Below are positions 1 through 64,000 of a DNA stretch of 64,000 bases, piece by piece. Positions within the stretch are counted from its first letter, which is position 1; the number at the start of each line of letters is the position of its first letter. The notes below the pieces were generated by a model that was given only the letters and a program-made list of their open reading frames with translations, had not been told where the DNA came from and searched no databases. Source of the DNA: Myxococcota bacterium (lineage in GTDB: Bacteria; Myxococcota_A; UBA9160; SZUA-336); the NCBI GenBank assembly GCA_035498875.1, contig DATJZP010000061.1:172614-236613 (forward strand), in the 5' to 3' direction. Made by a program: the position numbers and the translations under genes.

Positions 1-588
1 CGCCGCGTGCAGCACGTACCAGACGGCGCGAATGTCGGCGAACGAGCCGAGCGCGAGCGCCGCGCGCGGCAGCAGCAGGAACGGCGGCGGATACTCGAAT
101 GGGTCGTCGAGCCAGTCGCGCAGGTCGGGCACGGGTGAGTCGACGTCGACTTGCGCCGGACCGTGCAAGCCCCGGAACGCCGGGTACCAGCGCTCGTCGT
201 ACAGGTTCGGCTCGCCGCGCCGCGCGAGGTCGGCCGCGTGCACGTAGGCCGACATGCACTGGTGCTGCGCGGTGAAGGAGTCGGGCACCACCGAGCCCGC
301 GACCTGTTTCCAGTCGGCCATGAATTCCGAGCGCCGGGCGAGCTCGGCGGCACTCACCAGTGAGAGCGCGATCCAGACCAGCGCCAGTCCGCGGTGTCGG
401 CGCACCGAGCCGCGCAAGCGCTCCGGTAGGTGCCGCGCGAGAAACCACGCGCCGAGCGCGCAGGCAACTGCTGCCTCGCCGGCCGAGATCGCGCCCGCGC
501 GCGCGGCAACCGGGACCGCGATCGCCGCGGCGCACAGCCCCGCGAGCCCGGCGACTCCCGCGCGTTCCCAGCCCAATCCACGCCGCAC
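1..588 (-). CDS. Membrane protein of unknown function, N-terminal part; the gene runs off the left window edge
   Basis: The minus-strand frame is open from GTG at 586-588 to position 1. It is absent from the ORF track because no stop lies in the window. Third-position GC is high. My translation is VRRGLGWERAGVAGLAGLCAAAIAVPVAA...DDPFEYPPPFLLLPR. It is divergent from the TetR gene. Confidence 0.4.
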   Translation of the reverse strand, partial: MRRGLGWERAGVAGLAGLCAAAIAVPVAARAGAISAGEAAVACALGAWFLARHLPERLRGSVRRHRGLALVWIALSLVSAAELARRSEFMADWKQVAGSVVPDSFTAQHQCMSAYVHAADLARRGEPNLYDERWYPAFRGLHGPAQVDVDSPVPDLRDWLDDPFEYPPPFLLLPRAALALGSFADIRAVWYVLHAA

Positions 589-647
589 CCACGAAACGTA
601 GCTCGTGCGACAATCCCGCGCGCCGGGAATTCCAGCTGGAGAAGAAA

Positions 648-1223
648 GTGGATCAACTGCTGAGCGAGCGAGAGACGCGGATCGTGGCGACGGTGATGGC
701 ACTGGCGGAAGAGGGCGGCTTCGAGGCCGTCCGGCTGCGCGACGTGGCCGCCCGCTCTGGCGTGGCGCTGGGCACGCTGTATCGACACTTTCGCGGCAAG
801 GACGACTTACTGGTGGCGGCGCTGGCGCTCGAGGCCGAGTCGCTGGCGCTGCGCATGCGCGAGAATCCGCCCGCTGGCGCCACGGCGCTGGAGCGCGCGG
901 TCGCATTCTTCGAGGCGGCGACCCAGGCGCTGTGTCACCGCCCCAAGCTCACGCGCGCGATCCTGCGCGCCGCCTGCTCCGACGATCCCGAGCTCGCCGC
1001 CAAGATCCGCGCCTTCCACGGCTTCGCGAGCGATCTCCTGATCAGCGCGATCTGCGCGAACCCGAGCGCGACGCTCGCGAACGCCACCCCGCGCGAGGCG
1101 CGCATCAGCAACATGCTGCAGGCGGTCTGGTTCGCGGCGATGCTCGGCTGGATGAGCGCGCAGTACAAGCAGGAAGAGGTGGTCGAGCAGGTGCGCAACG
1201 CCGCCGAGCTGGTGCTCGGCTAG
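648..1223 (+). CDS. TetR/AcrR family transcriptional regulator
   Basis: GTG at 648 follows GGAGAAGAAA. The N-terminal HTH reads RIVATVMALAEEGGFEAVRLRDVAARSGVALGTLYRHFRGKDDLL. The upstream part of ORF 360..1223 is Arg/Pro-rich junk. Confidence 0.85.
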   Translation: MDQLLSERETRIVATVMALAEEGGFEAVRLRDVAARSGVALGTLYRHFRGKDDLLVAALALEAESLALRMRENPPAGATALERAVAFFEAATQALCHRPKLTRAILRAACSDDPELAAKIRAFHGFASDLLISAICANPSATLANATPREARISNMLQAVWFAAMLGWMSAQYKQEEVVEQVRNAAELVLG

Positions 1224-2368
1224 AGCGCCCCGGCCATCCGCTCCAGGATCTGGGTCAGGATCGCGCGCGAGGTCGCGAAGTTCAGCCTCACGAAGCCGCG
1301 GCCCTGCACGCCGAATCGGCGCCCGTCGGAGAGCGCCACGCGCGCCCGATTCAGGAAGAAGTCGTAGGGCGCCTCGCCGCCGAGCTCGAGCGCCGCGCAG
1401 TCGAGCCAGGCCAGATAGAGTGACTCCGGCGTGAAGTGCACCACGCCCGGCAGGCGCTTCGCCACGAACTCGGCCAGGAAGCGGCGGTTCCCGTCCAGGT
1501 AGGCGAGCACGTCGTCGAGCCAGGGCTGGCACGAGCTCCAGGCGATCTCGGTCGCGGCCAGGCCGAAGCTGCCGAGGCCCCCCCGCACGTGACTGGGGAC
1601 GCTCTTGAAGCGCTCCAGGAGCGAGTCACTGCCGAACGCCGCCACCGCGCAGCGCAGCCCGGCGATGTTGAAGCCCTTGGTGGCCGAGGTGAGCGTGACG
1701 GTGCGCGCCTCGACCTCGGGTCCGAGCGACGCGAACGGGATGTGGCGGTGGCCGGGGTAGACCAGGTCGCACTGGATCTCGTCGGAGACCACGATCCAGT
1801 CGCGCTGCAGGGCGACCTGCGCCAGTCCTTCGAGCTCGCGCCGCGTGAACACGCGGCCGGTCGGATTCTGCGGGTGACACAAGAGCAGGATGCGGGCGCT
1901 CGAGTCGGCGCTGCGCAGCTGGTCGAGGTCCAGCTCGTAGCCGCGCGGCCCGCGCACCAGCGGGTTGGTCAGGAGCGCGCGCTGTGACTCGCGCACGGCG
2001 TCGAAGAACGGCGGATACACCGGCGGCTGGATCACCACGCCGTCGCCGGGCGACGACAGCGTCTGCAGCGCGACGTAGATGCCCTGCACCACGTCCGTCA
2101 GCACCAGCACGCGGCGGGGATCGACGGTCCAGCCGAAGCGCTCGAGCGCGCGCTTGGCGAACACCGTGGGCAGCCCCTCGGGGGTGGGATTCTGCGGGTA
2201 GCCGAGGTCGTGGATCGCCACGCGCTCCGCGAGCTGCTTGGCGATCGCCGGCGCGACCGGGAAGTCCATGTCCGCGACCCAGGCTGGGATCACGTCGGCG
2301 GGATAGTCCTGCCACTTCTCGCCGCGCCGGCGGCGCAGCTCGGTCAGGTCGAGCTCGTCGAAATTCAC
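1220..2368 (-). CDS. PLP-dependent aminotransferase class I/II, MalY/PatB-like (cystathionine beta-lyase type)
   Basis: Sequence FDELDLTELRRRRGEKWQ..DVIPAWVADMDFPVAP...TSATKGFNIAGLR, including a PLP-lysine context. The GTG start at 2368 abuts the addA stop. Confidence 0.8.
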   Translation of the reverse strand: MNFDELDLTELRRRRGEKWQDYPADVIPAWVADMDFPVAPAIAKQLAERVAIHDLGYPQNPTPEGLPTVFAKRALERFGWTVDPRRVLVLTDVVQGIYVALQTLSSPGDGVVIQPPVYPPFFDAVRESQRALLTNPLVRGPRGYELDLDQLRSADSSARILLLCHPQNPTGRVFTRRELEGLAQVALQRDWIVVSDEIQCDLVYPGHRHIPFASLGPEVEARTVTLTSATKGFNIAGLRCAVAAFGSDSLLERFKSVPSHVRGGLGSFGLAATEIAWSSCQPWLDDVLAYLDGNRRFLAEFVAKRLPGVVHFTPESLYLAWLDCAALELGGEAPYDFFLNRARVALSDGRRFGVQGRGFVRLNFATSRAILTQILERMAGAL

Positions 2369-5300
2369 GCGGGCGATTCTAACGGCAGGCGCTCGCGTTG
2401 GCCGGTGCGCAGCCACACTAGCTCGAGCCGCGGCGGCGGCTCACTCGGGAAGAGACGCGCCACGCCGCGCGCGTACACCGCGAGCTGCGCGCGGTAGCGC
2501 GCGCGCGAGTCGTGGTCCGGGGCGCGGTCGGTCTTGTAGTCGGCGACGACCAGCGCGCGGTCGACGGGATCGCGGTACAAGAGGTCGAGCGTGCCGCTCC
2601 AGACACGACCGTCCGGCTCGCGGAACAAGAGCGGCAGCTCGCGCCCCAGTATCTCGACGCCGCGCAGCGCGCGCGGCAGCTCGCTCGCCAACATGGCCTC
2701 GAGGGCGGGCTCGGCCTCCGCCAGGACCTCGGCTTCGGGCGCGCCGGCCAGACGGGCGGCGCGAGTCACCGCGGCGCGCAGCAGCGCGCGGGCGGTGTCG
2801 GGTCCCTTCAGGTTCCAGCGCTCCATCAGCTCGTGCAGCGCCGTGCCCACGGCGCGGGCGCGCGCGCGGGCGGCGGCGACGCGGGCAGGCAGTGACTCGT
2901 CGCGGTCGGCGCCGGGCGCGGCGTGCTCCTCGTCTTCGGGCGCGAGGCCGGACGGGCGCTGCAGCGCGGGGCGCACGGCGGCCGCGGCGCGTTCCGAAGC
3001 CGTGCGCGTGCGCTCGAGCCGCGCGAGAGAGTCACAGGCAGCGCGCGGCAGCGGCGCTGCAGCGCTCGCGGCCGGCTCGACGAAGCTGCGCTCGAGCAGC
3101 GCTTCATCGCGAAAGCTCGCGATCAACGCGCCGAAGGTGCGCTCCGCTGCCTTCTGCGTGCGGTTCGCCACCGCGAAGATCAGACGCTCCCGCGCGCGGG
3201 TCGCGGCCACGTACAAGAGCCTGCGAGTCTCTGCGTCGTCGTGGATCTCCTCGCGCGCCTGTCTCGAGACCCAGCTCGACGACAACGCCGCGCGCGTGCG
3301 GATCGCGAGCGCACCCCGCGCGCGGTCGAAGCGCACGTCGATCCCCAGCCAGTCGCCCGCGCCCGGAGGCGTCTTGCGCGCCAGGTCGGGCAGCACCACG
3401 ACGTCGAACTCCAGGCCCTTCGCGCCGTGGATCGACAGCACGCGCACGGCGTTGCTGTCGGGCACGGGCTCCTCCGAGGCTCGGCGCTGCTCTTCGCGCG
3501 CGAGCGAAGTCACTAGGCGCACGAGGTCACGGTCGGGCGCGCCGGCCGCCCGCGCAGTGAGTCGCTCGAGCAGCGCGGACAGGTCGGCGAGCCTGCGGAC
3601 TCCGTCGCGCGCGCCTGCATGGAGCGCCAGCAAGGGCGTCTCGTCCGCCAGCGCCGCCAACACCCGATCGAGCGGCTCGCTGCGGACGCGCGCGTGCCAC
3701 TCGCGCAGGAACGCGAAGGCGCGCGCCAGGTTGGGCACGCTCCCCGGGTCGGGCCGCGCGCTGGTGAAGAGCCAGCGCCCGCCATTGCGGGTGGCGTGCG
3801 CGGCCAGCTCCGCGTCGGGCACTCCGCCGAGCGGCGAGCGCAGGAAGCCGATCACGGCCGGGCCGTCGGCAGGGTTGGCCAGCGCGCGCAGCAGCGCAGT
3901 CACTTGCTGGGAAGCCGGCTCGCGGTCTGGCTCCTCGGCCCGCCCGACCCAGACCGCGATGCCGCGCTGCTGCAGCGCGCGCACGTAGACGTGCGCGTCG
4001 CTGAGTGCCCGCAAGAGCAGCGCCACCTGGCCCGGCTGGAAGCGCCCCGCCGTCGCTTCGCCCGCGATCCAGCCTGCGATCACCTCGGCCTCGAGCTCGC
4101 GCGAGTCCCCGGCGCTGGCGGCCTCGGCACCGATCGTCCAGCGTTCGACGCGCGGCTCTCGCGCCGGCTCACGGCGCGCTTCCAGGCCGTCGTAAGTCAC
4201 GTATGCGCCGGGTGCCTCGGCGTCGGCACCCGGCGGAGGCTCGAAGCTGTGCTGGAACAGCCGGTCGAGCGGCTGCACGAGCTCGGGCCGCGAGCGGAAA
4301 TTCGCGGTCAAAACGAGCCGGGCACCGCCGTCGCCGAGGATGCGCGTGACTGCGCTCTCGTAGGCGGAGATGTCGGCACCGCGGAAGCGGTAGATCGCCT
4401 GCTTGGGATCGCCCACGATGAACAGCCGGCCGGGCGGCAGCGCTGCGCCGCGTTCAGCGGCGACCAGGAACACGATCTCGTACTGCAGTGGGTCGGTGTC
4501 CTGGAACTCGTCGAGAAACAGCACCCGGTAGCGCTCCGCGACCTCCGCGCGCACGCGCGGGTGAGTCAGCAGGAGGTCGCGGGCGAGTGCCAGCAGCGCG
4601 TCGAAGGGCAGGAGCCCGGAGCGCTTGGCCTCGCGCTGCACCTGGCGCGCGAACGGTCGCACCAGCGCCAGCGCCTCGCCGAGCAGCGCGTCGTCGACTT
4701 GGCGCAGCTTGTCGAGGGTGGGGCGGAGCTCCTTCACCAGGGCCTCGGCTTCGGGCGCCTTCTTGCTGGTCGGCGCGCTGCCTTCGAACAGGCCGCGGAT
4801 CCCGCGGCTGCCGGCGTAAGTCGCAGCCACGAGCGCCGGCTGGAAGGCTTCTCCCGATTGCAGCAGCGCTTCGAGCGGCCGACGCGCCTCGTCGAGCCAG
4901 CTCTCGGGGCCGGGCGCGATCGGCGGCCGGAGCACGCGCTCGATCCGCGCCAGCGACGCGCGCGCCCAGTCCCCGAACACGGCGGCCAGCTCCGGCAGCG
5001 GAGCGTCGAGCGCATCCTCGCGCACCGTGAAGGCAGCGGCGGCGCGCGCTAGTGACTCGAGCTCGCCCAGGCCCAGGCGCTCGAGCACCCGCGCGAAGCG
5101 CTCGCGCTGCGCGCCGTCGACCCCGTCCGGGCCGGCCAGGAAGCGCTCCCACAGCTCGTCGACCAGCTCGTCGACGCGCTCGCCGGTGTCGATCGAGAGC
5201 TCGGGTCCGACGCCGGACTCGATCGGGTGGCGGCGGAGCAGGCGCGCGCAGAAGCCGTGGATGGTCGTGACCTCGATCTCCGCGAGCCCGTGCACGCCGC

Positions 5301-5643
5301 GCCGTGCGCGTTCGGCGATCTGCGGCAGGCCGACGCGCTCGCGCAGCCAGGCGAAGGCCCGGTCGGCCTCCTTTCCCAGGTCGAGCTGCTGCGCGGCGGT
5401 GTCGGCGCGGGCGTGCTCCGCCAGCCGCACCAGTGCCGCCTCGAGCCGCCGCCGCATCTCGGCGGCGGCCTTCTCGGTGAAGGTGATCGCCGCGAAAGCG
5501 TCGTGCGCCAGCTCGCACTCCACCATCTGACACACCAAGCGCTCGACCAGCAGGCTGGTCTTGCCGCTGCCGGCCCCGGCCACCACGACCAGGTTCTCGG
5601 CGTAGCCGTGGGCGGCGCGGTCGCGGGCGGCGGAATCAGTCAT
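2365..5643 (-). CDS. addA: ATP-dependent helicase/nuclease subunit A (AddA/UvrD-type with C-terminal PD-(D/E)XK nuclease)
   Basis: The ATG at 5643 gives MTDSAARDRAAHGYAENLVVVAGAGSGKT (helicase motif I). The C-terminal nuclease motif is TLDLLYRD..ALVVADYKTD. It overlaps the addB stop by 8 nt. Confidence 0.85.
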   Translation of the reverse strand: MTDSAARDRAAHGYAENLVVVAGAGSGKTSLLVERLVCQMVECELAHDAFAAITFTEKAAAEMRRRLEAALVRLAEHARADTAAQQLDLGKEADRAFAWLRERVGLPQIAERARRGVHGLAEIEVTTIHGFCARLLRRHPIESGVGPELSIDTGERVDELVDELWERFLAGPDGVDGAQRERFARVLERLGLGELESLARAAAAFTVREDALDAPLPELAAVFGDWARASLARIERVLRPPIAPGPESWLDEARRPLEALLQSGEAFQPALVAATYAGSRGIRGLFEGSAPTSKKAPEAEALVKELRPTLDKLRQVDDALLGEALALVRPFARQVQREAKRSGLLPFDALLALARDLLLTHPRVRAEVAERYRVLFLDEFQDTDPLQYEIVFLVAAERGAALPPGRLFIVGDPKQAIYRFRGADISAYESAVTRILGDGGARLVLTANFRSRPELVQPLDRLFQHSFEPPPGADAEAPGAYVTYDGLEARREPAREPRVERWTIGAEAASAGDSRELEAEVIAGWIAGEATAGRFQPGQVALLLRALSDAHVYVRALQQRGIAVWVGRAEEPDREPASQQVTALLRALANPADGPAVIGFLRSPLGGVPDAELAAHATRNGGRWLFTSARPDPGSVPNLARAFAFLREWHARVRSEPLDRVLAALADETPLLALHAGARDGVRRLADLSALLERLTARAAGAPDRDLVRLVTSLAREEQRRASEEPVPDSNAVRVLSIHGAKGLEFDVVVLPDLARKTPPGAGDWLGIDVRFDRARGALAIRTRAALSSSWVSRQAREEIHDDAETRRLLYVAATRARERLIFAVANRTQKAAERTFGALIASFRDEALLERSFVEPAASAAAPLPRAACDSLARLERTRTASERAAAAVRPALQRPSGLAPEDEEHAAPGADRDESLPARVAAARARARAVGTALHELMERWNLKGPDTARALLRAAVTRAARLAGAPEAEVLAEAEPALEAMLASELPRALRGVEILGRELPLLFREPDGRVWSGTLDLLYRDPVDRALVVADYKTDRAPDHDSRARYRAQLAVYARGVARLFPSEPPPRLELVWLRTGQRERLPLESPA

Positions 5644-8560
5644 CGAGGTCCGCCAGCGCATAGAAGCCCCGCCCCTGGTCGCTCGTCGTGACTCGCGCGC
5701 GGGAGGGCGGATGACGGATGCGGCACGCCACCGTGTAGTCGCAGAAGCGGCACTCACCGTCCTTGGCCGCGATCGGGTAGAAGCCGCGATCGAGCAGCCC
5801 ACCCAGCTCGGACAGCGCTGGCTCGGAGAGTGTCTCGAGCTCGGCGAGCTCGCGCTCGCGCTCGATCTCGCGCTTCCGATCGCGATCGCGCTCCGGGCGC
5901 AGCGGCACGGTCAGGACCTCGGCGGTCACGTTCCCGGCGCCCGCGCCCTGGGCGGCCATGCGCGCATACAGCGGCAGCTGCAGCGCCAGCCCGCGCTGGA
6001 TCCGGGTCTTGGACAGCGGCTTCTCGAAGGAGCGTCCCGTCTTGTAGTCGCCGATGCGGAGCCCGCCATCGGCCAGCGCGACCACGCGGTCGATCGTGCC
6101 CTTCACGGCCAGGACGCTGCCGCCCACCCGGAGGGTCGCGGTGGCATCCCGTTCCGGCGCCAGACGAGTCACTCCGCGGTGCATCAGCTCCGGCAGGTCG
6201 CGCTCCAGGAAGTCGGCGAGCGCGCGGGTCACCGTGGTCAGGAACGCGCCCCAGACCGTGGGGTGCCGCTCGCTCACCCGCTTGCGTTCGGAGTCGGCCG
6301 TGGCGCTCTCGAGCGCGGCCGGCAGCATGGCGCGTGCGCGGCGCAGGGCGACCGCCGGGTCCGCTCCGGCCTCCAGCAAGCCGGCCTCGAACAGCGTTCC
6401 GTACACGGTCTCCAGCGCATGGTGGATGAACGAGCCGATCTCGTTGGCCTCGAGCTCGTCGGCGCCCGGTGACTCGAGCGGGCGGACCACCAGCAGATGT
6501 CGAAAGAACGCGCGCAGCGGACACTGACCGAGCTCCTCCAGCGCGGTCACCCGGAGCTCCGCGGGCAGCGCGAGCGCCGCCCCGACCTCGGCGTCGTAGG
6601 GCAGGGACGGGTCGCTCATGCGATCGGTGTGTGTCACGAGCGCCCGGCCCGCGCGGAACGGCGCCGCGCCGGCGGGCGCCGCCGCGGCGATGGCTTCGGC
6701 CTGGCCCGCATCGCCGGCGCACACCGCCTGCACGAGCGCGTCGCCGGCGCGCGCGAAGTCAGGAGTGAGCGACTCCCAGGTAGTCACTTCGGCCGCCAGC
6801 ACGTCCGTGCCCGGAGCGGCGAAGGGCAGCACGTGCAGCAGCGCAGAGGGCGTCTGCGCGCGACCCAGTGAGTCGCTCTCGTAGTAGGAGAGCGTCACCC
6901 GTTCGCGCGCCTGCGCCAGCAGCAGCCCGAGCAGGAAGCGCTCCTCCCGCTCCGCCCGGGCACTCACCGGAACCGGGCGCCGGCTGCGCGAGCGCAGGGT
7001 CTCGCGCAGCCCGTCGGGAAGGAACGGGTCCTCTTGCACCACGCGCGGCCAGGCGCCGTGCACGAGCCCGACCAGGAACAAGTGCCCACAGGGCAGCGCG
7101 CGCGCCTGCACGGCGTCGAGCACCTGGACCGTCCCGCCGTCTTCGGCGGCGAAGGCTTGACTCACCAGCTCGTGCAGCGCCGACTCGAAGGCCCGGTCGA
7201 GGTCCGCTCGCGTCGGCTCGCGGCTCGCCCCCGCGGCGGAGCGCACGGCGTCGAGCGCGGACACGGCCGCGAGCGCGGGGCGCACGCGTTCCGCGTTCTC
7301 CGCGCCCAGGAGCTCGGCACCCACGCGCGCGAGACACTCGGCCGCCGCCGAATACGATCGGGCCGAAGCCAGCTCCGCGGCGCCCGCGACCAGGGCGTCG
7401 AGCAGGCGCGCGAGCGCCGCGCGCTCGATCCCGGGCGACAGTGTCTCGAGCGCCGCGCGCCAGTCCTTCTCGCCGCGCACGACGCCGCCCTGGCGCGCGG
7501 CCCGCTCGCCGAACGCGGCCAGCGCGGGGACGAGATCGGGAGCAGCGCGCAGACGCCCGGAGTCGAACAGCCGCACCAGCGCTGCGCGCGGCAGGTCGAG
7601 CACGAGCGCGCGCGCGAGCTCCAGCCAGACCCGCAGCGCCGGATCGGCGATCGCCGGCCGGGTGAGCGAGGAGCTCCACGGAATGCCATAGCCGCCCAGC
7701 GTGCTCTCGAGCCAGGGCGCGTAGGGATCGAGCGTGCGCGCGACGATCTGGATCTCGTCCGGCGGGACGCCTTCGTCGGCGATCAGCCGCAGCACCTCGC
7801 GCGCCACGGCCTCGAGCTCGGCCCGCGGCGAGCGGGCGCGGCGCACGCGCAGAGTCTCCGCAGTGACCTCGCCACCCGGTGTGAGCGCGGGCTGCGCGAC
7901 CGTCTCCACCGCTTCGACCGGGAAGCGCCAGCTCCACTCTTCGCGCAGCCGCGCCGCGTACTCACTCTGGAAGTCGGGCTGGAAGAAGCGAAAGGCCTCT
8001 CCCGGAAACGACTCGGCGACCTTCTCGACCAGGTCGCCCACCGAGCCCACGAGCTCGGTCGCGCCGTGCACCTCGACGCGCGTGAACTCGCGGCGCGCGA
8101 GATGCGCCCGCGCGCCGCGCAGGGCCAGGCGGAAGAGGCCCACGCGGTCGAACAGCCCCTGCTTCTCGAGCCGCGCCAGCGCGGCCTCGAAGGCCGAGTA
8201 AGTCGCGGCGAGCTCCGAGGCGCCACCCGGCAGGGCGCTCGGCGGCACGCCGGCATCGCGCAGGTCGCGCAGGGTCGCGGCCAGCGCACCCGCCAGCGCG
8301 GGCCGCTCCGCGAGTCTCTCGCCGAGCGCGCCGCGCCCGTGCGCGCAGGCCGCGGCCAGCTCGGCGGTCGCGCTCGCGCCGAGCAGCGCACGCACCGGCA
8401 CGTCGGTCTCGGCCGCGCAGCGCTCGGCCAGTCCGCGAAACGTGACGAACTCGCGGCCGAGCAGCGCACCGGAGCCGGACTGCGCGAGCGCATGCAGCCG
8501 TCGCGCGCGCAGCACGCGCGTCGACGCGGCGATCTCGAGGACGCGCTCTACGCCACTCAC
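5636..8560 (-). CDS. addB: Helicase-nuclease subunit B (AddB-like, PD-(D/E)XK nuclease with Fe-S cysteines)
   Basis: 974 aa. The C-terminal motif is GTIDRVVALADGGLRIGDYKTG. The cysteines QCPLRAF ... GECRFCDYTVAC match the AddB iron-sulfur staple pattern. It lies directly upstream of addA. Confidence 0.8.
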   Translation of the reverse strand: MSGVERVLEIAASTRVLRARRLHALAQSGSGALLGREFVTFRGLAERCAAETDVPVRALLGASATAELAAACAHGRGALGERLAERPALAGALAATLRDLRDAGVPPSALPGGASELAATYSAFEAALARLEKQGLFDRVGLFRLALRGARAHLARREFTRVEVHGATELVGSVGDLVEKVAESFPGEAFRFFQPDFQSEYAARLREEWSWRFPVEAVETVAQPALTPGGEVTAETLRVRRARSPRAELEAVAREVLRLIADEGVPPDEIQIVARTLDPYAPWLESTLGGYGIPWSSSLTRPAIADPALRVWLELARALVLDLPRAALVRLFDSGRLRAAPDLVPALAAFGERAARQGGVVRGEKDWRAALETLSPGIERAALARLLDALVAGAAELASARSYSAAAECLARVGAELLGAENAERVRPALAAVSALDAVRSAAGASREPTRADLDRAFESALHELVSQAFAAEDGGTVQVLDAVQARALPCGHLFLVGLVHGAWPRVVQEDPFLPDGLRETLRSRSRRPVPVSARAEREERFLLGLLLAQARERVTLSYYESDSLGRAQTPSALLHVLPFAAPGTDVLAAEVTTWESLTPDFARAGDALVQAVCAGDAGQAEAIAAAAPAGAAPFRAGRALVTHTDRMSDPSLPYDAEVGAALALPAELRVTALEELGQCPLRAFFRHLLVVRPLESPGADELEANEIGSFIHHALETVYGTLFEAGLLEAGADPAVALRRARAMLPAALESATADSERKRVSERHPTVWGAFLTTVTRALADFLERDLPELMHRGVTRLAPERDATATLRVGGSVLAVKGTIDRVVALADGGLRIGDYKTGRSFEKPLSKTRIQRGLALQLPLYARMAAQGAGAGNVTAEVLTVPLRPERDRDRKREIERERELAELETLSEPALSELGGLLDRGFYPIAAKDGECRFCDYTVACRIRHPPSRARVTTSDQGRGFYALADLDD

Positions 8561-8569
8561 TCCGCTTGC

Positions 8570-9715
8570 TTAGCGCACCTTGCGGAAGAACGCGCGGACG
8601 TCCTCGACCAGGAGCGCCGGCTCCTCGAGCGCAGCGAAGTGACCGCCCTTCTCGAACACGCTCCAGTGCCGCAAGTCGAAGGCGGCCTCGGCCCACTTGC
8701 GCGGCGCCTTGTAGATCTCCTTGGCGAAGATCGCCCCGCCCGTCGGCACGTTGATGCGCTCGCCGGCCGGCCCGAAGCGGCCGGTGTGCATGGTCTCGTA
8801 GTAGAGCCGGGTCGACGACGTGATCGACTGGGTCACCCAGTAGATCATGATGTTCGTGAGCAGCTCGTCCTTGCTGAAGCGCGATTCGACGTTCCCGCGG
8901 GTGTCGCCCCAGGTCTGGAACTTCTCGACGATCCAGGCCGCGAGGCCGGCCGGTGAGTCGTTCAGGCCGTAGCCCAGTGACTGGGGTTTGGTGCCCTGGA
9001 TCTGCTGGTAGCCGGTCTCGTTCTTGGTGAAGTTTCCGACCTCGCCCATCCAGGCCAGCTCCTGCGGCGACACGCCCTCCATCGGGTTGGCGACGCCGGC
9101 GGGCGGCCCGGCCACCACCATGTTCATGTGGATGCCCGCGCAGTGACTCGGATCGATCCGGCCCACGTGCGCGGTGGCGATCGCTCCCCAGTCACCGCCC
9201 TGCGCGCCGTAGCGCGCGTAGCCGAGCGCGGCCATCAACGCCTTGTTCGTCTCGGCCACCTCCGAGATGTCGAAGCCGGGCTTGCGCGGCGCCTGGCTCC
9301 AGCCGTAGCCGGGCATCGACGGACACACCACGTGGAAGGCGTCTTCCTTCTTGCCGCCGTGCGCGACCGGGTCGGTGAGCGGGCCCAGAATCTTGTGGAA
9401 TTCGAACACCGAGCCCGGCCAGCCGTGCGTGATCACCAGCGGAAATGCGTTCGGCTCGCGCGAGCGCTCGTGGATGAAGTGGATGTCGAGGTCGCGCGCG
9501 GTCGTCTTCCAGTGACTGAACCGGTTCAGCGCCGCCTCGTGCACGCGCCAGTCGTATTTATCGCGCCAGTAGCCGAGCAGGTCGCGCAGGTACGAAAGCT
9601 CGGTGCCGTAGGTCCAGCCCGCTCCTTCGAGCTGGTCGGGCAGGCGCGTGCGCGCGAGCCGCTGCTTCAGGTCTTCGAGCACGGCGTCCGGAACCTGGAT
9701 CTGGAAGCGCTGCAT
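8570..9715 (-). CDS. Epoxide hydrolase (microsomal-type N-terminal domain plus alpha/beta hydrolase fold)
   Basis: Sequence MQRFQIQVPDAVLEDLKQRLARTRLPDQLEGAGWTYGTELSYLRDLLGYWRDKYDWRVHEAALN...ITHGWPGSVFEF. Confidence 0.85.
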   Translation of the reverse strand: MQRFQIQVPDAVLEDLKQRLARTRLPDQLEGAGWTYGTELSYLRDLLGYWRDKYDWRVHEAALNRFSHWKTTARDLDIHFIHERSREPNAFPLVITHGWPGSVFEFHKILGPLTDPVAHGGKKEDAFHVVCPSMPGYGWSQAPRKPGFDISEVAETNKALMAALGYARYGAQGGDWGAIATAHVGRIDPSHCAGIHMNMVVAGPPAGVANPMEGVSPQELAWMGEVGNFTKNETGYQQIQGTKPQSLGYGLNDSPAGLAAWIVEKFQTWGDTRGNVESRFSKDELLTNIMIYWVTQSITSSTRLYYETMHTGRFGPAGERINVPTGGAIFAKEIYKAPRKWAEAAFDLRHWSVFEKGGHFAALEEPALLVEDVRAFFRKVR

Positions 9716-9775
9716 GACTTTCTCCTCGCGGGTGCGCTATTCGAGCACCCGGTCGGGTCGGCCCGCAACTCGGGA

Positions 9776-9806
9776 GGCCCCGTCCACGGCCGCCCGTGGC
9801 GGGGCC
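9776..9806. other. GC-rich stem-loop (13 bp stem with one bulge, CCGC loop) in a divergent intergenic region
   Basis: In GGCCCCG-t-CCACGG-ccgc-CCGTGG-CGGGGCC the two arms are exact reverse complements. No T-tract follows. Confidence 0.5.
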
Positions 9807-9903
9807 GCAAGCGACGCAGTCGCGCGCAGCGAGCCGCAGGCGAGCGAATGCCAGTATGTAACGCACCGCGTGGGTCAGGCGTGGAACGTCCCGAGGAGGC
9901 GAT

Positions 9904-10566
9904 ATGAGCGAGGCAAGCGAGTTCTGGTCGGCGGTCGCGCCGAGATACGACCGGGTGGTGGACGCGCAGATCGGGCCGGGCATGCGCGAGCGCGTGCGTG
10001 CGCGGCTCGAGAAGGAAGGTCTGCTCGGGCGGGTGGTGGAGCTGGGCTGCGGGACCGGGTTCTTCACCGGCGTCCTGGCGCAGCGCGCGGAGTCGGTCGT
10101 GGCGAGCGATCTCTCGCCCGGCATGGTCGAGGTCGCGCGCAGCGCGGTGCGCGCGCCGAACGTTCGTTTCCAGTGCGAAGACTGTGAGCGGACTTCGTTC
10201 GCCGATGCCGCGTTCGACACGGCGTTCGTGAGTCTCGTGCTGCACTTCACGCGCCCGGAGCTCGCAGTGCGCGAGCTGGCGCGGATCCTGCGGCCGGGCG
10301 GAATGCTGATCGTCGCCAATCTGGGGGCACGCGAGCTGAGTGGCGTATCGCGGCTGCGCGCGCAGGTCCGGATCTTGTTCCAAGGAGTCACGGGCTACCG
10401 CCGGCGTCCGCCGCCGGGACTCGGCCGCAGCGTCCTCCGCGCCGGCGAGCTGCGCGCGCTGCTCGAGCGCACGGGCTTCGCAGTCACCGACCTCGAGACG
10501 CTGCGCGACCGGATGCACTCGTCGACGATCCCGATCGACTATCTGCGTGCGGTGAAGGCCCCTTGA
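9904..10566 (+). CDS. Class I SAM-dependent methyltransferase
   Basis: Motif I is VVELGCGTGFFT. A post-I acidic residue and LRPGGMLIV are present. Confidence 0.8.
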   Translation: MSEASEFWSAVAPRYDRVVDAQIGPGMRERVRARLEKEGLLGRVVELGCGTGFFTGVLAQRAESVVASDLSPGMVEVARSAVRAPNVRFQCEDCERTSFADAAFDTAFVSLVLHFTRPELAVRELARILRPGGMLIVANLGARELSGVSRLRAQVRILFQGVTGYRRRPPPGLGRSVLRAGELRALLERTGFAVTDLETLRDRMHSSTIPIDYLRAVKAP

Positions 10567-10925
10567 AGATCGTCGCGATCGACCACGTGCAGCTCGCGAT
10601 GCCGGCCGGGCGCGAGGCGGAGGCTCGCCGCTTCTACTCCGAGCTGCTGGGCCTGCCCGAGGTGGCGAAGCCCCCGGAGCTGGCCAAGCGCGGCGGCGTG
10701 TGGTTCGAGAGCGCGCACGTGAAGATCCACCTGGGCGTGGAGGGCGACTTCCGGCCGGCGCAGAAGGCGCACCCGGCGCTCGTGGTCGACGGCCTCGCCG
10801 AGCTGGCGGGCCGGCTGCGCGCCGCGGGCTTTCGAGTGACCGACGACCCGCACCCCGACGGCCGGGCGCGCAGCTACGCGGACGACCCGTTCGGGAACCG
10901 GCTGGAGCTGATCTCGTTGAGCTGA
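10563..10925 (+). CDS. VOC/glyoxalase family protein
   Basis: Sequence MKIVAIDHVQLAMPAGREAEARRFYSELLGL...DPFGNRLELI. It overlaps the upstream gene by 4 nt. Confidence 0.8.
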   Translation: MKIVAIDHVQLAMPAGREAEARRFYSELLGLPEVAKPPELAKRGGVWFESAHVKIHLGVEGDFRPAQKAHPALVVDGLAELAGRLRAAGFRVTDDPHPDGRARSYADDPFGNRLELISLS

Positions 10926-10951
10926 CTCGCCCGGGCGCCGATGGGAGGCCC

Positions 10952-11275
10952 ATGCAGACGTCGACCACGTTCGAGATCGCGGGAGCCCGGACCGTGCGCA
11001 GCCTGGGGCTGGTGCGGGGCATCACCGTGCGCACGCGGGCCCTGCCGGTGAGCATCCTGGGCAGCCTGCGCACGCTGTTCGGCGGGCGCGCGGGGATCTT
11101 CGCCAACCTGTGTGAGTCGGCGCGCGCCGAGTCGTTCGAGCTGATGATGCGCCACGCGCGCGAGCTGGGCGCGAACGCGGTCGTGGGCGTGCGCTACGAC
11201 ACCGGTCCGATGGTCGGTGCGGCCGAGGTGCTGTGTTACGGCACGGCGGTGGTGATCGAAGAGCTGCCTCACTGA
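10952..11275 (+). CDS. YbjQ/UPF0145 family protein
   Basis: The ATG at 10952 gives MQTSTTFEIAGARTVRSLGLVRGITVRTR...ELGANAVVGVRYD, typical of this family. Confidence 0.8.
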   Translation: MQTSTTFEIAGARTVRSLGLVRGITVRTRALPVSILGSLRTLFGGRAGIFANLCESARAESFELMMRHARELGANAVVGVRYDTGPMVGAAEVLCYGTAVVIEELPH

Positions 11276-11305
11276 GGCGTCCGTCGTGACTCGCGCGCAC
11301 GGGGG

Positions 11306-11827
11306 ATGCATACTCCGAGCGTGACCCGCTCGCTGGCGGAAACCCTGATCCGACCCGTCGCTTATCCGTTGCTCGGACTCGCAGTGACGGGCTTCGTCAC
11401 CTGCCTCGTCTTTCATCTCCTCGCATTTCTAGGAGGGCCGCTTCCGTCCGCGGAGCTGGATCGCGTGCTGACGATTGGCGTGCTCGTCGTGTGGTTTCCT
11501 GCGCTGCTGATCGGAGCACAGATCACCAGCGGAACGAAGCGCCCCGAGATCTTGCAGGCGATGCTCCGAGGTTGCCCGAAGTGGATGGTTCACGGGGTCG
11601 TCGGGCTCAGCATCTACGTCCTGCTGTGCGGCATCTTGTCGTCGAATCACGAGGCGAATGCCTTCGCCATCAGGATGAGCTTCTACTTCTTCGGCAGCGC
11701 GATCTCGTACTCGGCGACACGAGTCGAGCACATCGGGCCGCGCCGCTGTCCGCAGGGCCACGAATCGTCCGACTCCGCGAGCTACTGCGACGTCTGCGGC
11801 CAAAAGCTTCCGCCCGCGCCGCTCTAG
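11306..11827 (+). CDS. Membrane protein with C-terminal zinc-ribbon
   Basis: About four hydrophobic segments, then CPQGHESSDSASYCDVCGQKL. Function unknown. Confidence 0.6.
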   Translation: MHTPSVTRSLAETLIRPVAYPLLGLAVTGFVTCLVFHLLAFLGGPLPSAELDRVLTIGVLVVWFPALLIGAQITSGTKRPEILQAMLRGCPKWMVHGVVGLSIYVLLCGILSSNHEANAFAIRMSFYFFGSAISYSATRVEHIGPRRCPQGHESSDSASYCDVCGQKLPPAPL

Positions 11828-14800
11828 CGGAAGTCGTGCGAGCGGGGCAGCAGGTCGCCCTGGAAGCGCGGGTCGATGCGCTCGAAGCGGCGCGCGCGCA
11901 CGTGGATGACTCCGTCCTGGTTCTGCACCGGACCTTCGACGATCAAGAGACCTGCGGTCTGCACCAGCGCGCGGTGTCTCTGGAACATGTCGGGCACGAC
12001 GATCGCGTTCGAGGTGCCGGTCTCGTCCTCGAGCGTGAGGAACAGGAAGCCCTTCGCCGTGCCGGGGCGCTGGCGCACGATCACCGCGCCGGCGATGCGC
12101 ACCCAGCTGCCGTCGGGCGCGCCGCGCAGCTCCGCGGCCGAGAGCACGCCGCGCGCGCGCAGTGAGTCGCGGAAATGACTCAAGAGGTGCGGGCCGGTGG
12201 TCAGGCCCGTGCCGCGGTAGTCGGCCACGGTGGTTTCGAAGGGGTTCATCTCCTCGAGCGGTGAGGGCGTGGCCGAACTGGCGCCCGAGAGCAGGCCGCC
12301 CTGAAGCGCGGCCACCTGCCAGAGCGCCTCGCGCCGGTCGAGGCCGAGGCTCGCGCAGGCGCCGATCGAGGCCAGCTTGTCGAGTTCGTCGCGGTGCAGC
12401 TCGCAGCGGTGCGCCAGGTCGCCCAGTGACTCGAAAGGGGACTCTGCCGCGACGCGCTGGCCCACCGCCTCGCGCAGGCCGTCGACGTAGCGCAGGCCCA
12501 GCCGGACCTCGCCGGCGTCGGTCACGAAGCACAGCCAGTCGCTCTCCTGCACGTCGATCGGCAAGGTGCGCACGCCGTGGCGCTGCGCGTCCTGCACCAG
12601 CGTGGCCGGGCTGTAGAAGCCGAGCGGCCATTGGTTCAGCATCGCGCAGAGGAAGCAGGCGGGGTGGTGCGCGCGGATGTAGGCCGAGGCGTAGGCCAGC
12701 AGCGCGAAGCTCGCGGCGTGACTCTCGGGGAAGCCGTAGAGCGCGAACGAGCCGATCTGCTTCACGATCTCTTCCTGCGCGTCGGGGGCGACACCGCGCT
12801 GTGTCATGCCCGCGCGCAGCTTGCGCTCGATCTCGCCCATGCGCTCGACCGAGCGCTTGAAGCCCATGGCGCGGCGCAGCTCCTCGGCCTCGCCGCCCGA
12901 GAAGCCGGCGATGGTCATGGCCATGCGCAGGAGCTGCTCCTGGAACAGCGGCACGCCCAGCGTGCGTTTCAGGATCGGCTCGAGGTCGGGGTGGGCGTAA
13001 GTCACAGCCTCGCGGCCCGCGCGCCGCTTCAGGTAGGGCTGCACCATCTCGCCGGTGATCGGCCCGGGCCGGATGATCGCGACCTCGACCACCAGGTCGT
13101 AGAACGAGGTCGGCTTCATGCGCGGCAGGGTGGCCATTTGCGCGCGGCTCTCGACCTGGAATACGCCCGCGGTGTCTCCCGCCTGCAGCATCGCGTAGGT
13201 CTTCGGGTCGCCGGCGGGGATCCTGTCGAGCGCGACGTCGGCGCCGTCGTGCGCCTCGACCAGCGGAATCACTTCCTCGAGCACGGCCATCATGCCCAGC
13301 CCGAGCAGGTCGATCTTGATGATGCCCAGGTCCGCGCAGTCGTCCTTGTCCCACTGGATCACGCGCCGGCCCGGCATGCGCGCCGGCTCGAGCGGAACGA
13401 CCGCGTCGAGCCGGCCCTTCGCGATCACCATCCCGCCCGAGTGCTGGCCCAGGTGTCTCGGCAGGTTCTGCGTCTCGTGCACGAGCCGCACCAGGTGGCG
13501 CACGCGCGGCGCGTCGGGATGTACGCCCGACTCGCGCAGCTGGCGCTCGAGCGCGTCGTTCTCGTCGGTGAACTCGTGGCGCGAGAGCAGCTTCGCCAGC
13601 CGGTCGATCTGCTCGTTCGCCAGCCCCAAGACCTTGCCCATCTCGCGCACGGCGCTCTTCGAGCGGTAGGTGATCACGTTCGCGGTCATGCCCGCGCCGT
13701 TCACACCGTAGCGCTCGTACACGTACTGCAGGATCTCCTCGCGTCGGTCGCCCGACGGCAGGTCGATGTCGATGTCGGGCCACTCACCGCGTTCCTCGGA
13801 CAGGAAGCGCTCGAACAAGAGCTCGTAGCGCACCGGGTCGATGGCGGTGATGCCGAGCGCGTAACACACGATCGAGTTGGCGGCCGAGCCGCGCCCCTGA
13901 CACAAGACGCCGCGTGCGCGGCACTCGCGCACGACGTCCCACACGATCAGGAAGTAGCCCTCGAGCGCGAGCCGGCCGATGATGCCGAGCTCGTGCTCGA
14001 GCTGCGTCTTCGCCTGCTCGGGAACTTTGCCGCCGTAGCGCTCGCGCGCGCCCTCGAAGGCCAGCCGGCGCAGCAGGGCGGGCAGTGACTCGTTGCCGCT
14101 CGGGAACTCGGGGAACTCGTAGCCCAGGTCCTCGAGCTGGAAGGCGCAGCGCTCGGCCAGCGCGAGCGTGTTCGCGAGCGCCGCGGGCAGATCGGCGAAG
14201 CGCCGTGCAGTCTCTGCGGCGGAATGGATGTGGCGCTCCGCGTTGGGCAGGAGCAGCCGCCCCGCATCGTCGAGCCGCACGCCGTGGGCCACGCAGCTGA
14301 AGGCGTCGAGCAGACGCTTGCCCTCGGGGTAGGCATGGCGCACGTCGCCGGTCGCGAGCGGTGAGACACCGGTGGCCAGGAGCTTGCGGTTCGCGCGCTC
14401 CTCGTCCGGATCGCAGTGGCGCCAGATCTCTCCGAAAGTGTCTCGCGCTCCGAAGGTGTCGCGAACGGGAGTCACCAATCCGGGCTCGCGCACGATCGCG
14501 CTCAGCCCGTCCGAGTGCTCGCGCAGCTCGTCCCAGGTGACCCGGCTGTGCGGCTTCTCGACCCGCGCATGACCCAGGGTGAGCAGCTTGCACAGGTTCT
14601 GGTAGCCCGTGCGATCGCGGACCAAGAGAGTGACTCGCCCACCGTCGGGCGGTGGATCGCTCTTCCGGCGCCGCTTCGCCCCGGCCACCAGGTGTACGCG
14701 CGCGCCGCAGATCGCCCGCGCGCCGAGCGCACGCGCGGCGCGGTGGAAGCGCGGCAGTCCGTAGACGCCGTGCGCGTCCGCGAGCGCGAGCACGCCGTGC

Positions 14801-14904
14801 CCGAGCTCCGCCGCGCGTGCGATCAGGTCCTCGGGCGCAGAGCTCGCTTCGAGAAAGCTGAAGGCACTACGTGTACTTAGCTCGATGAAAGGGGGTGAGG
14901 TCAT
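11824..14904 (-). CDS. dnaE2: Error-prone DNA polymerase III alpha paralog DnaE2 (ImuC)
   Basis: 1026 aa. The PHP N-terminus reads FIELSTRSAFSFLEASSAPEDLIARAAELGHGVLALADAHGVYG. A Pol III alpha core is present. The size and the lack of a tau/beta-binding tail are typical of DnaE2. Confidence 0.9.
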   Translation of the reverse strand: MTSPPFIELSTRSAFSFLEASSAPEDLIARAAELGHGVLALADAHGVYGLPRFHRAARALGARAICGARVHLVAGAKRRRKSDPPPDGGRVTLLVRDRTGYQNLCKLLTLGHARVEKPHSRVTWDELREHSDGLSAIVREPGLVTPVRDTFGARDTFGEIWRHCDPDEERANRKLLATGVSPLATGDVRHAYPEGKRLLDAFSCVAHGVRLDDAGRLLLPNAERHIHSAAETARRFADLPAALANTLALAERCAFQLEDLGYEFPEFPSGNESLPALLRRLAFEGARERYGGKVPEQAKTQLEHELGIIGRLALEGYFLIVWDVVRECRARGVLCQGRGSAANSIVCYALGITAIDPVRYELLFERFLSEERGEWPDIDIDLPSGDRREEILQYVYERYGVNGAGMTANVITYRSKSAVREMGKVLGLANEQIDRLAKLLSRHEFTDENDALERQLRESGVHPDAPRVRHLVRLVHETQNLPRHLGQHSGGMVIAKGRLDAVVPLEPARMPGRRVIQWDKDDCADLGIIKIDLLGLGMMAVLEEVIPLVEAHDGADVALDRIPAGDPKTYAMLQAGDTAGVFQVESRAQMATLPRMKPTSFYDLVVEVAIIRPGPITGEMVQPYLKRRAGREAVTYAHPDLEPILKRTLGVPLFQEQLLRMAMTIAGFSGGEAEELRRAMGFKRSVERMGEIERKLRAGMTQRGVAPDAQEEIVKQIGSFALYGFPESHAASFALLAYASAYIRAHHPACFLCAMLNQWPLGFYSPATLVQDAQRHGVRTLPIDVQESDWLCFVTDAGEVRLGLRYVDGLREAVGQRVAAESPFESLGDLAHRCELHRDELDKLASIGACASLGLDRREALWQVAALQGGLLSGASSATPSPLEEMNPFETTVADYRGTGLTTGPHLLSHFRDSLRARGVLSAAELRGAPDGSWVRIAGAVIVRQRPGTAKGFLFLTLEDETGTSNAIVVPDMFQRHRALVQTAGLLIVEGPVQNQDGVIHVRARRFERIDPRFQGDLLPRSHDFR

Positions 14905-14924
14905 GGCGCAGCAGGATCTCCCGC

Positions 14925-14954
14925 GATTTTCGCCGAATTTTCGCTCTGGTCAAG
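14925..14954 (-). promoter_or_regulatory. Candidate operator/promoter of dnaE2: direct repeat GCGAAAAT-N3-GCGAAAATCG next to a TTGACC hexamer
   Basis: The plus strand reads GATTTTCGCCGAATTTTCGCTCTGGTCAAG. The ATTTTCGC units lie at 14926-14933 and 14937-14944, an 11-bp period. Nearly the same element occurs upstream of imuB at 34171-34202. Confidence 0.55.
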
Positions 14955-14982
14955 AAAATCCTCACTTACCGATAGGTCTGCC

Positions 14983-15621
14983 GTGAAGGATGTTGCCGCA
15001 AAGATTCTCAACTCGAGTTACGAGGTCGTAGCTGTTCTTGTGCCAGGCCTCCTGAGTCTCGCAGCACTGGCCTTTCCGCTTCTGTTGCTCGTTCAACTCA
15101 GTGGCCTCAGTGTCTTACCGTCGTCATTTCCATCTGATCCCAACGCCGCTCTATGCATTTCGATCATGACGTTGGCCTATCTCTATGGTCGTCTCCTACA
15201 GGCGAGCGTCCGTGCCTACCCTGAATGTGTCAAAGAGTTCCTTTCGAAACGCTCGATGCGAGTCAGGCTCTTCCTCCTCGATCTGCCAAGCGGGCCTTCG
15301 ATCGGAGGTGATTGGGAGCCACAGTGGAAGTCACTCTGTGGATGGCTGAGCCTGCCGAGAGACGCGACTTGGAAGCAGTTCTACCTAACCGCTCGAGCTC
15401 GATTGCAGCAGAGTGAAAAGACGAGTCTGCTGCCAACGTTTCAAGGCAAGTACACCTTGAACAGGTCACTCGCCCGTGGCCTCGGGATAGCTATCTGGGT
15501 GGAGGCATTCGCAGGAGTCGGGGAAACCATCATCGCAGAGGCCACCGCTCTTTGCAGTGCTTCGTTCGAGAATGAGAGGCCCCCTCGGATCGACGTCGCG
15601 CCGCGAAACCCGGCGACGTAG
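14983..15621 (+). CDS. Hypothetical membrane protein encoded in a low-GC (~52%) patch
   Basis: 212 aa with an N-terminal hydrophobic segment VVAVLVPGLLSLAALAFPLLLLVQL. Composition is clearly atypical for the window. I recognise no family. Confidence 0.5.
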   Translation: MKDVAAKILNSSYEVVAVLVPGLLSLAALAFPLLLLVQLSGLSVLPSSFPSDPNAALCISIMTLAYLYGRLLQASVRAYPECVKEFLSKRSMRVRLFLLDLPSGPSIGGDWEPQWKSLCGWLSLPRDATWKQFYLTARARLQQSEKTSLLPTFQGKYTLNRSLARGLGIAIWVEAFAGVGETIIAEATALCSASFENERPPRIDVAPRNPAT

Positions 15622-15632
15622 CTTCTCCGGAA

Positions 15633-16397
15633 TCAGATTGAGATCCCGAGGCGCTGCGCGAGCGCGCTGCACCACTCGTCGGCCGTCTCCGACACGTAGC
15701 CGCGATCCAGCGTTCCCAGCAGTCCGTGCTTCTTCGGCGCGCTGAAGAGCCAGCTGCGGTCCGTGCGGAGTGACTCGAGCGGGATGCCGGCGAAGCGCGC
15801 AATCTCGTCGCTGCGTTTGCCGATCTCGCTGGTCTCGATCACCAGCAGGCGCGCGGGCGGAACCGCCTCGAGCACGCGCCGGTTGTGGGCGGCCCAGAGC
15901 TGGAAGTAACAGGCCAGCGGCGGGAAGCCGTGCTCCGTGAGTGGCGCGTCGAAGCGGGTCGGCTGGAACTCGGCGACTCGCAGGCGCAGCCGGTCGAGCT
16001 CGGCCCATGGCGACGCCGGATCCACGGGCCGGCTCAGATTGTGATCGAGCCAGGAGTCGCACCACGAGCGCGGCTCGCGCACGGTCAGCACGAACTGCTT
16101 GTCGGGGCAGGCTCGGACCAGCGGATGGATCAGGAGCCCCGCGAGGCTGGAGGACTCCATCTCGAGCCAGAAGTCGCGGTCGCGTTCCCGCAGGATGCGG
16201 CGCGCCCGAGACTCGCTGACGCCGCCCCGCAACAGTCCGATCGCGAGCGGCAGGCGTGTCTCGGCGTCGGGGTGGTGGGCGCTGCGAAAGCCCTCGAACA
16301 GGCCCGCCATCGAATGAGTCCCTGTCTTGGACAGGCCGCAGCAGCACAGGTTGGCGCGGCGGGGGCGAAGGATGGGCTTCAGCGCCCGAGCCGCCAT
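15633..16397 (-). CDS. Sulfotransferase family protein
   Basis: The ATG at 16397 gives MAARALKPILRPRRANLCCCGLSKTGTHSMAGLF, a 5-prime PSB-like KTGT motif. The N-terminal 160 aa of ORF 15633..16889 overlap the plus-strand GGCT gene and were rejected. Confidence 0.6.
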   Translation of the reverse strand: MAARALKPILRPRRANLCCCGLSKTGTHSMAGLFEGFRSAHHPDAETRLPLAIGLLRGGVSESRARRILRERDRDFWLEMESSSLAGLLIHPLVRACPDKQFVLTVREPRSWCDSWLDHNLSRPVDPASPWAELDRLRLRVAEFQPTRFDAPLTEHGFPPLACYFQLWAAHNRRVLEAVPPARLLVIETSEIGKRSDEIARFAGIPLESLRTDRSWLFSAPKKHGLLGTLDRGYVSETADEWCSALAQRLGISI

Positions 16398-16454
16398 TCG
16401 CCGGGTCGAACGATAGAATCTCGAAATCGGCGAGCTCACGGGGGTCATTCTCTC

Positions 16455-16796
16455 ATGCCACTTCTCTTCTCGTACGGGACACTCCAGCAGGAGGGCGTGC
16501 AGCTCTCCACGTTTGGTCGTCTGCTGCGCGGGGAAAGTGACGAGCTCGTCGGCTTCGAGCAGTCTCTGGTGCGGATCGAGGACCCCGAGGTCGTGAAGAC
16601 CAGCGGCAAGACCCACCATCCGATCGTGAAGCGCAGCGTTTGCGATGAGAGCCGTGTGAGTGGCACCGTGTTCGAGGTCAGCGAGCAGGAGCTCGCCAAC
16701 GCGGACGAGTACGAGGTGGCGGCCTACAAACGGATCTCCGCGCGGCTCGCCTCGGGGAAAAATGCGTGGGTGTATGTCGATGCGCGCTTCGCGTAG
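16455..16796 (+). CDS. Gamma-glutamylcyclotransferase (GGCT/AIG2-like) family protein
   Basis: MPLLFSYGTLQQEGVQLSTFGR...VSGTVFEVSEQELANADEYE is the typical YGTL ... E core. Only the last 113 aa of ORF 15885..16796 are coding. Confidence 0.75.
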   Translation: MPLLFSYGTLQQEGVQLSTFGRLLRGESDELVGFEQSLVRIEDPEVVKTSGKTHHPIVKRSVCDESRVSGTVFEVSEQELANADEYEVAAYKRISARLASGKNAWVYVDARFA

Positions 16797-17325
16797 GGCG
16801 CTCGTCGTGCTCGCAGCCGTGCTGCTCGCAGCATCACCCGCCGCGAAGATCTCGCGCTCGCCAGTCCTCATCCGCAACGGCCCGAACAAGATCGACTTTG
16901 CCGGCGATGGGAGTCACGGCCTCATCGTCAAGGCACACCGCGAGAACGGCAACGCGCACAGCTTCGAAGCCGTGTCGTTCTATCTGCTCGTAGAAGACTC
17001 GTGGAACATCGTGCCGATCGGTTGGGGAGAGGGCGAGCAGGACATGCTGCGAATCGCGGGCGGGGCCGACTGCGTGCTGCACGACTTCAGGCTCCTGCCC
17101 GGCGGCAAGGACCAGCCCGCCACCTTGATTCTCGCGGATCGCGAGATCGGCGAGAGCTTCGCAGACACTCGAGACGTGACGTTCACCTGGTACTCACTGG
17201 TCCACAACCTCCACGACCAGGATCCGCTGGGTCCCAACTACTACTTCCAGAAGTCCCGAACCGAGACGTCAAAGAAGCCGTACTGCGATGTCGAAGAGGC
17301 CTTCAAGGAAGAGCTCCAGTATTGA
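16774..17325 (+). CDS. Secreted hypothetical protein
   Basis: The signal peptide is MSMRASRRALVVLAAVLLAASPAA. I recognise no family. Confidence 0.6.
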   Translation: MSMRASRRALVVLAAVLLAASPAAKISRSPVLIRNGPNKIDFAGDGSHGLIVKAHRENGNAHSFEAVSFYLLVEDSWNIVPIGWGEGEQDMLRIAGGADCVLHDFRLLPGGKDQPATLILADREIGESFADTRDVTFTWYSLVHNLHDQDPLGPNYYFQKSRTETSKKPYCDVEEAFKEELQY

Positions 17326-17900
17326 CCCCTGGCACGGACATCGAGATCAGCGCACGGCTCGAGATCACTCGCTCGCTCGAAGGCGGTGAGTCACTCCTGT
17401 GGACGGGTGTGCCCAGGCAGGGACTCTTTCTGCGGGCAGCCGACGTGCTGATGATCCCGTTCAGCCTGATCTGGGGCGGCTTCGCGTTCTTCTGGGAATG
17501 GGGCGTGCTCCACAGCGCCGCCCCGTTCTTCTTCCGGCTGTGGGGCATTCCGTTCGTCGCGGCGGGTGTCTACATCATTTTGGGCCGGTTCTTCGCCGAC
17601 TCGTACGCGCGCTCGAAGACCTGCTACGGACTCACCGATCGCCGGGTCCTGGTCCGCTCGGGTGTGTTCTCGCGCGCCACCAACTCGCTGCCGCTGCGGA
17701 CGCTGAACGGAATCACACTGCGCGAGCGCGCGGACGGCACGGGCACGATCAGCTTCGGCACACCGAACCCGTTCTCGAGCTGGTACGCCGGCAGCAGCTG
17801 GCCGGGCATGGGGCGCTACCAGGTCCCGAGCTTCGACCAGATCCCGGACGTGAAACGCGTTCACGATCAAATCCTCGAGGCGCAGCGCAAGGCCCGCTGA
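17322..17900 (+). CDS. Membrane protein with bacterial PH (YdbS/YdbT-like) domain
   Basis: TTG at 17322 overlaps the upstream stop as TTGA. A two-TM hairpin (IPFSLIWGGFAFFWEW..FFFRLWGIPFVAAGVYIILG) is followed by YGLTDRRVLVRSGVFSRATNSLPLRTLNGITL. Confidence 0.6.
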   Translation: MTPGTDIEISARLEITRSLEGGESLLWTGVPRQGLFLRAADVLMIPFSLIWGGFAFFWEWGVLHSAAPFFFRLWGIPFVAAGVYIILGRFFADSYARSKTCYGLTDRRVLVRSGVFSRATNSLPLRTLNGITLRERADGTGTISFGTPNPFSSWYAGSSWPGMGRYQVPSFDQIPDVKRVHDQILEAQRKAR

Positions 17901-17967
17901 GAACTTCTCGAAGCGCGTTGTCGGCCCCGGGCTTGCTCGTTCGTCTACTCCATGGGAGGAGACGCAC

Positions 17968-18465
17968 ATGGCCACGCTGCAGATGATCAGCCCCTGCCTC
18001 TGGTTCGACGGCCAGGCCGAGCAGGCCGCGCAGTTCTACACTTCGATCTTCCCGGACTCGAAGATCCTCACGGTCTCCCGCTACGGTGAGTCCGGCCAGG
18101 AAGTGCACGGCCAGAAGCCCGGCACGGCCATGCTGGTCGAGTTCACGCTCGACGGCCAGAAGTTCAGCGCGCTGAATGGCGGACCGCAGTTCAGATTCAG
18201 CGAAGCCATCTCGTTCATGGTGAGCTGCGAGACACAGGTCGAGGTCGATCGCTTCTGGTCGAAGCTCTCCGAGGGCGGCGACCCGAATGCGCAGCAGTGT
18301 GGCTGGCTGAAGGATCGCTTCGGCCTCTCCTGGCAGATCGTCCCGCGCGTGCTCGGCGAGCTGATGAGTGACCCCGACCCCGCGCGCGCCGGGCGGACCA
18401 TGCAGGCGATGCTGAAGATGAAGAAGCTCGACATTGCTGCCTTGAAGCGCGCGCACGCCGGATAG
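17968..18465 (+). CDS. VOC family protein (PhnB / 3-demethylubiquinone-9 3-methyltransferase-domain type)
   Basis: Sequence MATLQMISPCLWFDGQAEQAAQFYTSIFPDSKI...CGWLKDRFGLSWQIVP. Confidence 0.8.
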   Translation: MATLQMISPCLWFDGQAEQAAQFYTSIFPDSKILTVSRYGESGQEVHGQKPGTAMLVEFTLDGQKFSALNGGPQFRFSEAISFMVSCETQVEVDRFWSKLSEGGDPNAQQCGWLKDRFGLSWQIVPRVLGELMSDPDPARAGRTMQAMLKMKKLDIAALKRAHAG

Positions 18466-18576
18466 GGTGTTATCGTCTCGGCTCTCCAGGGAGCCTCTAC
18501 GCCAACCTCCGAGTCCCCTCTCAGCGATCGCTTCAGCGAGGCCCTCGCGCTCGCGGCGCGCATCCATCGGGGCGAC

Positions 18577-19104
18577 GTGCGCAAGGGCTCACGAGTGCCC
18601 TACGTCTCCCACCTGCTGGCGGTGTGCGCCTTGATCCTGTCCGACGGCGGCAGCGAGGACGAGGCGATCGCCGGACTCTTGCACGACTCACTCGAGGACC
18701 ACCCCGAGCTGGTCACGCGCGAGGAGCTGGAGCGGCGCTTCGGCGCTCGGGTGCGCTCGATCGTGGAGCTCTGCACGGACACTCCCGACGACTATGCGGG
18801 CGGCGAGAAGCCGCCCTGGCGCGAGCGCAAGCAGCGCTATCTGTCGCACCTGGAGCATGCACCGGCCGAGGCGCTGCGAGTCTCGATCGCCGACAAGGTC
18901 GACAACGTGCGCGCCATGGTCGTCGACTACCGAGCTGTGGGAGAGTCACTCTGGGAGCGCTTCAACGCCGGCAAGGCCGATCAGCTCTGGTACTACGGCG
19001 CCCTGCTCGGCAGCTTCAAACGGCGGAAAGCGCCCGCGTGCCTGCTCGAGCAGCTGGAGCGCGGAGTCAGCGAGCTCGTGCGGTTGGCAGAGGCCGGGCA
19101 GTGA
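18577..19104 (+). CDS. HD domain phosphohydrolase; the true N-terminus probably lies upstream of the first canonical start
   Basis: The motif is PYVSHLLAVCALIL...IAGLLHDSLED. The in-frame upstream codons 18523-18576 encode SDRFSEALALAARIHRGD, which belongs to the domain. No ATG, GTG or TTG lies between the TAG at 18463 and 18577. Confidence 0.65.
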   Translation: MRKGSRVPYVSHLLAVCALILSDGGSEDEAIAGLLHDSLEDHPELVTREELERRFGARVRSIVELCTDTPDDYAGGEKPPWRERKQRYLSHLEHAPAEALRVSIADKVDNVRAMVVDYRAVGESLWERFNAGKADQLWYYGALLGSFKRRKAPACLLEQLERGVSELVRLAEAGQ

Positions 19105-19982
19105 TCTCGTCCCGATCTCTGCGCGCCATCCTGTTGGCCATGCTGGCGCTCTGCGTCGGCTGCGCCGCGCACAAAGCCGATCGGCCGGCGGCCGGCTCGA
19201 CGCGCATCGCGTACGGGTCCGACCCATCACAGCAGTTCGGCGAGCTGTTCTTGCCGGACGGCAGCGGTCCCTTCCCGCTGGTGGTGCTGATCCACGGCGG
19301 CTGCTGGCTCTCGCGCTATGGGCTCGATGGCACGGCGCCGCTGTCGCAGGCACTGAGTCACGAGGGTGTCGCGGTCTGGAACATCGAGTATCGGCGCGTG
19401 GGGAATCCCGGCGGCGGCTGGCCGGGAACGTTCCTCGACGTGGCCGACGCGACCGACTACGCGCGCACGCTGGCGAAGAAGTATCCGCTCGATCTCTCGC
19501 GCACGATCGTCTTGGGTCACTCCGCCGGAGGCCACCTCGCGCTCTGGGACGCCGCTCGGCCGAAGCTTGCGCCGTCGAGCGAGCTCTATCGGCAGTCTCC
19601 GCTGCCCTTGCGCGGCGCGGTCGCCATGGCGGGACCGGGCGACCTGCGCGTGCTGGGCAGGCTCGGCGACGGCGTGTGCGGGCGGGACACTCTCTACCGT
19701 CTCACCGGGGGAACGCCGGTGCACGTGCCGGAGCACTACGCGGATGGCTCGCCCGCGGCGCTCTTGCCGCTCGGGCTGCGCCAGGTGCTGATCGTCGGCT
19801 CCAACGACGGGATCGTGCCGCCGGGTCTGGTGAAGGACTATCTGGAAGCCGCCAAGGCCGCGGGTGACTCGGTCGGATATTTCGAGCTTTCCGGTCTGAA
19901 TCACCTGGATCCGATCGACCCCGGCTCGAAAGCCTGGGACACCGTGCGCGCTCAGGTGCTCGAGCTGGTCGCGAAGCACTGA
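19101..19982 (+). CDS. Alpha/beta hydrolase lipoprotein (esterase/arylformamidase-like)
   Basis: GTG at 19101 overlaps the upstream stop. The lipobox is LAMLALCVGC. Also present are VVLIHGGCW and the nucleophile elbow GHSAGGHLA. Confidence 0.75.
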   Translation: MISSRSLRAILLAMLALCVGCAAHKADRPAAGSTRIAYGSDPSQQFGELFLPDGSGPFPLVVLIHGGCWLSRYGLDGTAPLSQALSHEGVAVWNIEYRRVGNPGGGWPGTFLDVADATDYARTLAKKYPLDLSRTIVLGHSAGGHLALWDAARPKLAPSSELYRQSPLPLRGAVAMAGPGDLRVLGRLGDGVCGRDTLYRLTGGTPVHVPEHYADGSPAALLPLGLRQVLIVGSNDGIVPPGLVKDYLEAAKAAGDSVGYFELSGLNHLDPIDPGSKAWDTVRAQVLELVAKH

Positions 19983-20005
19983 CCGTCCCGTGCTACGGTC
20001 CCGCG

Positions 20006-20497
20006 GTGAGCCGGATCGCCCGAGCATTCGTCCTTCTGATCGCGCTGGTCTCGACCGCAGCTGCACACGCGCAGATCGGCGAGGATCTCACGATCGACGT
20101 CGGCGCTGGCCCTCGCTTGTTCAAGGCGGCCGAGCTCCTGGCGCTGCCGCACGAGGCAGTGAAGGCGAGCGCTCACGGCGGCCCGGAGCAGACCTTCAGC
20201 GGGCCGCTGCTCTCGACCGTGCTCACTCATGCGGGAGCAAAGCTCGATTCACTCCACGGGCCGGCACTGGCCCAATACGTGCTGGTCTCGGCGCGCGACG
20301 ACTACCGCGTGGTGTTCGCGATCGCCGAGCTGTCGAGCGACTTCACGAGCCAGCGCGTGATCCTGGCGCACGAGGTCGACGGCCAGCCGATCGCCGCGGA
20401 CCAGGGCCCGTGGAAGATCGTCGTGGAAGGGGAGAAGAAGCCGGCGCGCTGGGTGCGGCAGGTGAGCAGCATCGCGCTCCGCCAGGTGGAGAAGTGA
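20006..20497 (+). CDS. Secreted molybdopterin-dependent-oxidoreductase-like domain protein
   Basis: A signal peptide is followed by GPLLSTVLTHAGAK...YVLVSARDDYRVVF...ILAHEVDGQPIAADQGPWKIVV. This resembles small Oxidored_molyb-domain proteins. Confidence 0.55.
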   Translation: MSRIARAFVLLIALVSTAAAHAQIGEDLTIDVGAGPRLFKAAELLALPHEAVKASAHGGPEQTFSGPLLSTVLTHAGAKLDSLHGPALAQYVLVSARDDYRVVFAIAELSSDFTSQRVILAHEVDGQPIAADQGPWKIVVEGEKKPARWVRQVSSIALRQVEK

Positions 20498-20498
20498 G

Positions 20499-21275
20499 AT
20501 GAGTGAGCGGGTGGCCGGCGACATCGACTACGCGCGCCACGGGCAGGGCTACGCGGCGCAGCGCAGGACCGATCGGCGCATCGAAGCGTACGTGCACGCC
20601 GCGCTCGGCGATGCGCGCACCGTGTTGAACGTGGGCGCGGGGGCCGGCTCGTACGAGCCGCGCGACCGGATCGTGGTGGCGGTCGAGCCGTCGAAGACGA
20701 TGCGCGCGCAGCGGCCGCCCGGGCTCGCCCCGGCGATCGACGCCACCGCCGAGTCGTTGCCCTTCGACGACGCTGCCTTCGACGCCGCGATGGCGATCGT
20801 GACCGTGCACCAGTGGAAGGACCTCGCGGCAGGACTGCGCGAGCTGCGACGCGTGACGCGCGGCCCGGTGCTGATCATGACAGCCGATGGCGCTGCGTTG
20901 GATCGGTTCTGGCTGAGTGACTATGCGCCCGAGATGATCGCGGTGGAGCGGCGGCGCTATCCACCGATCGACGCGATCTGCACGGGCCTGGGCGGGCGCT
21001 GCGAGGTCAGGTCGATTCCGATTCCGCGCGACTGCGTCGACGGCTTCTCCGAGGCGTTCTACGCGCGACCCGAGCAGCTGCTCGATCCCGCGGTGCGCGC
21101 TGCGCAGTCGGCTTGGAGCTTCGTCGAGCCCGCGCGGGTGGAGGCTGCGGTCGCGCGCCTGCGCGCGGACCTCGAGTCCGGAGCCTGGGATGCCCGATAC
21201 GGCGAATGGCGCCGACGGCCCGAGTTCGAGGGCTCGGGGCGCCTGATCATCGGGCGGCGCTCCGGCGACTCATGA
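20499..21275 (+). CDS. Class I SAM-dependent methyltransferase
   Basis: Sequence VLNVGAGAGSYEP...FDAAMAIVTVHQW. Confidence 0.75.
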   Translation: MSERVAGDIDYARHGQGYAAQRRTDRRIEAYVHAALGDARTVLNVGAGAGSYEPRDRIVVAVEPSKTMRAQRPPGLAPAIDATAESLPFDDAAFDAAMAIVTVHQWKDLAAGLRELRRVTRGPVLIMTADGAALDRFWLSDYAPEMIAVERRRYPPIDAICTGLGGRCEVRSIPIPRDCVDGFSEAFYARPEQLLDPAVRAAQSAWSFVEPARVEAAVARLRADLESGAWDARYGEWRRRPEFEGSGRLIIGRRSGDS

Positions 21276-21700
21276 AGCTCACCGGAAGCTGCGTCTGTGG
21301 CGCGGTTCGATTCGAGCTGATTCGCGAGCCGGTCTGGTCGCACTACTGTCACTGCTCGCGCTGTCGCAAGATCACGGGCGCGGCCAGCGCGGCAAACTTG
21401 TTCGTGCCGAGCGACGGGCTGCGCTTCCTGCAGGGCGAGCAGCACGCGCGCTCGTTCCGGCTGCCCGACACGCGCCACTTCCGGCACGTGTTCTGCCAGC
21501 GCTGCGGCTCGAACCTGCCGTTCGTCGACGCAGCGCTCGGGCTCGTGGTCGTGCCGATGGGCTCGCTCGACGACGACCATCCGAAGCTCGCGCCGCGAGC
21601 CCACATGTTCGTGGGCTCGAAGGCGCCCTGGCACCCGATCAACGACTCACTGCCACGGCATCCGGACGCGGGTCGTTGGGAGCTGGACCCGGAGGACTGA
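21272..21700 (+). CDS. GFA (glutathione-dependent formaldehyde-activating / CENP-V) family protein
   Basis: Sequence MKLTGSCVCGAVRFEL...HYCHCSRCRK...FCQRCGS. The start ATGA overlaps the upstream stop. Confidence 0.8.
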   Translation: MKLTGSCVCGAVRFELIREPVWSHYCHCSRCRKITGAASAANLFVPSDGLRFLQGEQHARSFRLPDTRHFRHVFCQRCGSNLPFVDAALGLVVVPMGSLDDDHPKLAPRAHMFVGSKAPWHPINDSLPRHPDAGRWELDPED

Positions 21701-21788
21701 CCGAGCCCGCCGCCACGACCGACAGCTCGTCTTCGACCTCTTCTTCGTCCACGAAGATCTGCGCGCGCTGACACATCAGCTCACTCAC

Positions 21789-22604
21789 TCACTGTCCGGG
21801 GTCCATGACGACGACTTCCACCCGCCGGTTCTGCTGTCGGCCTTCCGGCGTGGCGTTGGTGGCGACGGGCTCGGCCTCGCCCAGGCCCTGGGCGGTGACT
21901 CGCGACGGCGAGACGCCGTCCTGGATCAAGGCGCTGGCCACGGACTCGGCGCGGCGGCGCGACAGGTCCAGGTTGTAGCTGTCGGCGCCGGTGCTGTCGG
22001 CGTGACCTTCGACGCGCACGCGTCGGTCGGGCTCGTGGTTCAGCAGCGAGGCCACGCGCTGCAGCTCGTTCATCGCGCCGGGCTTGATGTCGGAGCGGTC
22101 CACGTCGAACAGCACGTCGTTCTGCAGCGTGATCACGAGGCCGCGCTTGGTCTGGCGGGACTGCAGCTCGGCGAGCTCGTTGCGCAGCTCGGCAGAGGTC
22201 GACTCGGCCATCGCCGCGCGTTCGCGCGCGGCTTCCGCCTCGCGGGTCCGGGCGTCGAGCACCACCGCGTCCTTCTTGGCGCCGAGCGTCTCGACGCGTT
22301 GCTCGGCCACGGCCTTGTCGGCCGTGGCCCGGGCGATGTCGACGCGCCGCTGCGCGAGATAGGCCCAGTGGTCGACGATCTCGTCCTTGTCACCGTCGTT
22401 GAAGGACTTCACCGCCTGGTCGAGGTCCTTGCGCGCCTCGTAGAGCTGCACCTGACCGTGATTCGCGACGTTCGGATCGGCCTGCGCGTTCTGATAGGCC
22501 GCCTCCGCACTGGTCACGTTCGGGTTCATGGGGTGGGCGCAGCCCGCCACGAAGGCGAGCGCCAGCAAGACACTCGAGACTCGCATCAGGGCTCCTTTCA
22601 TCAC
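21789..22604 (-). CDS. OmpA-family lipoprotein with N-terminal DUF4398-like helical region
   Basis: The lipobox is LALAFVAGC. The C-terminal OmpA_C motif reads VRVEGHADSTGADSYNLDLSRRRAESV. Confidence 0.85.
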   Translation of the reverse strand: MMKGALMRVSSVLLALAFVAGCAHPMNPNVTSAEAAYQNAQADPNVANHGQVQLYEARKDLDQAVKSFNDGDKDEIVDHWAYLAQRRVDIARATADKAVAEQRVETLGAKKDAVVLDARTREAEAARERAAMAESTSAELRNELAELQSRQTKRGLVITLQNDVLFDVDRSDIKPGAMNELQRVASLLNHEPDRRVRVEGHADSTGADSYNLDLSRRRAESVASALIQDGVSPSRVTAQGLGEAEPVATNATPEGRQQNRRVEVVVMDPGQ

Positions 22605-22972
22605 TGCATCCGCGCGCCGCGCTGGGCTTCGTTCTGCAGTGACTGGATGGCCGCCTCGAGCGCGGCGGCCGACTGCGCCGCGTCGTCCGACTGGGCCTTC
22701 ACGCGACCGAGCTCGGCATCGACCGACGCCTCCTCGGCCAGGCGCTGCGCCTTGTCGTAGTTCTTCTCGTGGAGCGCGACCTTGGCGCGCTCGAGCTTGT
22801 CCTGGGCCATGCGCACCTCGGCGCCGGCGGCCTCACTCGAGCGGGGTTCTTCCTGGGCGCTGCGCACCGCGAGCTCGGCCTTCCCGACTTCCTTCGCCGG
22901 CTGCTGCGGCGTGGAGCAGGCCGCCAACGCCAGCGCGCTTGCACCTGCGAGCAGCCAACCGTGTCGCTTCAT
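22601..22972 (-). CDS. DUF4398-like lipoprotein
   Basis: The ATG at 22972 gives MKRHGWLLAGASALALAAC. A helical Ala/Glu/Lys-rich region follows. It overlaps the downstream OmpA gene by 4 nt. Confidence 0.7.
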   Translation of the reverse strand: MKRHGWLLAGASALALAACSTPQQPAKEVGKAELAVRSAQEEPRSSEAAGAEVRMAQDKLERAKVALHEKNYDKAQRLAEEASVDAELGRVKAQSDDAAQSAAALEAAIQSLQNEAQRGARMQ

Positions 22973-23104
22973 GATTCGCCTCCTCGCCAAGGGCACGCGA
23001 AACAGGAACAGCAACCCGAGTGCCAAGCCGTACGGGCACGGAAGCTCGTGACTGCGTGTCCGAGCCATGGTGATTTCTGCAAAAGGCCAGCGAAACCTCG
23101 GGGG

Positions 23105-24253
23105 TCAGTCCCCGTTGAGCTCCGCGGCCGTCGCATCGATCCGGTGATCGAGGTCGTCCCCGAAGCCCGTGACGTCGGGAGCGGGATCGAAGGTCACGCC
23201 CTTGCTCACGGCTTTGTCGACGAGCATCTGGTCGGACGCGTCGAGCTTCGCGCGCGCCTTGGCGCGCGCCGCCGCGCGCTTGGGCTCCGAGGGCTTGGCG
23301 GCGTTGCTGGCTTCGGCCCGGAGCCCCGCGCTGCAGGCGGTGCCCGCTGCCGTGAGCCAGCCCGAGATGACGGTCGAGTTCGGCGGAGTGATTGCCGCCG
23401 CCTCGTCATTCTGGTCGGAGATCGCGCCGTCGAGGTCTTCGAGCGCGGTGATGGCGGAGTCCTGGGTCCCGCAGCTGAGTCCCTTTCTCTCGGCGGCCAT
23501 GAGTGCCTTGCTGAACGCACCGAGGAACGCCGTGTCCGCCTTGCCGCGGCAGGCCTCCACCACCGCATTCTCGGGGTCCTTGTCGGGCGCCTTGGCGTGC
23601 TTCGCCAGACACTTGAAGCTCGCCTGGCACATCTTCGCCGCGGCCGAGAGCTGCGCGCCGCGGCACTTCGCCGAGGCATCCCCGCTCGGGCTGCCGCCCC
23701 CGGGAGTCACCATGATGTGGATCGTGCCGTTCGGGCCGCTGACGGCGATCGATCCGCTGGGGAACGCAGCCGGGTCCTGGTCGAGAGACTGATCGTCGAT
23801 CGAGTGTCCGTCGCCGTCGGAAAGGCTCAGTGCGACGGTCTCGAGTCCGATGTCGCTCTGCTTGAGCAAGAGATTCGTGTCCGTCGTTCGCGTCGACACG
23901 ACCAGCAGGTCGATCGTCGAGTTCGCCACCGTGATGTTGTCCATGTCCGACGACAGGTCGACGCCGGTCGCCGACCAGCTGCCGATCGTCAACGTCAAGG
24001 ACGTGACCGGGCCGAAATAGACGGCCGGCGTCCCGGCCAAGCCTACGGGAGTGGACAGATCGACGGTGTAGTCGAGGGTCGCGGTCGAGCTCACGTGGAC
24101 GCCGAGGGACGCGAGCGAGGAGGTCGGATCGACGGCTCCAGGGGTGATCTCCGTGACCTGGCCGTGCACCTCGTAGCTCTTCGTCTCGCCGAGCGCGGGC
24201 GAAGCCGGAAGCGCGAGCAACAACAGCGCAGCAAGAAGTCCCGGAATCCGCAT
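23105..24253 (-). CDS. Secreted hypothetical protein with Cys-containing helical C-terminal region
   Basis: The signal peptide is MRIPGLLAALLLLALPASPALG. An N-terminal beta-rich half is followed by the Cys pattern KCRGAQL..KMCQASFKCLAKH..EACRGK..LSCG. Confidence 0.6.
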   Translation of the reverse strand: MRIPGLLAALLLLALPASPALGETKSYEVHGQVTEITPGAVDPTSSLASLGVHVSSTATLDYTVDLSTPVGLAGTPAVYFGPVTSLTLTIGSWSATGVDLSSDMDNITVANSTIDLLVVSTRTTDTNLLLKQSDIGLETVALSLSDGDGHSIDDQSLDQDPAAFPSGSIAVSGPNGTIHIMVTPGGGSPSGDASAKCRGAQLSAAAKMCQASFKCLAKHAKAPDKDPENAVVEACRGKADTAFLGAFSKALMAAERKGLSCGTQDSAITALEDLDGAISDQNDEAAAITPPNSTVISGWLTAAGTACSAGLRAEASNAAKPSEPKRAAARAKARAKLDASDQMLVDKAVSKGVTFDPAPDVTGFGDDLDHRIDATAAELNGD

Positions 24254-24315
24254 GTCGCCTCCAGTGACTGCGCCATTCTGCCAGAAGCCCGGCGATTCGA
24301 GCTAGAATTGGGCGT

Positions 24316-25065
24316 ATGGATCTCGGCCTGCGCGGCAAGTCGGTGCTCGTCACCGGCAGCTCGAAAGGCATCGGCCTGGCCTGCGCCGCGGGCTTCGCGG
24401 CCGAGGGCGCGAACGTGCACCTGTGCGCGCGCTCCGCGGCTCCGATGCACGCAGCGGCGCGTGACCTCTCCGCGAAGTTCGGCGTCGAGCTGCGCGTGCA
24501 CGTGACCGATCTGCGTGCGGACGGAGCGGCCGAGCGGCTGGCCGACGAGGTGGGCGCCATCGACGTCTTGGTCAACAACGCCGGCGACATCCCACGCGGG
24601 AGTCTCGGCGCCGTGGACGAGGCCACGTGGCGCCGCGCCTGGGACCTGAAGGTGTTCGGCTTCATCGACCTGACGCGCGCCGTGCTCGCGAGCATGGAGT
24701 CACGCGGGCACGGGGTGATCGTGAACGTGATCGGCATGGCTGGCGTCTCGCATCCAGCCGACTACATCTGCGGCGCGGCCGGGAACGCGGCGCTCGAGGC
24801 ATTCACCAAGGCGGCGGGCAAAGGCTCGATCCGGAGCGGCGTGCGCGTGCTCGGCATCCACCCGGGCGCCACCCGCACCGACCGCCTGGCCGACCCGCTG
24901 AAGGCGCTGGCCCGCCAGCGCTTCGGCGACGAGTCACGTTGGGAGGAGCTGTTGCGCGGCGTGGCGATCCAGGAGCCGGAGCAGGTGGCCGACACCGTGC
25001 TGTTCCTGGCCTCGGAGCGCGCGAGTCACTTGAGCGGCGTCGTGCTCAATCTGACGCCGGCCTGA
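24316..25065 (+). CDS. SDR family oxidoreductase
   Basis: Contains the Rossmann motif VLVTGSSKGIGLA and NNAG. Confidence 0.85.
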   Translation: MDLGLRGKSVLVTGSSKGIGLACAAGFAAEGANVHLCARSAAPMHAAARDLSAKFGVELRVHVTDLRADGAAERLADEVGAIDVLVNNAGDIPRGSLGAVDEATWRRAWDLKVFGFIDLTRAVLASMESRGHGVIVNVIGMAGVSHPADYICGAAGNAALEAFTKAAGKGSIRSGVRVLGIHPGATRTDRLADPLKALARQRFGDESRWEELLRGVAIQEPEQVADTVLFLASERASHLSGVVLNLTPA

Positions 25066-25066
25066 C

Positions 25067-25795
25067 GTGGCGATCGAGACCCAAGAGCAGATTCGATTGG
25101 CCGAGGGCGGCACCATGCGCGCCTATCTCGCGCTCCCCAACGGCCCCGCGCCGGCCCAGGGCTGGCCCGCCGTGGTCGCCATCCACGACATCATGGGCTT
25201 CTCGCCCGACATCCGGCGCATCGCGCGGCGCTTCGCCGAGTCCGGCTACGCCGCGCTCGCGCCCGCGCTCTTCGACGGCGCGGGCGCCGGACCGATGTGC
25301 GTGATCCGCACCGTGCGCGACTCCTCGCGCGGCGAGGGCCCGGCCTTCCAGAGACTCGAGCAGGCGCGCGCCTTCCTGGCCGCGCGGCCCGGCGTCGACG
25401 GCGCGCGCATCGGAGTCACCGGCTTCTGCATGGGCGGCGGCTTCGCGCTGGCCTGGGCGGCGAAAGGCGGGCTCCAGGTGTGCGCGCCCTACTACGGCGA
25501 GGTGCCCGAGCACGCGGACTCACTGCGCCGGGTCTGCCCGGTGGTGGCGGGCTTCGGCGAGCTCGACGGTTCGTTTCTCGGTCACGCGCACCGGCTCGAG
25601 AAACACCTGGCGGAGCTCGGCATCCCCCACGACGTGAAGATCTACCCGAACGTGGGTCATTCCTACATGAACGACCACGGAGGTGGGCTGCTCGCCGCGA
25701 TCGCGCGCCGCACGCCGATGCACGCCGCCTTCGACGCCCATGCCTCCGAGGACTCGTGGCGGCGCATGCTGGCGTTCTTCGCCGAGCACCTGTAG
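25067..25795 (+). CDS. Dienelactone hydrolase family protein
   Basis: Contains GWPAVVAIHDIMGF, the nucleophile context GVTGFCMGGGFA, and YPNVGHSYMND. Confidence 0.85.
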   Translation: MAIETQEQIRLAEGGTMRAYLALPNGPAPAQGWPAVVAIHDIMGFSPDIRRIARRFAESGYAALAPALFDGAGAGPMCVIRTVRDSSRGEGPAFQRLEQARAFLAARPGVDGARIGVTGFCMGGGFALAWAAKGGLQVCAPYYGEVPEHADSLRRVCPVVAGFGELDGSFLGHAHRLEKHLAELGIPHDVKIYPNVGHSYMNDHGGGLLAAIARRTPMHAAFDAHASEDSWRRMLAFFAEHL

Positions 25796-25808
25796 CCGGG
25801 CCGCTGAC

Positions 25809-26639
25809 TCAGCCTTCGGTCAGCTTTTTGTACGCGTGGTAGTGGCGGAGCGCGTCGCTCTTGCGGCCGAGTTTCTCGCACAGCGCGCCCAGGTTGAAGT
25901 GCGCATCGGCGAAGCTCGGGTCCAGCTCGAGCGCGCGCTCGTAGTGACTCGCGGCGGGCGCCGGGCCGCGCGCGTCCTCGAGCGCGAGCGCCAGGTTGAA
26001 GTGCACCACCGGATCGTCGGGGCTGCGCTCGAGCGCCTCGTGGTAGAGCCGCGCCGCCTCTTTCACGTTCCCAACCTGGTGCGCGATCCGGCCCAGGTTC
26101 ACCCAGGCGTCGACCAGGTCGGGGTCGAGCGCCAGCGCCTTGCCGTAGGCGTCGCACGCGCCCGCGGGGTCGTCGTCCTCGAGGTCGAGGCCGCGCTCGA
26201 ACTCGACCTGGGCCTGCGCGTGTGAGTCGTTCCCGGGCGCGGCGTGCCTGTGACTCGCGCGCAGCTCGGTGACTTGCTGCGCGAGCTCGTCCACGCCGAA
26301 GTCGAGCAGCACCTGGCCGGTCTCGGGCTCCCAAGCCGTGCCGCCGTCGCGCACGGCGACGCGCTTGCCGTCGGCGAAGATGCGCAGGCCCGAGATCGAG
26401 CGCTCGGGCGGCAGCTCACCCGCCAGCGTGGCTAGCGCGCGGCGCACGCGCGCCATCGGCACGTTCTGCGCGAGCAGCCCGGCCGCGGCGCGCAGCACCA
26501 CCAGCTCTTGGAACGAGAACGCGTAGCGTTTGCCGTCGCGCGCGGGCCGGCACAGGCCCGAGCGGACCAGCTCCCGAATGCGTGCCTCGGACAGGCCGAG
26601 AATCCGCGCCGCGTCGGTCGTCGACAAGTGTCGCCCCAC
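25809..26639 (-). CDS. MerR/excisionase-type HTH protein with C-terminal TPR repeats
   Basis: The N-terminus is LSTTDAARILGLSEARIRELVRSGL. At least three TPR-like units follow (AYGKALALDPDLVDAWVNLG, LYHEALERSPDDPVVHFNLA, HYERALELDPSFADAHFNLG). The start lies 10 nt after the ku stop. Confidence 0.75.
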   Translation of the reverse strand: MGRHLSTTDAARILGLSEARIRELVRSGLCRPARDGKRYAFSFQELVVLRAAAGLLAQNVPMARVRRALATLAGELPPERSISGLRIFADGKRVAVRDGGTAWEPETGQVLLDFGVDELAQQVTELRASHRHAAPGNDSHAQAQVEFERGLDLEDDDPAGACDAYGKALALDPDLVDAWVNLGRIAHQVGNVKEAARLYHEALERSPDDPVVHFNLALALEDARGPAPAASHYERALELDPSFADAHFNLGALCEKLGRKSDALRHYHAYKKLTEG

Positions 26640-26649
26640 GCTCCGGATA

Positions 26650-27504
26650 TTAGCTCGACGCCGCCTTCTTACCCTTCGCCTTGGCGCCTTTGCGCGCGGT
26701 CTCGGCCGCGGCCGGCTTCTCCTTGCCCGCGGCCTTCTCGGACAGACTCTTCTTCAGCGCCGCCACCAGGTCGATGATCTGCTCGCGCGCCTCTTCGGGC
26801 GGCGCGGCCACGATCTCTTCGCCCGCCACCTTGCGGTCGACGGCAGAGAGGATCTGGCGCCGGTACTCGTCCTCGTACTTCTGGGCTTCGAACTTGTCGT
26901 GAGAGAGCTGCTCGACCAGCTCCTTCGCGAGCTTCAGCTCGGCGTCCTTCAGCGCGATCGTCTTGTCGATCTCGATGTCCGAGAAATCACGCACCTCGTC
27001 CGCGTAGTAGAGGCCGTGCATCGCCAGGCCGTCGCCCATCGGGCGCAGCAGCACGAGCTGCAGGCGCCCGCGCGTCGAGTAACGCCCCACGGCCACGCGC
27101 TTGGTCTCGGTCATCGCGCGGTGCAGCAGCTGATACGCCTTGTGACCGCCCTTGTCGGGACCGAGCAGGTTCGACTTCTCGAAATACACCGGATCGACCT
27201 GTGAGATCGGCACGAACTCCTCGATCTCGATCGTCTGGTCGGTCTTGCGCTGCAAGCCGGCGAGCTCTTCGTCGGTCACCACCACATACTGGTCGCGGGC
27301 GTACTCGTAGCCCTTCACGGTGGCGTTGCGCTCCACGACTTCGCCGCAGGTCGCGCAGATGTATTGCTGCTTGAGGCGCGACTTGTCCTTCTCGTGCAGC
27401 ATGCTGAAGCGCACGTCCTTGCTGCTGGTCGCGGTGAAGACCTTGATGGGGATCGACACCAGACCGAACGAGATCGTCCCGGACGAGATCGCGCGCGCAG
27501 GCAT
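26650..27504 (-). CDS. ku: Non-homologous end joining protein Ku
   Basis: Sequence MPARAISSGTISFGLVSIPIKVFTATSS...VKGYEY..DQYVVVTDEEL, with a basic C-terminal tail. Confidence 0.9.
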   Translation of the reverse strand: MPARAISSGTISFGLVSIPIKVFTATSSKDVRFSMLHEKDKSRLKQQYICATCGEVVERNATVKGYEYARDQYVVVTDEELAGLQRKTDQTIEIEEFVPISQVDPVYFEKSNLLGPDKGGHKAYQLLHRAMTETKRVAVGRYSTRGRLQLVLLRPMGDGLAMHGLYYADEVRDFSDIEIDKTIALKDAELKLAKELVEQLSHDKFEAQKYEDEYRRQILSAVDRKVAGEEIVAAPPEEAREQIIDLVAALKKSLSEKAAGKEKPAAAETARKGAKAKGKKAASS

Positions 27505-27577
27505 TCCGCTCCTTTGGCCCCGGGGGTGGGCCGCAGCGGGAGGGAACCTAACCGTACGATACTTTCGCCCCGGAGCG

Positions 27578-28033
27578 CTACTTCTTCAGCTCGAGCTTCA
27601 CGCCCGACGCGCCTGCCGTGAGCGACAGACCGCGCGTGGTGGCGTTGATGTGCACCTCGACGCCGGCCGGGTTGCCCATGATCAGGCCACCGCCGCCACC
27701 GCCGATCGTGCCGCCGCCGACCAGGGCGGTGTAGTTGCCGGAGAAGTCCTCGAGCTTCGACAGGTGATACACCTTGCCCACCGCCTGGATCTCGCTCGCG
27801 CCCACCGAGCCGACGGTGATGCCGTCGACCGTGACCGGGTACGACTTACCCTTGTAGGTGAGCGTGCCGCCGCCCCAGGAGTAGCCGACGCCCGCGGCCA
27901 CGGCCTTCGCAGAGAGCTTCAAGGTGGCGTCGGGCTTGGGCTTCGTGGCCTTCTCGGCGGCGTGGCCGACACCGGACAGTGTAACCACGCAAGCCAGGGC
28001 CAGGATGACTCGGACCGACGTTCGAGCGTGCAT
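27578..28033 (-). CDS. Secreted Gly-rich hypothetical protein
   Basis: The ATG at 28033 gives a signal peptide, MHARTSVRVILALACVVTLSGVGHA. GYSWGGGTLTYKGKSYPV and a GGGTIGGGGGG stretch follow. Confidence 0.6.
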   Translation of the reverse strand: MHARTSVRVILALACVVTLSGVGHAAEKATKPKPDATLKLSAKAVAAGVGYSWGGGTLTYKGKSYPVTVDGITVGSVGASEIQAVGKVYHLSKLEDFSGNYTALVGGGTIGGGGGGLIMGNPAGVEVHINATTRGLSLTAGASGVKLELKK

Positions 28034-28111
28034 CTCGTGCTCCTTCGTTGAATCAATCACTTTAGCGGACGCTCCGAAGTGCAGCCATCGTGCCAGTCGC
28101 ATGCTCCCGCT

Positions 28112-28128
28112 CGCGAGAAATTCTCGCG
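28112..28128. promoter_or_regulatory. Perfect 17-bp palindrome CGCGAGAA-A-TTCTCGCG in the ligD divergent promoter region
   Basis: The arms at 28112-28119 and 28121-28128 are exact reverse complements. The site lies 84 nt upstream of the ligD ATG and 79 nt upstream of the minus-strand secreted-protein gene. Confidence 0.45.
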
Positions 28129-28211
28129 GTCTCCTCGTGTAAGTTCCACACTCGGAGGCGCGTCCAGCCGACTCGCGGGCAAGAGCGCTCCCATCTTAGT
28201 ATCCGAGGCTC

Positions 28212-30737
28212 ATGGCCGATCTGAAGACCTACCGCGAGAAGCGGGACCCGAACGCGACGCCGGAGCCGTTCGGACTCGACGGCGAGGTGCGCGCGCTGCC
28301 GCCCAACGCCGCGCGCGCGTTCGTGATTCAGCAGCACGCCGCGCGCTCCATGCACTGGGACTTTCGCGTCGAGATCGACGGCGTGCTGGTGAGCTTCGCG
28401 ATCCCGAAGGGACCCACGTTGGACCCGAAGGAGAAACGCTTCGCCGCGCAGACCGAGGACCATCCGCTCGAGTACGCGGACTTCGAGGGAGTGATTCCCA
28501 AGGGCAACTACGGCGCGGGAGCGATGATCGTCTGGGACCGCGGCAGCTATCACACGGTCGAGGGACGCTCGCCGGCCGAGGGTCTGGCCGAAGGCAAGCT
28601 CGACCTGCAGCTCGCGGGTCACAAGCTGCGCGGCCGCTTCACGCTGGTGCGCATGAAGGGCGAGGGCGGCAAGAGCTGGCTCTGGCTGTCGAAGCGCAAG
28701 GGCAAGCTGGCCGAGGGCGAGATCGTCGAGAACGAGGCCGAGTCGGTGCTGTCGGGGCTCACCATCGACGAGCTGCGCGACGGCGTGAGTCGCACCGCCG
28801 AAGTCGAGTCACTCACCGACGCAGCCGCCGCGCCGCGGCGCGCGCTGCCGGACGCGGCGCTCGAACCGATGCTGGCCGAGGTCGCCGACGACGCCTTCAC
28901 CCGCGACGGCTGGCTGTTCGAGCTGAAGTACGACGGCGCGCGCGTGGTCGCGCAAAAGCGCGCCGACGGCAGCGCGCGGCTGGTGGCGCGCAGCGGGCGC
29001 GACGTGACCGAGGCCTATCCGGAGATCACGCGCGCGGTCCGACACCTTCCGGTGTCGGAGTGCGCGATCGACGGCGAAGTGGTCGCGCTCGACGACTCGG
29101 GCCGCGCCTCGTTCGAGCGGCTGCAGCCCCGTTTCCGCAACCTGCCCACGCCGCGCAGCGAGGTCGACGTGCCGCTGGTCTTCTACGCCTTCGACGCGCT
29201 GTCGGCGGCGGGCCGGGACCTGCGCGGGCTGCCGCTGGTGTCGCGCAAGGAGATCCTCTCCCGCTTCGCGCCGCGGCTCGGCTTCGTGCGCTTCTCGGAC
29301 CACGTGCTCGGCGCCGGCCAGGCGCTGCTCGAGGCGGCGCGCGCCAACCAGCTCGAGGGCATCGTCGCCAAGCGCTGTGACTCGCGCTACGAGAGCGGCC
29401 GGCGCTCGAAGAGCTGGCTGAAGATCAAGCTGCCGCGCAGCTCGCTCCTGGCGATCGTCGGCTACAACCTTGGCAAGGGCTCGCGCGAGTCACTGGGCTC
29501 GGTGCTGCTGGCCTGGCGCCGCGATGGCGCCTGGACCTACGCGGGCAGCGCCGGCTCGGGCCTGGCCGAGGACTCGAGCGCGAAGCTGCAGCAGGCGCTC
29601 GATCCGCTGCGCGTGGCGAAACCCGAGTTCGCCGGCGAGCCGCCGAGCAAGGGCGTCGTCTTCGTGCGGCCCGAGCTCGTGTGCGAGGTGCGCTACACCG
29701 AAGTCACGAGCGCCGGAGGCCTGCTGCGCCAGCCGGTGTTCGTGCGCTTGCGGCCCGATGCCAAGCTCGAAGACTGCGTCGCCCCGGCGGAGCTGAACGC
29801 CGCCGCGCCGGAGGCCGTTCCTGCGCCCGCAGCCAGGAAGCCAGCGGACGACGGCCAGCCGCGACTCACTCGGCTCGAAAAGGTGTTCTGGCCGGTCGAG
29901 GGCTACACCAAAGGCGACCTGCTGGCGTACTACGAGGCGGTCTGGCCCTGGCTCGGTCCGTACCTGCGCGACCGGCCGCTGGTGCTCACGCGCTACCCCG
30001 ACGGCATCGAGGGCAAGTCCTTCTACCAGAAGAACGCGCCCGACTTCACGCCCGACTGGGTGCTGCGCCAGCAGATCGAGGGCACCGACTACTTCATCTG
30101 CAACGAGCTCCGGACGCTCCTGCACGTGATCAACTCGGGCGCGATTCCGCTCCACGTCTGGAGCTCGCGCGCCCAGGCGCTCGACCGCCCCGACTGGCTG
30201 ATCCTCGACCTCGACCCGAAGCAGGCGCCGTTCGCGCACGTGGTCCAGGTCGCGCGGCACATCCACGACCTGCTCGAGGAGCTTGGCGCGAGTCACTTCG
30301 TGAAGACCTCGGGCCAGGACGGGCTGCACGTGCTGCTGCCGCTGGGTCAGTCACTCGACCACGACGACGCGCGGCGCCTGGCCGAGGTGCTGGCGCGCGC
30401 GGTGGTGGCCGACCTGCCCAAGATCTCGACCATCACCCGGCCGGTCGCCGCGCGCGGGGAGCGCGTGTACGTCGACTATCTGCAGAACGGCCGCGGCAAG
30501 CTGATCGCATCGATCTTCTCGGTGCGGCCGCGCCCGCACGCGCCGGTCTCGATGCCGCTCGAGTGGAAGCAGGTGAGCGCGCGGCTCGACCCCACGAAGT
30601 TCACGATCAAGACCGCGCCCGCGCGGCTGGAGAAGAGCGGAGACCCATTCGCGGGCGTGCTCGGTCCCGGAGTCGACGCGGTCGGGCTCTTGGGCGCGCT
30701 GGTCGAGAGACTCTCGAAGAAATCCGCAAAGGAGTGA
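28212..30737 (+). CDS. ligD: ATP-dependent DNA ligase D (phosphoesterase-ligase-polymerase/primase)
   Basis: The PE domain reads FVIQQHAARSMHWDFRVEIDG. Ligase motif I is ELKYDGAR. The C-terminal Pol domain reads KVFWPVEGYTKGDLLAYYEAVWPWLGPYLRDRPLVLTRYPDGI. Confidence 0.9.
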   Translation: MADLKTYREKRDPNATPEPFGLDGEVRALPPNAARAFVIQQHAARSMHWDFRVEIDGVLVSFAIPKGPTLDPKEKRFAAQTEDHPLEYADFEGVIPKGNYGAGAMIVWDRGSYHTVEGRSPAEGLAEGKLDLQLAGHKLRGRFTLVRMKGEGGKSWLWLSKRKGKLAEGEIVENEAESVLSGLTIDELRDGVSRTAEVESLTDAAAAPRRALPDAALEPMLAEVADDAFTRDGWLFELKYDGARVVAQKRADGSARLVARSGRDVTEAYPEITRAVRHLPVSECAIDGEVVALDDSGRASFERLQPRFRNLPTPRSEVDVPLVFYAFDALSAAGRDLRGLPLVSRKEILSRFAPRLGFVRFSDHVLGAGQALLEAARANQLEGIVAKRCDSRYESGRRSKSWLKIKLPRSSLLAIVGYNLGKGSRESLGSVLLAWRRDGAWTYAGSAGSGLAEDSSAKLQQALDPLRVAKPEFAGEPPSKGVVFVRPELVCEVRYTEVTSAGGLLRQPVFVRLRPDAKLEDCVAPAELNAAAPEAVPAPAARKPADDGQPRLTRLEKVFWPVEGYTKGDLLAYYEAVWPWLGPYLRDRPLVLTRYPDGIEGKSFYQKNAPDFTPDWVLRQQIEGTDYFICNELRTLLHVINSGAIPLHVWSSRAQALDRPDWLILDLDPKQAPFAHVVQVARHIHDLLEELGASHFVKTSGQDGLHVLLPLGQSLDHDDARRLAEVLARAVVADLPKISTITRPVAARGERVYVDYLQNGRGKLIASIFSVRPRPHAPVSMPLEWKQVSARLDPTKFTIKTAPARLEKSGDPFAGVLGPGVDAVGLLGALVERLSKKSAKE

Positions 30738-30740
30738 ACG

Positions 30741-31343
30741 ATGGATGCGATCGAAGCCCTGACCACGACCCGTGCGATGCGCCGGCTCAAGCCCGACCCC
30801 GTTCCCGAAGCGCTGCTCAAGCAGGTGATTCACGCCGCCACTTGTGCCTCGAGTCCGGGCAACTCCCAAGGCTGGGACTTCGTGGTGGTGCGCGACCCGG
30901 GCCAGCGCAAGCGCATCGGCGACGTGGTGCGCGAGCAGGTGCTGCCCCGGCTGGTGCCGATTCCCGAGGCGGCGGGCCCGGGCGCCTCGCGCGATCGCAT
31001 GCTGCGCGGCGCGCATCACCTGGCGAATCACTTCGACCAGGCGCCGGTGGTCGTCTTCGTGTGCGGGGCCTCGATCTACCCGCCCGGGAACCCGATGGAG
31101 CTGTTCGTGCCCGCGGCGCTCTACCCGGCGGCCCAGAACTTGATCGTGGCGGCGCGTGCGCTCGGCCTGGGCACGGTCTTCACCACCTTCCACATGATGT
31201 GCGAGCCCGAGATCCGCGAGATACTCGGGGTGCCGCAGACTCACCGGATCCAGGTCACGATCCCGCTGGGCTGGCCCGAGGGCCGCTTCGGCCCGGTGAA
31301 GCGCAAGCCGGTGGAGCAGGTGATTCACTGGGACCGGTTCTAG
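30741..31343 (+). CDS. Nitroreductase family protein
   Basis: Sequence MDAIEALTTTRAMRRLKPDPVPEALLKQVIHAATCASSPGNSQGWDFVVV. Confidence 0.8.
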   Translation: MDAIEALTTTRAMRRLKPDPVPEALLKQVIHAATCASSPGNSQGWDFVVVRDPGQRKRIGDVVREQVLPRLVPIPEAAGPGASRDRMLRGAHHLANHFDQAPVVVFVCGASIYPPGNPMELFVPAALYPAAQNLIVAARALGLGTVFTTFHMMCEPEIREILGVPQTHRIQVTIPLGWPEGRFGPVKRKPVEQVIHWDRF

Positions 31344-31412
31344 CGAGCTCGCGGGCGCGGGTTGGCGCCTGCGCCCGGGCCTGTGCGAAGATCGCCAGGA
31401 ACGGAGCACCCC

Positions 31413-32030
31413 ATGATTCCCGCCCGCGAAGCACTCACTCTCTTGCGCGAAGGCAACCGCCGGTTCGTCTCAGGCGTGCGCAACGCCGACACGCTGCTCA
31501 CTCACACGCGCCGGGCGGAGCTGGCCAAGGCGCAGGAGCCGTTCGCCATCATCCTGGGCTGCTCCGACTCGCGCGTTCCGGCCGAGATCGTGTTCGACCA
31601 GGGGCTGGGCGACCTGTTCGTGATCCGCGTCGCCGGCAACATCGTCGCGCCGTCGCAGATCGGCAGCGTCGAGTTCGCGGCCGAGCGCTCGGGCTCGCGG
31701 CTGGTGGTGGTGCTGGGACACACGCAGTGCGGCGCGATCCTGGCCACGCTGGAGGCGCTGCGCGAGCCCAGCGCCAACCAATCGCGCAACCTGCGCTCGA
31801 TCGTCGACCGGGTGCGGCCCTCGGTCGAGGGCCTGTATTCGGTGCTGCGTCACGACTCCGAGGCACTGGTGCGCGCCGCGGTGCGCGCCAACGTGGGCAT
31901 CTCGGTCAGTCACTTGCGCCACGGCTCCGAGCTGCTCGAGAGCTTGATCGAGCGCGATGGCTTGATCGTCGTGGGCGCCGAGTACGACCTCGAGACGGGC
32001 GTGGTCGAATTCTTCGACGTCGGCGAGTGA
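31413..32030 (+). CDS. Beta-class carbonic anhydrase
   Basis: The ATG at 31413 gives LREGNRRFVSG...ILGCSDSRVPAEIVFDQGLGDLFVIRVAGN...VLGHTQCGA. Confidence 0.85.
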   Translation: MIPAREALTLLREGNRRFVSGVRNADTLLTHTRRAELAKAQEPFAIILGCSDSRVPAEIVFDQGLGDLFVIRVAGNIVAPSQIGSVEFAAERSGSRLVVVLGHTQCGAILATLEALREPSANQSRNLRSIVDRVRPSVEGLYSVLRHDSEALVRAAVRANVGISVSHLRHGSELLESLIERDGLIVVGAEYDLETGVVEFFDVGE

Positions 32031-32031
32031 C

Positions 32032-32484
32032 GTGACGAGGCTCGTCCTCGCTCTCGCGGCCGCACTGTGGGCGGCCGCGCCCGACCAGCCGGCCGCGCCG
32101 ACCGAGCTGGCGGTGGGCCAGCACTGGACCTACCAGACGCGCCCCGAGGACGCCGGCTCGACCCTGGTGATCGGCAAGATCGACGAGGTCCCCGAGATCG
32201 GGAAGGTCATCCACGTGCACGTGATCGACGTGAACATCCCGAACTCGAAGGCGCCGGGCGGTATGAGTCACACGATCAGCCACATGCCCTTCACCGAAGA
32301 TGCCTTCCGGGCCAGCATCAAGAGCCTGATCGGCACGGCTCCCGCAGACGGTCGCTTCGACGCGGGCTACGACGCCTGGAAGAAGGCCAAGGGCGGCGTG
32401 TTCACCGTGCCCGTGAGCCAGGCGGTCGACGCGATGGACAAGACCATAAACCCACCGCCGGATGCGAAGCCGCCGGCGAAGTAG
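32032..32484 (+). CDS. Secreted hypothetical protein
   Basis: The signal-like N-terminus is MTRLVLALAAALWAAAP. I recognise no family. Confidence 0.55.
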   Translation: MTRLVLALAAALWAAAPDQPAAPTELAVGQHWTYQTRPEDAGSTLVIGKIDEVPEIGKVIHVHVIDVNIPNSKAPGGMSHTISHMPFTEDAFRASIKSLIGTAPADGRFDAGYDAWKKAKGGVFTVPVSQAVDAMDKTINPPPDAKPPAK

Positions 32485-32487
32485 TTC

Positions 32488-34071
32488 TTAGTCATAGATG
32501 CCGTCCGCGAACCACGAGTCACTCGCGAGGTCGTGGTACAGGCGGTACAGGCCGCCGTCGGAGAGCTCGACGTCCCAGTAGTCGCGCGCGAAGCGGCTCT
32601 CGCCCCACCACTCGCCGAACAGCCGCCAGGGGCCGGCGGTGTGGAGCACGCGTCCGCCTTCGCCCTCCTCCGCTTGCGGCGAGAGTGACACGTAGACCGG
32701 CGGATCGGAGCCGGGCACCGCGCCGCCGGGCCGCGCGGGCCTGGCGCGCCCCGCTCCGTACACGCGCACCGGCCGCGGGGGGCGGAGCGCGCGCAGGGCG
32801 ATCACGCCGCGGCGTGGCGGCTCGCGGCTCTCGCGTGTAGCCGACTCGCGCCGCCGCTCGTGCGCGAGCCGGAACTCGACCAGCGCGGCCGCGTCCATCT
32901 GATGGGTGTCTTCGACGCGCGGCGCGCCGACCTGGCCCGCGCCGCAGAGTGACTCGATGCGGGCGATCGCCACCGCCAGCTCGCCCGGCGACGGCAGCGG
33001 CGGCAGGAACAAGTCGAGCTGCGCGGTCTCGACGCTGTCCGGGGTCGCGATCGCGCGGATCGACAGCACGCCCTCGGCGGGCGGATGGCGCTCGAGCTCG
33101 AGCCGCGCCAGCCCGAGCAGCACGTGGGTCTCGAGCGTGGGCGCGGCCAGGCCGAGCTCGCGCACCACCTGCGCGCCGCTCTCGAGCCCGAGCTCGAGCC
33201 GCAGCCGGCGCAGCGCCAGCCCGCGCAGGCGCACGCGCCGCACGAGTCTCTCGCACAGCGCGCGCAGCAGGAACGACAGCGGCTCGAGGTTCGCGATCGC
33301 CCAGTCCGACTCGGCGACCTCTTCGAAGCGCAACAGCGGCGGATGCTGGCGGAAGGGTGCGAGGTCCTCGCCGTTGGCCCGGCGCGCCAGCCGCACGCCC
33401 GCTTCGCCGAGCCGTCCGCCGAGGGCGTCGCGCGGGATGCGCGCGAGCTGCCCGAGCGTGCGCACGCCCCAGTGAGTGAGTCGGCTGGCCAGCTCGGTCG
33501 GGGGATCGAGCAGGTCGAGCGGCAGCGGCACGAGAAAGCTCGCGGCCTCCTCGGCGCGCAGGATGCGACCGCCCTCGCGGTGGCGCGCCGCCAGCTCGGC
33601 GACCGTGCGGGTGGGACCGATGCCCAGGCGCACGCCGGCGGGCGCGCTGGGGCCCGCATCGCGCGCGAGCGCGAAGCCCACGTCGCCGAGCCGGGTCTCG
33701 AGCGCCGTGAGCAGCCCGCGTTCCGTGGGAAAGAGTGACTGCGTACCGGCCAGGTCGATGAACACCAGGCCGGGCGAAGCCGACATCACGCGCGGCGAGA
33801 CCGAGGTCGCCACGTCGAGCAGCGCCTGCTCGGCCGAGCGCATGCCTTCGAGCGAGAAGCTGCGCACCTCGAGCGCGGGCTCGACCGCTCGCGCCTGCGC
33901 GACGGTCAGCCCTCGGAAGCTCCCCGCGACGATGGTCGGGCTCTGCGTGGAGCGCGCTTTTCGCTCGCGCTGCTCCACGACCGCCACCCGCTTCGCAGCG
34001 AGCTCGGGCTCCGCCCGAAGCGCTGCCGCGAGTGGCAGATCCGCGAGAACGAGACAGGCAAAGCGTTCCAT
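32488..34071 (-). CDS. imuB: ImuB (Y-family polymerase-like mutasome subunit)
   Basis: The N-terminus MERFACLVLADLPLAAALRAEPEL is typical of ImuB. The protein is 527 aa with a Y-family fold-like middle (GIGPTRTVAELAARH, HWGVRTLGQLARIP). Confidence 0.8.
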   Translation of the reverse strand: MERFACLVLADLPLAAALRAEPELAAKRVAVVEQRERKARSTQSPTIVAGSFRGLTVAQARAVEPALEVRSFSLEGMRSAEQALLDVATSVSPRVMSASPGLVFIDLAGTQSLFPTERGLLTALETRLGDVGFALARDAGPSAPAGVRLGIGPTRTVAELAARHREGGRILRAEEAASFLVPLPLDLLDPPTELASRLTHWGVRTLGQLARIPRDALGGRLGEAGVRLARRANGEDLAPFRQHPPLLRFEEVAESDWAIANLEPLSFLLRALCERLVRRVRLRGLALRRLRLELGLESGAQVVRELGLAAPTLETHVLLGLARLELERHPPAEGVLSIRAIATPDSVETAQLDLFLPPLPSPGELAVAIARIESLCGAGQVGAPRVEDTHQMDAAALVEFRLAHERRRESATRESREPPRRGVIALRALRPPRPVRVYGAGRARPARPGGAVPGSDPPVYVSLSPQAEEGEGGRVLHTAGPWRLFGEWWGESRFARDYWDVELSDGGLYRLYHDLASDSWFADGIYD

Positions 34072-34170
34072 GGCTCCGAACCGGTCCCCGGCTCGAGCGA
34101 GAGAGCCTCGCCGCCGGGGTAGTTTCCGTTGTCCGCCATCTCAGCCCCTCTTTCGCTGTTTGTTCGAATC

Positions 34171-34202
34171 GATTTTCGCTCGATTTTCGCCCTGGCGTCA
34201 AG
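34171..34202 (-). promoter_or_regulatory. Candidate operator/promoter of imuB: second copy of the GCGAAAAT-N3-GCGAAAATCG element next to TTGACG
   Basis: The plus strand reads GATTTTCGCTCGATTTTCGCCCTGGCGTCAAG. The units lie at 34172-34179 and 34183-34190, an 11-bp period. The same architecture occurs at 14925-14954. Confidence 0.55.
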
Positions 34203-34245
34203 CCCCCTTCCCGAGGCCCCCCTCCCAGCTGGTAGCCTCGCGTGG

Positions 34246-34587
34246 ATGAGCGACTCACTCCCGCTCGCCGAGCTCGTGCGCCGCAACGCGCGCATCGATG
34301 CGCTCGGCGCGGCCTGGGCCCTGCCCGCGCTGCTCGTGCCGTTCGTGCTGTACGCGCAGGGAGTTCCGCGCGACAACGCCTGGCCGCTCGGCCTCGGCAT
34401 CGGCCTGGCGGTGATCCTGCCCGCGACTCACGTGGCGCTGTTCACGCTGCCCCAGGGCACGCAGCGGCTGCGCGAGTTCCTGCGCTACTACGAGCTGCGC
34501 TGGGGCGTCGGTCACGGGTCACTCGCGCTCTTGTGTCTGCCGCTCGCGCTCTTGGGTCTGGTGTCGGCGCTCGAGCTCGCGCTGTGA
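34246..34587 (+). CDS. Small membrane protein
   Basis: The ATG at 34246 is followed by three hydrophobic segments. It overlaps the next gene by 4 nt. Confidence 0.55.
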   Translation: MSDSLPLAELVRRNARIDALGAAWALPALLVPFVLYAQGVPRDNAWPLGLGIGLAVILPATHVALFTLPQGTQRLREFLRYYELRWGVGHGSLALLCLPLALLGLVSALELAL

Positions 34588-35054
34588 GTGACGACGCGCG
34601 CGCCCAGTGGGACGCCAAGGTGCTGGGGGTGGGCTGCCCGCTGTGCGCGCCCCGCGCCGAGCGCAACGACGAGTGGGACTTCGTGGCGAAGCTCGGCATC
34701 GCGTCGCTCTATCTCGCCAGGAACCAGACCTATCGCGGGCAGTGTCTCCTGATCTTCGATCCTCGGCACGCCGCGCGCCCGGACGAGCTGTCGGCCGCGG
34801 AGTGGGCCACGTTCTCGGCCGATCTCCGCGCCAGCGCGAACGCCGTCATGCGCGCGACGCGCCCGGACCACGTGAACGTGGCGTCGCTCGGGAACGTCGT
34901 GCCGCACCTGCACTGGCACGTGATTCCGCGCTACGTCGGCGACGCGCGCTGGGGCGCGCCGATCTGGACCGACGACCTCGCGCAGATGCCGAAGACCCGG
35001 CTCGAGCCGACCGAGCAGGAGAAGCTGGTGAAGAAGCTGCGCGAGCAGCTCTAG
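34584..35054 (+). CDS. HIT family protein
   Basis: The start is GTG at 34584. The histidine triad reads NVVPHLHWHVIPR. Confidence 0.8.
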   Translation: MSDDARAQWDAKVLGVGCPLCAPRAERNDEWDFVAKLGIASLYLARNQTYRGQCLLIFDPRHAARPDELSAAEWATFSADLRASANAVMRATRPDHVNVASLGNVVPHLHWHVIPRYVGDARWGAPIWTDDLAQMPKTRLEPTEQEKLVKKLREQL

Positions 35055-35512
35055 CGCGCGAGCTGCACGTCGGCGCGAGTCACTCCCGCGGGCGTCACGC
35101 GCACCGCCGCGTCGTCGAACGAGGGCGGGCCCAGGAGCGCGTGGGCGCCGTTCGAGAAGCCGTAGCGCTCCGCGGGCAGGCCCAGGAAGTCGAAGTCCAT
35201 GTCGCCGTTCGCGTTGGCGTCGTGGACCACCGCCACCGCGTAGCGCCCCGGCGCCAGGTCGGGAAGAGTCACCGAGCCGCCGCGCTCGACGAGCGCGCGC
35301 GCTCCGATCCGGATCTCGGCCACCACGCCGCGCTCGGCGTACGGGAAGGTGGCGCGCTGCGCGCTGCCGAAGACTTCGATCTCCACGTCGCCGGCGTCGG
35401 ACTCGAGTCCCTGGATCGCGATCTCGAGTGTCGAGGCTCGCGCCGAGCTCGCGCCGGAAAGACTCGCGCAAGTGAGCAGCAGAAACAGCGCTCGCAGCAG
35501 GGTGGGGGGCAT
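35051..35512 (-). CDS. DUF2141 domain secreted protein
   Basis: A signal peptide is followed by LEIAIQGLESDAGDVEIEVF...YAVAVVHDANANGDMDFDFLGLPAERYGFSN. Confidence 0.75.
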   Translation of the reverse strand: MPPTLLRALFLLLTCASLSGASSARASTLEIAIQGLESDAGDVEIEVFGSAQRATFPYAERGVVAEIRIGARALVERGGSVTLPDLAPGRYAVAVVHDANANGDMDFDFLGLPAERYGFSNGAHALLGPPSFDDAAVRVTPAGVTRADVQLAR

Positions 35513-35622
35513 GGCGGGTGCGCAGCCGTATCGGCGCGCGCGCCCGGCGCTTGAGCGCGCCGGCCACTGCGTCCGAAAGCGGCGAGCCGCCCGCCGTCGT
35601 GCGAACCTAGACTGCCACAGCG

Positions 35623-36234
35623 ATGACCACCCCCCTGTTCCAGCCGGATCTGTTCGGCAAGGCGTTCGATCCGAGCCGCCGGCGCATCGAGCTTTCGGCG
35701 ACGTCGTGGATCGAGTGGCTGCCCGGCTGGCTCGAAGAGCCCGGCGCGCTGTTCGAGTGTCTGCGCGCGTCCCTGCCCTGGGAGCAGCGCGATCGCCGCA
35801 TGTACGAGAAGACGGTGACCGAGCCGCGACTCACCGCCGAGATCGCGGACGTCGCGCTGGCGCCCTCCAGCCTGCGCGCGGCCGCCGAGCGGCTGCATAC
35901 ACAGTATCGTGTATGGTACGACCACCTTTGGGTCAACTTCTACCGCGACGGCCGCGACAGCACCGCCTGGCACGGCGACCGGATCTCGTGCCGGCGCGAC
36001 GACTGCATCGTGCCGGTGCTGACCCTGGGCGCGACGCGGCGCTTCCTGATCAAGCCGCGCGACGGCGGTCCGGCGCAGGCGCTCTGGCCCGATTCGGGCG
36101 ACCTGGTCGTGATGGGCGGCCGTTGCCAGGTCGACTGGGTGCACTCGGTGCCCAAGGCGCCCGACGTCGGCGCCCCGCGCATCAGCGTCAACTTCCAGAG
36201 TTCGGAGCAGTCGCGAGTGACCCGGCGCCGCTAG
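35623..36234 (+). CDS. alkB: Alpha-ketoglutarate/Fe(II)-dependent dioxygenase AlkB
   Basis: Contains WHGD (H-x-D), VHSVPK (distal His) and RISVNFQ (Arg-x-N-x-x-F) motifs. The N-terminus is LFQPDLFG. Confidence 0.8.
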   Translation: MTTPLFQPDLFGKAFDPSRRRIELSATSWIEWLPGWLEEPGALFECLRASLPWEQRDRRMYEKTVTEPRLTAEIADVALAPSSLRAAAERLHTQYRVWYDHLWVNFYRDGRDSTAWHGDRISCRRDDCIVPVLTLGATRRFLIKPRDGGPAQALWPDSGDLVVMGGRCQVDWVHSVPKAPDVGAPRISVNFQSSEQSRVTRRR

Positions 36235-36257
36235 CGCGCTTTGGTACGTTCCGCGCG

Positions 36258-36959
36258 GTGAACGAAGAGAGCGTGGAGCTGCGCCCCGGCGCGCAGGCCG
36301 AGACCGAGGGCGAGCTCTCGGTGATTCCTCTTTCGGTCTTCCGGCCCGACGCCGCGCCGCGCGCGGTGGTGCTGGTCGGCCACGGGCTCGGCGCCGACCG
36401 CAGTCACTCGAGCGTGCGACTGCCGGCGGAGATCCTGGTCGAGCGCTTCGGGCTCGCGGTGGTGGCGCCGGATCTACCCCGACACGGCGCACGCAAGGAA
36501 GGCGGGACAGACCCGAGCGAGGCCTGGCAGACGTTCTGGAGCTCGGGTGGCCCCGCGGCCCTGCGCGACGAGTGGCTGCGCATCCTGGGCTTCGCGCGCG
36601 AGCGCTTCGCCGGCGCACGGGCCGGATACTACGGGCTCGCGCTCGCGACTCACTACGGGATCGTGTTCCTGGCGAACGCCCCGCAGCTGGGGGCGGCCGT
36701 GCTCGGTCTGTGCGGCGCCGAGCCCGAGCCCAAGTCGGCGATCCTCCACGCCTGCGCGCCGCGCGTGCGCTGTCCCGTGCACTTCCTGCAGAAGCAGGAC
36801 GACGAGCTGCAGCCGCGCGTGGCCACGGATCGCCTGTACGCCGAGCTCGGCAGCCCCGAGAAGTCGCTCGACTCGAGCCCGGGCCGGCACGCGGACGTGA
36901 CTCCCGAGAGCGTCGCGCGCGCCTGCGCGTTCCTCGCGAAACAGCTGGCGGGAGTGTAG
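36258..36959 (+). CDS. Alpha/beta hydrolase family protein
   Basis: Sequence VVLVGHGLGADRSH...YYGLALATHYG. The start is uncertain; GTG at 36258 is the first in-frame start after alkB. Confidence 0.6.
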   Translation: MNEESVELRPGAQAETEGELSVIPLSVFRPDAAPRAVVLVGHGLGADRSHSSVRLPAEILVERFGLAVVAPDLPRHGARKEGGTDPSEAWQTFWSSGGPAALRDEWLRILGFARERFAGARAGYYGLALATHYGIVFLANAPQLGAAVLGLCGAEPEPKSAILHACAPRVRCPVHFLQKQDDELQPRVATDRLYAELGSPEKSLDSSPGRHADVTPESVARACAFLAKQLAGV

Positions 36960-36968
36960 TCTCTGGCC

Positions 36969-37358
36969 GTGAAGCTGTGCGTCTCGGTGCTCGCGGCGAT
37001 TCACCTGGCGGTCACGGTCTGGCATACGGGCGCGCACCAAGAGCTCGGCATCGGCTTGCCGCCGCTCAAGCTGGCCTACGCCTGGGCGGTGATCGTGATC
37101 GCGCCGCCGCTCGCGGGCATCGGTGTCTGGACGCGCCTCGCGCAGCCTGCGCTCTGTCTGTTCACGGCGGCGATGCTCGGGTCACTGCTGTTCGCGACCT
37201 ATCACCACTACATCCTCGTGTCTCCCGACAACATCGCGCACCTGCCCGAGGGCAGTGACGCCGCGCACGCCGGCTTCGTGGCCAGCGCCGGAGTGAGTGC
37301 CTTGCTCGAGCTGGCCGGCGCGCTTTCGGGCGCGTTCTTCCTGGGGCGCCGCGCGTGA
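36969..37358 (+). CDS. Small membrane protein
   Basis: Four hydrophobic segments. Function unknown. Confidence 0.55.
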   Translation: MKLCVSVLAAIHLAVTVWHTGAHQELGIGLPPLKLAYAWAVIVIAPPLAGIGVWTRLAQPALCLFTAAMLGSLLFATYHHYILVSPDNIAHLPEGSDAAHAGFVASAGVSALLELAGALSGAFFLGRRA

Positions 37359-37864
37359 GCTCCCGGCGCTTCTCGCTCGCCCAGGCCAACGTGGCGCACA
37401 TGGTCGCGCCGCTGGAAGACCCGGTCATGGACGGCTTCCGCACGCAGCTACCCCGCATCAACGCGCTGGCCGACGCCAGCCCCGGCTTCGTCTGGCGGCT
37501 GCAGTCCGACGCGGGCGACGCCACCTCGATCCGCGCCTTCGACGATCCGCTGCTCCTGTTCAACATGTCGGTCTGGGAGTCACTCGAGAGCCTGCACGCC
37601 TACGTGTACAAGAGCGAGCACGTGGCGCCGCTGCGCGCGCGCAAGCAGTGGTTCCGGCTGCCGGCGGGCCCGCATCTCGTGCTGTGGTGGGTGGCCGCGG
37701 GTCAGCTGCCGAGCGTGGGCGAGGCGCTCGGGAAGCTGGAGCAGCTGCGCACGCACGGTCCGACGGCCGCGGCGTTCACCTTCCGCAATCCGTTCCCGGC
37801 GCCGGGCACGAAGCCGACGCGGCCACCCGAGGTCGACGCCGAGTTCTGCGTCGCCGCTCCGTGA
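37355..37864 (+). CDS. DUF3291 domain protein
   Basis: Sequence FSLAQANVAHMVAPLEDPVMDGFRTQLPRINALADASPGFVWRLQ...NMSVWESLESLHAYVY. Confidence 0.75.
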   Translation: MSSRRFSLAQANVAHMVAPLEDPVMDGFRTQLPRINALADASPGFVWRLQSDAGDATSIRAFDDPLLLFNMSVWESLESLHAYVYKSEHVAPLRARKQWFRLPAGPHLVLWWVAAGQLPSVGEALGKLEQLRTHGPTAAAFTFRNPFPAPGTKPTRPPEVDAEFCVAAP

Positions 37865-38610
37865 CTCAAGCCACGGCCGCGCCGCCCACGATGCGCTTTC
37901 TCAGCGCGGAGTGGCGCGAGCTGGCGATGCTGAACTACGAGATCGACCCGAAGCGGCTTGCGAGCCGCGTGCCGCCCGGCACCGAGCTCGACTCGTGGCG
38001 CGGCCGCAGCTTCGTGAGCGCGGTCGGCTTCCGTTTCCTGCGCACGCGCGTGCTCGGCGTGCCGGTGCCGTTTCACGTGAACTTCGACGAGGTGAACCTG
38101 CGCTTCTACGTGCGCCGCAAGTCAGGCAGCGAGTGGCGGCGGGGCGTGGTGTTCGTGAAGGAGATCGTGCCCCGGCGGGCGATCGCGCTGGTCGCGCGCG
38201 TCGCCTACTCCGAGAACTACGTCGCGCACCCGATGAGACACTCGATCCGTCCCATGATCGGCGACGGTCCGGCGACCGTGGCGTACGGCTGGCGCCGGCG
38301 CGGCGCCTGGGAGGGACTCAGCGTGCAATTCTCGGGTGCGCCGGTCCTGCCGGCCGATGACGCCGAAGAGACGTTCATCACCGAGCACTACTGGGGCTAC
38401 GCGCTGCAGCGCGACGGCGGCAGCGTCGAGTATCAGGTCGAGCACCCGCGCTGGCATGTCTGGCGCGCCGAGAAGGCCAGCCTCGAGTGCGACGTCGCGT
38501 CGCTCTACGGGCCGGAGTTCGCCGAGCCGCTCGCGCTAGCGCCCAGCACCGCGTTCGTGGCCGACGGCTCGGCCGTGGTCGTGCGGCGCGGCCGGCGGAT
38601 CGCGCCGTGA
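37861..38610 (+). CDS. DUF2071 (YqjF-like) family protein
   Basis: Sequence MRFLSAEWRELAMLNYEIDPKRL...VNLRFYVR. GTG at 37861 overlaps the upstream stop. ATG at 37891 is an alternative start. Confidence 0.7.
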   Translation: MTQATAAPPTMRFLSAEWRELAMLNYEIDPKRLASRVPPGTELDSWRGRSFVSAVGFRFLRTRVLGVPVPFHVNFDEVNLRFYVRRKSGSEWRRGVVFVKEIVPRRAIALVARVAYSENYVAHPMRHSIRPMIGDGPATVAYGWRRRGAWEGLSVQFSGAPVLPADDAEETFITEHYWGYALQRDGGSVEYQVEHPRWHVWRAEKASLECDVASLYGPEFAEPLALAPSTAFVADGSAVVVRRGRRIAP

Positions 38611-39038
38611 GTCGCTGGCTCGCGGGGCTCGCGCTCTGCCTCCTGGCCTGCGGTCCCGTGCCGGGTGGCTCGCTCTCGGGCACGCTGACTCCCGCGCCCG
38701 CCTCCTGGTCCGAGCTGGTTCCTGACGCGCGGCGCATCTGCGAGATCGAGGCGCGGCCCGAGAAGCCTCATTCCGTTCAGCTCGAGTGCTTTCTGCACGA
38801 CGGCCAGCTGTTCGCGCAGTCACACCGCTGGGCGCTGTCGAGCTGGTGGCCGGTCGAGAGCTGGGCAGCGATCTGGATCGCCCACCCCGACGTGCGCGTG
38901 CGGCTCGGTGACCACCTGTTCGAGCTGCGTGCGACTCACATCACCGATCCGCCGCTGCGCGAGGCGGTGCTGCGCGAGCGCGGCTACGACCCGGTCCCGG
39001 AGGGCATCCAGGTGTTCCGCTTCGATCCGCGCAGCTGA
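38607..39038 (+). CDS. Lipoprotein of unknown function
   Basis: The start is GTG at 38607. The lipobox is LALCLLAC. Confidence 0.55.
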   Translation: MSRWLAGLALCLLACGPVPGGSLSGTLTPAPASWSELVPDARRICEIEARPEKPHSVQLECFLHDGQLFAQSHRWALSSWWPVESWAAIWIAHPDVRVRLGDHLFELRATHITDPPLREAVLRERGYDPVPEGIQVFRFDPRS

Positions 39039-39039
39039 G

Positions 39040-40206
39040 TCAGCCCCGGGCGGTCGTGACTTCCAGGAACGCCGTCTTGAAGCGTGCCATCTCGGCGCTC
39101 GAGCCGATCGACACGCGCACGTGCGTGGGCCAGACCGGCCAGGCCCGGCCCACGTAGACGCTCTGCTGCTTCAGCCCGTCGATCACCTTCTGGGTTGGCA
39201 TGCGCGCGTCGACCATCAGGTGATTCGCGACCGAGGGCGTGTAGCCGAAGCCGTGAGCGTCGAAGAACTGCATCAGGTCCTTGCGGCGCTCGGCGTTCCC
39301 GCGCTTGCGCGCGGCGATCCAGTCGGGCTCGCCGAGCATCACGCGCGCCGCGGCCATGGCGGTGACGGGCATCGCCCCCGTGTTCCAGCCGGTCATGCGC
39401 GCGAGCAGGTCTTTCTGCGCGATCGCGAAGCCGGCGCGCAGGCCGGCCATGCCGAAGATCTTCGAGAACGTGCGCAGCAGCACCACGTCCTTGCCGGCGC
39501 GCACCAGGTCGACGCCCGGCTTCTCGTCGCACAGGTGGATGTACGCCTCGTCGAGCAGCACCACCGCGTCCTTGGGCTTGTTCGCGACCAGTGACTCGAT
39601 CTCGACCCGCGGCGTCACCGTGCCAGTCGGGTTGTTGGGATTGCACACGTAGAACAGGCCCACCGGCTCGCTCTTCGCCGCGGCCAGCATCGCCGGCAGG
39701 TCGTGCGCACCGTCGCGGCGCAGCGGCACGCTCACCACCTTCGCGCCGATGAACTGCGCCGCGCGCGCCGCCGCCTCGTAGCCCGGCTCGGCGGTCACGA
39801 GCGCGCGCTTGGGGCCGGTGAAGGCGATCACGGCGTGGTGCAGCGCCAGGCTCGAGCCGGGGTACACCGAGAAGTGTTGCGGCGAGAGCTCTTCGAGCTT
39901 GGCCGCGGCCGCGACCAGCGCCTCGGTCTCGGGATACTGGTAGCGGTTGCCGCGCTTGGCCACGTCGGCCAGCGCGGCCAGCGCCGCCTCCGACGGGCCG
40001 TCCGGGAACTCGTTGCCGTTGATCCGGACGGCGTCCTCCGGGATCACTCCCGCGTTCGAGAGCTGCGCGAGCGCGTGCTCGGACGAGAAGGGCAGCGCCG
40101 AGGCGGCACCGGCCAGCGCGGCGATGCGCAGCATCTGCCGGCGCGTGAAGCCGCGCTGCGCGAGCTCGCGCTCCGCGGCGCGGCCGAGTGAAATCGGGCT
40201 TGGCAT
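39040..40206 (-). CDS. PLP-dependent aminotransferase (histidinol-phosphate aminotransferase-like) with twin-arginine signal
   Basis: The Tat-like N-terminus is RGFTRRQMLRIAALAGAASALPFSSEHALA. The body contains RINGNEFP, YVCNPNNPTG and TFSKIFGMAGLR (PLP lysine). Confidence 0.75.
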   Translation of the reverse strand: MPSPISLGRAAERELAQRGFTRRQMLRIAALAGAASALPFSSEHALAQLSNAGVIPEDAVRINGNEFPDGPSEAALAALADVAKRGNRYQYPETEALVAAAAKLEELSPQHFSVYPGSSLALHHAVIAFTGPKRALVTAEPGYEAAARAAQFIGAKVVSVPLRRDGAHDLPAMLAAAKSEPVGLFYVCNPNNPTGTVTPRVEIESLVANKPKDAVVLLDEAYIHLCDEKPGVDLVRAGKDVVLLRTFSKIFGMAGLRAGFAIAQKDLLARMTGWNTGAMPVTAMAAARVMLGEPDWIAARKRGNAERRKDLMQFFDAHGFGYTPSVANHLMVDARMPTQKVIDGLKQQSVYVGRAWPVWPTHVRVSIGSSAEMARFKTAFLEVTTARG

Positions 40207-40263
40207 GCCGCGAGCCTACACGGGCCGCACCGATCGGTCACGCCGCAGCTATGCTTGGGCGCG

Positions 40264-40893
40264 ATGGACGGCATCCACGACCTCGGCGGCATGGGCGGCT
40301 TCGGCGCGGTCGAGATCGAGCCGAACGAGCCCCGGTTCCACGAGCCCTGGGAGGCGCGTGCGTTCGCGCTGAATGCCCTGGGCATCCGCATCGGCGCGTA
40401 CAACGTCCACGAGTACCGACACGCGGTCGAGCGCCTGGACCCGGCGCACTATCTGGCCGCGAGCTACTACGAGCGCTGGCTCACCGGCGTGGCCTCGCTC
40501 CTGGTGGAGAAGGGCGTGGTGATTCGCGCCGAGCTCGAGCGCCGCGCCGGCGGCCGCTTTCCGCTGGCGCGTCCCGCAGCCCGGATGACCGCCGAGCCGG
40601 TTCGGGAGTCGAGCGCGCCGCGCTTCGCGGCCAGTGACTGGGTGCGCGTGGCCGATCACCACCCGCGCGGACACACGCGCGCGCCGCGCTACGTGCGCGG
40701 GCGGCGCGGCCAGGTGCTGCGCGTGTCGCGCCGCTTCGAGCTGCCCGACCTCGCGGGTCACGCGCTGCCCGCGCCGCTCCAGGCCACCTACCACGTCGAG
40801 TTCGCGGCGCGCGAGCTCTGGACCGACTCGGCCGAGGCACGCGAGAGCGTGGTCGTCGACTTGTGGGAGCGTTATCTGGAGCCGGCGCCGTGA
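40264..40893 (+). CDS. nthB: Nitrile hydratase beta subunit
   Basis: Sequence MDGIHDLGGMGGFG...FHEPWEARAF...YYERWLTGVASLLVEKG. Confidence 0.85.
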   Translation: MDGIHDLGGMGGFGAVEIEPNEPRFHEPWEARAFALNALGIRIGAYNVHEYRHAVERLDPAHYLAASYYERWLTGVASLLVEKGVVIRAELERRAGGRFPLARPAARMTAEPVRESSAPRFAASDWVRVADHHPRGHTRAPRYVRGRRGQVLRVSRRFELPDLAGHALPAPLQATYHVEFAARELWTDSAEARESVVVDLWERYLEPAP

Positions 40894-41480
40894 CTCGCGA
40901 GCACGAGAAGATCGCGCCGATCGCCGAGCGCGTGCGCGCGCTCGAACAGGCGCTCTCCGACCAGGGCCTGATCCCCGAGCGATTTCTCGAGCGGCGGGTC
41001 GAGCAGGCCGAGGAGAACTTCGACTGGCACAACGGCGCGCGCGTGGTCGCGCGGGCCTGGGTCGATCCGGCGTTCCGCAAGCGGCTGCTCGAGGACGGCT
41101 CGAGCGCCAGCGCCGAGCTCGGCCTGCGCAGCACCAACGAGTATCTCGTGGTGCTCGAGAACACGCCCGCCGAGCACAACGTGATCGTGTGCTCGCAGTG
41201 CTCGTGCACCGCCTGGACGGTGATCGGCCTGCCGCCCGACTGGTACAAGAGCCCCGAGTACCGGGCGCGCGTCGTGCGCGAGCCGCGCGCGGTGCTGCGC
41301 TCGCTCGGGCTCGAGCTGCCCGAGTCGGTGGCGGTGCGCGTCTGGGACACCAGCGGCGAGACCCGCTACATGGTCCTGCCCGAGCGGCCCGCGGGCAGCG
41401 ACGGCTGGAGCGAGGAGCGGCTCGCGGCGATCGTGACTCGCGAGTCGCTGATCGGGGTGGCGCGCGTGGAAGCGAAGTAG
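40890..41480 (+). CDS. nthA: Nitrile hydratase alpha subunit (metal-site motif CSQCSC)
   Basis: Sequence VIVCSQCSCTAWTVIGLPPDWYKSPEYRARVVREPRAVL. GTG at 40890 overlaps the beta-subunit stop. Confidence 0.85.
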   Translation: MTREHEKIAPIAERVRALEQALSDQGLIPERFLERRVEQAEENFDWHNGARVVARAWVDPAFRKRLLEDGSSASAELGLRSTNEYLVVLENTPAEHNVIVCSQCSCTAWTVIGLPPDWYKSPEYRARVVREPRAVLRSLGLELPESVAVRVWDTSGETRYMVLPERPAGSDGWSEERLAAIVTRESLIGVARVEAK

Positions 41481-41502
41481 CCGGGTCCGGTATCCTCGCG
41501 CC

Positions 41503-42234
41503 GTGGGCATCACCAATCGCGAATCGGGAACCCGGGTGGACGAGATCGCCGAGGGCATCTACCGCATCTCGACGCCGGTCCCGCCGCAGAACTTCCCCGG
41601 CGGATTCACCTTCAACCAGTTCCTGATCGACGACGACGAGCCGCTGCTCTACCACACCGGCCTGCGCCGGATGTTCCCGCTGGTGCAGGAGGCGGTGCAG
41701 TCGGTGCTGCCGCTCGCGCGGCTGCGGCACCTGGCGTTCTCGCACTTCGAGGCCGACGAATGCGGCGCGCTGAACGAGTTTCTCGCGGCGGCGCCGAACG
41801 CGGCGCCGCTGTGCGGCCAGCTCGCCGCCGACGTCTCGGTGCGCGACGTCGCCGACCGACCGCCGCGCACGATCGCGAACGACGCCGAGCTCGCGCTCGG
41901 CCGACACACGGTGCGCTTCCTGCACACGCCGCACGTCCCGCACGCCTGGGAGTGCGGAACGATGTTCGAGACGCACACCAAGACGCTGCTGTGCGGCGAC
42001 CTGTTCACCCAGGGCGGTCACGAGCACGTGCCCCTCACCGAGTCCGACATCCTGGCGCCGAGCGAAGTGACTCGCCAGATGTTCAGCAACTACTTCGCGT
42101 GCGCGCCGCAGTCGCAGCAGATGCTCGAGCGCCTGGCCGAGCTGCGCCCGAGCACGCTGGCCTGCATGCATGGCGCGTCCTTCCGCGGCGACGGGGCGAG
42201 TCTCTTGCGCAACCTGGCCGCGGCGCTGCAGTGA
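41503..42234 (+). CDS. MBL-fold metallo-hydrolase / ODP-like di-iron protein
   Basis: Sequence FNQFLIDDDEPLLYHTG...LAFSHFEADECGA...FLHTPHVPH. Confidence 0.65.
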   Translation: MGITNRESGTRVDEIAEGIYRISTPVPPQNFPGGFTFNQFLIDDDEPLLYHTGLRRMFPLVQEAVQSVLPLARLRHLAFSHFEADECGALNEFLAAAPNAAPLCGQLAADVSVRDVADRPPRTIANDAELALGRHTVRFLHTPHVPHAWECGTMFETHTKTLLCGDLFTQGGHEHVPLTESDILAPSEVTRQMFSNYFACAPQSQQMLERLAELRPSTLACMHGASFRGDGASLLRNLAAALQ

Positions 42235-42974
42235 GCGAAGCGGAGCCTCCTGCCTTCACGAGTCAGTCGGGATTCGATCTGCGCTTCGACTGGGGCGAGT
42301 CGGGGCTGCGCGCGCTCGCGGGCGCGGCGAAGACGTTCGTGATCGTCGACGTGCTGTCGTTCACCAGCTGTGTCTCGCTGGCGTGCGGACGCGGCGCGCG
42401 GATCTTCCCGTATCCATGGCAGGACGCGCGGGCGGCAGCCTTCGCCGAGGAGCGCGCCGCGCTGCTGGCCGTTCCGCGCGGCTCGGGCGGCTACTCGCTC
42501 TCGCCCGCCTCGCTTGCCGCCGTGAGCCGGGGCGAACGCGTGGTGCTGCCGTCGCCGAACGGCTCCCAGCTCTCGTTCCAGGCGGCGAAATCGGGGCAGG
42601 TCTTTGCCGGCGCGTTGCGCAACGCAGCCGCGCTGGCCCGGCGCCTCGAGCGCGCGCCGGCGCCGATCGCAGTGATCGCTGCCGGCGAGCGCTGGCCCGA
42701 CGGCACGCTGCGGCCATGTCTCGAGGATTGCCTGGGCGCGGGCGCGCTCCTGGCTCGGCTGCCCGGCAGCGCATCGCCCGAAGCGCGACTCGCGCGCGCG
42801 GCCTTCGAGGCCGCGGCTCCGAGCCTGGCGCGCGCGCTGCGCGAGTGCGCGTCGGGGATCGAGCTCTCCGAGCGCGGCTACGCCCACGACGTGGCGCTCG
42901 CGGCCGAGCTCGATGCCGATCCGACGGTGCCGCTCTTGTGCGACGGCGCCTTCGCCGCCGAGGCCGCGCCGTGA
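42231..42974 (+). CDS. 2-phosphosulfolactate phosphatase (ComB) family protein
   Basis: Contains VIVDVLSFTSCVS and EDCLGAGAL. GTGA overlaps the upstream gene. Confidence 0.65.
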   Translation: MSEAEPPAFTSQSGFDLRFDWGESGLRALAGAAKTFVIVDVLSFTSCVSLACGRGARIFPYPWQDARAAAFAEERAALLAVPRGSGGYSLSPASLAAVSRGERVVLPSPNGSQLSFQAAKSGQVFAGALRNAAALARRLERAPAPIAVIAAGERWPDGTLRPCLEDCLGAGALLARLPGSASPEARLARAAFEAAAPSLARALRECASGIELSERGYAHDVALAAELDADPTVPLLCDGAFAAEAAP

Positions 42975-43849
42975 CCGAGCTCTCGGCGGCGCAGCGCGAG
43001 CTCGTCGACTCACTCGCGCGGCGGCTCGCGCTCATCCCGGGCATGGCCGCGGTGGTGCTCGGCGGCTCGTTCGCGCGCGGGCGCGCGCTGGCGAGCTCGG
43101 ACATCGACCTCGGCCTGCTCTACCGCGAAGCGGCGCCCTTCGACGTCGCCGACGTGCGCGCGCTCGCCGCCGAGGGCAACGACTCGCCCGACCCGGTCGT
43201 GACCGACTTCTACGCCTGGGGACCCTGGGTGAACGGCGGTGCGTGGCTCACGGTGAAGGGCCAGCGGGTGGACTTCCTCTACCGCAGCCTCGAGCACTTC
43301 GAACGCGTGGTCGACGACGCGCACGCGGGCCGCTTCGAGCTGCACTATGGACAGCAGCCGCCCTTCGGCTTCTTCTCGCCGACCTACCTGGGCGAGCTCG
43401 CGATCTGCGTGCCGCTGTTCGACCCGAACGACCTGGTGGGCGCGCTGAAGCGACGCGTCTCGGTGTACCCCGACGCGCTGCGGCGCGCGGTCGTCCAGCG
43501 CTACCTGTGGAGCGCGGAGTTCTCGCTCGACAGCTTCGCCGCCAAGTTCGCCGCGCGCGGCGACGTGCCGAACACCGCCGGCTGCCTGGCGCGCGTCGCG
43601 CACGAGCTGGCGTTGGTCCTGTTCGCGCTGAACGGCCGCTACTGGCTCTCGGACAAGACGGCGCTGGAAGAGATCGCCGAGCTCGAGCGCGCGCCGCGCG
43701 AGTTCGGACCGCGAGTCACTCACGCGCTCGGCGCGCTGGGGGAGACTCCCGCCGAGCTCGGCGCGCAGGTCGCGGCCGTCGAAGCGCTGACCCGCGAGAC
43801 GGTCCGCCTGTGCGAGCCGCTCTACCGGCGGCCGTTCCCGAAGCCCTGA
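42971..43849 (+). CDS. Nucleotidyltransferase domain protein (DUF4037-like C-terminus)
   Basis: Contains VVLGGSFARGRALASSDIDLGLLY. GTGA overlaps the upstream gene. Confidence 0.65.
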   Translation: MTELSAAQRELVDSLARRLALIPGMAAVVLGGSFARGRALASSDIDLGLLYREAAPFDVADVRALAAEGNDSPDPVVTDFYAWGPWVNGGAWLTVKGQRVDFLYRSLEHFERVVDDAHAGRFELHYGQQPPFGFFSPTYLGELAICVPLFDPNDLVGALKRRVSVYPDALRRAVVQRYLWSAEFSLDSFAAKFAARGDVPNTAGCLARVAHELALVLFALNGRYWLSDKTALEEIAELERAPREFGPRVTHALGALGETPAELGAQVAAVEALTRETVRLCEPLYRRPFPKP

Positions 43850-43858
43850 TCGCCCCTC

Positions 43859-44653
43859 TCAGATCTCCGAGGTGCGTCGGCGCAGGAACCCGAAGGCCAC
43901 GACGCCGAGACCCAATATCCCCGGCAGCAGCCACTGCGCGGCGCCCGGCAGCGCCGGGACCGGCAGCAGGTTCACCACCGTGAACGCTGCCGTGGCGTTG
44001 TTCACGAGCGTCGCGGCGCCCGGCGTGACGGCGTAGTCGGCGGCATTGTTCGTCCCCGCCGGGCAGTTCTGCGGTTGGAACTTCAGCGCGGTGGTGGAGG
44101 CCGACGGCAGCACCGCGCCGAATGCCGGATTGGCATGCACGGTCGTGAAGTTCGTCGTGACTACGGCGTCCGAGCCGGTGTACGAGGCGCCGCCCCAGCT
44201 CACGCGCCACCAGGTGCTGCCCTGGCCCTCGAACGTGAGTGACCCGGCGGCGAGAAACGCCGGCGGAATCGGGATCATGTCGAACGCGCCGGTGATCGGC
44301 GGGGACGCCTTCGCGCGCATCGCAGGCGTGACGAGCAGAATCTCTTTGCAGTTACCGGGGGTTGGAGCGACTGCCGCGCCACCGTCGAAGGTCGAGAACG
44401 TCGACAGCGTGGTCGCGTTGTTGCCCGCGGCGTCGCGCACGATCAGTTGCCCGTTGCCGATCACGAACTGGTTTCCCGCGAAGCGCATCTTCAGCTGGAT
44501 GGCTTGCGCGGTCGTGTCTCCACCGACGCCACCCACCACCTGGTCGATCTGCATCTGATGGAATGCAGCAAGCGCGGGACGCGGAGCGAAGAGCAGAGCA
44601 GCGGCAAGAAGGCACACGTATCCGATGCGGTCGAGTCCGATGTGATGCGTCAT
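43859..44653 (-). CDS. Secreted protein with PEP-CTERM-like C-terminal anchor
   Basis: The signal peptide precedes AFHQMQIDQVVGGVGGDTTAQAIQLKMRF. The C-terminus PVPALPGAAQWLLPGILGLGVVAFGFLRRR is a Pro-rich motif plus TM plus basic cluster. It is the last gene of the porin-cytochrome string. Confidence 0.6.
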   Translation of the reverse strand: MTHHIGLDRIGYVCLLAAALLFAPRPALAAFHQMQIDQVVGGVGGDTTAQAIQLKMRFAGNQFVIGNGQLIVRDAAGNNATTLSTFSTFDGGAAVAPTPGNCKEILLVTPAMRAKASPPITGAFDMIPIPPAFLAAGSLTFEGQGSTWWRVSWGGASYTGSDAVVTTNFTTVHANPAFGAVLPSASTTALKFQPQNCPAGTNNAADYAVTPGAATLVNNATAAFTVVNLLPVPALPGAAQWLLPGILGLGVVAFGFLRRRTSEI

Positions 44654-44711
44654 GGATCCCCTCCCGAGTTGCGAACCATACCACTTACGGCTCGAGCCGT
44701 GGGGCGGATTC

Positions 44712-47180
44712 TCACCAGCCGTCCCCAAAACCGACCTGCAACGCGATGCCGTAAAACCCAGCTTGATAATCCGAATCTTGATGTCCGAAGTAGAGCCGGC
44801 GCCCGATCAGCGTGGGCAGCCCTGTCTGATGGAAGTCATCCACTCCGGAGAGGTCGTAGCGGTAGAAGAAGCGCAGCGCGGTCGATTTGCGCAACGCGAT
44901 GCGCAAGCTGGTCTCGAGCGTGTGATCGCGGTTGCGCAGCCGCGGCAGATGGTCGGGCACCGGATGAGTCGGATCCTGACTCGCGAGCACCGCATCCGAG
45001 ACGAAGGAGAGATTCTCATCCTCGCGAAAGACCAGGAACGTGTAGCGCGTGTCGAGCGAGATCCACTGCAGCGGATGCAAGCTGAAGCCGCCGCCCCAGC
45101 CGACGCCGTCGCCGTTGCTCTTCACGCCCCACTCGTTGCTGAACGGGAAGTTGGGGCCGCCCGCGTCCCCGTTCGAAGAGCTGGCGAAGCCGCGGATCGT
45201 CTGCATGCCGCGGTCGTGATGCTCGAACGAGACGAACGCGTTCGCGCTGAAGATGGGCGAGGGCTGCACGTTCCAGTCGGCCTCCACGTCGCGCGAGCGG
45301 TCGCTCGTGAGCCCAAAGCCGGAGCCATAGTTGTCGTTGCGTAGCCGCGCGGCGAGTGACAGATCGGAGAATTCTCCGAGGGCGAACACCAGCCGTCCGT
45401 TGATGCGCTGGCCGACGAGATCCGCGAGGTCGGGACGCACCAGCTGATTCAAGTTGTGCGCCTGATTTCCGTCCGGGAAGAGCGGCACGAAGCCCGCGAG
45501 CGCCGCGGTCGTGTACTTGTAGTAGACGTTGTAGTTCACGTCGCCGCCGTCGCGGTTCGTGAACTTGTACGAGACGCGCGCGGTCAGCCACGAGAACGGC
45601 CGCGAGTTGAACGACACGGTCGCGCGCTGCTCGCGCGTCTGCGGCCGCTCGGAGACGACGCGGTCCACGTCCTCCTGCTCGAGCAGGAAGTCGAACGAGC
45701 TGCGCCAGGGGATCGCCAGCGACGCGCCGGCGCTGATCGTCTGGCGTGTCTCGCCCCACGGAATCGTGCGGTAGCGCCAGGCGCTGCCCGGCACGCCCGG
45801 CTCGAACACGCCCGTGTAGTCCTGGCCCAGCACCGAGCCGTGGCCGCCGTCCTCGACGATGTAGCCGAACTGGCCGGTCGCGGGGTTGAACGCGAAGTAG
45901 TTCGTGAGCGTGTCGAAGTTCGTGATCCGGTAGCCGGCGCGCAGCCGCAGCGGCCGCCACGGATTGGTGTCGACCTTCAGATCGACCAGCAGGTTGTCCA
46001 CGCGCGCGTGCGCGCTCTTGGTGGAGAGCGACCCGGCGTTGTTCCAGTCACTCAAGTTGATCGTGCCGATCGTGCCGCTCGAGATCGTGGGCGGAATCAG
46101 ATTGTCGTTCTGCGTGCTGCGAGACCACGAGATCGCGGTCGTGAAGCGCGTGCGCAGCGGCAGACTCAGCCCGAAGTCGGCGTGCAGGTTGTGCCAGTCG
46201 TTGTCGGGCGCCAGCGCCTGGCGCGCCTGCTCGATCTGCGTGGTGCCGGTGCCGAGGAACGGCTGCGCGATCGTGAGTGACTGGTTCAGGTTGCGGTAGA
46301 ACGAGCCGTTGTAGGCCAGATTCAGCTGTGCGAGCGCGCCGCCCCACTCGAGCCGCGCGCTGGCCTTCTGGGTGTGATCGTCGATCGGCTGCGGGACTTC
46401 GAACGACCCGCCGAGGCTGGTCGAGTAATCGGGATAGGCGAAGCCGACCGCGCTCGGCAGCGCGCCCTTGCGATCCTCCATGCCGTACTGCGCCACGAGC
46501 GACAGCGTGGGCAGCACGCGCGCGCGCAGCTCCAGGTTGGTGCGGTCGCGCTGCACCGCGATCGTGCCCTCGGGATGGTCGGCGAGCGCGGCCGCAATCT
46601 CCGCCGGCGTGTTTCCCGTGGCCACGAGACTCTTGGGCAGGCCCAGGAAGTCGCTGCCGCCGCCCGTCCACAGCAGGGTCGCGTCGGAGGCGTACTTGTG
46701 CGGCACGCCGCTGAACGAGCCGCGGAAACGCAGCCAGCCGGCGCGGCTCGCCTCGAGGTCGTAGAACTGGTCGTCGCGGCCGACGCTGCCGCCGCGCAGC
46801 ATGAGATAGTCACCCGACTCGGGGCGCCACAGCTCGAGGTTCAGGCCGTCGAGCATGAAGCCGTCGTTGCGATCGACGTACTTCGTGTAGCGAGTCTCGG
46901 TCTCTTCGCCGCCTCCGCCGAAGAAATAACCCGCTTCGAGCGCGCCGCGCGCCTTCCAGCCGTTGCCGATGTCGTCGAGCTCGTGCAGATCGGGCGGGTA
47001 GGGATAGAGAAACCCGCTGGGCGTGCGGTTGCGATAGGGAATCAACAGCGACATGCCCTGCGGATCGGGGTTCTCCCAGACCTCGGCGTTGCCGGGATGG
47101 AGTGAATCGCGCGGTGGATCGGCCGCGGCGCTGCGGGCGGCGATCACGAGCAGCACGAGCGCGAGCACCGTCTTGCGCAT
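44712..47180 (-). CDS. MtrB/PioB/MtoB-family outer-membrane beta-barrel (decaheme-associated porin)
   Basis: 822 aa with a signal peptide and alternating beta-strand pattern ending ...GIALQVGFGDGW. It follows the decaheme gene after a 10-nt gap. The N-terminal region YTKYVDRNDGFMLDGLNLEL is family-typical. Confidence 0.8.
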   Translation of the reverse strand: MRKTVLALVLLVIAARSAAADPPRDSLHPGNAEVWENPDPQGMSLLIPYRNRTPSGFLYPYPPDLHELDDIGNGWKARGALEAGYFFGGGGEETETRYTKYVDRNDGFMLDGLNLELWRPESGDYLMLRGGSVGRDDQFYDLEASRAGWLRFRGSFSGVPHKYASDATLLWTGGGSDFLGLPKSLVATGNTPAEIAAALADHPEGTIAVQRDRTNLELRARVLPTLSLVAQYGMEDRKGALPSAVGFAYPDYSTSLGGSFEVPQPIDDHTQKASARLEWGGALAQLNLAYNGSFYRNLNQSLTIAQPFLGTGTTQIEQARQALAPDNDWHNLHADFGLSLPLRTRFTTAISWSRSTQNDNLIPPTISSGTIGTINLSDWNNAGSLSTKSAHARVDNLLVDLKVDTNPWRPLRLRAGYRITNFDTLTNYFAFNPATGQFGYIVEDGGHGSVLGQDYTGVFEPGVPGSAWRYRTIPWGETRQTISAGASLAIPWRSSFDFLLEQEDVDRVVSERPQTREQRATVSFNSRPFSWLTARVSYKFTNRDGGDVNYNVYYKYTTAALAGFVPLFPDGNQAHNLNQLVRPDLADLVGQRINGRLVFALGEFSDLSLAARLRNDNYGSGFGLTSDRSRDVEADWNVQPSPIFSANAFVSFEHHDRGMQTIRGFASSSNGDAGGPNFPFSNEWGVKSNGDGVGWGGGFSLHPLQWISLDTRYTFLVFREDENLSFVSDAVLASQDPTHPVPDHLPRLRNRDHTLETSLRIALRKSTALRFFYRYDLSGVDDFHQTGLPTLIGRRLYFGHQDSDYQAGFYGIALQVGFGDGW

Positions 47181-47190
47181 CGCCCTGCTC

Positions 47191-48138
47191 CTAGCGGTGG
47201 AACCGCGGGCCCGACGGTGAGTTCGAGCCGTGGATCTGGGAGTGACAGTTCAGGCAGCCGCGGTTCATCAACCGGTCGTCGGGCGCCCCCGAGGTCGCCA
47301 TGTTCTGCTGAGTCACGAGCGCCGACGGGTGACCGAAGTTCGGGTTGTCGATCGGCGAGTGACATTCCTGGCACAAGAGCGGCAGCTCGGTGACCAGCAG
47401 CCGCTCGTGGTTCGAGCCGTGCGGCTTGTGGCAGTTGAGGCAGCTCTCGCGCACCGGCTGGTGCTCCCACAGGAAAGGGCCGCGCTTCTCGGCGTGACAG
47501 CCGGTGCAGAGCTGGTTGACGTCGTCTGCCTTGATCAGCGGCGAGGTCTGCGAGCCGTGCGGGTTGTGGCAGTCGACGCACGAGATCTTGCCCTCGAGCA
47601 GCGGCATGTGGGAGCGCTTCTGGAAGTCCGCGCGCTGCTGCGGGTGGCAGGTGAAGCAAGTCTCATTAGCGTTCTTCGCGCGCAGCAGTGACTGGCCCGA
47701 GGTCTGAGCCATCGGGTTGTGGCAGTCGCTGCAGGCCAGGCCGCGCAGCTCGTGAGTGGACCCGATCCAGTACAGGGTGGCGCCCGCGCGATGACACTCG
47801 AGGCACATCGCGTTCATGGCCTCGGGCGCGTAGCTCGAGTTCCGCGTGAACGAGACGATCGTCGACGGGTTGGGGTCGCCGACGTGCTTGCCGCCCGGAC
47901 CGTGACAGCTCTCACAGGTGTGCTTCTCGAGCTCGGTGCGCGGGTTCGCGGTGAACGCGCGCGCGTGCACGGTGCGCTGCCAGTGCGCGGTCTCTACGCT
48001 GTGGCAGCCCATGCAGATGGCGTCGCCCACGTAGGCGACGTCGTTCCCCGGCTTCTCGACGAGCTCGTCGGGCGGCTGCGCACACGCCACGAGCGCGAGC
48101 GAAGCGATCCCCAGGAGCCGCCACCAGACCCTTCCCAT
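47191..48138 (-). CDS. Periplasmic decaheme c-type cytochrome (MtrA/DmsE/PioA/MtoA family)
   Basis: Ten CXXCH motifs: CMGCH, CESCH, CLECH, CSDCH, CFTCH, CVDCH, CTGCH, CLNCH, CQECH, CLNCH. The ATG at 48138 gives a signal peptide. About 315 aa. Confidence 0.9.
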   Translation of the reverse strand: MGRVWWRLLGIASLALVACAQPPDELVEKPGNDVAYVGDAICMGCHSVETAHWQRTVHARAFTANPRTELEKHTCESCHGPGGKHVGDPNPSTIVSFTRNSSYAPEAMNAMCLECHRAGATLYWIGSTHELRGLACSDCHNPMAQTSGQSLLRAKNANETCFTCHPQQRADFQKRSHMPLLEGKISCVDCHNPHGSQTSPLIKADDVNQLCTGCHAEKRGPFLWEHQPVRESCLNCHKPHGSNHERLLVTELPLLCQECHSPIDNPNFGHPSALVTQQNMATSGAPDDRLMNRGCLNCHSQIHGSNSPSGPRFHR

Positions 48139-48185
48139 ACGAAGGGATGTTACGAGCCGAAGGGGCGGATCGGTTTTTGTTTTCT

Positions 48186-49667
48186 CTAACTGCGCGCGCG
48201 TACGTCGACGTCGAAGACGCCGGTCAGCACGCGGCCGCCGCTGCGCACCTGCACCCACATGCGGTACTGACCCGGCTGCGGGAACGCGTAGGGGAATGCG
48301 ACCTCGCCGGGCGCGGGGCCGCGCGCGAGCGGCATCGGCGACACCGTTCCGTCACGCTTCGCGAGCATCTCGGCCGCGGCCATCGAGATCGAGCCCGCCG
48401 GATGCAGGTGGGTGAATACGGCGCCGTCGCTGCGGCGCAGCGCCAGGTGCCCTTCCATTCCCATGTAGGGCTCGAGCGCGAGCGGGGCGCCGTCGGCGCC
48501 GAACGCGGCGAAGCGCAGCGTGGTGTCGCGGTCGGCGACCAGCGCGTCGGTCGTGCGCAGCTCCATGTGACCCCCACCCATCAGCGGGGCGCGCGCGCCC
48601 GGCACCGAGAGGCCCGTGTGCCAGGAATCGTCGTAGTCGAGCGCGGTCGGCGCGGCGCCGTTCGCCGCGGCGGTCGTCGGCGAGAGACACAGCACGGAGC
48701 TGCCGGGCGTGGCCGCGGCCTGCAGGGCCGCGCCGACCGGCGGCGGCAGATTCACCCGACTCACCAGGGTCTCGCTCGAGCCGTCCTCATGAGTGACTTC
48801 GGCGTAGAGCTGGTAGGTGCCGCCCGGCAGTGGCGGCAGCATGCCCTCGAAGCTGGCGGGGTCGCGCCGCACCGGGTGCAGGTGCGCGAAGGCGTCGAAG
48901 TCGGGCTCGCGCACCAGGAACAGGTGCATCAGCTTGCCGTGATCGGTCACGAGCGTGTCCCAGGCGGCGCTCGCCGGAGCATCGTGCGCGGGCGAGAGCT
49001 GCAACACGTTCTGCGCCGCGTCGCCGCGCACCACGGAAGTCACCGGCAGCGGCTTCGAGAGCGCGTTCGCGAAGTCGCGGTCCATCTGCTGCCAGCGGTA
49101 GTTCCCGCCGTACACCGCCGCTCCGCAGACGAGCGCCATGAGCGCGCCCGCGCGCCGCCCGCGACCCGAGTCCCGCGCCGCGGCCGCGACCAGCCCGACG
49201 GCGAACGCGCACAGCACGATGCCGAGCGCGACCAGAGTGACTCCCAGCGCCGGCGGCATCACCGGCCGCGCCAGCGCGGCTGCCTGCAGCGGCACGGCGA
49301 CCCGGCCGCCGCCGCGCGCGCTCTCGAGCCGGATCTCCACGCCGTAGGAGCCGCGGCGCAGCAGCCAGAACGTGGCGTTCCAGAGCTGCGGGTCACCCGC
49401 CACGCGCGTCGCGGCGCTCGGCGGCGGAGCGGCCTCGGCGCCCGCGTCGAGGAACGCGGGCTGCACTGCGACGGCAGTCACATCGCCGTCGCTGACTCGG
49501 ATGTCGGCCTGCGCGAGGCCGGGGAAGGTCTGCGGCGGGCGGATCACGACCCGCAGCGGATGGACGCCGGCGCGCCCTTCGAAGAAGACGTTGGGGCTGC
49601 CCACGTGCGCGCTCGCGCTCGAGACCGCGCAGAGACATGCACAAGCCAGGAGCAGCGCCGACCTCAC
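48186..49667 (-). CDS. Signal-peptide protein with a mature N-terminal His domain, one TM segment and two tandem HLHP-motif domains (putative metal-binding)
   Basis: GTG at 49667 gives VRSALLLACACLCAVSSASA|HVGSPNVFFEG. The mid TM is VTLVALGIVLCAFAVGLVAAA. The repeats are KLMHLFLVREPDFDAFAHLHP and MEGHLALRRSDGAVFTHLHP. It overlaps the upstream gene by 4 nt. Confidence 0.6.
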   Translation of the reverse strand: MRSALLLACACLCAVSSASAHVGSPNVFFEGRAGVHPLRVVIRPPQTFPGLAQADIRVSDGDVTAVAVQPAFLDAGAEAAPPPSAATRVAGDPQLWNATFWLLRRGSYGVEIRLESARGGGRVAVPLQAAALARPVMPPALGVTLVALGIVLCAFAVGLVAAAARDSGRGRRAGALMALVCGAAVYGGNYRWQQMDRDFANALSKPLPVTSVVRGDAAQNVLQLSPAHDAPASAAWDTLVTDHGKLMHLFLVREPDFDAFAHLHPVRRDPASFEGMLPPLPGGTYQLYAEVTHEDGSSETLVSRVNLPPPVGAALQAAATPGSSVLCLSPTTAAANGAAPTALDYDDSWHTGLSVPGARAPLMGGGHMELRTTDALVADRDTTLRFAAFGADGAPLALEPYMGMEGHLALRRSDGAVFTHLHPAGSISMAAAEMLAKRDGTVSPMPLARGPAPGEVAFPYAFPQPGQYRMWVQVRSGGRVLTGVFDVDVRARS

Positions 49668-50767
49668 GCGCGCACCTCGCGCAGCGCGCCCAGCCACAAG
49701 CCCGCGCGCGCGGCCACGATCGCGACGAGCACTGCCACGGCGCCACTCACCAGGCCGAGGTCGGGCGACATGAAGCCCCAGTAGGCGGTGCGCGCCGTCG
49801 GATCGATGCGCAGGAAGAACGGCCAGTGGCGCCCGCCGCCCGCGAAGAACCAGTCGTCGGCGACGGGCGAGAGCAGGAAGGCCGAGAAGAGCCACTGAGT
49901 CACGGCGAACAGCGCGAAGAACGCGCAGCCGCACTCGAGCGCCGAAGCCCAGCCGCCCGTGCTGCCGGCGCGCGACGGAATGCCGTGCAGCAGGCCGTCG
50001 AGCGCGAGCGCCGGCACCACCAGGAGCAGCGGGAAGGGGGGCGGCAGCAGATGGTCGAGCGCGTTGTAGACCGGGCCCGCCTGGGGCGTCGCGGCGAAGC
50101 GCGGCAGGAGCCAGACCATCGAGCCCACGAACGCGAGATAGCCGAGCGCCGCCAGCGTCGCAGGCGCGCGCATCCGGCCGGCCGCCGACTGCGCGGTGAG
50201 CACCAGCGGGTAACTCGCGCAGGCGAGCAGGTAGAAGAGCTCCGAGTGCTGGCGGTTCGCGAAGCTCTGAGCCGTGGTCACGACCGAGATCATGGCCAGG
50301 AGCGCTCCCCCGGCAAGCGCGGCGCGCCGGGCGCGCGACGGCGTGTCCTGGTGCGCGAGCAGCGTCAGCCAGGCGCCCGCCACGACCGCGAAATAGGCCA
50401 GCGCCTTGGCGATCTGCGGCGGGTGCCAGATGCCCGCGGCCAGCCCGTAGCTCGCCTGCCACCAGCGGTCGAACAAGAGCGCCGTCACGAACGCGAGCCC
50501 GCCCCAGAGCACGATCCACGCGCCGAGCGGGGCGCGCACGCGACCCAGCGCGACGCCCCCTACACCGCTCTGCGTAGCCAGCGCCACGATCCGCAGCGCC
50601 GCCGCCGCCGCGAGCGCCACCGCCGCGTAGTTGGCCGCGTGCGGCGGACCGAAGAACGCATCCACGCCGATGGTCGACTCCCAGGAGAAGTCCCAGAAGA
50701 GAGTCAGGGGAACCGCGATCGCGGCGACGAGCAGGACGGCTTCGGTCGGCATGCGCGCGCGCATCAT
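49664..50767 (-). CDS. Polytopic inner-membrane protein of unknown function (about 9-10 TM)
   Basis: Sequence MMRARMPTEAVLLVAAIAVPLTLFWDFSWESTIGVDAFFGPPH... Several conserved-looking His or Trp residues lie in loops. It is the first gene of the minus-strand string. Confidence 0.6.
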   Translation of the reverse strand: MMRARMPTEAVLLVAAIAVPLTLFWDFSWESTIGVDAFFGPPHAANYAAVALAAAAALRIVALATQSGVGGVALGRVRAPLGAWIVLWGGLAFVTALLFDRWWQASYGLAAGIWHPPQIAKALAYFAVVAGAWLTLLAHQDTPSRARRAALAGGALLAMISVVTTAQSFANRQHSELFYLLACASYPLVLTAQSAAGRMRAPATLAALGYLAFVGSMVWLLPRFAATPQAGPVYNALDHLLPPPFPLLLVVPALALDGLLHGIPSRAGSTGGWASALECGCAFFALFAVTQWLFSAFLLSPVADDWFFAGGGRHWPFFLRIDPTARTAYWGFMSPDLGLVSGAVAVLVAIVAARAGLWLGALREVRA

Positions 50768-50784
50768 AGCGCCCGTTCCGTTGG

Positions 50785-50842
50785 TCGCGCGGGCACCCTA
50801 CCCGCGCTCCCGATGATCGCGCGGGCACCCTACCCGCGCTCC
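50785..50842. repeat. Two tandem copies of the 26-nt unit TCGCGCGGGCACCCTACCCGCGCTCC, each carrying the inverted repeat GCGCGGG-N7-CCCGCGC
   Basis: The copies at 50785-50810 and 50817-50842 are identical, with a 32-nt period. They lie between the divergent starts at 50767 (minus) and 50882 (plus). Confidence 0.8.
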
Positions 50843-50881
50843 GGTGGCAGGAAGGCCGGCCGGGCGGAACACTGCTGCCGG

Positions 50882-52801
50882 ATGTCGGCACTCACACTCC
50901 TGGGCGGGCGCCGCTTCGCCGCGTTCTTCTGGGCGCAGTTTCTCGGCGCGTTCAACGACAACCTGTTCCGCAACGCGCTCGTGGTCCTGACCACGTTCCG
51001 CGCGGTGCGCGTGATGGGCCTTCCGCCCGAGCAAGTCGTCGCGATCTCGGGCGGCGTGTTCACGCTGCCGTTCTTCCTGTTCTCGGCCAGCGCGGGCCAG
51101 CTCGCCGACAGGCTGCCCAAGCACCGGCTGATGCGCTGGGTGAAGGGCTTCGAGATCCCGAGCATGGTGTTCGCGGGCGTGGCGATCACGCAGCAGAGCG
51201 GGGCGCTGATGCTCGTGGCGCTGTTCTTCACCGGCCTCCAGGCCGCGTTCTTCGGACCGGTCAAGTACGGCGTGCTGCCGCAGCTCCTGGACGAGGACGA
51301 CCTGGTCACCGGGAACGCGCTGGTCGAGACGGGCACGTCACTCGCGATCCTGTTGGGCACGATCTGCGGCGGGCTCCTGCTCGGACTGGGTGACTCGGGG
51401 CCGCGTTGGGTCGAGCTCGCGATCCTGTGCGTCGCGGTGCTGGGCTGGCTGGCCAGCCTGGCCGTCCCGGCCGTGCCCGCCGAGAGCCCCGGCCTGCAGA
51501 TCTCGCGGAATCCGTTCGTCCCGCTGTCCGAGACCTGGGCGATCACGCGCGCGAATCGCGCGGTGTATCTGTCGGTGCTGGCGATCTCGTGGTTCTGGTT
51601 CTTCGGCGCCGCGTTCCTGGCTCTGCTTCCCACTTACACCAAGCTCGTGCTGGGCGCGGACGAGCAGGTGATCACCTTCTTCCTGGCGCTCTTCTGCATC
51701 GGCATCGGCGCGGGGTCACTCGCCTGCGAGAGACTCTCGGGCAGGCGCGTCGAGCTGGGGCTGGTGCCGCTCGGCTCGATCGGCATGAGCGTGTTCGTGC
51801 TCGACCTGTGCTTCGCGAGCCCGTCGCCCGCGGCGCCCGGCGCGGCCCTGCTCACGCTGGCGCAGGTCCTGGCGCTGCCCCATGGCCTGCGCATCGCCTT
51901 CGACCTCTCGCTGATCGCCGCGTCGAGCGGCGTGTTCGTGGTGCCGCTCTACGCGCTGGTGCAGCAGCGCTCCGAGCCGAGTCAGCGCTCGCGCGTGATC
52001 GCGGGCAGCAACATCCTGGGCGCGCTGTTCATGGTGGCTTCGGCGCTCGAAGTCACCGCGCTGCTCGCGCTCGAAGTGCCGATCCGCTGGATCCTGTTCG
52101 CGCTGGGCGCCGAGAATGCGCTGGTCGCGATCTACGTCTACGGAGTGATTCCGGAGTTCCTGTTCCGGTTCGTGGCCTGGATCCTGGCGAACGTGCTGTA
52201 CCGGCTGCACTGGACCGGGCGCGAGAACATTCCCGACGAGGGCCCGGTGCTGCTGGTGTCGAACCACGTCACCTTCATCGACTGGCTGTTCATCGCCGGC
52301 GTGTGCAAGCGGCCGGCGCGCTTCGTCATGCACCAGGACTTTCTCGCGATTCCCGGGCTCGGCTTCGTGTTCCGCGACGCCAAGGTGATTCCGATCGCGA
52401 GCGCGCGCGAGAACGCCGAGACACTCGACGCCGCGTTCGAGCGGATCGCGGTCGAGCTCGAGGACGGGAACGTGGTCTGCATCTTCCCCGAGGGAAGACT
52501 CACGGCCGACGGGCGCATGAATCCGTTCCGGCCCGGGGTCGAGCGGATCGTGGCGCGCACGCCCGTGCCGGTGGTCCCGATCGGCCTGCGCGGGCTGTGG
52601 GGAAGCTTCTTCAGCCGCAAGGACGGCGCCGCCATGCGCCGCCCGTTCCGGCGCTTCTGGTCGCGGATCGACCTGGCGGTGGGTGAACCCGTTCCAGCCG
52701 AGCGCGTGAAGGCCGACGACCTGGCGCGCCGCGTGGCCGCGCTGGCCGAGCTCGACCCACCGGTGTCTCTGCAAAGTCATGCTCAGCCGACGCCGTCGTG
52801 A
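50882..52801 (+). CDS. MFS lysophospholipid transporter (LplT-like) fused to 1-acyl-sn-glycerol-3-phosphate acyltransferase (PlsC/Aas-like)
   Basis: The ATG at 50882 gives MSALTLLGGRRFAAFFWAQFLGAFNDNLFRNAL (LplT-like MFS). The C-terminal acyltransferase motifs are VSNHVTFIDW and IFPEGRLT. The N-terminal 415 aa of ORF 49637..52801 are antisense junk. Confidence 0.8.
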   Translation: MSALTLLGGRRFAAFFWAQFLGAFNDNLFRNALVVLTTFRAVRVMGLPPEQVVAISGGVFTLPFFLFSASAGQLADRLPKHRLMRWVKGFEIPSMVFAGVAITQQSGALMLVALFFTGLQAAFFGPVKYGVLPQLLDEDDLVTGNALVETGTSLAILLGTICGGLLLGLGDSGPRWVELAILCVAVLGWLASLAVPAVPAESPGLQISRNPFVPLSETWAITRANRAVYLSVLAISWFWFFGAAFLALLPTYTKLVLGADEQVITFFLALFCIGIGAGSLACERLSGRRVELGLVPLGSIGMSVFVLDLCFASPSPAAPGAALLTLAQVLALPHGLRIAFDLSLIAASSGVFVVPLYALVQQRSEPSQRSRVIAGSNILGALFMVASALEVTALLALEVPIRWILFALGAENALVAIYVYGVIPEFLFRFVAWILANVLYRLHWTGRENIPDEGPVLLVSNHVTFIDWLFIAGVCKRPARFVMHQDFLAIPGLGFVFRDAKVIPIASARENAETLDAAFERIAVELEDGNVVCIFPEGRLTADGRMNPFRPGVERIVARTPVPVVPIGLRGLWGSFFSRKDGAAMRRPFRRFWSRIDLAVGEPVPAERVKADDLARRVAALAELDPPVSLQSHAQPTPS

Positions 52802-53250
52802 CTATCATGGCGCCGGAGGTGACCGACATGATTCGAGGGAGCTGTCTGTGCGGCGGTATCCGGATCGAAGCCGAGCGCGTCTCCTTGCTGCGCCATTGCC
52901 ACTGCTCGAGCTGCCGCAAGGAGACCGGCTCGGCCTTCGGCACCGTCGCGGTGGTGCGCCCGAGTGACTTCCGATTCGAGCGCGGCGAAGACTTGGTGCA
53001 GCACTATCACTACCCGCCCGACGGCACGCGCGCGTTCTGCCGCGTGTGTGGCTCGAAGGCCCCGCTGGCGCTCTTCGGCGGCACGCTCGTGATCGTGCCC
53101 GCGGGCATGCTCGACGACGACCCCGGCGTGCGGCCCGCGCTGCACCAGTTCGCGGGCTCGAAGGCGCCTTGGTGGGACATCGCCGACTCCCTGCCGCGCT
53201 TCGCGCGCTGGGTGCCCGGCTACGAGCCCAAGTGGGCGGCGGCGCGCTGA
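52798..53250 (+). CDS. GFA family protein (second paralog)
   Basis: Sequence IRGSCLCGGIRIE...HCHCSSCRKETGS...FCRVCGS. The start may instead be ATG at 52828. Confidence 0.75.
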   Translation: MTIMAPEVTDMIRGSCLCGGIRIEAERVSLLRHCHCSSCRKETGSAFGTVAVVRPSDFRFERGEDLVQHYHYPPDGTRAFCRVCGSKAPLALFGGTLVIVPAGMLDDDPGVRPALHQFAGSKAPWWDIADSLPRFARWVPGYEPKWAAAR

Positions 53251-53260
53251 GAGGAGACCG

Positions 53261-53647
53261 GTGCTGGAGACGAGAGAGAGCTCGCTCACGTTCACCGGCC
53301 GGCTGCGCAGCTTGCGCTACGCGTTGCGTGGCATCGCCGTGATGCTGCGCTCGCAGCACAACGCCTGGCTGCACGCGGCTGCCACTGTCGCAGTGATCAC
53401 GCTCGGCCTGGAGCTGGGTCTCTCGTCGCCGGAATGGTGTTGGATCGTGCTCGCGATCATGGCGGTGTGGACGGCGGAGGCGCTGAACACGGCGTTCGAG
53501 TTCCTGACCGACGTGGCTTCCCCCGGCTTCCACCCGATCGCGGGCCAGGCGAAGGACGTCGCCGCGGGCGCGGTGTTGCTGTCCGCGCTGGGTGCGGTGG
53601 CCATCGGCGCGCTGGTGCTCGGTCCCCACCTGCTGGCGAAGTTGTGA
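53261..53647 (+). CDS. dgkA: Diacylglycerol kinase
   Basis: Sequence RSLRYALRGIAVMLRSQHNAWLHAAA...VWTAEALNTAFEFLTD...AKDVAAGAVLL. Confidence 0.85.
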   Translation: MLETRESSLTFTGRLRSLRYALRGIAVMLRSQHNAWLHAAATVAVITLGLELGLSSPEWCWIVLAIMAVWTAEALNTAFEFLTDVASPGFHPIAGQAKDVAAGAVLLSALGAVAIGALVLGPHLLAKL

Positions 53648-54324
53648 CTCCGTTCGAACGCGCGCGCGAGTACTGGGCGGTGCGGCTGGGCTGCGCCCGC
53701 GGAGCGCTGGTGCTGCCCGGACTCACGGTGGTGCCGCAGCCCGAGCAGCGCGCGCTGTTCGCGCTGCTGAGCGGTGAGTCGCTGGTGGTGATGGCGCCGG
53801 AGCGCCTGCACGAGCCGCTGCTCGAGCTTCCGCAGCCGAGCACGCTCGTGACTCCCGAGGGGCTCGCCCCGCTCGTGCCCGACGGCGCGCGGCTGATCGG
53901 GCCGGCGAGCGTCGCTTATCTCGAAGAGGAGCTCGTCCAGCCCGATGGCGTCGTCGAGCTCGAGTCGCTCGCGGACCCGCGGCTCGAAGAGCTCCGGCGC
54001 GCGGTCACGCCCGACGAGTGGCGGCACGCCAACCTCGAGAAAGCGGAGCCGCCGCTGTTCGGAATCGAGCACCAGGGCCGCCTGGGCGCGGCTGCGGGCT
54101 TCGAACGCGTGCAGGATCGCGTCGCGCACATCGGTGTCCTGAGCGATCCGCGCTCGCGCGAGCGGGGCTTCGGCCGGCTCGTGACTCAGGCGGTCGGAGC
54201 GCGCGCGCTCGCGCTGCAGCTCCTGCCCCAGTACCAGACGCTGCTCTCGAACGCCGGCGCGCTGCGCATCGGCAAGCAGCTCGGCTTCGCGCAGTTCGCC
54301 GTGACCCTGGCCGCGCGCTGGTAG
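53644..54324 (+). CDS. GNAT family N-acetyltransferase
   Basis: The C-terminal acetyl-CoA region reads HIGVLSDPRSRERGFGRLVTQAV. GTGA overlaps dgkA. Confidence 0.6.
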   Translation: MTPFERAREYWAVRLGCARGALVLPGLTVVPQPEQRALFALLSGESLVVMAPERLHEPLLELPQPSTLVTPEGLAPLVPDGARLIGPASVAYLEEELVQPDGVVELESLADPRLEELRRAVTPDEWRHANLEKAEPPLFGIEHQGRLGAAAGFERVQDRVAHIGVLSDPRSRERGFGRLVTQAVGARALALQLLPQYQTLLSNAGALRIGKQLGFAQFAVTLAARW

Positions 54325-54334
54325 TGGGTCGACG

Positions 54335-55120
54335 GTGACCGACAAGCCCGCGCACCTGGCACCGGAGTTCGGAGCGCAGTTCGCGGAGCGCTCGGTCGTG
54401 GCGGCCTATCGCACGCGGCCGCCCTATCCGCCGGGCACGTGCGAGATCCTCTTGGAGCTCGTGACTCCCGCGGGCGCGCCCGTGCTCGAGCTCGGCGCCG
54501 GCTCCGGCGATTTGACGTGCGAGCTCGCTCCGCGAGTGGCCGCGCTCGATGCGGTCGAGCCCGCCGAGGCGATGCTCGCCGTCGCGCGCGAGCGCGCGGC
54601 GCGCATCCCGAACCTGCGTTGGTTCGCGAGCGGGGCCGAGTCCTTCGAGACCGACCTTCGCTACGGCCTCGCGGTGGCCGCGGAGAGCCTGCACTGGATG
54701 GAGTGGAAGGTCGTGCTGCCCAAGCTGGCGCGGCTGCTCCGGCCCGCCGCGCCGCTCGCGATCGTGACCCGCGGGCTCGAAGCGCTGCCCTGGGACGCCG
54801 AGCTCGGCCGTCTGATCGCGACTCACTCCACGAACCGCGACTTCCGGGCCTACGATCTGGTCGAGGAGCTGGCGCAGCGCGGGCTCTTTCGCGAGCGCGG
54901 CCGGCGCCGCACGCCGCCCGCGACGTTCGCACAGCCGCTGGCCGACTACGTCGAGTCCTTTCACTCGCGCAACGGCTTCTCGCGCGAGCGCATGACCGCG
55001 GCGGGCGCCGACGCGTTCGATGCCGCGTTGCGGGCGCTGGTGCTGCGGCACGCGCCCGATGGCGAGCTGCGGCTGCGGGTCTCGGCGCTCGTGATCTTCG
55101 GCACGCCGCTCAGCGGCTGA
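54335..55120 (+). CDS. Class I SAM-dependent methyltransferase
   Basis: Contains VLELGAGSGDLT. Confidence 0.75.
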   Translation: MTDKPAHLAPEFGAQFAERSVVAAYRTRPPYPPGTCEILLELVTPAGAPVLELGAGSGDLTCELAPRVAALDAVEPAEAMLAVARERAARIPNLRWFASGAESFETDLRYGLAVAAESLHWMEWKVVLPKLARLLRPAAPLAIVTRGLEALPWDAELGRLIATHSTNRDFRAYDLVEELAQRGLFRERGRRRTPPATFAQPLADYVESFHSRNGFSRERMTAAGADAFDAALRALVLRHAPDGELRLRVSALVIFGTPLSG

Positions 55121-55487
55121 GCTCGGGCAGCACGCGCGCGAAGAAGTCGCGATCGCCCGCGAAGGTCGGCTCGAGCGCGAGAAACTCGGGCCCCGTGACC
55201 CAGCGCGCGGCGCTCACCTCGTCGGGCTGGAGTCGCAGGTCGCTCGCACCCGCGCGCAAGAGCGCGGTCCACCAGTGCAGTCGGAAGCGGCCGTCGTCGG
55301 TCGGACACTCGAAGACCTTCCGGCCGACAGTGACTTCGAGGCCGAGCTCCTCGCGCACCTCGCGCACCAGCGCCTGTGCCTGGCTCTCACCGGGCTCGAT
55401 CCGGCCCGAGGGCAGTGACCACCAGCCGCTGAACGGCCCGCGCGGCCCGCGCTGGATCGCGAGCACGGCGGCGCCGCGCAGGATCAC
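55110..55487 (-). CDS. NUDIX hydrolase
   Basis: The Nudix box is GRIEPGESQAQALVREVREELGLE. Confidence 0.85.
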   Translation of the reverse strand: MILRGAAVLAIQRGPRGPFSGWWSLPSGRIEPGESQAQALVREVREELGLEVTVGRKVFECPTDDGRFRLHWWTALLRAGASDLRLQPDEVSAARWVTGPEFLALEPTFAGDRDFFARVLPELSR

Positions 55488-55511
55488 CGCGACGACCGCT
55501 TCCGGCAGCGG

Positions 55512-56246
55512 CTAGCTCTCGCCCATCCAGGGCCGGACGAGCGGCGGCACGCGCACGCTGCGCGGTCCGTGGAAGATCGTGGTGAGTGCCCGGCGCGGGC
55601 GCGGGCTGGTGTTGGGCGCCGTGCCGTGGACGGTGCGGCAGTGGTGGAACGTGGCACCGCCCGGCTGCAGCGGAACGGGCACCGCGCCCGACACGTCGAA
55701 CGGCTGGTCGAGCACCAGCGGCTCGTTCTCGGGCTTCCTGTACTTCAGCACGTCGAGCTTGTGCGAGCCGGGCACGAACTGCATGCAGCCGCTGTCCACG
55801 GTGACTTCGTCGAGCGGCATCCAGACCGAGAGCGAGTGACAGCGCTCGTGGCGAAACTCCCAGTACACCTCGTCCTGATGGAACGGAGTGTCTCGGCCGG
55901 CGGCGGCGGGCTTGAAGATGAACATCAGCCCGCCGTAGCGGCTTTCGTCGATGCCGAGCAGTTCCGCGGCCAGGCGCTGGGCGTTGCGGATGTAGTGAGT
56001 CTCCAGGAGCTTGGGCACCTGCCGCTCGGGCAGGAAGATCTGGTTGATCGTGCCCTCGACGCCGCTCGGACCGGCGCCGCCGTAGCGCAGCCGGAGCGGC
56101 CGTTCGTCTTCGATGAGCTGGTCGTATACCTCGCGCAGCCAGCGGATCTCGTCGGGCGTGGTGATCGCGGGAATCGAGGTGAATCCCCGCTCGCGGAAGC
56201 CTTCGAGCTCTTCGCGCTCGAGGCGCGGCGAGAAGTCGTGATCCAT
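55512..56246 (-). CDS. Phytanoyl-CoA dioxygenase (PhyH) family protein
   Basis: Contains TPFHQDEVYW (H-x-D) and ATFHHCRTVHGTAPN (distal His). The start is ATG at 56246. Confidence 0.75.
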   Translation of the reverse strand: MDHDFSPRLEREELEGFRERGFTSIPAITTPDEIRWLREVYDQLIEDERPLRLRYGGAGPSGVEGTINQIFLPERQVPKLLETHYIRNAQRLAAELLGIDESRYGGLMFIFKPAAAGRDTPFHQDEVYWEFRHERCHSLSVWMPLDEVTVDSGCMQFVPGSHKLDVLKYRKPENEPLVLDQPFDVSGAVPVPLQPGGATFHHCRTVHGTAPNTSPRPRRALTTIFHGPRSVRVPPLVRPWMGES

Positions 56247-56278
56247 GACTGCCAAGGATATCCGACTCGCGCGCGGAG

Positions 56279-56734
56279 CTACAACGCCGGATCCCAGGCG
56301 TAACGCACGTCGGGCTCGCACTCGGGCGAGGGGCTGACTCCGAACGTCACCGGCCGGAAGCCGTGCCGCTCGTAGAAGGCGCGCGCCCGCTGGTTACGCT
56401 GATGCGTGTAGAGCGAGAGGCCGCGCGGGTGGAGCCGCTTCGCGTGCTCGAGCAGCGCGCGGCCCACCCCCGAGCGCTGCGCGGGCGGATCGACGTAGAG
56501 ATAGCCGACGAAGGCGTCGCGCAGCGCGAGCAGGCCGAGCAGGCGCGGCCCCGCGCACGCCACCCAGACCTCGTGCTCGCGCGCCAGCACGTCGCGGAAG
56601 AAGCGCAGGTCGTCGTCGGGCGAGTAACTCATGCGGGCCTCGAGCCAGGGCTGTGTCTCGTCGCGCGAGCGGCGCCACAGCCGCACCAGCTCTTCGATCT
56701 CGTCGTGTCTCAGGCGTCGGATCTCGCGCGACAT
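56279..56734 (-). CDS. GNAT family N-acetyltransferase
   Basis: Contains YVDPPAQRSGVGRALLEHA and FYERHGF. Confidence 0.8.
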   Translation of the reverse strand: MSREIRRLRHDEIEELVRLWRRSRDETQPWLEARMSYSPDDDLRFFRDVLAREHEVWVACAGPRLLGLLALRDAFVGYLYVDPPAQRSGVGRALLEHAKRLHPRGLSLYTHQRNQRARAFYERHGFRPVTFGVSPSPECEPDVRYAWDPAL

Positions 56735-56783
56735 CGCCGGCCGATGCTAGCTTGCACGCGCGGCGAAGCGAGAGGGGAGGGCG

Positions 56784-57248
56784 ATGGCGGCACAGGCGAA
56801 AGCCAGGAGCGCGCGCGGGCGACCGCAGATCCGGGTGGCGCGGCTCTCGGATGCGAAGCCGATCGCGATGCTGGTCACCGCGCTCGGCTATCCCACGAAC
56901 GCGAGTGACATGCACGCGCGTCTCGAGGCGTTGTTGTCCGACGCCACTTACTCGACGTTCCTGGCCGAGGTCGCGGGCGAAGTCGTGGGCATGGCGGGCG
57001 TTTGCATCGCGCGCTTCTACGAGAAGAACGGACACTACGCGCGGCTCGTGGCGTTGGTGGTCTCGGAGACGAGCTCGGGCAAGGGCGTGGGCGCTGCGCT
57101 CGTGCGCGAGGTCGAGAAGTGGGCGCGCGAGCAGGGCGCGAGCGAGATCTTCCTGAATAGCGGCGTGCAGCGCGAGGGCACGCACAGCTTCTACGAGAAG
57201 CTCGGCTATCGCGAGACCGGCGTGCGCTTCTCGAAAGAGCTCGCCTAA
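56784..57248 (+). CDS. GNAT family N-acetyltransferase
   Basis: Contains VVSETSSGKGVGAALVREVEKWA and FYEKLGY. Confidence 0.8.
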   Translation: MAAQAKARSARGRPQIRVARLSDAKPIAMLVTALGYPTNASDMHARLEALLSDATYSTFLAEVAGEVVGMAGVCIARFYEKNGHYARLVALVVSETSSGKGVGAALVREVEKWAREQGASEIFLNSGVQREGTHSFYEKLGYRETGVRFSKELA

Positions 57249-57264
57249 GTGTTAGGGTGAGGCG

Positions 57265-57945
57265 ATGCAGAGCGAGACGGCCGAGCCCAAGCCGCTGCGG
57301 CGGCGCGATCCGGACCGCCCCTGGTACTCGTTCGCCGCACGGCTGCTGCCCGACGGCCCGCTCGGGCGCTGGGCCGACCTGGGCTGCGGCCGCGGTGAGT
57401 TCATCGAGCAGGCGTCCGGCGACGGCAAGAGCGGGATCGGCGTCGACTACGCGACCTCGAGCGCCAAGGCGCTGCGGGCCACGGGCCGGCCGGCGCTCGT
57501 CGCCGACCTGAACCGCGGGCTGCCCTTCGCCGACCAGTCACTCGACGGCGCCTCGCTGATCGAGGTGATCGAGCACATCGTGCAGGCCGAGACCCTGGTG
57601 GCCGAGCTGGCGCGCGTGATCCGGCCCGGCGGCTGGCTGATCGTGACCACGCCCAACGTCGTGCACATCGCCTACCGCTGGCGCGCGCTGACCGGTCACC
57701 CGCCCAAGCAGGAGGGCTACCACTACCGCTTCTTCACGCGCGACACGCTGGCGCAGATCTTCGCCGAGGCCGGCTTCCGAGTGACTGCCCAGGCCTCGTT
57801 CGGCAAGCAGGCGCTGCTCTCGAAGCTGGCGCGGATCGCCGGCAAGGGCGCGAAGCACAAGGTGCGCTACGTGGTGCCGCGCCCGTTCGAGCCGCTGCTC
57901 GCACAGCACTTCGTCTGGCGCCTGGAACGGCTGCCCGCGCGGTAA
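57265..57945 (+). CDS. Class I SAM-dependent methyltransferase
   Basis: Contains WADLGCGRGEF and DGASLIEVIEHI. Confidence 0.75.
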   Translation: MQSETAEPKPLRRRDPDRPWYSFAARLLPDGPLGRWADLGCGRGEFIEQASGDGKSGIGVDYATSSAKALRATGRPALVADLNRGLPFADQSLDGASLIEVIEHIVQAETLVAELARVIRPGGWLIVTTPNVVHIAYRWRALTGHPPKQEGYHYRFFTRDTLAQIFAEAGFRVTAQASFGKQALLSKLARIAGKGAKHKVRYVVPRPFEPLLAQHFVWRLERLPAR

Positions 57946-57955
57946 GATAGGCCGC

Positions 57956-58495
57956 ATGAGCCGTCTTTTGCTCGTGCGGCACTGCCAGTCCTCGGGCCAG
58001 CACCCCGATGCGGCGCTGACCGAAGCGGGACACGTCCAGGCGCACGCGCTGGCCGAGAGACTCTGCGAGCTTCCGATCGACCGGATCGTGGCCAGCAGCT
58101 ACCGCCGCGCGCGTGCCACGCTCGCGCCGCTCGCCGGCCGGCTCGGCCTCGACCTCGAGCTCGACGATCGACTGGTGGAGCGCCGGCTGTCGCCTGCGCC
58201 GATCGATCACTGGCGCGAGGTGGTCGAGCGCTCGTTCAGCGAGCCCGACTTCTGCGTGCCCGGCGGCGAGTCGGGGCGCGAGACGCTCGAGCGCGGCTGG
58301 AAGGCGCTGGAAGCGATCTTCGACGCGGGTCACACGCTGCCGGTGGTGGCGAGTCACGGCCAGCTGATCTCGATCGTGCTGCACCGGATCGACCCGAGCT
58401 TCGGCTTCGCGGGCTGGCAAGGGATGGCCAACCCGGACCTGTTCTGGCTCGAGCGGGACGCGGGCGGCCGCGTCTCATGGAGGAGGAGCCCTTGA
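57956..58495 (+). CDS. Histidine phosphatase (phosphoglycerate mutase) family protein
   Basis: Sequence LLLVRHCQSSG ... ESGRE ... VVASHGQL. Confidence 0.8.
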   Translation: MSRLLLVRHCQSSGQHPDAALTEAGHVQAHALAERLCELPIDRIVASSYRRARATLAPLAGRLGLDLELDDRLVERRLSPAPIDHWREVVERSFSEPDFCVPGGESGRETLERGWKALEAIFDAGHTLPVVASHGQLISIVLHRIDPSFGFAGWQGMANPDLFWLERDAGGRVSWRRSP

Positions 58496-58854
58496 TCGAC
58501 CACGTGAGTCTCCATGTCTCCGACTACGCGCGCAGCAAGAAGTTCTTCAGCGCGGCGCTGGCGCCCCTGGGTTACTCGGTGCTGATGGAGTACGACGGCG
58601 CGGCCGGGCTCGGCTCGGGCCGGCCCGACTTCTGGATCGCGCAAGCCGAGCCGAAGAGCGGGCCCACTCACGTCTGCTTCGCCGCGACCAGCCGCGCGCA
58701 GGTCGACGCCTTCCACAAGGCGGCGCTGGCCGCGGGCGGGCGAGACAACGGCGGACCCGGGCTGCGCACTCACTATCACCCCAGCTACTACGGCGCGTTC
58801 GTGTTCGACCCCGACGGCAACAACGTCGAGGCGGTATGCCACTTGCCGGCGTAG
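58477..58854 (+). CDS. VOC/glyoxalase family protein
   Basis: Sequence IDHVSLHVSDYARSKKFFSAAL...HPSYYGAFVFDPDGNNVEAV. Confidence 0.8.
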   Translation: MEEEPLIDHVSLHVSDYARSKKFFSAALAPLGYSVLMEYDGAAGLGSGRPDFWIAQAEPKSGPTHVCFAATSRAQVDAFHKAALAAGGRDNGGPGLRTHYHPSYYGAFVFDPDGNNVEAVCHLPA

Positions 58855-59423
58855 CGATCGGGCTGCGCGTGAAGACCGCGCGCGCCACCGCCGTGCTGGT
58901 GGGCGACCCCGCCCAGCCGCGCGCGCTCGAGCGGCGCGAGCTCGTGCTCTACGACCCCGACGTGCCGCATTCGGGCCAGCCGTATCACCTGGAGCTCGAG
59001 CTCGCGGCGTCCGCGGCGGCCCCGCTGCTCGCCAAGGCGCTGGCCGCGGTGCGGCGCGTGGGCAAGCGCGAGCTCGCCGGGCTGGTGGAGTCACTCGCGC
59101 GCACGGGCGTCTCCGTGCGCGGAGTGGGGCTCGTCGCCGGCAGTCTGGGCGATCCGCAGAAGCTCGGGAACCCGCACGTGCGCGCGCACGCGCTCGAAGG
59201 CAGGCTCTATTGGAGCGTGCTCGAGGAATCCGCGCGAGAGCTCGGAGTGGCCTGCTCGGTCACGACCGAGAAGGAGATCTGGGCGCAGGCGGCCAAGTCA
59301 CTCGGCCGCCGGCCGGAGACGCTGCGCAAGGTGGTGGCGGAGTGGGGCCGCGCGCTGGGCCGGCCGTGGGGCGCCGAGGAGAAGAGCGCGGCGCTGGCCG
59401 CCTGGACGATGCTCAGCGCTTGA
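58836..59423 (+). CDS. Hypothetical protein
   Basis: 195 aa with good third-position GC. I recognise no family. Confidence 0.5.
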   Translation: MPLAGVAIGLRVKTARATAVLVGDPAQPRALERRELVLYDPDVPHSGQPYHLELELAASAAAPLLAKALAAVRRVGKRELAGLVESLARTGVSVRGVGLVAGSLGDPQKLGNPHVRAHALEGRLYWSVLEESARELGVACSVTTEKEIWAQAAKSLGRRPETLRKVVAEWGRALGRPWGAEEKSAALAAWTMLSA

Positions 59424-59762
59424 GCTCCGCGCGCGCGAGCCAGGGTGCCCGGGCTCGCTCCGCGAGAGCGCGTCGCGCAGCCAGTCACACGCGGTGAGCT
59501 CGCCTCTGCGAAATTCGGGCGCGAGATGGGGGACGCCGCGCGGGTCTCGGAGAATCACGGAGGCCAGCGGCCGCCGAATCGCGAGCAGCCTGCGGAACCG
59601 CCAGTCACTTCCACGGCGTCGTCGAGGACGATCTGGAAGGACCACGGGCGGCCGCTGCGCCGTCATCAGACGTCGTTCACCTGGGGCGGCACGGTCTCGC
59701 CCGGCGCGAGCTCGCTCAGCACGTTTGCAGCTCGAAAGTGACCCGTCTACGCTGGCCCGGGC

Positions 59763-60788
59763 ATGGCCCGGATCTACCACCTGGTGACCGCGCCCGAGCT
59801 GCTCTCGGGGCTCGCCGCGAATCACTACACCCCGGCGCGTTTCGCGGAGGACGGCTTCGTGCACTGCTGCGCCGACGAGGCCAGCGCGCTGGCGGTCGCG
59901 CGCGACTACTTCGCGGCTGCGGCCGACCCGCTCTTGGTGCTGGCGCTCGACACCGCGCGGCTGGACGCAGCCTGCGTGTTCGAGGCGCCCGCGCCGCTGC
60001 CGGGCGCGGGCCGCGCGCACCTGGCCACGGCCGAGAAGTTCCCCCACGTGCACGGGCCGCTCGCGCTGCGTGCGCTGCGCGGGGTGGGGACGCTTGGGCG
60101 CCGCGGGAGAGACTTCGCCTGGCCCGCCGCGCTCGGCAGTCTCGGCGAGTCACTCGCCGGTGCGCTCGCAGAGCGCCTGCGCGCGCCCGAGCACGCGGGC
60201 CTGGCCGGGCTGCGCCGGCTGCGGCGCGAGACTTCGCGGCGGCTCGTGCGAGCGCCCGGGCGGCTGGTGCTCGAGCTCGGCCAGTCTCTCGTCGCCACGG
60301 GCGGGATGCGCGAGCGGGTGCTGGGCAGCGAGCTGGTGCTCCATCACCCCGAGGCGCTGGGCAAGCTACGGGTCCGCGATGCGAAGAGACTCGCGGGCAA
60401 GCTCGCGAGCTGGGCCGACGTGGACGTGTTCGCCTGCGCCATCGCGGGCCAGGCTTTTCGCGACGGCCGCATCCCCGAGGCCGAAATCCTGCGCTGGGCG
60501 CGCTCTCGCGATCCGTTCTGGCGTCGCGCCGCGCTGGTCAGCACGGTGCCCCTGAACGTGCGCGCCCAGGGCGGAGCCGGCGATGCGCGCCGCACGCTGC
60601 GCATCTGCCGCGCGCTGCTGGGCGATCGCGCCGACCTGGTGGTGAAGGCGCTGTCGTGGGCGCTGCGCGCGCTGGCCGAGCGCGATCCCGCAGCGGTGGA
60701 GAGATTCGTCGGCGCACAGCGCGCCAAGCTCGCCGCGCGCGTGCTGCGCGAGGTGGGCACGAAGCTCCGGACCGGTCGGAAGAATTGA
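59763..60788 (+). CDS. Fusion protein: N-terminal DUF952, C-terminal DNA-alkylation-repair (AlkD/AlkC-like HEAT) domain
   Basis: The N-terminus is MARIYHLVTAPEL...DGFVHCCADE...FPHVHGPL (DUF952 pattern). The C-terminus is WADVDVFA...SRDPFWRRAALVSTV...DLVVKALSWALRAL (PF08713-like pattern). Confidence 0.65.
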   Translation: MARIYHLVTAPELLSGLAANHYTPARFAEDGFVHCCADEASALAVARDYFAAAADPLLVLALDTARLDAACVFEAPAPLPGAGRAHLATAEKFPHVHGPLALRALRGVGTLGRRGRDFAWPAALGSLGESLAGALAERLRAPEHAGLAGLRRLRRETSRRLVRAPGRLVLELGQSLVATGGMRERVLGSELVLHHPEALGKLRVRDAKRLAGKLASWADVDVFACAIAGQAFRDGRIPEAEILRWARSRDPFWRRAALVSTVPLNVRAQGGAGDARRTLRICRALLGDRADLVVKALSWALRALAERDPAAVERFVGAQRAKLAARVLREVGTKLRTGRKN

Positions 60789-61189
60789 GCGCGTACGAAG
60801 GCGGCTGTCTGTGCGGGGCGGTGCGCTACCGGGCGACCGGACGCGCCAGCAACTCCACGCTGTGTCACTGCACGTCTTGCCGGCGCGCATCCGGAGCGCC
60901 CGCCGTCGCCTGGGTCACGTTCGCGCGCTCGGGCTTTGCCTTTACGGGCGCGGCGCCGGTGCGCTACCGATCCTCGGCGCCGGCGGTGCGCAGCTTCTGC
61001 GGCCGCTGCGGGACGCCGATCAGCTACGAACGAGACGACGAGCCGGAGACACTCGATGTGACGACCGCCAGCCTCGACCGCGCCGCGGAGCTCGCGCCGG
61101 CCGACCATACCTGGGTGAGTGAGTCGTTGCCGTGGAGCGACGCGCTCGCCGACCTGCCGCGCCACGCTCGGCGGCGGAACGAAGCATGA
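60785..61189 (+). CDS. GFA family protein (third paralog)
   Basis: TTG at 60785 overlaps the upstream stop. Sequence YEGGCLCGAVRYR...LCHCTSCRRASG...FCGRCGT. Confidence 0.7.
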   Translation: MSAYEGGCLCGAVRYRATGRASNSTLCHCTSCRRASGAPAVAWVTFARSGFAFTGAAPVRYRSSAPAVRSFCGRCGTPISYERDDEPETLDVTTASLDRAAELAPADHTWVSESLPWSDALADLPRHARRRNEA

Positions 61190-61602
61190 TTGACTCGGTT
61201 CCCAGCTTCGGCGCGCCGCTCGAGGGCCGCGAGCACAAGCCGCGCGCCGCGGTCTATGCCGTGATCCGAGACCCACAGGGCCGGATCGCCGCCGTGAAGA
61301 CCAGCCTCGGGCTGCTCTTGCCCGGCGGCGGGCTCGAGCGCGGCGAGACGCTGCTCGACTGTCTCAAGCGCGAGCTGCGCGAAGAGTGCGCGCGGCCGGT
61401 CGCGATCGACCGCCAGATCGGCATGGCGCTCGAGTTCTTCGAGACCCTGGAAGGGGCCTTCGAGGGCCGCCACGTGTTCTTCGAAGCGCGCTTCCTGGGT
61501 CCGCCGGACGGCCCCGCCGAGTACGAGCTCACCTGGCTCGAGCCCGAGATCGCCGGCTCGCAGCTCCACCACCGCAGTCACGCCTGGGCGCTGGAGCACT
61601 GA
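61186..61602 (+). CDS. NUDIX hydrolase
   Basis: The Nudix box is GGGLERGETLLDCLKRELREECA. ATGA overlaps the upstream gene. Confidence 0.8.
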   Translation: MIDSVPSFGAPLEGREHKPRAAVYAVIRDPQGRIAAVKTSLGLLLPGGGLERGETLLDCLKRELREECARPVAIDRQIGMALEFFETLEGAFEGRHVFFEARFLGPPDGPAEYELTWLEPEIAGSQLHHRSHAWALEH

Positions 61603-61604
61603 GC

Positions 61605-62084
61605 ATGGCCGAGATCGTGAAAGCGCGCATGACCGCCGAGGCGGCGGGCGAGTTCTGTATCTTCCTGATCGGCGCGCGCATCAACAAGCCGTGGAAGGTG
61701 CACCGCTGGCTGCCGGTCGTCCGGGCCATGCGCGCGATGCTGAAGGAGCTGGAAGGGCTCTCGGACTCGGGCTTCCTGGGCGTCGAGCAGTGGTTCGGCA
61801 ACCCTTCGATCATGGTCCAGTACTGGCGCAGCTTCGAGCAGCTCGAGGCCTACGCGACCGCCCGCGACCTGTCTCACTTGCCGGCCTGGGCCGCGTTCAA
61901 CCGCGACGTCGGCTCGAACGGCGACGTGGGCATCTGGCACGAGACCTACCGCGTCCGCCCCGGCGACTTCGAGTGCGTGTACAACAACATGCCCCGCTTC
62001 GGGCTGGCGCGCGCGTTCTCGGCCGTGCCGGCCACGGGCCGGCGCGAGTCCGCACCAGGCCGGATGCGGGCTTCTGGTCGCTGA
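61605..62084 (+). CDS. DUF4188 domain protein
   Basis: Sequence FLIGARINKPWKVHRWLPVVRAMRAMLKEL...MVQYWRSFEQLEAYA. Confidence 0.7.
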   Translation: MAEIVKARMTAEAAGEFCIFLIGARINKPWKVHRWLPVVRAMRAMLKELEGLSDSGFLGVEQWFGNPSIMVQYWRSFEQLEAYATARDLSHLPAWAAFNRDVGSNGDVGIWHETYRVRPGDFECVYNNMPRFGLARAFSAVPATGRRESAPGRMRASGR

Positions 62085-62087
62085 GTC

Positions 62088-62528
62088 GTGCCCGTCGAAG
62101 TGATCGGCATCGACCACGTGTATCTCGCGGTGACCGACCTCGCGCGCTCGAAGCGCTTCTACGACGGCGTCATGCGCGTGCTCGGCTACGCGCAGGCCGA
62201 ATCCGAGATCGCAGGCGATCCCCACGTCCACTACTACAACCGCCAGTTCGGCTTCTCGCTGCGCCCGGCCCGCACCCGGACGAGTCACGACCCCTATGCC
62301 CCGGGGCTGCATCACTTCTGCTTCCGCGTGCTGGACGAGCGCGCGGTCGATCGCGCCTATGAAGAGCTGCGCGCGCTGGGCGTCGAGCCGAGCGCGCCGC
62401 GCCGCCATCCCGAATACGCGCCCGACTACTACGCCACGTTCTTCGAGGACCCCGACGGAATCCGCCTGGAAATCACCAACTTCCGCGAGCAACGCCGGCG
62501 GCGCATGTACGACTGGGACGCGCGCTAG
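62088..62528 (+). CDS. VOC/glyoxalase family protein
   Basis: Sequence IDHVYLAVTDLARSKRFYDGVM...GLHHFCFRV...FEDPDGIRLEI. Confidence 0.8.
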   Translation: MPVEVIGIDHVYLAVTDLARSKRFYDGVMRVLGYAQAESEIAGDPHVHYYNRQFGFSLRPARTRTSHDPYAPGLHHFCFRVLDERAVDRAYEELRALGVEPSAPRRHPEYAPDYYATFFEDPDGIRLEITNFREQRRRRMYDWDAR

Positions 62529-62581
62529 CGCAGCAATGCGCTGCGCGGCGGAATGCCACAGCGGCCTTTACCCTGGGGTCC

Positions 62582-62968
62582 GTGACGACGCTCGATACCA
62601 CCATCCGCGCGTCCACGTACGGGAAGACGCCCACGGCGCTCGCCGCGCGGATCCACGAGTTCACCCGCGGCGAGCGCATGAAGCGCGGACTGCGCGCGTT
62701 CCTGCCGTACTTCGGCGCGGGCTGCGTGCTGTTGCTCTGCCCCCCGCACATCGTCTGGCTCTTGTTGTGGACCACGGTCGGCGTGGTGTTCGGGCGCAAG
62801 CGCTACCGGCAGCTACGCGAAATCGTGTCGCTGCGCGGCGCCTGCCCGGACTGCGGCAAGAGCGAGGACCTGAAGCCGCCCGACGTGCTGCCGGCCATTC
62901 AGCGTTGCGCCTCGTGCGGCGCCTTCCTGAAGCTGGAAGACACGGAGCCCGCGCCCGCGCTCGGCTAA
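62582..62968 (+). CDS. Small membrane protein with C-terminal zinc-ribbon
   Basis: Two TM segments are followed by CPDCGKSEDL...CASCGAFL. Confidence 0.5.
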   Translation: MTTLDTTIRASTYGKTPTALAARIHEFTRGERMKRGLRAFLPYFGAGCVLLLCPPHIVWLLLWTTVGVVFGRKRYRQLREIVSLRGACPDCGKSEDLKPPDVLPAIQRCASCGAFLKLEDTEPAPALG

Positions 62969-62983
62969 GTCGCCCGGTGAGGG

Positions 62984-64000
62984 TCAGCCGAAGCAGCGCA
63001 TCACTTCGAGCTCCCGCCCGGCGCGCACCTTCTCGTATTTGTTGAAGAACCCCAGGTCGATCCGCTTCGCCAGCCTGCTCACCTTGTCACTGCGGTAGCG
63101 CGTCAGCGCGCCGGGGCCGCCGTTGTAGGCGGAGTAAGTCGCGCGCACCAGGTCGTCGATCCCGCCGGGCCGCTTGTGCTCGCCCTTGGCGTAGGCCAGG
63201 TCGAGGTAGTAGCGGAGCAGGATCTCGCTGCCCGCGCGCGCGTTGTACGAGGGATCGGCGAGCAGGAAGCGCGGATCGTAGAAGCCGCGCCAGACGCGCG
63301 AGTTCACCTGCATGAGCCCGACCGCGCCGGCGTGGGAGCGAATCGCCCGCACCTCGCCGCGCACCCGCACGTATTGGCGCCAGCAGGTCTCCTGCCAGGC
63401 GGTCGCGAGCTGCAGGTCGAGATAGCCGCGGCGCACCGTCGGCTCGACCTGCTTGGGACTCACCGCGTCTTCCGCCGCTCCGCGCAAGAGCCTCTGCATC
63501 AACGGCAGATAGTCGTTCAGCTCGCTGCGCGCCGGGGCCCAGCCGCGCAGCCGCTTCTCCTCCTCTTTGGTGAGTCGCGGCACCGCGCTCGGGCGCTCGG
63601 CGGCGTGCGCCGCCGGCACGAGCCAGGCCGCGAAGCGGCGCAGCGCGGACCGCCACAGCGTCTGGTTCGGATCCGGGCTCGGAGCGGGCGGTGTGGCATC
63701 GGGCGGAGGCGCGGACTCGTCGAAATCCGCGGGCGGAGTCAGCGGAGCTCCGAAATCGAGCGCGCGTCGCAGCTCGGGGTCGACGCCCTCGGGCGCCTCG
63801 AGCGGGTCGCTCTTGTCCGCGGGCGCGATCACGCGCGCCATGCGGCGCAGCCCGTCGCTGGTGAGCTCGAAGCCGAACTCCGGGCCCAGCGCGTCGAGCG
63901 CAGCCAGCGCGTCGCCCGCGGCGATGAAGCCCAGATAGCGCAGCACGCCGCGGCTGCCGAGCTTCGGCCCGAGCTCGCGCAGCACCGCGCCCAGCCGTTT
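62984..64000 (-). CDS. Lytic transglycosylase (SLT domain); partial, continuing beyond the right window edge
   Basis: Sequence GAVGLMQVNSRVWRGFYD...YNARAGSEILLRYY...ATYSAYNGGPGAL. The frame stays open through position 64000. Confidence 0.75.
   Translation of the reverse strand, partial: KRLGAVLRELGPKLGSRGVLRYLGFIAAGDALAALDALGPEFGFELTSDGLRRMARVIAPADKSDPLEAPEGVDPELRRALDFGAPLTPPADFDESAPPPDATPPAPSPDPNQTLWRSALRRFAAWLVPAAHAAERPSAVPRLTKEEEKRLRGWAPARSELNDYLPLMQRLLRGAAEDAVSPKQVEPTVRRGYLDLQLATAWQETCWRQYVRVRGEVRAIRSHAGAVGLMQVNSRVWRGFYDPRFLLADPSYNARAGSEILLRYYLDLAYAKGEHKRPGGIDDLVRATYSAYNGGPGALTRYRSDKVSRLAKRIDLGFFNKYEKVRAGRELEVMRCFG

Follow-up and report, generated by a model that had tools for sequence, protein, structure and literature searches.

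Why a single seven-base word, GAGTCAC on one strand and GTGACTC on the other, recurs about once per kb (about twice per kb if counted as AGTSAC) across a 64-kb stretch of G+C-rich Myxococcota DNA is the question raised by this locus. Here we describe the unit that is iterated in this stretch (hereafter the window, 64,000 nucleotides), the molecule on which the signal acts, its distribution among relatives and the mechanism that may have spread it.

The iterated unit

An earlier note, based on reading the sequence alone, had claimed 61 heptamers, and an exact plus-strand recount gave the same total (31 GTGACTC and 30 GAGTCAC); the coordinates it listed were right for all but two, 53858 and 54471, which are each off by 10 and belong at 53848 and 54461 (Table 1). 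Its composition expectation of 6-7 is close to the 6.3 that we obtained from base composition for both orientations. Likewise for both orientations, 100 dinucleotide shuffles gave 10.1 ± 3.1 heptamers with a maximum of 18, and Markov models of order 2 and order 3 predicted 7.6 and 15.4, respectively. The maximal-order Markov comparison that the note had proposed was also run and showed no excess of the heptamer, with 80 × 105 / 132 = 63.6 expected versus 61 counted, so that the 5- and 6-mers within the heptamer account for it fully; the excess that remains irreducible is at AGTCA, AGTGA and TGAGT. The one-mismatch neighbours had been counted about correctly (GAGTCAG 14 and CAGTCAC 25 in our recount), but their description as much rarer was misleading, since several are enriched four- to sixfold (GAGTGAC, 44 vs 7.6 expected; GACTCAC, 37 vs 7.6; CAGTCAC, 25 vs 6.3).

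The heptamer is not itself the unit but the strongest part of a longer degenerate near-palindrome, GAGTSACTC, which has the self-complementary core AGTSACT and the inner core GTSAC. The core occurs 51 times versus 2.9 expected (17x), the full 9-mer, as in GAGTCACTC, 15 times versus 0.8, and one-mismatch variants of the 9-mer 67 times versus 19. The bases 3′ of GAGTCAC complete the palindrome, with T in 27/61 sites and then C, and, given a GTSAC core, the two arms are positively associated (odds ratio 2.6, Fisher p = 0.0013). The counts of AGCSGCT (30), one-T intermediates (19) and AGTSACT (51) indicate cooperativity and not independence. The symmetry is imperfect, as GANTCAC is tolerated only with C as the centre base. 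The sites are also spaced more regularly than expected by chance: gap lengths have a coefficient of variation of 0.69 (p = 0.0024) for AGTSACT and of 0.81 (p = 0.0046) for AGTSAC.

Table 1. Motif sites in the window. Strand is that of GAGTCAC, with the next two bases in brackets; 9-mer, full GAGTSACTC; core, AGTSACT without the heptamer; CDS, called coding sequence; L numbers, relatives.
Site	Positions	Strand	Context
9-mer GAGTCACTC	1420..1426	-	CDS
GAGTCAC(TG), with AGTCACT	1623..1629	+	CDS
GAGTCAC(AG)	1984..1990	-	CDS
GAGTCAC(CG)	2763..2769	+	CDS (AddA-like)
GAGTCAC(TG), with AGTCACT	2892..2898	-	CDS
GAGTCAC(AG)	3029..3035	+	CDS
core	3508..3514	.	
core	3898..3904	.	
GAGTCAC(TA), with AGTCACT	5052..5058	-	CDS
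GAGTCAC(GA)	5688..5694	-	CDS
9-mer GAGTCACTC	6166..6172	+	CDS
GAGTCAC(CG)	6469..6475	-	CDS
core	6782..6788	.	
core	8976..8982	.	
GAGTCAC(TG), with AGTCACT	9143..9149	-	CDS
core	9511..9517	.	
GAGTCAC(GG)	10385..10391	+	CDS
GAGTCAC(GA)	11286..11292	-	not in CDS calls
GAGTCAC(TG)	12426..12432	-	dnaE2; common to L002; absent from L001, L003-L005
GAGTCAC(GC)	12718..12724	-	dnaE2 GAG AGT CAC; AGC in all relatives (synonymous C>T gain)
GAGTCAC(TG)	14085..14091	-	dnaE2; common to L001; poorer relatives GAGACAC/GAGACGC (Thr>Ser)
GAGTCAC(CA)	14469..14475	+	dnaE2 antisense
9-mer	14630..14636	-	dnaE2 CGA GTC ACT CTC; L001 CGC GTG ACG CTA (three synonymous changes)
core	15329..15335	.	
9-mer	15770..15776	-	CDS
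GAGTCAC(GG)	16911..16917	+	not in CDS calls
9-mer	17388..17394	+	not in CDS calls
9-mer	18943..18949	+	CDS
GAGTCAC(GA)	19355..19361	+	not in CDS calls
GAGTCAC(CC)	19864..19870	-	not in CDS calls
core	20916..20922	.	
GAGTCAC(CG)	21895..21901	-	CDS
core	22638..22644	.	
GAGTCAC(CA)	23704..23710	+	CDS antisense
core	24263..24269	.	
GAGTCAC(GC)	24697..24703	+	CDS; absent from L083
GAGTCAC(GT)	24931..24937	+	CDS; common to L083
GAGTCAC(TT), with AGTCACT	25023..25029	+	CDS; absent from L083
GAGTCAC(CG)	25413..25419	+	CDS
GAGTCAC(TA), with AGTCACT	25944..25950	-	common to L082, L083, L132; motif-poor L111 GAGCCAC
GAGTCAC(AG)	26250..26256	-	CDS; common to L082
9-mer	28806..28812	+	ligD GAG TCA CTC; relatives GAG AAG CTC (Lys>Ser, 3 adjacent changes)
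GAGTCAC(AG)	29377..29383	-	ligD antisense; common to L081
GAGTCAC(TG)	29487..29493	+	ligD GAG TCA CTG; relatives GAG GCG CTG (Ala>Ser)
GAGTCAC(TT)	30290..30296	+	ligD; CGCGCAC or CGCACAC in 7/7 aligned relatives (four adjacent changes, window lineage)
core	30349..30355	.	
core	31908..31914	.	
GAGTCAC(AC)	32265..32271	+	CDS
9-mer	32516..32522	+	imuB-like antisense; common to L081, L088, L100
9-mer	32949..32955	-	imuB-like; common to L081
core	33734..33740	.	
9-mer	35077..35083	+	CDS antisense
GAGTCAC(CG)	35266..35272	+	CDS antisense
core	36402..36408	.	
GAGTCAC(GT)	36897..36903	-	not in CDS calls
9-mer	37577..37583	+	CDS
GAGTCAC(GG)	37861..37867	-	spans a gene end
GAGTCAC(TG), with AGTCACT	39591..39597	-	CDS
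core	40633..40639	.	
GAGTCAC(GG)	40890..40896	-	nitrile hydratase; L111 GACTCAC
GAGTCAC(GA)	41433..41439	-	nitrile hydratase; L111 sister word GAGTGAC
GAGTCAC(TT), with AGTCACT	42067..42073	-	CDS antisense
9-mer	43713..43719	+	not in CDS calls
core	46046..46052	.	
core	46276..46282	.	
GAGTCAC(GA)	47310..47316	+	multihaem cytochrome gene, antisense
core	47687..47693	.	
core	48792..48798	.	
9-mer	49237..49243	-	not in CDS calls
GAGTCAC(GG)	49897..49903	+	CDS
GAGTCAC(CC)	51390..51396	-	CDS antisense
core	52963..52969	.	
GAGTCAC(AA)	53644..53650	-	CDS
GAGTCAC(GA)	53848..53854	-	CDS
GAGTCAC(GA)	54181..54187	-	CDS
GAGTCAC(GA)	54461..54467	-	CDS antisense
core	55329..55335	.	
core	57536..57542	.	
core	57780..57786	.	
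GAGTCAC(GG)	58351..58357	+	CDS
9-mer	59088..59094	+	not in CDS calls
core	59296..59302	.	
core	59603..59609	.	
9-mer	60147..60153	+	CDS
GAGTCAC(GA)	62282..62288	+	CDS

A signal in double-stranded DNA

The signal resides in the double-stranded DNA itself and not in protein or RNA. The 57 coding sequences called from the GC3 pattern contain 52 heptamers, compared to 5.2 ± 2.2 after shuffling of synonymous codons among all genes, 7.8-8.3 ± 2.5 (z about 17) after shuffling of synonymous codons gene by gene and 4.2 ± 2.0 after shuffling of codon order; for the whole word family, codon-preserving shuffles gave z = 10-22. These shuffles, a check that the earlier note had asked for, bear out its view that the word is not a peptide or codon artefact. 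About 10 heptamers fall outside the coding calls, and the density is equal inside and outside (0.97 and 0.86 sites per kb). As had been claimed, all open frames are used, with 18, 4 and 13 sites in the sense frames and 11 and 5 in two antisense frames, the third being closed by a TGA stop, and there is no skew between the plus and minus strands (30:31). The weak preference for the sense strand is also real (35-36 sense vs 16 antisense), and it is largely accounted for by the TGA stop that shuts one antisense frame (p = 0.20 against a 3:2 expectation).

The motif imposes three rare codons, TCA, AGT and ACT. Serine is encoded by TCA in 18/37 E-S-[LHQPR] contexts versus 0/39 other E-S contexts and by AGT in 20/31 S-H contexts versus 4.7% elsewhere, and threonine by ACT in 13/31 V-T-[LPQRH] contexts versus 6.7% after non-valine residues. 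Tripeptides within the coding capacity of the motif are roughly twofold more frequent than their reverse-order controls. The motif overrides codon choice and sometimes protein sequence.

Distribution among relatives and gain of sites

Among the contigs compared, the motif is specific to one clade of uncultured soil Myxococcota. In seven other, independent motif-rich contigs from relatives (79 kb) the top two 7-mers were again AGTSACT (50 vs 4.2 expected) and GAGTCAC (76 vs 11.8), while in 14 motif-poor, equally G+C-rich relatives (282 kb), including the sister-clade contig L111, GAGTCAC occurred 18 times versus 19.8 expected. The core motif-rich contigs form a monophyletic group in the LigD tree; the sister pair consists of L111, which is motif-poor, and L132, a short contig (4.6 kb) that is borderline, being only weakly enriched with 2 GAGTCAC and 2 AGTSACT.

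These comparisons indicate that the motif arose in this clade after its split from the motif-poor sisters and that the sites are derived. Window sites are kept in motif-poor relatives in 1/42 site-by-relative comparisons versus a background of 25%. Words one mismatch away in a motif-poor relative correspond to the exact motif in the window in 11/68 cases (16%), versus 1.3% for control words (120 words of equal composition), and words two mismatches away in 1.07% versus 0.09%; the flow of near-cognates into the motif is about 12 times that into control words, and the reverse direction showed no excess in the same comparison of the window with motif-poor relatives. The gains include transitions, transversions, replacements of Ala, Lys or Thr by Ser and 3-4 adjacent changes. 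Near-cognate sequences were converted into the motif directionally, by substitutions of every type, in opposition to codon preference and in some cases at the expense of the ancestral amino acid.

Possible mechanism and alternatives

GAGTSACTC resembles HIP1 of cyanobacteria, which is also a highly iterated palindrome and is still unexplained. CGATCG is enriched only within the HIP1 context (PMC4390886), and GTSAC likewise seems to be enriched only inside the extended word, because 83 GTSAC cores lack both arms, versus about 80 by our own composition estimate. The enrichment of the GAGTSACTC words (8-29x) reaches only the lowest part of the 15-300x reported for HIP1. Conservation of HIP1 sites exceeds background (PMC5861425), whereas that of the GAGTSACTC sites does not (39% vs 35% for controls), a comparison of low statistical power. 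The repair model of Elhai, directed by GmeC, is ruled out for GAGTSACTC because the motif contains no GC dinucleotide.

The main rival explanation is that the iterated word is a DNA uptake signal. The behaviour of the word is that of an uptake signal or genome signature, unlike that of a polar Chi or KOPS element, as the earlier note had proposed. An origin in Vsr-type repair, also suggested there, is unsupported because T-variants of the motif cytosines are not depleted. Among the methylation cores to which the note had pointed, GTSAC is a good lead and GANTC a weaker one, GANTC as a whole not being enriched (1.0-1.3x). Both GTSAC and GAGTC are recorded as m6A motifs of MAGs from anaerobic-digester and faecal metagenomes, with GTSAC documented as an m6A target in MAGs of an anaerobic-digester metagenome (Nanomotif supplement). 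Counting against the enzyme reading, a Pfam search of the 64-kb window found no DNA methyltransferase, Vsr nuclease or competence gene, and the motif-rich sequence (about 155 kb) yielded no methyltransferase signature motif.

The best reading overall, to which we give even odds (about 0.5), is that GAGTSACTC is a clade-specific, HIP1-like iterated palindrome, a site of GTSAC-type methylation spread by biased fixation. We infer that the palindrome would be the recognition site of a putative clade-specific dimeric DNA enzyme, for which a GTSAC-type (m6A) methyltransferase would be the most likely candidate. The outer GA..TC could be read by the methyltransferase itself or by a partner protein, and variants completing the site would be preferentially fixed, through strand-biased repair or recombination or because marked DNA would be taken up and recombined preferentially. 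Either route would amount to a molecular drive saturating near one site per kb, in which individual sites would turn over and would not be maintained singly.

The heptamer and its near-palindromic unit

An exact recount of the heptamer GAGTCAC/GTGACTC on the plus strand gave 61 occurrences (30 GAGTCAC and 31 GTGACTC), in agreement with the earlier note, which had counted 61 as well and whose list of coordinates stood apart from two that were wrong by ten (the sites lie at 53848 and 54461, not at 53858 and 54471). At a G+C content of 70.7%, the number expected in the window for both orientations is 6.3 from base composition, 7.6 and 15.4 from Markov models of order 2 and 3, respectively, and 10.1 ± 3.1 from 100 dinucleotide-preserving shuffles, the highest of which reached 18. 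Coding sequences were called from the GC1 > GC2 << GC3 pattern; the 57 sequences obtained cover 82% of the window and hold 52 heptamers, far above the about 4–8 left by codon-preserving shuffles, namely 5.2 ± 2.2 when synonymous codons were permuted across all genes, about 8 ± 2.5 when they were permuted within each gene and 4.2 ± 2.0 when the order of the codons was permuted. These codon null models are conservative, because the rare codons made by the motif itself are retained in them. About 10 heptamers lie outside the coding calls, where the density is 0.86 per kb, compared to 0.97 per kb inside. The three types of codon-preserving shuffle and the equal density outside coding DNA rule out a codon or peptide artefact, as the heptamer's first description had also maintained.

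The heptamer is found in every reading frame open to it, as had been claimed for all three frames. On the sense strand, 18 sites lie in frame 0 (GAG TCA Cnn), 4 in frame 1 and 13 in frame 2 (nnG AGT CAC); on the antisense strand, frame 0 (GTG ACT Cnn) has 11, frame 1 has 5 and frame 2, which is closed by a TGA stop, has none. The reported lack of plus/minus skew was borne out by the 30:31 split, and so was the weak preference for the sense strand, counted here as 35–36 sense to 16 antisense sites. This preference fits a 3:2 expectation (p = 0.20), which arises because TGA closes one antisense frame, and the mirror word GAGTGAC is biased the opposite way, as the TGA explanation predicts. An identity with Chi or KOPS was rejected, since the sites show no polarity in the window and their orientation follows the genes only as far as the TGA constraint requires. 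The spacing of the sites is more even than random for AGTSACT (coefficient of variation of the gaps 0.69, p = 0.0024) and for AGTSAC (0.81, p = 0.0046); for the heptamer alone the coefficient is 0.85 and the evenness is not significant. Every 4-kb bin holds sites of the word family, including the bins of the lower-G+C mtr cluster, and the process that makes the motif leaves an even density of 1–2 sites per kb.

The heptamer is not the true unit of the word. Its maximal-order Markov expectation (80 × 105 / 132 = 63.6) matches the observed count, so that the excess, which held against all the lower-order models and not against this one, is inherited entirely from shorter words; an irreducible excess is seen in AGTCA (132 vs. 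61 expected), AGTGA (142 vs. 83) and TGAGT (94 vs. 36). The 7-mer that deviates most from an order-2 background is the self-complementary AGTSACT (AGTCACT/AGTGACT), with 51 occurrences vs. 2.9 expected (17x, 0.8 per kb), and GAGTCAC comes second (61 vs. 7.6), the heptamer alone being enriched 6–10x across the null models. The base 3′ of GAGTCAC is T at 27 of the 61 sites, followed by C, which completes the 9-mer GAGTSACTC, identical on both strands except for the centre base. Compared to dinucleotide shuffles, the exact 9-mer occurs 15 times vs. 0.8 expected (19–29x), the 9-mer with one mismatch 67 times vs. 19 and with two mismatches 227 times vs. 198, the tolerance of mismatches being greatest at the outermost position. 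Both AGTSACT and the 9-mer are more enriched than the heptamer.

The two arms of the word belong together. AGT-N-ACT at a distance of 4 occurs 52 times, in one orientation, as compared to 0–8 times at every other distance, and a 5′ A and a 3′ T around the GTSAC core co-occur above independence (51, 47, 35 and 83 in the 2 × 2 table; odds ratio 2.6; Fisher p = 0.0013). The counts of AGCSGCT (30), of the one-T intermediates (19) and of AGTSACT (51) suggest that a site tends to be complete or absent. GTSAC cores without either arm number 83, close to our own composition estimate of about 80, and the inner palindrome is thus enriched only within the extended word. The process targets double-stranded DNA, at a near-palindrome of imperfect symmetry: in 152 kb of pooled motif-rich sequence (the window and the related contigs L001, L081–L083, L088, L100, L132 and L161), GAGT-N-AC is in excess with any of the four centre bases (4.7–7.3x) and GA[C/A]TCAC is enriched 3–4x, but the mirror-equivalent GA[C/A]TGAC is not (0.9–1.4x), a mild asymmetry.

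The GANTC core, proposed in the earlier note as a possible origin, proved to be near expectation by itself (GAGTC/GACTC 1.3x and GAATC/GATTC 1.0x overall) and enriched only in GANTCAC, so that a CcrM-type GANTC target was rejected. Beyond the 9-mer the flanks have background composition, save for a G/C preference at two bases 5′ of the heptamer; a dispersed repeat of the REP/MITE type was discarded for this lack of conserved flanks.

The motif is paid for in codons and in residues. Serine is encoded by TCA in 18 of 37 E-S-[LHQPR] contexts vs. 0 of 39 E-S before other residues, TCA making up 5.7% of all serine codons, and by AGT in 20 of 31 S-H contexts vs. 4.7% elsewhere (AGC in only 1 of the 31); threonine is encoded by ACT in 13 of 31 V-T-[LPQRH] contexts vs. 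6.7% after residues other than valine. Furthermore, peptides encodable by the motif occur about twice as often as their reverse-order controls (ES[LHQPR] 37 vs. 18, SH 31 vs. 19, VT[LPQRH] 31 vs. 16 and, in a fourth comparison, 16 vs. 8), and the same tripeptide doubling was reported by Findlay and Redfield for the uptake sequences USS and DUS (PMC2817400). The process behind the motif overrides codon preference and mild protein constraint.

The word in relatives and the turnover of its sites

The closest relatives of the DnaE2 encoded in the window come from MAGs of uncultured Myxococcota or 'delta proteobacterium'. Among 80 loci fetched with DnaE2, the density of the window was matched only by L001 (86% amino-acid identity; 0.78 per kb), L002 (85%) and L005 were weakly enriched, and the others were at expectation. 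Among 80 metagenome loci fetched with LigD, the contigs L081, L082, L083, L088 and L100 (77–81% identity) were motif-rich, with 0.7–1.7 sites per kb, L132 was borderline, and L111, L084, L098 and all the more distant loci were without enrichment. The word recurs in seven other motif-rich contigs (79 kb pooled), where AGTSACT (50 vs. 4.2) and GAGTCAC (76 vs. 11.8) were again the top 7-mers and the 9-mer occurred 23 times vs. 0.9. The 14 closest motif-poor relatives, of similar G+C content (282 kb pooled), were at expectation (GAGTCAC 18 vs. 19.8; AGTSACT 8 vs. 5.0), and with about 150 related loci screened a general trait of G+C-rich Myxococcota was rejected. In a distance tree of LigD, the window groups in one clade with the five contigs that are clearly motif-rich, and the sister of this clade is the pair L111 and L132; L111 has about 80% nucleotide identity to the motif-rich clade and the motif at expectation. 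The process is confined to one clade.

Within the clade there are dialects: TGAGTCAC is favoured in L001, which also favours the palindrome TGASTCA (10 vs. 1.0), and GACTCACTC/ACTCACTC in L088 and L161. L161 is a k141-named contig that was assembled from a separate sample; it matches the window at 99.95% identity, with the same sites, and extends it by 8.5 kb at unchanged motif density. Two other samples (ENA ERZ27256511, SRR8881008) gave independent assemblies of the window's species at 99.9% identity (59514–64000 vs. L161/L162), the five distinct differing positions (six differences, two G>C and the others G>A/C>T) all lying off motif sites. An artefact of long-read basecalling was dismissed on the identity of the k141-named contig and because many gains alter the amino acid.

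Some other words are frequent as well. CGAGCTCG (124 vs. 32), CTCGAGC, AGCTCGA, CAGGAA and CTACTAC are over-represented in the window, and these words or near kin (CGACTAC, TCAGGAA) also rank high in motif-poor relatives (L003–L015 and L111). All five were set aside as ordinary codon-pair effects, CGAGCTCG and CTCGAGC being shared and not alternate words of the motif-poor relatives. In L003 (18425–21065 of that contig), one large gene uses GAGAACAC to encode the W-(Y/H/W)-E-N-T-D-G motif repeated in its protein, so that the word reflects a protein repeat and is not an alternate genome-wide one.

By Pfam, the window encodes an AddAB-like pair, DnaE2, an ImuB-like protein, Ku, LigD, a nitrile hydratase, an MtrB/PioB porin with multihaem cytochromes and many small-molecule enzymes. 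No DNA methyltransferase, Vsr nuclease or competence (com) gene was found by Pfam in the window, methyltransferase signature motifs were absent from about 155 kb of motif-rich sequence, Rfam gave zero hits on the window, and a look-up of its LigD by exact sequence returned no match on record. The repair genes form an unusually dense set; imuB adjoins dnaE2 in L003 and L004, and the two are about 17 kb apart in the window. The porin and cytochrome genes look like an extracellular electron transfer module and fall in one of the two lowest-G+C 4-kb bins (66.8%), with 1 exact heptamer yet a normal density of the AGTSAC family. Two ARAGORN tRNA calls inside coding sequences of this Rfam-empty window are probably false positives.

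Coordinates of genes, tRNA calls and reconstructed site gains in the window
Feature	Position	Description
AddA/AddB-like pair	2365–8560	Pfam
DNA-repair set	2365–8560, 11824–14904, 26650–30737, 32488–34071, 35623–36234, 59763–60788	AddA/AddB-like helicase-nuclease, DnaE2, Ku and LigD, ImuB-like, AlkB-like 2OG oxygenase, DNA-alkylation-repair protein
Porin and cytochrome genes	43859–48258	MtrB/PioB-type outer-membrane porin, multihaem c-type cytochrome
tRNA-Arg(tcg) call	3287–3365	inside AddA-like CDS
tRNA-Glu(ctc) call	55134–55209	inside NUDIX CDS
Site gain	12718, 25944	AGC CAC to AGT CAC; synonymous C>T in orthologous codons
Site gain	14630	CGC GTG ACG CTA to CGA GTC ACT CTC; three synonymous changes
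Site gain	14085	GAG ACA to GAG TCA; Thr>Ser
Site gain	29487	GAG GCG CTG to GAG TCA CTG; Ala>Ser
Site gain	28806	AAG to TCA; Lys>Ser
Site gain	30290	CGCGCAC to GAGTCAC; four adjacent changes; the seven aligned relatives all read CGCGCAC or CGCACAC

Window sites were kept in only 1 of 42 site-by-relative comparisons with motif-poor relatives, which are non-independent and involve only about 20 distinct sites, vs. 25% for ordinary 7-mers with three A/T; in motif-rich relatives, 13 of 41 window sites were kept. Over all the motif-rich pairs, 62 of 159 sites (39%) were conserved vs. 35% for composition-matched 7-mers, and 39.5% vs. 40.6% of controls for 6-mers, in a small sample of genomes about 80% identical that gives the test low power and makes a weak effect possible. 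The sites are thus conserved no better than background, unlike those of the cyanobacterial word HIP1 (PMC5861425; Xu et al., 2018).

The word is fed by transitions as well as transversions (see table), and its gain is directional. Words one base off the motif in a motif-poor relative correspond to the exact motif in the window in 11 of 68 cases (16%), compared to 1.3% for 120 control words of identical composition, and words two bases off in 1.07% vs. 0.09%; in the reverse direction, from a near-cognate in the window to the exact motif in the relative, there is no excess (1.3% vs. 1.25%). The flow of near-cognates into the motif is about 12 times that into control words. GAGCCAC is depleted (0.2x), and the T-variants of the motif cytosines stand at 3.1–4.4x (GAATCAC), about 5x (GAGTTAC) and 1.1x (GAGTCAT). 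Because every substitution type contributes, mutation bias cannot explain the motif. Very-short-patch repair acts on T:G mismatches only, at one position, and in E. coli it depletes T-variants and enriches CCWGG. The Dcm/Vsr site resembles the present word: each is a short palindrome whose centre base is degenerate, and each owes its frequency to a DNA transaction specific to its sequence and not to coding needs. The Dcm/Vsr site differs in that here all positions and substitution types feed the motif, far beyond T>C changes at one position, that the enrichment is much larger and that the T-variants are undepleted, so that this repair cannot explain the word. The repair-linked origin suggested earlier was therefore contradicted as far as deamination and Vsr are concerned.

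Likeness to known systems and the explanations weighed

We give a probability of about 0.5 to the reading that the motif is a HIP-type word, recognised in its extended form by a dimeric DNA enzyme that is particular to the clade and probably methylates it, and spread by biased fixation; enzyme, modification and fixation route alike are what we infer. Such an enzyme would recognise the extended palindrome, biased fixation through repair, recombination or uptake of the marked DNA would amplify the motif, and the spread would saturate near one site per kb. Both HIP1 and the motif are short palindromes that occur about once per kb, far above expectation, in all reading frames of coding DNA and in non-coding DNA, where codon usage is no explanation; AGTSACT and the 9-mer reach the roughly at least 15-fold enrichment typical of HIP-type words, AGTSACT is self-complementary, and its associated arms are completed by the flanks to GAGTSACTC. 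In both, an inner palindrome of methyltransferase type (GTSAC here, CGATCG or GATC in HIP1) is enriched only with its outer bases, that is, for HIP1, only within the longer GCGATCGC, and one-off variants differ mainly at the ends (PMC4390886). Both are also specific to a lineage, related lineages using other words or none (PMC4390886, PMC5861425), and in some cyanobacterial lineages the alternate words are matched by their own methyltransferases (PMC4390886). GTSAC and GAGTC are on record as m6A motifs in MAGs of anaerobic-digester and faecal metagenomes (Nanomotif supplement), which indicates that an enzyme of the required specificity class exists in nature; these records are a lead for the putative enzyme and not a test.

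The likeness has its limits. The motif is not HIP1 proper: HIP1 is GCGATCGC in cyanobacteria, and the motif is an A/T-containing word of uncultured Myxococcota with 70% G+C, of odd length and with a degenerate centre base, enriched 8–29x as compared to 15–300x. Elhai's model for HIP1 reportedly invokes GmeC-directed repair; as a GC dinucleotide is missing from the motif, this model cannot apply literally and was not carried over.

The main rival is an uptake or self-recognition signal of the kind of USS (Pasteurellaceae) and DUS (Neisseriaceae), in which biased uptake and homologous recombination would act as a molecular drive without methylation, an explanation that we consider unlikely, if the strongest of the alternatives. 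Like the motif, these signals occur about once per kb, in equal orientations and more evenly than random (PMC2817400), accrue by point mutation within existing genes and have clade-level dialects, to which TGAGTCAC in L001 and GACTCACTC in L088/L161 would correspond; the presence of the motif in all frames, its doubled tripeptides, the directional flow of near-cognates and the lack of conservation of individual sites would fit as well. The known signals are however non-palindromic 9–12-mers, 200–1000x enriched, under-represented in genes and often arranged as dyad pairs at terminators (PMC2817400), while the motif is palindromic, 8–29x enriched, equally dense in coding sequence and without terminator pairs, and no com genes lie within the window. 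Moreover, the uptake bias of USS and DUS was shown experimentally, and for the motif it would be a prediction. This explanation and the preferred HIP-type one are no longer mutually exclusive, as HIP1 itself has been proposed as an uptake or recombination signal (10.1101/2024.09.10.611283), as a cyanobacterial uptake signal in a 2026 preprint (10.64898/2026.06.24.733823), and methylated HIP1 sites raised the transformation of Synechococcus 7002 more than 100-fold overall (10.1101/2024.09.10.611283).

Quite improbable, in our judgement, is that the sites are selected as targets of an abundant dimeric nucleoid-associated or chromosome-organising protein, with about one per kb serving nucleoid structure, SMC/condensin loading or similar. 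A degenerate palindrome with associated arms, spaced evenly and independently of coding status, would suit such a protein, and HIP1 has been tied to chromosome architecture by its periodic distribution (PMC5861425). Against it, the sites are conserved no better than background among motif-rich relatives, the system must have appeared suddenly in one clade and be missing from its sister L111 at about 80% nucleotide identity, and the cost in rare codons and amino acids is high for a structural role. Very little weight goes to a Chi-like hotspot that would protect the chromosome after double-strand breaks through the AddAB-type helicase-nuclease of the window. Known Chi sites are non-palindromic 5–8-mers, and at about 8x the heptamer is roughly as enriched as Chi is in E. 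coli. Chi, KOPS and architecture-imparting sequences are, like the motif, over-represented oligomers of 7–8 bases dispersed over the entire chromosome; but those elements are strand-polar and not palindromic, and here the strands are balanced, a signal read on one strand would be expected neither to be completed to a palindrome nor to have a mirror word, GAGTGAC, of equal enrichment, and the motif differs between close relatives with similar AddAB. A by-product of composition, of codon or codon-pair usage, of mutation bias (methyl-cytosine deamination and Vsr repair) or of sequencing error is scarcely credible: the maximal-order expectation equals the heptamer count and the rarity of GAGCCAC could suggest C>T conversion, but the lower-order and codon-preserving null models all fail (z = 10–22), relatives equally rich in G+C and with the same codon habits have no excess, the gains are of every substitution type, multi-base changes included, T-variants persist, and assemblies made separately from different samples also contain the motif. 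The shuffles and the motif-poor relatives refute it.

A young word and its use

To our knowledge, very few bacterial groups have hyper-abundant short words. HIP1 is the best-known palindromic one, and for 30 years the debate on its origin has moved between selection, repair bias and uptake. We found no mention of GAGTCAC-type words in a bacterial context and no description of a HIP-like word in Myxococcota in the literature searched. The present case is young: one clade abounds in the motif and a sister lineage of about 80% nucleotide identity has no more of it than expected, so that precursor states are readable and the direction of change is measurable.

We suggest, tentatively and as a possibility that we rate below even odds, that a soil Myxococcota clade has recently evolved a genome-wide 'self' tag, a methylated GAGTSACTC that would be read in uptake, recombination or repair and spread by molecular drive. 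If true, cyanobacteria, Pasteurellaceae and Neisseriaceae would no longer be the only groups with a HIP/USS-like system, and a presence/absence comparison with motif-poor relatives, which exist both within the clade and close to it, would allow the gene responsible to be identified. The gene content of motif-rich and motif-poor genomes, together with methylation calls drawn from long-read soil metagenomes that already exist, could reveal the enzyme behind such words; in cyanobacteria, where HIP1 is ancient, such an identification has not been possible. The word may also be used as a marker in this clade, for binning and for assigning mobile elements to their hosts, and it illustrates that a process at the DNA level can rewrite codon choice and put serines across a proteome.

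Follow-up and report, generated by a model that had tools for sequence, protein, structure and literature searches.

A paired direct repeat in the dnaE2 and imuB promoters of a Myxococcota genome is a probable LexA-type SOS operator

Introduction

Do mutasome genes that lie apart in a Myxococcota genome answer to a common operator, and if so, which repressor would read it? Among bacterial regulators, LexA is unusual in that its binding motif has changed many times, and a new LexA motif opens the SOS regulon of its lineage to prediction. By 2021, 17 LexA motifs had been reported (PMC8565304). Here we address this question for a 64,000-nucleotide stretch from an uncultured soil bacterium of the Myxococcota (the window; 70.7% G+C), in which an earlier note had described a paired repeat upstream of dnaE2 and imuB and proposed that it is either the SOS (LexA) box of this lineage or the site of another damage-responsive repressor. 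Conservation of the element at orthologous promoters and its association with SOS genes and lexA in relatives support this proposal, and from sequence comparison we consider the pair to be probably a LexA-type SOS operator that forms part of the core promoters of both genes.

Results

Two copies of a direct repeat in the dnaE2 and imuB promoters

The pair GCGAAAAT-N3-GCGAAAAT occurs at two sites in the window, 14926-14944 and 34172-34190, both on the minus strand, where none is expected. At both sites the GCGAAAAT units are direct repeats with an 11-bp period, TTGAC precedes the first unit (by 4 nt at dnaE2 and 6 nt at imuB), and the four exact GCGAAAAT octamers of the window (0.58 expected) all fall within these two pairs. 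Re-reading the minus strand at these positions reproduced the upstream sequences quoted for both genes in the earlier note, including two units 11 bp apart next to TTGACC or TTGACG. Its further claim that the paired unit has no other copy in the window was borne out, as no third site was found across the window with up to 2 mismatches tolerated, and 100 shuffles yielded 0 matches. A looser search of the window (up to 4 mismatches, spacer of 2-4) returned, besides overlapping registers of both sites, just three 4-mismatch matches. For the looser core GCGAAA-N5-GCGAAA (up to 2 mismatches), 8 matches were obtained against 6.4 expected, and a 1-mismatch site at 23079-23095 upstream of a DUF4398 gene was thus treated as chance. 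No copy was found at the other DNA-repair genes of the window, which encode an AddA/AddB-like helicase-nuclease pair (2365-8560), Ku and LigD of non-homologous end joining (26650-30737), an AlkB-like 2OG-Fe(II) oxygenase (35623-36234), and an AlkD-like DNA alkylation repair protein fused to DUF952 (59763-60788), and no lexA or recA gene was found in the window.

The dnaE2 gene (11824-14904, minus strand) encodes a 1026-aa error-prone Pol III alpha paralogue with Pfam PHP, DNA_pol3_alpha, finger, HHH_6, and OB domains, and its upstream region reads cTTGACCagaGCGAAAATtcgGCGAAAATcgcgggagatcctgctgcgccATG on the gene strand. The candidate operator (14926-14944, minus strand; GCGAAAATTCGGCGAAAAT) lies 21 nt from the dnaE2 ATG. 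A sigma-70 consensus scan identified a -35-like hexamer TTGACC at 14948-14953 and a -10-like hexamer GAAAAT at 14926-14931 on the same strand, the latter made up of the final six bases of the second unit. This TTGACC-16 nt-GAAAAT promoter matches 9 of 12 consensus positions, compared to 0.1 such sites expected in shuffles, and is the only promoter-like site in the region. Directly upstream of dnaE2 is a low-GC island (14950-15650; 52-59% vs. 70.7% for the window), which may be a recent insertion and which includes an orphan 212-aa ORF (14983-15621, plus strand), hydrophobic by eye and without a Pfam match, for which no counterpart was found beside dnaE2 in relatives. The ORFs divergent from dnaE2 and imuB were considered as an explanation of the element and rejected because they are not conserved in relatives.

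The imuB gene (32488-34071, minus strand) encodes a 527-aa catalytically dead Y-family mutasome subunit with a Pfam IMS domain, whose homologues are named ImuB, the best named ones (~80% identical) being from Myxococcota MAGs. Its upstream region reads cTTGACGccaggGCGAAAATcgaGCGAAAATcgattcgaac on the gene strand, and its candidate operator (34172-34190, minus strand; GCGAAAATCGAGCGAAAAT) lies 100 nt from the imuB start. The same scan placed a -35-like hexamer TTGACG at 34196-34201 and a -10 hexamer GAAAAT at 34172-34177, within the second repeat unit, and this TTGACG-18 nt-GAAAAT promoter (0.0 expected in shuffles) is again the only promoter-like site in its region. The repeat possibly continues at imuB as two degenerate units, TCGAACAA and GCGAAAGA (34151-34167, minus strand), after a one-base slip in register; we regard this continuation as uncertain, as these units carry 2 mismatches to GCGAAA-N5-GCGAAA, a score at chance level by itself and notable only by their position beside the operator. 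The imuB leader also includes an upstream ORF of 77 codons (33906-34139, minus strand) with a strong Shine-Dalgarno sequence, gaggggctgagATG, which overlaps the imuB start (34071) in another frame. The same arrangement, i.e., a GGGGG-type Shine-Dalgarno sequence, an ATG, a variable N-terminus, and the same frame offset and stop position, was observed in 10 of the 14 imuB relatives with a located start and was not found in the other four (L166, L180, L181, and L182). This ORF might act as a brake on ImuB translation or couple translation to it, or might be no more than an alternative frame that stays open in GC-rich DNA.

Two other interpretations of the element itself were rejected. A palindromic reading applies to the dnaE2 site only (CGAAAATTCG), and the spacer is not conserved across sites. 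A structured RNA leader (riboswitch or attenuator) is likewise disfavored, since no Rfam family matched anywhere in the window, the start codon lies within 5-6 nt of the element in many relatives, and the element overlaps the -10 box and so acts on DNA.

Conservation of the pair at mutasome promoters

The earlier note had made its proposal depend on conservation upstream of dnaE2 and imuB orthologues. To assess conservation without ASCERTAINMENT bias, we used five ImuB homologues from Myxococcota MAGs (79, 67, 56, 54, and 51% identity) selected by protein similarity alone, and all five retain the element: TTGA(C/T), 5-6 nt, and then the pair with 0-3 mismatches of 16 (e.g., cgcTTGACgcggagGCGAAACTCAGGCGAAAAT and ctcTTGATcaaaaGCGAAAATAAGACGAAACT), in an unchanged promoter position immediately before imuB, imuB-dnaE2, or imuA-imuB-dnaE2. 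No second pair with 3 or fewer mismatches was found in these five 7.5-kb loci, and the sequence flanking the pair has diverged across them. The pair is thus a clear phylogenetic footprint at imuB promoters. The same element is found in the nearest dnaE2 relatives (78-82% identity; L140, L150, L142, and L163), of which L140 and L150 came from the motif search itself, while the dnaE2 site of L142 and L163 (1 mismatch) was not the match through which these loci were ascertained. In L142 and L163, dnaE2 directly follows imuB, yet has its own copy of the operator.

Distribution across genomes and metagenomes

We scanned 185,579 GTDB species genomes for the exact pair and obtained at least 120 loci. 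Most of the 120 loci listed are chance matches in AT-rich genomes, so that the scan can be used for gene-context enrichment but not as a regulon list. Among these 120, 11 matches were directly upstream of SOS-type genes: dnaE2 (L024 and L007), imuB-dnaE2 with a divergent SRAP peptidase gene (L073, Geothrix campi), imuA (L026, L086, and L104), a Y-family polymerase (L081, Terracidiphilus), uvrA (L085), canonical lexA (L067, a Riflebacteria MAG), and HTH_3 plus Peptidase_S24 repressors (L041 and L069, two Nitrospinae). Clustering of the ORFs around exact-pair loci revealed few recurrent families besides SOS genes; these clusters included a Flavobacteria group (L043, L046, and L102) and a Pseudoalteromonas pair.

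We also scanned metagenomes for TTGAC-N3-7 preceding the pair, a query biased toward this promoter architecture, and obtained 52 loci representing 45 distinct sites. These comprised 13 imuA, 13 imuB, 5 dnaE2 (one of the five assignments resting on an N-terminal peptide only), and 1 recA, the latter (L161) being a true recA whose product shares 71% identity with E. coli RecA across 182 residues. The remaining loci include a SocA/Panacea antitoxin, a DUF6946 protein, six near-identical contigs, and several unknowns. These six soil contigs (L132, L137, L151, L154, L157, and L169) carry TTGACAGCG-GCGAAAATGCGGCGAAAAT upstream of a 115-aa protein with a predicted signal peptide and no Pfam match; the site either marks a regulon member that was not expected or has arisen by chance.

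Overall, the element was identified at more than 35 imuA, imuB, or dnaE2 loci, and upstream of the core SOS genes recA (L161), uvrA (L085), and a Y-family polymerase (L081). The suggestion that recA and other SOS genes should share the element was thus substantiated in relatives, where the exact pair precedes recA, uvrA, a Y-family polymerase, and the SRAP gene. Across the ~390 kb of loci retrieved, further sites differing at 1-2 positions lay at lexA, imuA, imuB, or dnaE2, with three exceptions: one is a tandem repeat in L136, another falls within the AT-rich L147, and the third precedes an unannotated gene of the lexA locus L186. The L136 repeat (4850-4891) consists of three tandem CGCGAAAATTC units upstream of a 465-aa protein with collagen-like GEKGD repeats, and is probably unrelated to the SOS element. 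The 11-bp period was invariant in all sites examined, and the element lay between -35 and -10 or included the -10. A start codon 5-6 nt after the second unit was found in 11 of 13 imuA loci and in one dnaE2 locus (L123, L126, L129, L130, L133, L135, L143, L148, L153, L164, L170, and L024).

Some loci showed more elaborate arrangements. In L104 (4222-4266), in the uvrA promoter of L085, and in L081 (~2705-2748), a third, inverted unit (ATTT(T)CGC) lies 10-18 nt from the direct pair, with a TATAAT-like or TTGACA box in between, and such composite three-unit operators may bind two repressor dimers or serve divergent promoters. In the Nitrospinae MAGs L041 and L069, the exact pair is found 20 nt upstream of a gene for a phage CI-like repressor of 295 aa with HTH_3 and Peptidase_S24 domains. 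A long coiled-coil ATPase, SbcC/RecN-like by eye, flanks the opposite side, and this arrangement is kept in both genomes. This repressor may be a non-canonical SOS regulator with the same operator.

The element in lexA promoters

L067 encodes a canonical LexA that combines LexA_DNA_bind and Peptidase_S24 domains and is 37% identical to its E. coli counterpart. The promoter site of this gene was found by the motif scan; homologues of the L067 protein were then fetched by protein similarity alone. Among the lexA loci selected in this way, the element is clearly present in three lineages and more weakly in a fourth, consistent, for these lineages, with the earlier expectation that an SOS box should also precede lexA. 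In a Vicinamibacteria clade with 201-aa LexAs (L174-L178; lineage taken from a named member), the lexA upstream regions read TTGACTTTCGCCTAAGTTTCGCCTAAgcT and TTGACTTTCGCCTGATTTTCGCCTAcgcT, with the repeats TTGACTTTCGCCTAAGTTTCGCCTAA and TTGACTTTCGCCTGATTTTCGCCTA; the Ozemobacteraceae lexA (L184) is preceded by gTTCGCTTGACATTCGCCTTTCATTCGCCTATGGT (repeat TTGACATTCGCCTTTCATTCGCCTATGGT), the L185 lexA (LexA 59% identical) by TTGACTTTCGCTGTTTGTTCGCCTATATT, and the lexA of L186, the fourth lineage, by a weaker three-unit array. In these promoters the units correspond to the other-strand reading, (A/T/G)TTCGC(C) with the core TTCGC, the 11-bp period is kept, and the reverse-oriented repeat fills the 17-nt spacer between -35 and -10. 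The element is thus forward with respect to the regulated gene at mutasome genes and reverse at lexA, and its use in either orientation fits a repressor site rather than a promoter element.

The six associated LexAs are canonical (LexA_DNA_bind plus Peptidase_S24) and share the segment GLSSxATVHKHL in their DNA-binding domain, and the closest solved structures to these proteins are LexA repressors. Taken together, the sites at lexA and those at recA, uvrA, and translesion genes point towards an autoregulated SOS regulon, with the link to LexA being drawn from Acidobacteriota and Riflebacteria loci. In the Vicinamibacteria loci L174-L178, the gene order lexA, DUF3467, dinB (IMS), and HhH-GPD glycosylase is kept downstream of the operator, and DUF3467 may represent an uncharacterized SOS gene.

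Comparison with known LexA boxes

The closest parallel is the direct repeat GTTC-N7-GTTC of alphaproteobacterial LexA (PMC8565304; PMC12700426), a motif also reported for Acidobacterium capsulatum (ref. 53 in PMC7739468). The likeness to this box pointed out in the earlier note holds for the geometry, i.e., a direct repeat with an 11-bp period and a TTC core (the element reads ATTTTCGC-N3-ATTTTCGC on the other strand), but not for the GTTC tetranucleotide itself, as GTTC-N7-GTTC has 0 matches in the window. Both motifs are found in promoters of lexA, recA, uvrA, and imuA-imuB-dnaE2. However, the defining G of the alphaproteobacterial box is a T in this element (TTTC units) and an A in Ozemobacteraceae, the second unit of the L185 lexA promoter (GTTCGC) being the sole GTTC unit. 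In addition, conservation in this element continues to GC(C) on the 3' side and into an A/T run on the 5' side, both of which are lacking in the Caulobacter example GTTCttgttatGTTC (PMC12700426).

Other described boxes are more distant. In Myxococcus xanthus, which belongs to the same phylum as the window organism, imuB and dnaE2 likewise have separate promoters, each with its own SOS box, but this 'deltaproteobacterial' box, CTRHAMRYBYGTTCAGS, is unrelated to our element in sequence and structure (bioRxiv 10.1101/2020.12.14.422803). The 17-nt M. xanthus consensus has no match at the imuB and dnaE2 promoters, and the window contains two matches with 2 mismatches elsewhere, as many as expected by chance. 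The half-site CGAA(C) of the Gram-positive (Cheo) box CGAAC-N4-GTTCG resembles the unit core GCGAA(A), but the Cheo half-sites are inverted and 4 bp apart, whereas the units of this element are direct, follow an 11-bp period, and form no dyad conserved across sites. The experimentally confirmed Balneolaeota motif TTACACATATTTTWTACATA is likewise a LexA direct repeat (PMC7739468), with a sequence unrelated to this element. Literature searched for the octamer, and for a direct-repeat LexA motif in Acidobacteria, Myxococcota, or Patescibacteria, contained no description of this motif, and this sequence variant of a direct repeat therefore appears to be undescribed, although an earlier description is possible.

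Discussion

What, then, does the pair do at dnaE2 and imuB? That its two window copies reflect chance similarity or a functionless dispersed repeat is hardly credible: the presence of only two copies in the window and the random appearance of many exact matches in AT-rich genomes would fit such an origin, but 0 of 100 shuffles produced a match, all five orthologous promoters keep the element while their flanks diverge, and the association with SOS genes is strong. The repeat could instead be a promoter element only, providing a -10 and a spacer signal for a housekeeping or alternative sigma factor without any repressor, as would be suggested by its fixed position after TTGAC, the coincidence of the second unit with the -10, and the proximity of start codons (5-6 nt after the unit in the imuA and dnaE2 loci listed above), which is consistent with leaderless transcripts. 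We nevertheless regard this as very unlikely. Although sigma-70 reads little sequence in the spacer, the first unit, which is located there, is conserved to the same degree as the second. In lexA promoters, which have separate -10 boxes, the pair is reversed, and in L073, L085, and L104 it is found upstream of the promoter or beyond it. The associated genes also represent a DNA-damage regulon and not a general gene set.

A repressor other than LexA, i.e., a LexA-like paralogue or an unrelated damage-responsive factor, could also be dedicated to the ImuA-ImuB-DnaE2 mutasome in this Myxococcota lineage, with the lexA sites elsewhere belonging to a related but separate system. There is precedent in Pseudomonas putida, in which LexA paralogues are dedicated to the imuA-imuB-dnaE2 cassette. 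Such a repressor would also be in line with the make-up of the TTGAC-type matches, where mutasome genes account for 31 of 52 (~60%) and recA for just one, as well as with the phyla of the loci that provide the LexA link, none of which is Myxococcota. The M. xanthus LexA box, the only characterized one in Myxococcota, moreover differs in sequence (bioRxiv 10.1101/2020.12.14.422803). Against this, the loci read show no regulator gene accompanying the mutasome genes that bear the motif, the identical pair is found elsewhere before recA, uvrA, lexA, and a Y-family polymerase, and canonical lexA genes have the element in their own promoters, which together make a dedicated repressor unlikely in our view. 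Counting against the LexA reading, several DNA-repair genes of the window (Ku, LigD, AddAB-like, AlkB-like, and AlkD-like) have no copy of the element. Judging from the sequence associations, LexA is probably the protein that binds the pair, its binding would repress, and the LexA of this Myxococcota lineage would have the same specificity.

As a LexA-type SOS operator, the pair would work as follows. A LexA dimer would place one DNA-binding domain on each unit (consensus about aRGCGAAAATw); the units are one helical turn apart and direct rather than inverted. The operator fills the spacer after TTGAC, and because its second unit doubles as the -10 GAAAAT, bound repressor would exclude RNA polymerase. 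Upon DNA damage, LexA would cleave itself under stimulation by RecA and leave the promoter free, and scattered mutasome genes would be switched on together, each via its own operator copy. If transcription starts ~7 nt after the -10, the short distance between second unit and start codon predicts leaderless imuA or dnaE2 mRNAs in many lineages, while the window dnaE2 would have a leader of ~14 nt and imuB one of ~90 nt containing the upstream ORF.

A broader evolutionary reading can be put forward only tentatively, and we lean slightly against it. RGCGAAAAT-N2-RGCGAAAAT (core TTCGC-N6-TTCGC) would be an undescribed LexA motif common to uncultured Myxococcota, Acidobacteriota (Vicinamibacteria, Geothrix, and Terracidiphilus), Riflebacteria, and possibly Nitrospinota, which would double as the -10 of leaderless mutasome promoters. 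Its origin would be independent of the alphaproteobacterial repeat: starting from a LexA whose recognition helix is Gram-positive-like, one CGAA half-site would have been flipped, and lexA transfer would have carried the motif between phyla. The GLSSxATVHKHL segment of the associated LexAs is presumably more like Gram-positive than alphaproteobacterial LexA, and such a Gram-positive-like helix segment would favor an independent origin.

LexA repression of imuB and dnaE2 is a textbook principle, and given this principle the gain from a new operator is incremental rather than conceptual. If true, the LexA reading would yield a pattern with which to search for the damage response in soil groups that are abundant yet mostly uncultured (Myxococcota MAGs, Vicinamibacteria, and Riflebacteria), along with another case of LexA reading a direct repeat, a mode of binding whose structural basis is, to our knowledge, still unsolved. 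It would also illustrate how mutasome genes tens of kilobases apart can be co-regulated via identical promoter-operator modules. Geothrix campi is a cultured carrier of the element, which makes the prediction directly testable.

Elsewhere in the window, an MtrB/PioB-type outer-membrane porin adjoins a multihaem cytochrome (44712-48258, minus strand), forming an extracellular electron-transfer module in a Myxococcota MAG.

Follow-up and report, generated by a model that had tools for sequence, protein, structure and literature searches.

To our knowledge, the MtrAB-type conduits characterised so far all have heme or iron-sulfur proteins as their partners (CymA, MtrC, MtoD, PioC), with the DmsAB molybdoenzyme as the one exception. 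In MtrCAB of Shewanella (6R2Q), as at the locus described here, the gene for the decaheme MtrA lies directly upstream of that for an MtrB/PioB barrel, with an extracellular-protein gene beside them. Our locus differs in that it has no MtrC/OmcA decaheme, its surface protein (g5) is heme-free, its MtrA is a predicted lipoprotein, and there is no cymA in the window, by which we mean the whole 64-kb stretch of DNA that was analysed. The Fe(II)-oxidation conduits MtoAB-MtoD-CymA of Sideroxydans and PioABC of Rhodopseudomonas are, like this one, of the two-part MtrAB type without an outer decaheme. However, no MtoD, CymA or HiPIP PioC occurs in or near our cluster, its partners are others, and its clade is Myxococcota-specific. 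DmsEFAB of Shewanella also resembles it, since an MtrAB-type module there serves a non-cytochrome extracellular partner and NCBIfam assigns our MtrA to the DmsE family; the Shewanella partner is the DmsAB molybdoenzyme, whereas here it is the 26-kDa, predicted beta-rich g5.

The cluster comprises five tightly packed minus-strand ORFs at 43859-50767, in the order g1, g2, MtrA, MtrB, g5. These and a nearby repeat are as follows, with the basis of each call in brackets:

49664..50767, minus strand: g1, inner-membrane protein, 367 aa, remotely PmoC/AmoC-like (AF2 model, family profile)
48186..49667, minus strand: g2, membrane-anchored periplasmic protein, 493 aa (translation, AF2 secondary structure)
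47191..48138, minus strand: MtrA/DmsE-family decaheme c-type cytochrome, 315 aa (CXXCH count, TIGR03508)
44712..47180, minus strand: MtrB/PioB-family outer-membrane beta-barrel, 822 aa (PF11854)
43859..44653, minus strand: g5, secreted or cell-surface protein, 264 aa (translation, homolog alignment)
50785..50839, strand not given: 23-nt direct repeat GCGCGGGTAGGGTGCCCGCGCGA, two perfect copies with a period of 32 nt (repeat search)

The initial annotation had proposed this same five-gene string, and the ORFs, their junctions and the gene calls in the public record of the same sequence, which are identical in length, all agree with it. Read from the sequence, g1 and g2 overlap by 4 nt with a common GTGA. 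From g2 to MtrA the gap is 47 nt; this junction is the least compact, and no clear ribosome-binding site is seen in it. MtrA and MtrB are separated by 10 nt containing GGAG, and in the 58-nt gap between MtrB and g5, GGGAGGGG precedes the g5 ATG.

Together, MtrA and MtrB make up a porin-cytochrome wire of the standard kind across the outer membrane. With 10 CXXCH motifs in 315 aa, MtrA scored 256.1 bits against NCBIfam TIGR03508 (DmsE family; curated cutoff 192.2) and matched 6r2q_A, the MtrA of the solved MtrCAB structure, with an E of 3e-58. Its predicted lipoprotein signal (LVAC) recurs in every clade member whose N-terminus could be read and is missing from outgroup MtrAs; from this motif, MtrA is probably lipid-anchored. 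MtrB matched PF11854 over residues 97-816 (E 4e-88, 297 bits, cutoff 23), scored 224.8 against the narrower TIGR03509 model, slightly under its cutoff of 240, and was too divergent to give a phmmer match to the MtrB of 6R2Q. Its homologs fall into a Myxococcota clade of at least 52% identity, followed by a break to 41% or less. The description of the pair as an MtrA-like decaheme and an MtrB/PioB-like barrel is thus upheld. So is the claim that CymA, MtrC and PioC partners are lacking, which holds for the 64-kb window: no ORF there besides MtrA has more than one CXXCH, hence no MtrC/OmcA-type decaheme and no CymA/MtoC tetraheme, no other c-type cytochrome was seen in it, and in the public record the 10 kb flanking the cluster on each side contain no listed HiPIP or NapC/NirT family.

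The clade's conserved MtrAB partner is the secreted, heme-free g5. Its gene follows MtrB in each clade locus that extends far enough downstream, L105 excepted, and is missing from outgroup MtrAB loci (MtrB identity of 41% or less). The protein has a signal peptide and a mature N-terminus, predicted from the -3/-1 rule alone, of Ala-Phe-His (X-X-His, ATCUN-like). The histidine, His32 (mature position 3), is among just five residues invariant in 28 homologs, and an AxA signal-peptidase motif precedes it in at least 24 of the 28. The core is predicted from sequence to be beta-rich and carries no recognised cofactor domain, and the C-terminus consists of VPALPG, a hydrophobic helix and RRR. An earlier description of g5 as a secreted PEP-CTERM-like protein fits its signal peptide and helix-RRR tail, but the tail itself is unmatched by the Pfam PEP-CTERM model (PF07589), which recognises 13 of the 28 aligned homologs; other homologs bear T9SS, Calx-beta or dockerin tails. 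A Cys pair is present in 24/24 MtrB-linked g5 homologs versus 0/17 others.

None of g1, g2 and g5 belongs to a Pfam or NCBIfam family. The five-gene order recurs in at least 12 loci, with identities down to 56% for MtrB and 42% for g5 (Myxococcota contigs L001/L014, L005/L109, L013, L028, L036, L044, L093-L098, L102 and L103). This synteny of the accessory genes with mtrAB elsewhere favours the interpretation in the initial annotation of a variant module with uncharacterised partners, which is partly supported but needs refining. The g1-g2 genes are a fixed pair in at least 131 species from four phyla (Verrucomicrobiota, Acidobacteriota, Gemmatimonadota and Myxococcota), mostly without MtrAB, and are therefore not an Mtr-specific inner-membrane link. 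They are an autonomous module, and the partner most closely tied to MtrAB is g5. The latter also adjoins g1-g2 in 34 loci, and in 27 non-Myxococcota loci, mostly from Verrucomicrobiota, it does so with MtrAB absent. This linkage spans several Verrucomicrobiota orders and takes three different arrangements; in L043, L045 and L046 the genes run co-directionally as g1-g2-g5, the Myxococcota order minus MtrAB. Here, then, MtrAB lies between genes that are partners elsewhere. Within the clade, L009 and L101 have MtrAB-g5 but no g1-g2, and g1-g2 is not beside MtrAB in L009, L101 or L105. The window, L001 and L005 have common flanking genes, so synteny within the Myxococcota partly reflects vertical inheritance.

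For g1, AF2 gave a model with 10 helices and a pLDDT of 93, and the protein contains an internal repeat. The window protein matched no Pfam or NCBIfam family, including PF04896 and TIGR03078. The g1 family profile, searched against PDB, matched AmoC/PmoC chains only (best E 0.0017), and some family members gave weak matches to Pfam AmoC (13/52) and NCBIfam TIGR03078 (10/52), with a best E of about 1e-3, under the family thresholds. By hhalign, the family aligned with PmoC 7ev9_C over a four-helix region (61.8% probability, E 7.6e-5), with six of six CuC/CuD ligand positions in register; the positions were taken from PMC12576850. The PmoC reference ligands are Asp-x3-His-x12-His at CuC and Asn-x3-His-x13-His at CuD. 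The family consensus reads D-x3-H-x12-H and D-x3-H-x13-H, with an inter-motif spacing equal to that of PmoC, and the motifs fall at predicted periplasmic helix ends. From these alignments g1 may be a remote relative of PmoC/AmoC, the similarity being weak but specific, and marginal. A profile built from subtype I sequences alone did not strengthen it.

The window g1 is of subtype II, with D26-E30-H43 at the CuC-equivalent and D100-Q104-H115-Q118 at the CuD-equivalent site, so that E or Q replaces the PmoC His at three of four His positions (E30, Q104, Q118) and H115 is added. This change from D-H-H/D-H-H to D-E-H/D-Q-(H)-Q goes with g5 at the locus (31/31 readable at position 30); the subtype II set over all four positions was found in ~97% of g5 loci versus ~7/46 loci without g5.

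The g2 signal peptide ends in ...SASA|HVGSP, which makes His21 the mature N-terminus; a beta-sandwich, two central TM helices (139-165 and 169-198 in the AF2 secondary structure) and two further beta-sandwich domains follow. The N-terminal His, the signal peptide and two HLHP repeats (residues 262-265 and 420-423) had been recognised before, but with its TM helices g2 is not simply an exported protein. Its two later domains carry the motifs D-H-x4-H-x13-H-x-H and Y-M-x-M-x2-H-x12-H-x-H-x6-M, and the H-x-H motifs are in separate domains from the N-terminal His. Across 82 species, H21, H243, H248, H262, H264, H407, H420, H422 and M404 are invariant, and the eight His are kept across four phyla, which strongly supports the suggestion that g2 is a probable metal-binding protein. 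All of its more than 2129 homologs are named 'hypothetical', and it has no Pfam family and no PDB profile match.

In layout g2 resembles PmoB/AmoB (signal peptide, N-terminal His, beta-sandwich, two TM helices, beta-sandwich). As a PmoB homolog it was rejected: there is no sequence homology (hhalign 0.08%) and the likeness is one of topology only. The pair also departs from PmoC/PmoB in having no PmoA, as hhalign found no PmoA-like region (0.4%, with an approximate PmoA query sequence), and in the approximately 10 helices and internal repeat of g1; the phyla hosting it are not known as methane or ammonia oxidisers. A second likeness is to CopC-CopD, YcnI-YcnJ and the 'anglerase'-permease fusions (PMC12537917), where an N-terminal-His Ig-like periplasmic domain is membrane-tethered beside a polytopic protein and copper-chaperone genes are close by. 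When attached to membrane permeases, such domains show nanomolar affinity for Cu(II) (PMC12537917). However, there is no sequence similarity to CopC, CopD, DUF1775 or HupE/UreJ, and g2 has two extra His/Met-rich domains. Neither CopC nor YcnI showed sequence homology to g2, and CopC, CopD and DUF1775 gave no significant match to the accessory genes, one member reaching CopC at E 0.15. In 21 loci, among them 18 of the 27 non-Myxococcota loci linked to g5, a neighbouring gene encodes a CusF-SCO1/SenC fusion, a copper chaperone; the public record shows none near the window's Myxococcota locus. That these features (the PmoC-like motifs, the N-terminal His, X-X-His and CusF-SCO1) point specifically to copper had escaped the initial annotation.

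With motif-based metal assignments, g1, g2 and g5 all look like copper-type proteins, and the conduit may therefore be joined to copper proteins in place of the heme proteins of known systems. We lean toward the five genes being one functional unit, and that unit is probably copper-related, judging by these motifs. Operon-like spacing, the conserved gene order and the correlated changes in g1 ligands, the g5 Cys pair and the MtrA lipobox speak for a single unit. As a tentative reading, the five genes would make up a single copper-linked system that reaches across the cell envelope and most likely serves reductive copper capture. Its mechanism, which we regard as rather doubtful in its specifics, would begin with surface g5 binding Cu(II) via its N-terminal X-X-His. 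MtrAB would then move electrons outward and reduce Cu(II), held by g5 or close to it, to Cu(I), and because X-X-His holds Cu(I) poorly, we propose that the metal would be let go from g5. In the periplasm, g2 would take up the copper and hand it to membrane sites of g1, to be imported or loaded into membrane copper enzymes. We infer electron coupling of g1-g2 to MtrA; MtrA could draw its electrons from g1-g2 itself or from a quinol dehydrogenase whose gene lies elsewhere. The relay of g5 and g1-g2 would also work in Verrucomicrobiota, there without MtrAB and next to the CusF-SCO1 chaperone. Several points count against the copper model. The likeness to PmoC is marginal (HMMER E ~1e-3, hhalign 62%), and the window g1 has E/Q for His. 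Neither an outer-membrane copper route nor an electron donor to MtrA was identified. In addition, copper at X-X-His is hard to reduce, which weakens the reduction step.

Somewhat less probable is that MtrAB-g5 works on its own in extracellular electron transfer, as a conduit of the MtoAB/PioAB or DmsEF type with iron, manganese or humic substances as its targets, and that g1-g2 is an independent copper-handling neighbour. The surface protein would then be a non-redox cap, adhesin or substrate-binding partner, and the link to the quinone pool would come from a protein of the CymA, ImcH or cytochrome bc type whose gene lies elsewhere; our inspection covered 64 kb of the genome. Both conduit proteins are ordinary members of their families, MtrAB-g5 stands without g1-g2 in L009 and L101, g1-g2 is mostly found without MtrAB, and the 47-nt gap between them with no clear ribosome-binding site also fits two units. 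Yet across phyla g5 is found next to g1-g2 as well as to MtrAB, L043, L045 and L046 have the g1-g2-g5 order but no MtrAB, g1 ligand residues co-vary with g5 presence, and the five genes stay together in most clade loci, to 56% MtrB identity. Quite improbable, in our view, is the absence of any functional relation, that is, a lineage-specific juxtaposition by vertical inheritance with coincidental copper-like motifs. The flanking genes kept in L001 and L005 do make part of the synteny phylogenetic inertia, and the metal evidence is entirely motif-based, but several Verrucomicrobiota orders show the g5/g1-g2 linkage, in three arrangements, changed residues in g1, g5 and MtrA follow gene content, and the eight g2 His are invariant across four phyla.

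We also consider it unlikely that g1-g2 is a two-subunit copper oxidoreductase, a distant copper membrane monooxygenase relative acting as the inner-membrane redox partner of MtrA. It would either oxidise quinol and send electrons outward, replacing CymA, or pass MtrAB-imported electrons to O2 or another acceptor, with g5 as a surface donor or acceptor site. pMMO takes electrons from quinols in vitro, which lends this some support, as do the retention in the g1 family consensus of both PmoC copper sites (in pMMO, part of the catalytic subunit) and the PmoB-like topology, N-terminal His and H-x-H motifs of g2. Moreover, the window is without a heme-type quinol dehydrogenase, and the five genes would be self-sufficient. 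Against it, a PmoA equivalent is absent (hhalign 0.4%, approximate PmoA query), g2 is not a PmoB homolog and its H-x-H motifs lie outside the N-terminal-His domain, the subtype II g1 of the window is without three of the four His (E30, Q104, Q118; H115 gained), and the CusF-SCO1 neighbour and Met/His motifs suit metal trafficking equally. In its fullest form, which we would likewise not expect to hold, g1-g2 would be an unrecognised, widespread two-subunit relative of these monooxygenases (PmoC-like with CuC and CuD; PmoB-like in layout), forming in Myxococcota, in place of a heme quinol dehydrogenase, the inner-membrane end of the MtrAB wire, with a copper-binding surface protein at the outer end. 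Extracellular electron transfer would then have copper proteins at both ends.

We found no system comparable to the proposed copper-linked unit in the searchable literature. If that proposal is true, a conserved clade with heme-free, copper-type partners widens the known roles of these conduits to metal acquisition or electron transfer via copper centres. Outside methane and ammonia oxidisers, the g1 family would be the first PmoC-like protein that is widespread and keeps both disputed copper sites, and it would thereby offer a comparative handle on which pMMO copper site matters and on the origin of the enzyme. Soil Verrucomicrobiota and Acidobacteriota commonly carry the g1-g2-g5 module, so its function is likely to be ecologically relevant.

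The 23-nt direct repeat was kept in none of the other loci compared. It had 2 matches versus 0 expected by chance and sits in a divergent region, with g1 on one side and an MFS-acyltransferase gene on the other; it may be an operator.

Five minus-strand ORFs lie at exactly the coordinates proposed for them in the initial annotation, and a public record of identical sequence carries the same five products (367, 493, 315, 822 and 264 aa). The closest named homologs of the window genes come from Myxococcota metagenome-assembled genomes. The cluster and its upstream flank are laid out as follows.

50813/50882-52801, plus strand: MFS_3/MFS_1 transporter-acyltransferase domain fusion, divergent from g1
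50785-50839: two perfect copies, 32 nt apart, of the 23-nt sequence GCGCGGGTAGGGTGCCCGCGCGA, between the divergent g1 and MFS-acyltransferase genes
49664-50767, minus strand: g1, predicted polytopic inner-membrane protein
48186-49667, minus strand: g2, predicted exported, membrane-anchored His-rich protein
47191-48138, minus strand: MtrA
48070-48138: N-terminus of MtrA, with a lipobox (e.g. LVAC/AQPP) conserved in the clade described below (loci L001-L109)
44712-47180, minus strand: MtrB
43859-44653, minus strand: g5, predicted secreted surface protein

Co-transcription of the five genes is likely because the junctions are compact. The g1 and g2 genes overlap by GTGA, g2 and mtrA are 47 nt apart with no obvious ribosome-binding site in the gap, MtrA and MtrB are separated by 10 nt that include GGAG, and the 58 nt between MtrB and g5 hold the ribosome-binding site GGGAGGGG. 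A scan of this DNA (about 71% GC) for promoters and terminators gave nothing informative. The MtrB-g5 spacer (44655-44711) also contains a perfect palindrome, GGCTCGAGCC, which does not resemble a terminator since no T-run follows it.

The window encodes a genuine MtrAB conduit. With ten CXXCH motifs, MtrA scores 256 bits on the DmsE-family model, above the cutoff of 192, and aligns with the MtrA of the solved MtrCAB complex (E 3e-58), and residues 97-816 of MtrB match PF11854 (E 4e-88). When all six frames of the whole 64 kb were read, MtrA was the sole multi-CXXCH ORF, and the rest of the window held no further cytochrome, HiPIP or NapC-type gene. The earlier claim that the conduit lacks CymA and MtrC therefore holds within the window and is limited to it.

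A homolog search separated a group of MtrB sequences with at least 52% identity from the next ones, at 41% or less, and all named members of the closer group were Myxococcota or "Deltaproteobacteria" MAGs. By sequence, the MtrAB of the window belongs to a separate clade. Every clade MtrA with a readable N-terminus has the lipoprotein signal L-x-A-C and is predicted to be lipid-anchored, whereas the outgroup MtrAs lack this signal and have ordinary signal peptides. The mature N-terminus of MtrB (residues 22-33; 47100-47120) carries PPRDS-x-H...E, invariant within the clade and unlike the CXXC motif known from Shewanella MtrB.

No Pfam or NCBIfam family was found for g1, g2 or g5. Homologs of g2 number more than 2129, and when one genome per GTDB species was scanned, at least 131 carriers of g1-g2 turned up in Myxococcota, Verrucomicrobiota, Acidobacteriota and Gemmatimonadota. 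Among the carriers are MAGs assigned to Prosthecobacter and Chthoniobacter. A g1 homolog stands directly upstream of g2 in 77 of the 79 retrieved loci, so g1-g2 is a fixed two-gene module. Clustering of every ORF around 83 g2 loci left only three recurrent real neighbors: g1 (80 loci), the g5 family (34) and a CusF-SCO1/SenC fusion (21). The M28 peptidase, Fe-ADH, histidine kinase and TonB receptor genes beside g1-g2 in Acidobacteriota were judged uninformative, being ordinary genes conserved by descent.

Among the retrieved loci, only those of Myxococcota have MtrAB adjacent to g1-g2. In 27 non-Myxococcota loci without MtrAB, mostly from Verrucomicrobiota, g5 adjoins g1-g2 and is usually divergent from g1; three such contigs (L043, L045 and L046) have g1-g2-g5 co-directional, which is the Myxococcota order minus MtrAB. 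L045 and L046 carry Bifidobacteriaceae/Bifidobacterium MAG labels, and a diderm-type module of such composition suggests that these contigs are mis-binned. In a metagenome scan with MtrB, g5 followed MtrB in all clade loci whose sequence extended far enough, L105 excepted. Most clade loci also have g1-g2 upstream, the exceptions being L009, L101 and L105, and all three genes are missing from the surroundings of outgroup MtrAB. The hub is therefore g5, which accompanies g1-g2 in one phylum and MtrAB in another, and joins both in most Myxococcota. The gene orders indicate that g1-g2 and g5 were already partners when MtrAB was recruited into their group or inserted between them. Certain residues also change with gene content. 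The ligand set of g1 is D-H-H/D-H-H in loci without g5 and D-E-H/D-Q-(H115)-Q in nearly all loci that carry it, and two cysteines of g5 are conserved in 24/24 MtrB-linked proteins versus 0/17 others.

The AlphaFold model of g1 is of high confidence (pLDDT 93) and has about ten helices. Foldseek found no significant match for it in the PDB, only local AmoC matches at a probability of 0.6-0.66. Against 177,635 PDB sequences, the g1 family profile matched AmoC/PmoC chains only (E 0.0017 to 0.049), and AmoC was the most recurrent weak match of individual members (13/52 in Pfam, 10/52 in NCBIfam). With a PmoC sequence checked against 7ev9_C, hhalign aligned g1 residues 26-120 at a probability of 61.8% (E 7.6e-5). 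The copper ligands of PmoC are Asp156/His160/His173 at CuC and Asn227/His231/His245 at CuD (PMC12576850); in the hhalign register, D26 and the consensus H30 and H43 of g1 fall on the former, and D100 and the consensus H104 and H118 on the latter. The two hairpins form an internal repeat. A profile built from the N-terminal regions of subtype I g1 proteins (ligand set D-H-H/D-H-H) gave no better PmoC E-value. The similarity is specific but statistically weak, and g1 is a probable remote homolog of the PmoC copper-binding core. We did not place it in the PmoC family because its scores fall short of the thresholds, no PmoA-like part was found in it (using a provisional PmoA query sequence), and E30, Q104 and Q118 occupy ligand positions in the window protein.

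The signal peptide of g2 ends in A-S-A, and the mature chain starts with His21. Its model consists of a beta-sandwich, two TM helices with a basic loop between them, and two more beta-sandwiches, the same layout as in PmoB. Homology to PmoB was rejected (0.08%, verified PDB sequences). In the PDB, the g2 profile matched just one entry, a 110-aa "copper resistance protein", and that weakly (E 0.05), and a whole-chain Foldseek search of the PDB returned generic multi-Ig matches only (TM about 0.15). Ten residues are invariant in 82 species: H21, D242, H243, H248, H262, H264, M404, H407, H420 and H422. A published precedent exists in Ig-like domains with an N-terminal His that are fused to metal permeases and bind Cu(II) at nanomolar affinity (PMC12537917).

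The core of g5 belongs to no known family, and its profile matched nothing in the PDB or Pfam except sorting tails. The tails of its homologs are genuine PEP-CTERM, T9SS, Calx-beta or dockerin modules, which speaks for a place on the cell surface or outside the cell. Across 28 homologs, just five residues are invariant. One of these, His32, stands two residues past an AxA signal-peptidase motif, so the mature N-terminus would be X-Phe-His, as expected of an ATCUN Cu(II)/Ni(II) site. One public record begins g5 at the internal Met of MQIDQ, leaving 231 aa that lack His32 and the signal peptide; the 264-aa form is backed by another record and by a strong ribosome-binding site.

Four independent features point to copper: the PmoC-type motifs of g1, the N-terminal His and His/Met-rich sites of g2, the predicted X-X-His N-terminus of g5, and the CusF-SCO1 chaperone gene adjacent in 21 loci. 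All our functional readings draw on sequence motifs, predicted structures and the gene neighborhoods of uncultured genomes. We think it probable that the five-gene unit concerns copper and, with slightly less assurance, that the five genes work as one. Our preferred mechanism, reductive copper capture, is put forward tentatively: g5 at the surface would bind Cu(II), electrons from MtrAB would release the bound copper in its Cu(I) form, and this would be received at the inner membrane by g2 and g1.

One main rival, which we rate less likely, is that MtrAB-g5 is an ordinary Fe/Mn/humic conduit and that the copper module beside it is unrelated. The other main rival, which we regard as doubtful, is that MtrA is partnered at the inner membrane by g1-g2, a CuMMO-like redox complex standing in for CymA. 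Reductive copper capture remains the mechanism we favor.

The conduit adds one new member to the MtrAB family. The literature searched contained no description of the g1, g2 or g5 families, of this Mtr clade, of the lipidation predicted for its MtrA or of its association with g1-g2. New here are a heme-free protein, g5, as the fixed partner of an MtrAB conduit, the predicted lipidation of the clade MtrA, and the tie between MtrAB and a module that is widespread, lacks any earlier description and has a PmoC-like membrane subunit.

Conservation extends to the flanks of the cluster, since the MFS-acyltransferase fusion, which looks like a lysophospholipid transporter-acyltransferase, is found at this same place in both L001 and L005. 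Upstream of g1, the 23-nt repeat (chance expectation, zero matches) was missing from 114/114 other loci, related ones included, and may be a strain-specific operator. It overlaps the upstream MFS gene start picked by the public gene call. The remainder of the window holds DNA-repair genes and miscellaneous enzymes, including the following.

40255-41480, plus strand: genes for both nitrile hydratase subunits, beta and alpha, beside an aminotransferase; they lie 2.4 kb past the downstream end of the cluster and have no apparent link to it
1220-14904 and 28212-34071: a concentration of DNA-repair genes (AddAB-like helicase-nuclease pair, DnaE2-type polymerase, ImuB-like IMS protein, LigD)
25809-26753, minus strand: TPR repeats joined to a MerR-type HTH domain

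Genes of the DnaE2/ImuB/RecA-like kind are also found in L009, immediately upstream of its MtrAB-g5 cluster. Metals, copper among them, are often sensed by MerR regulators.
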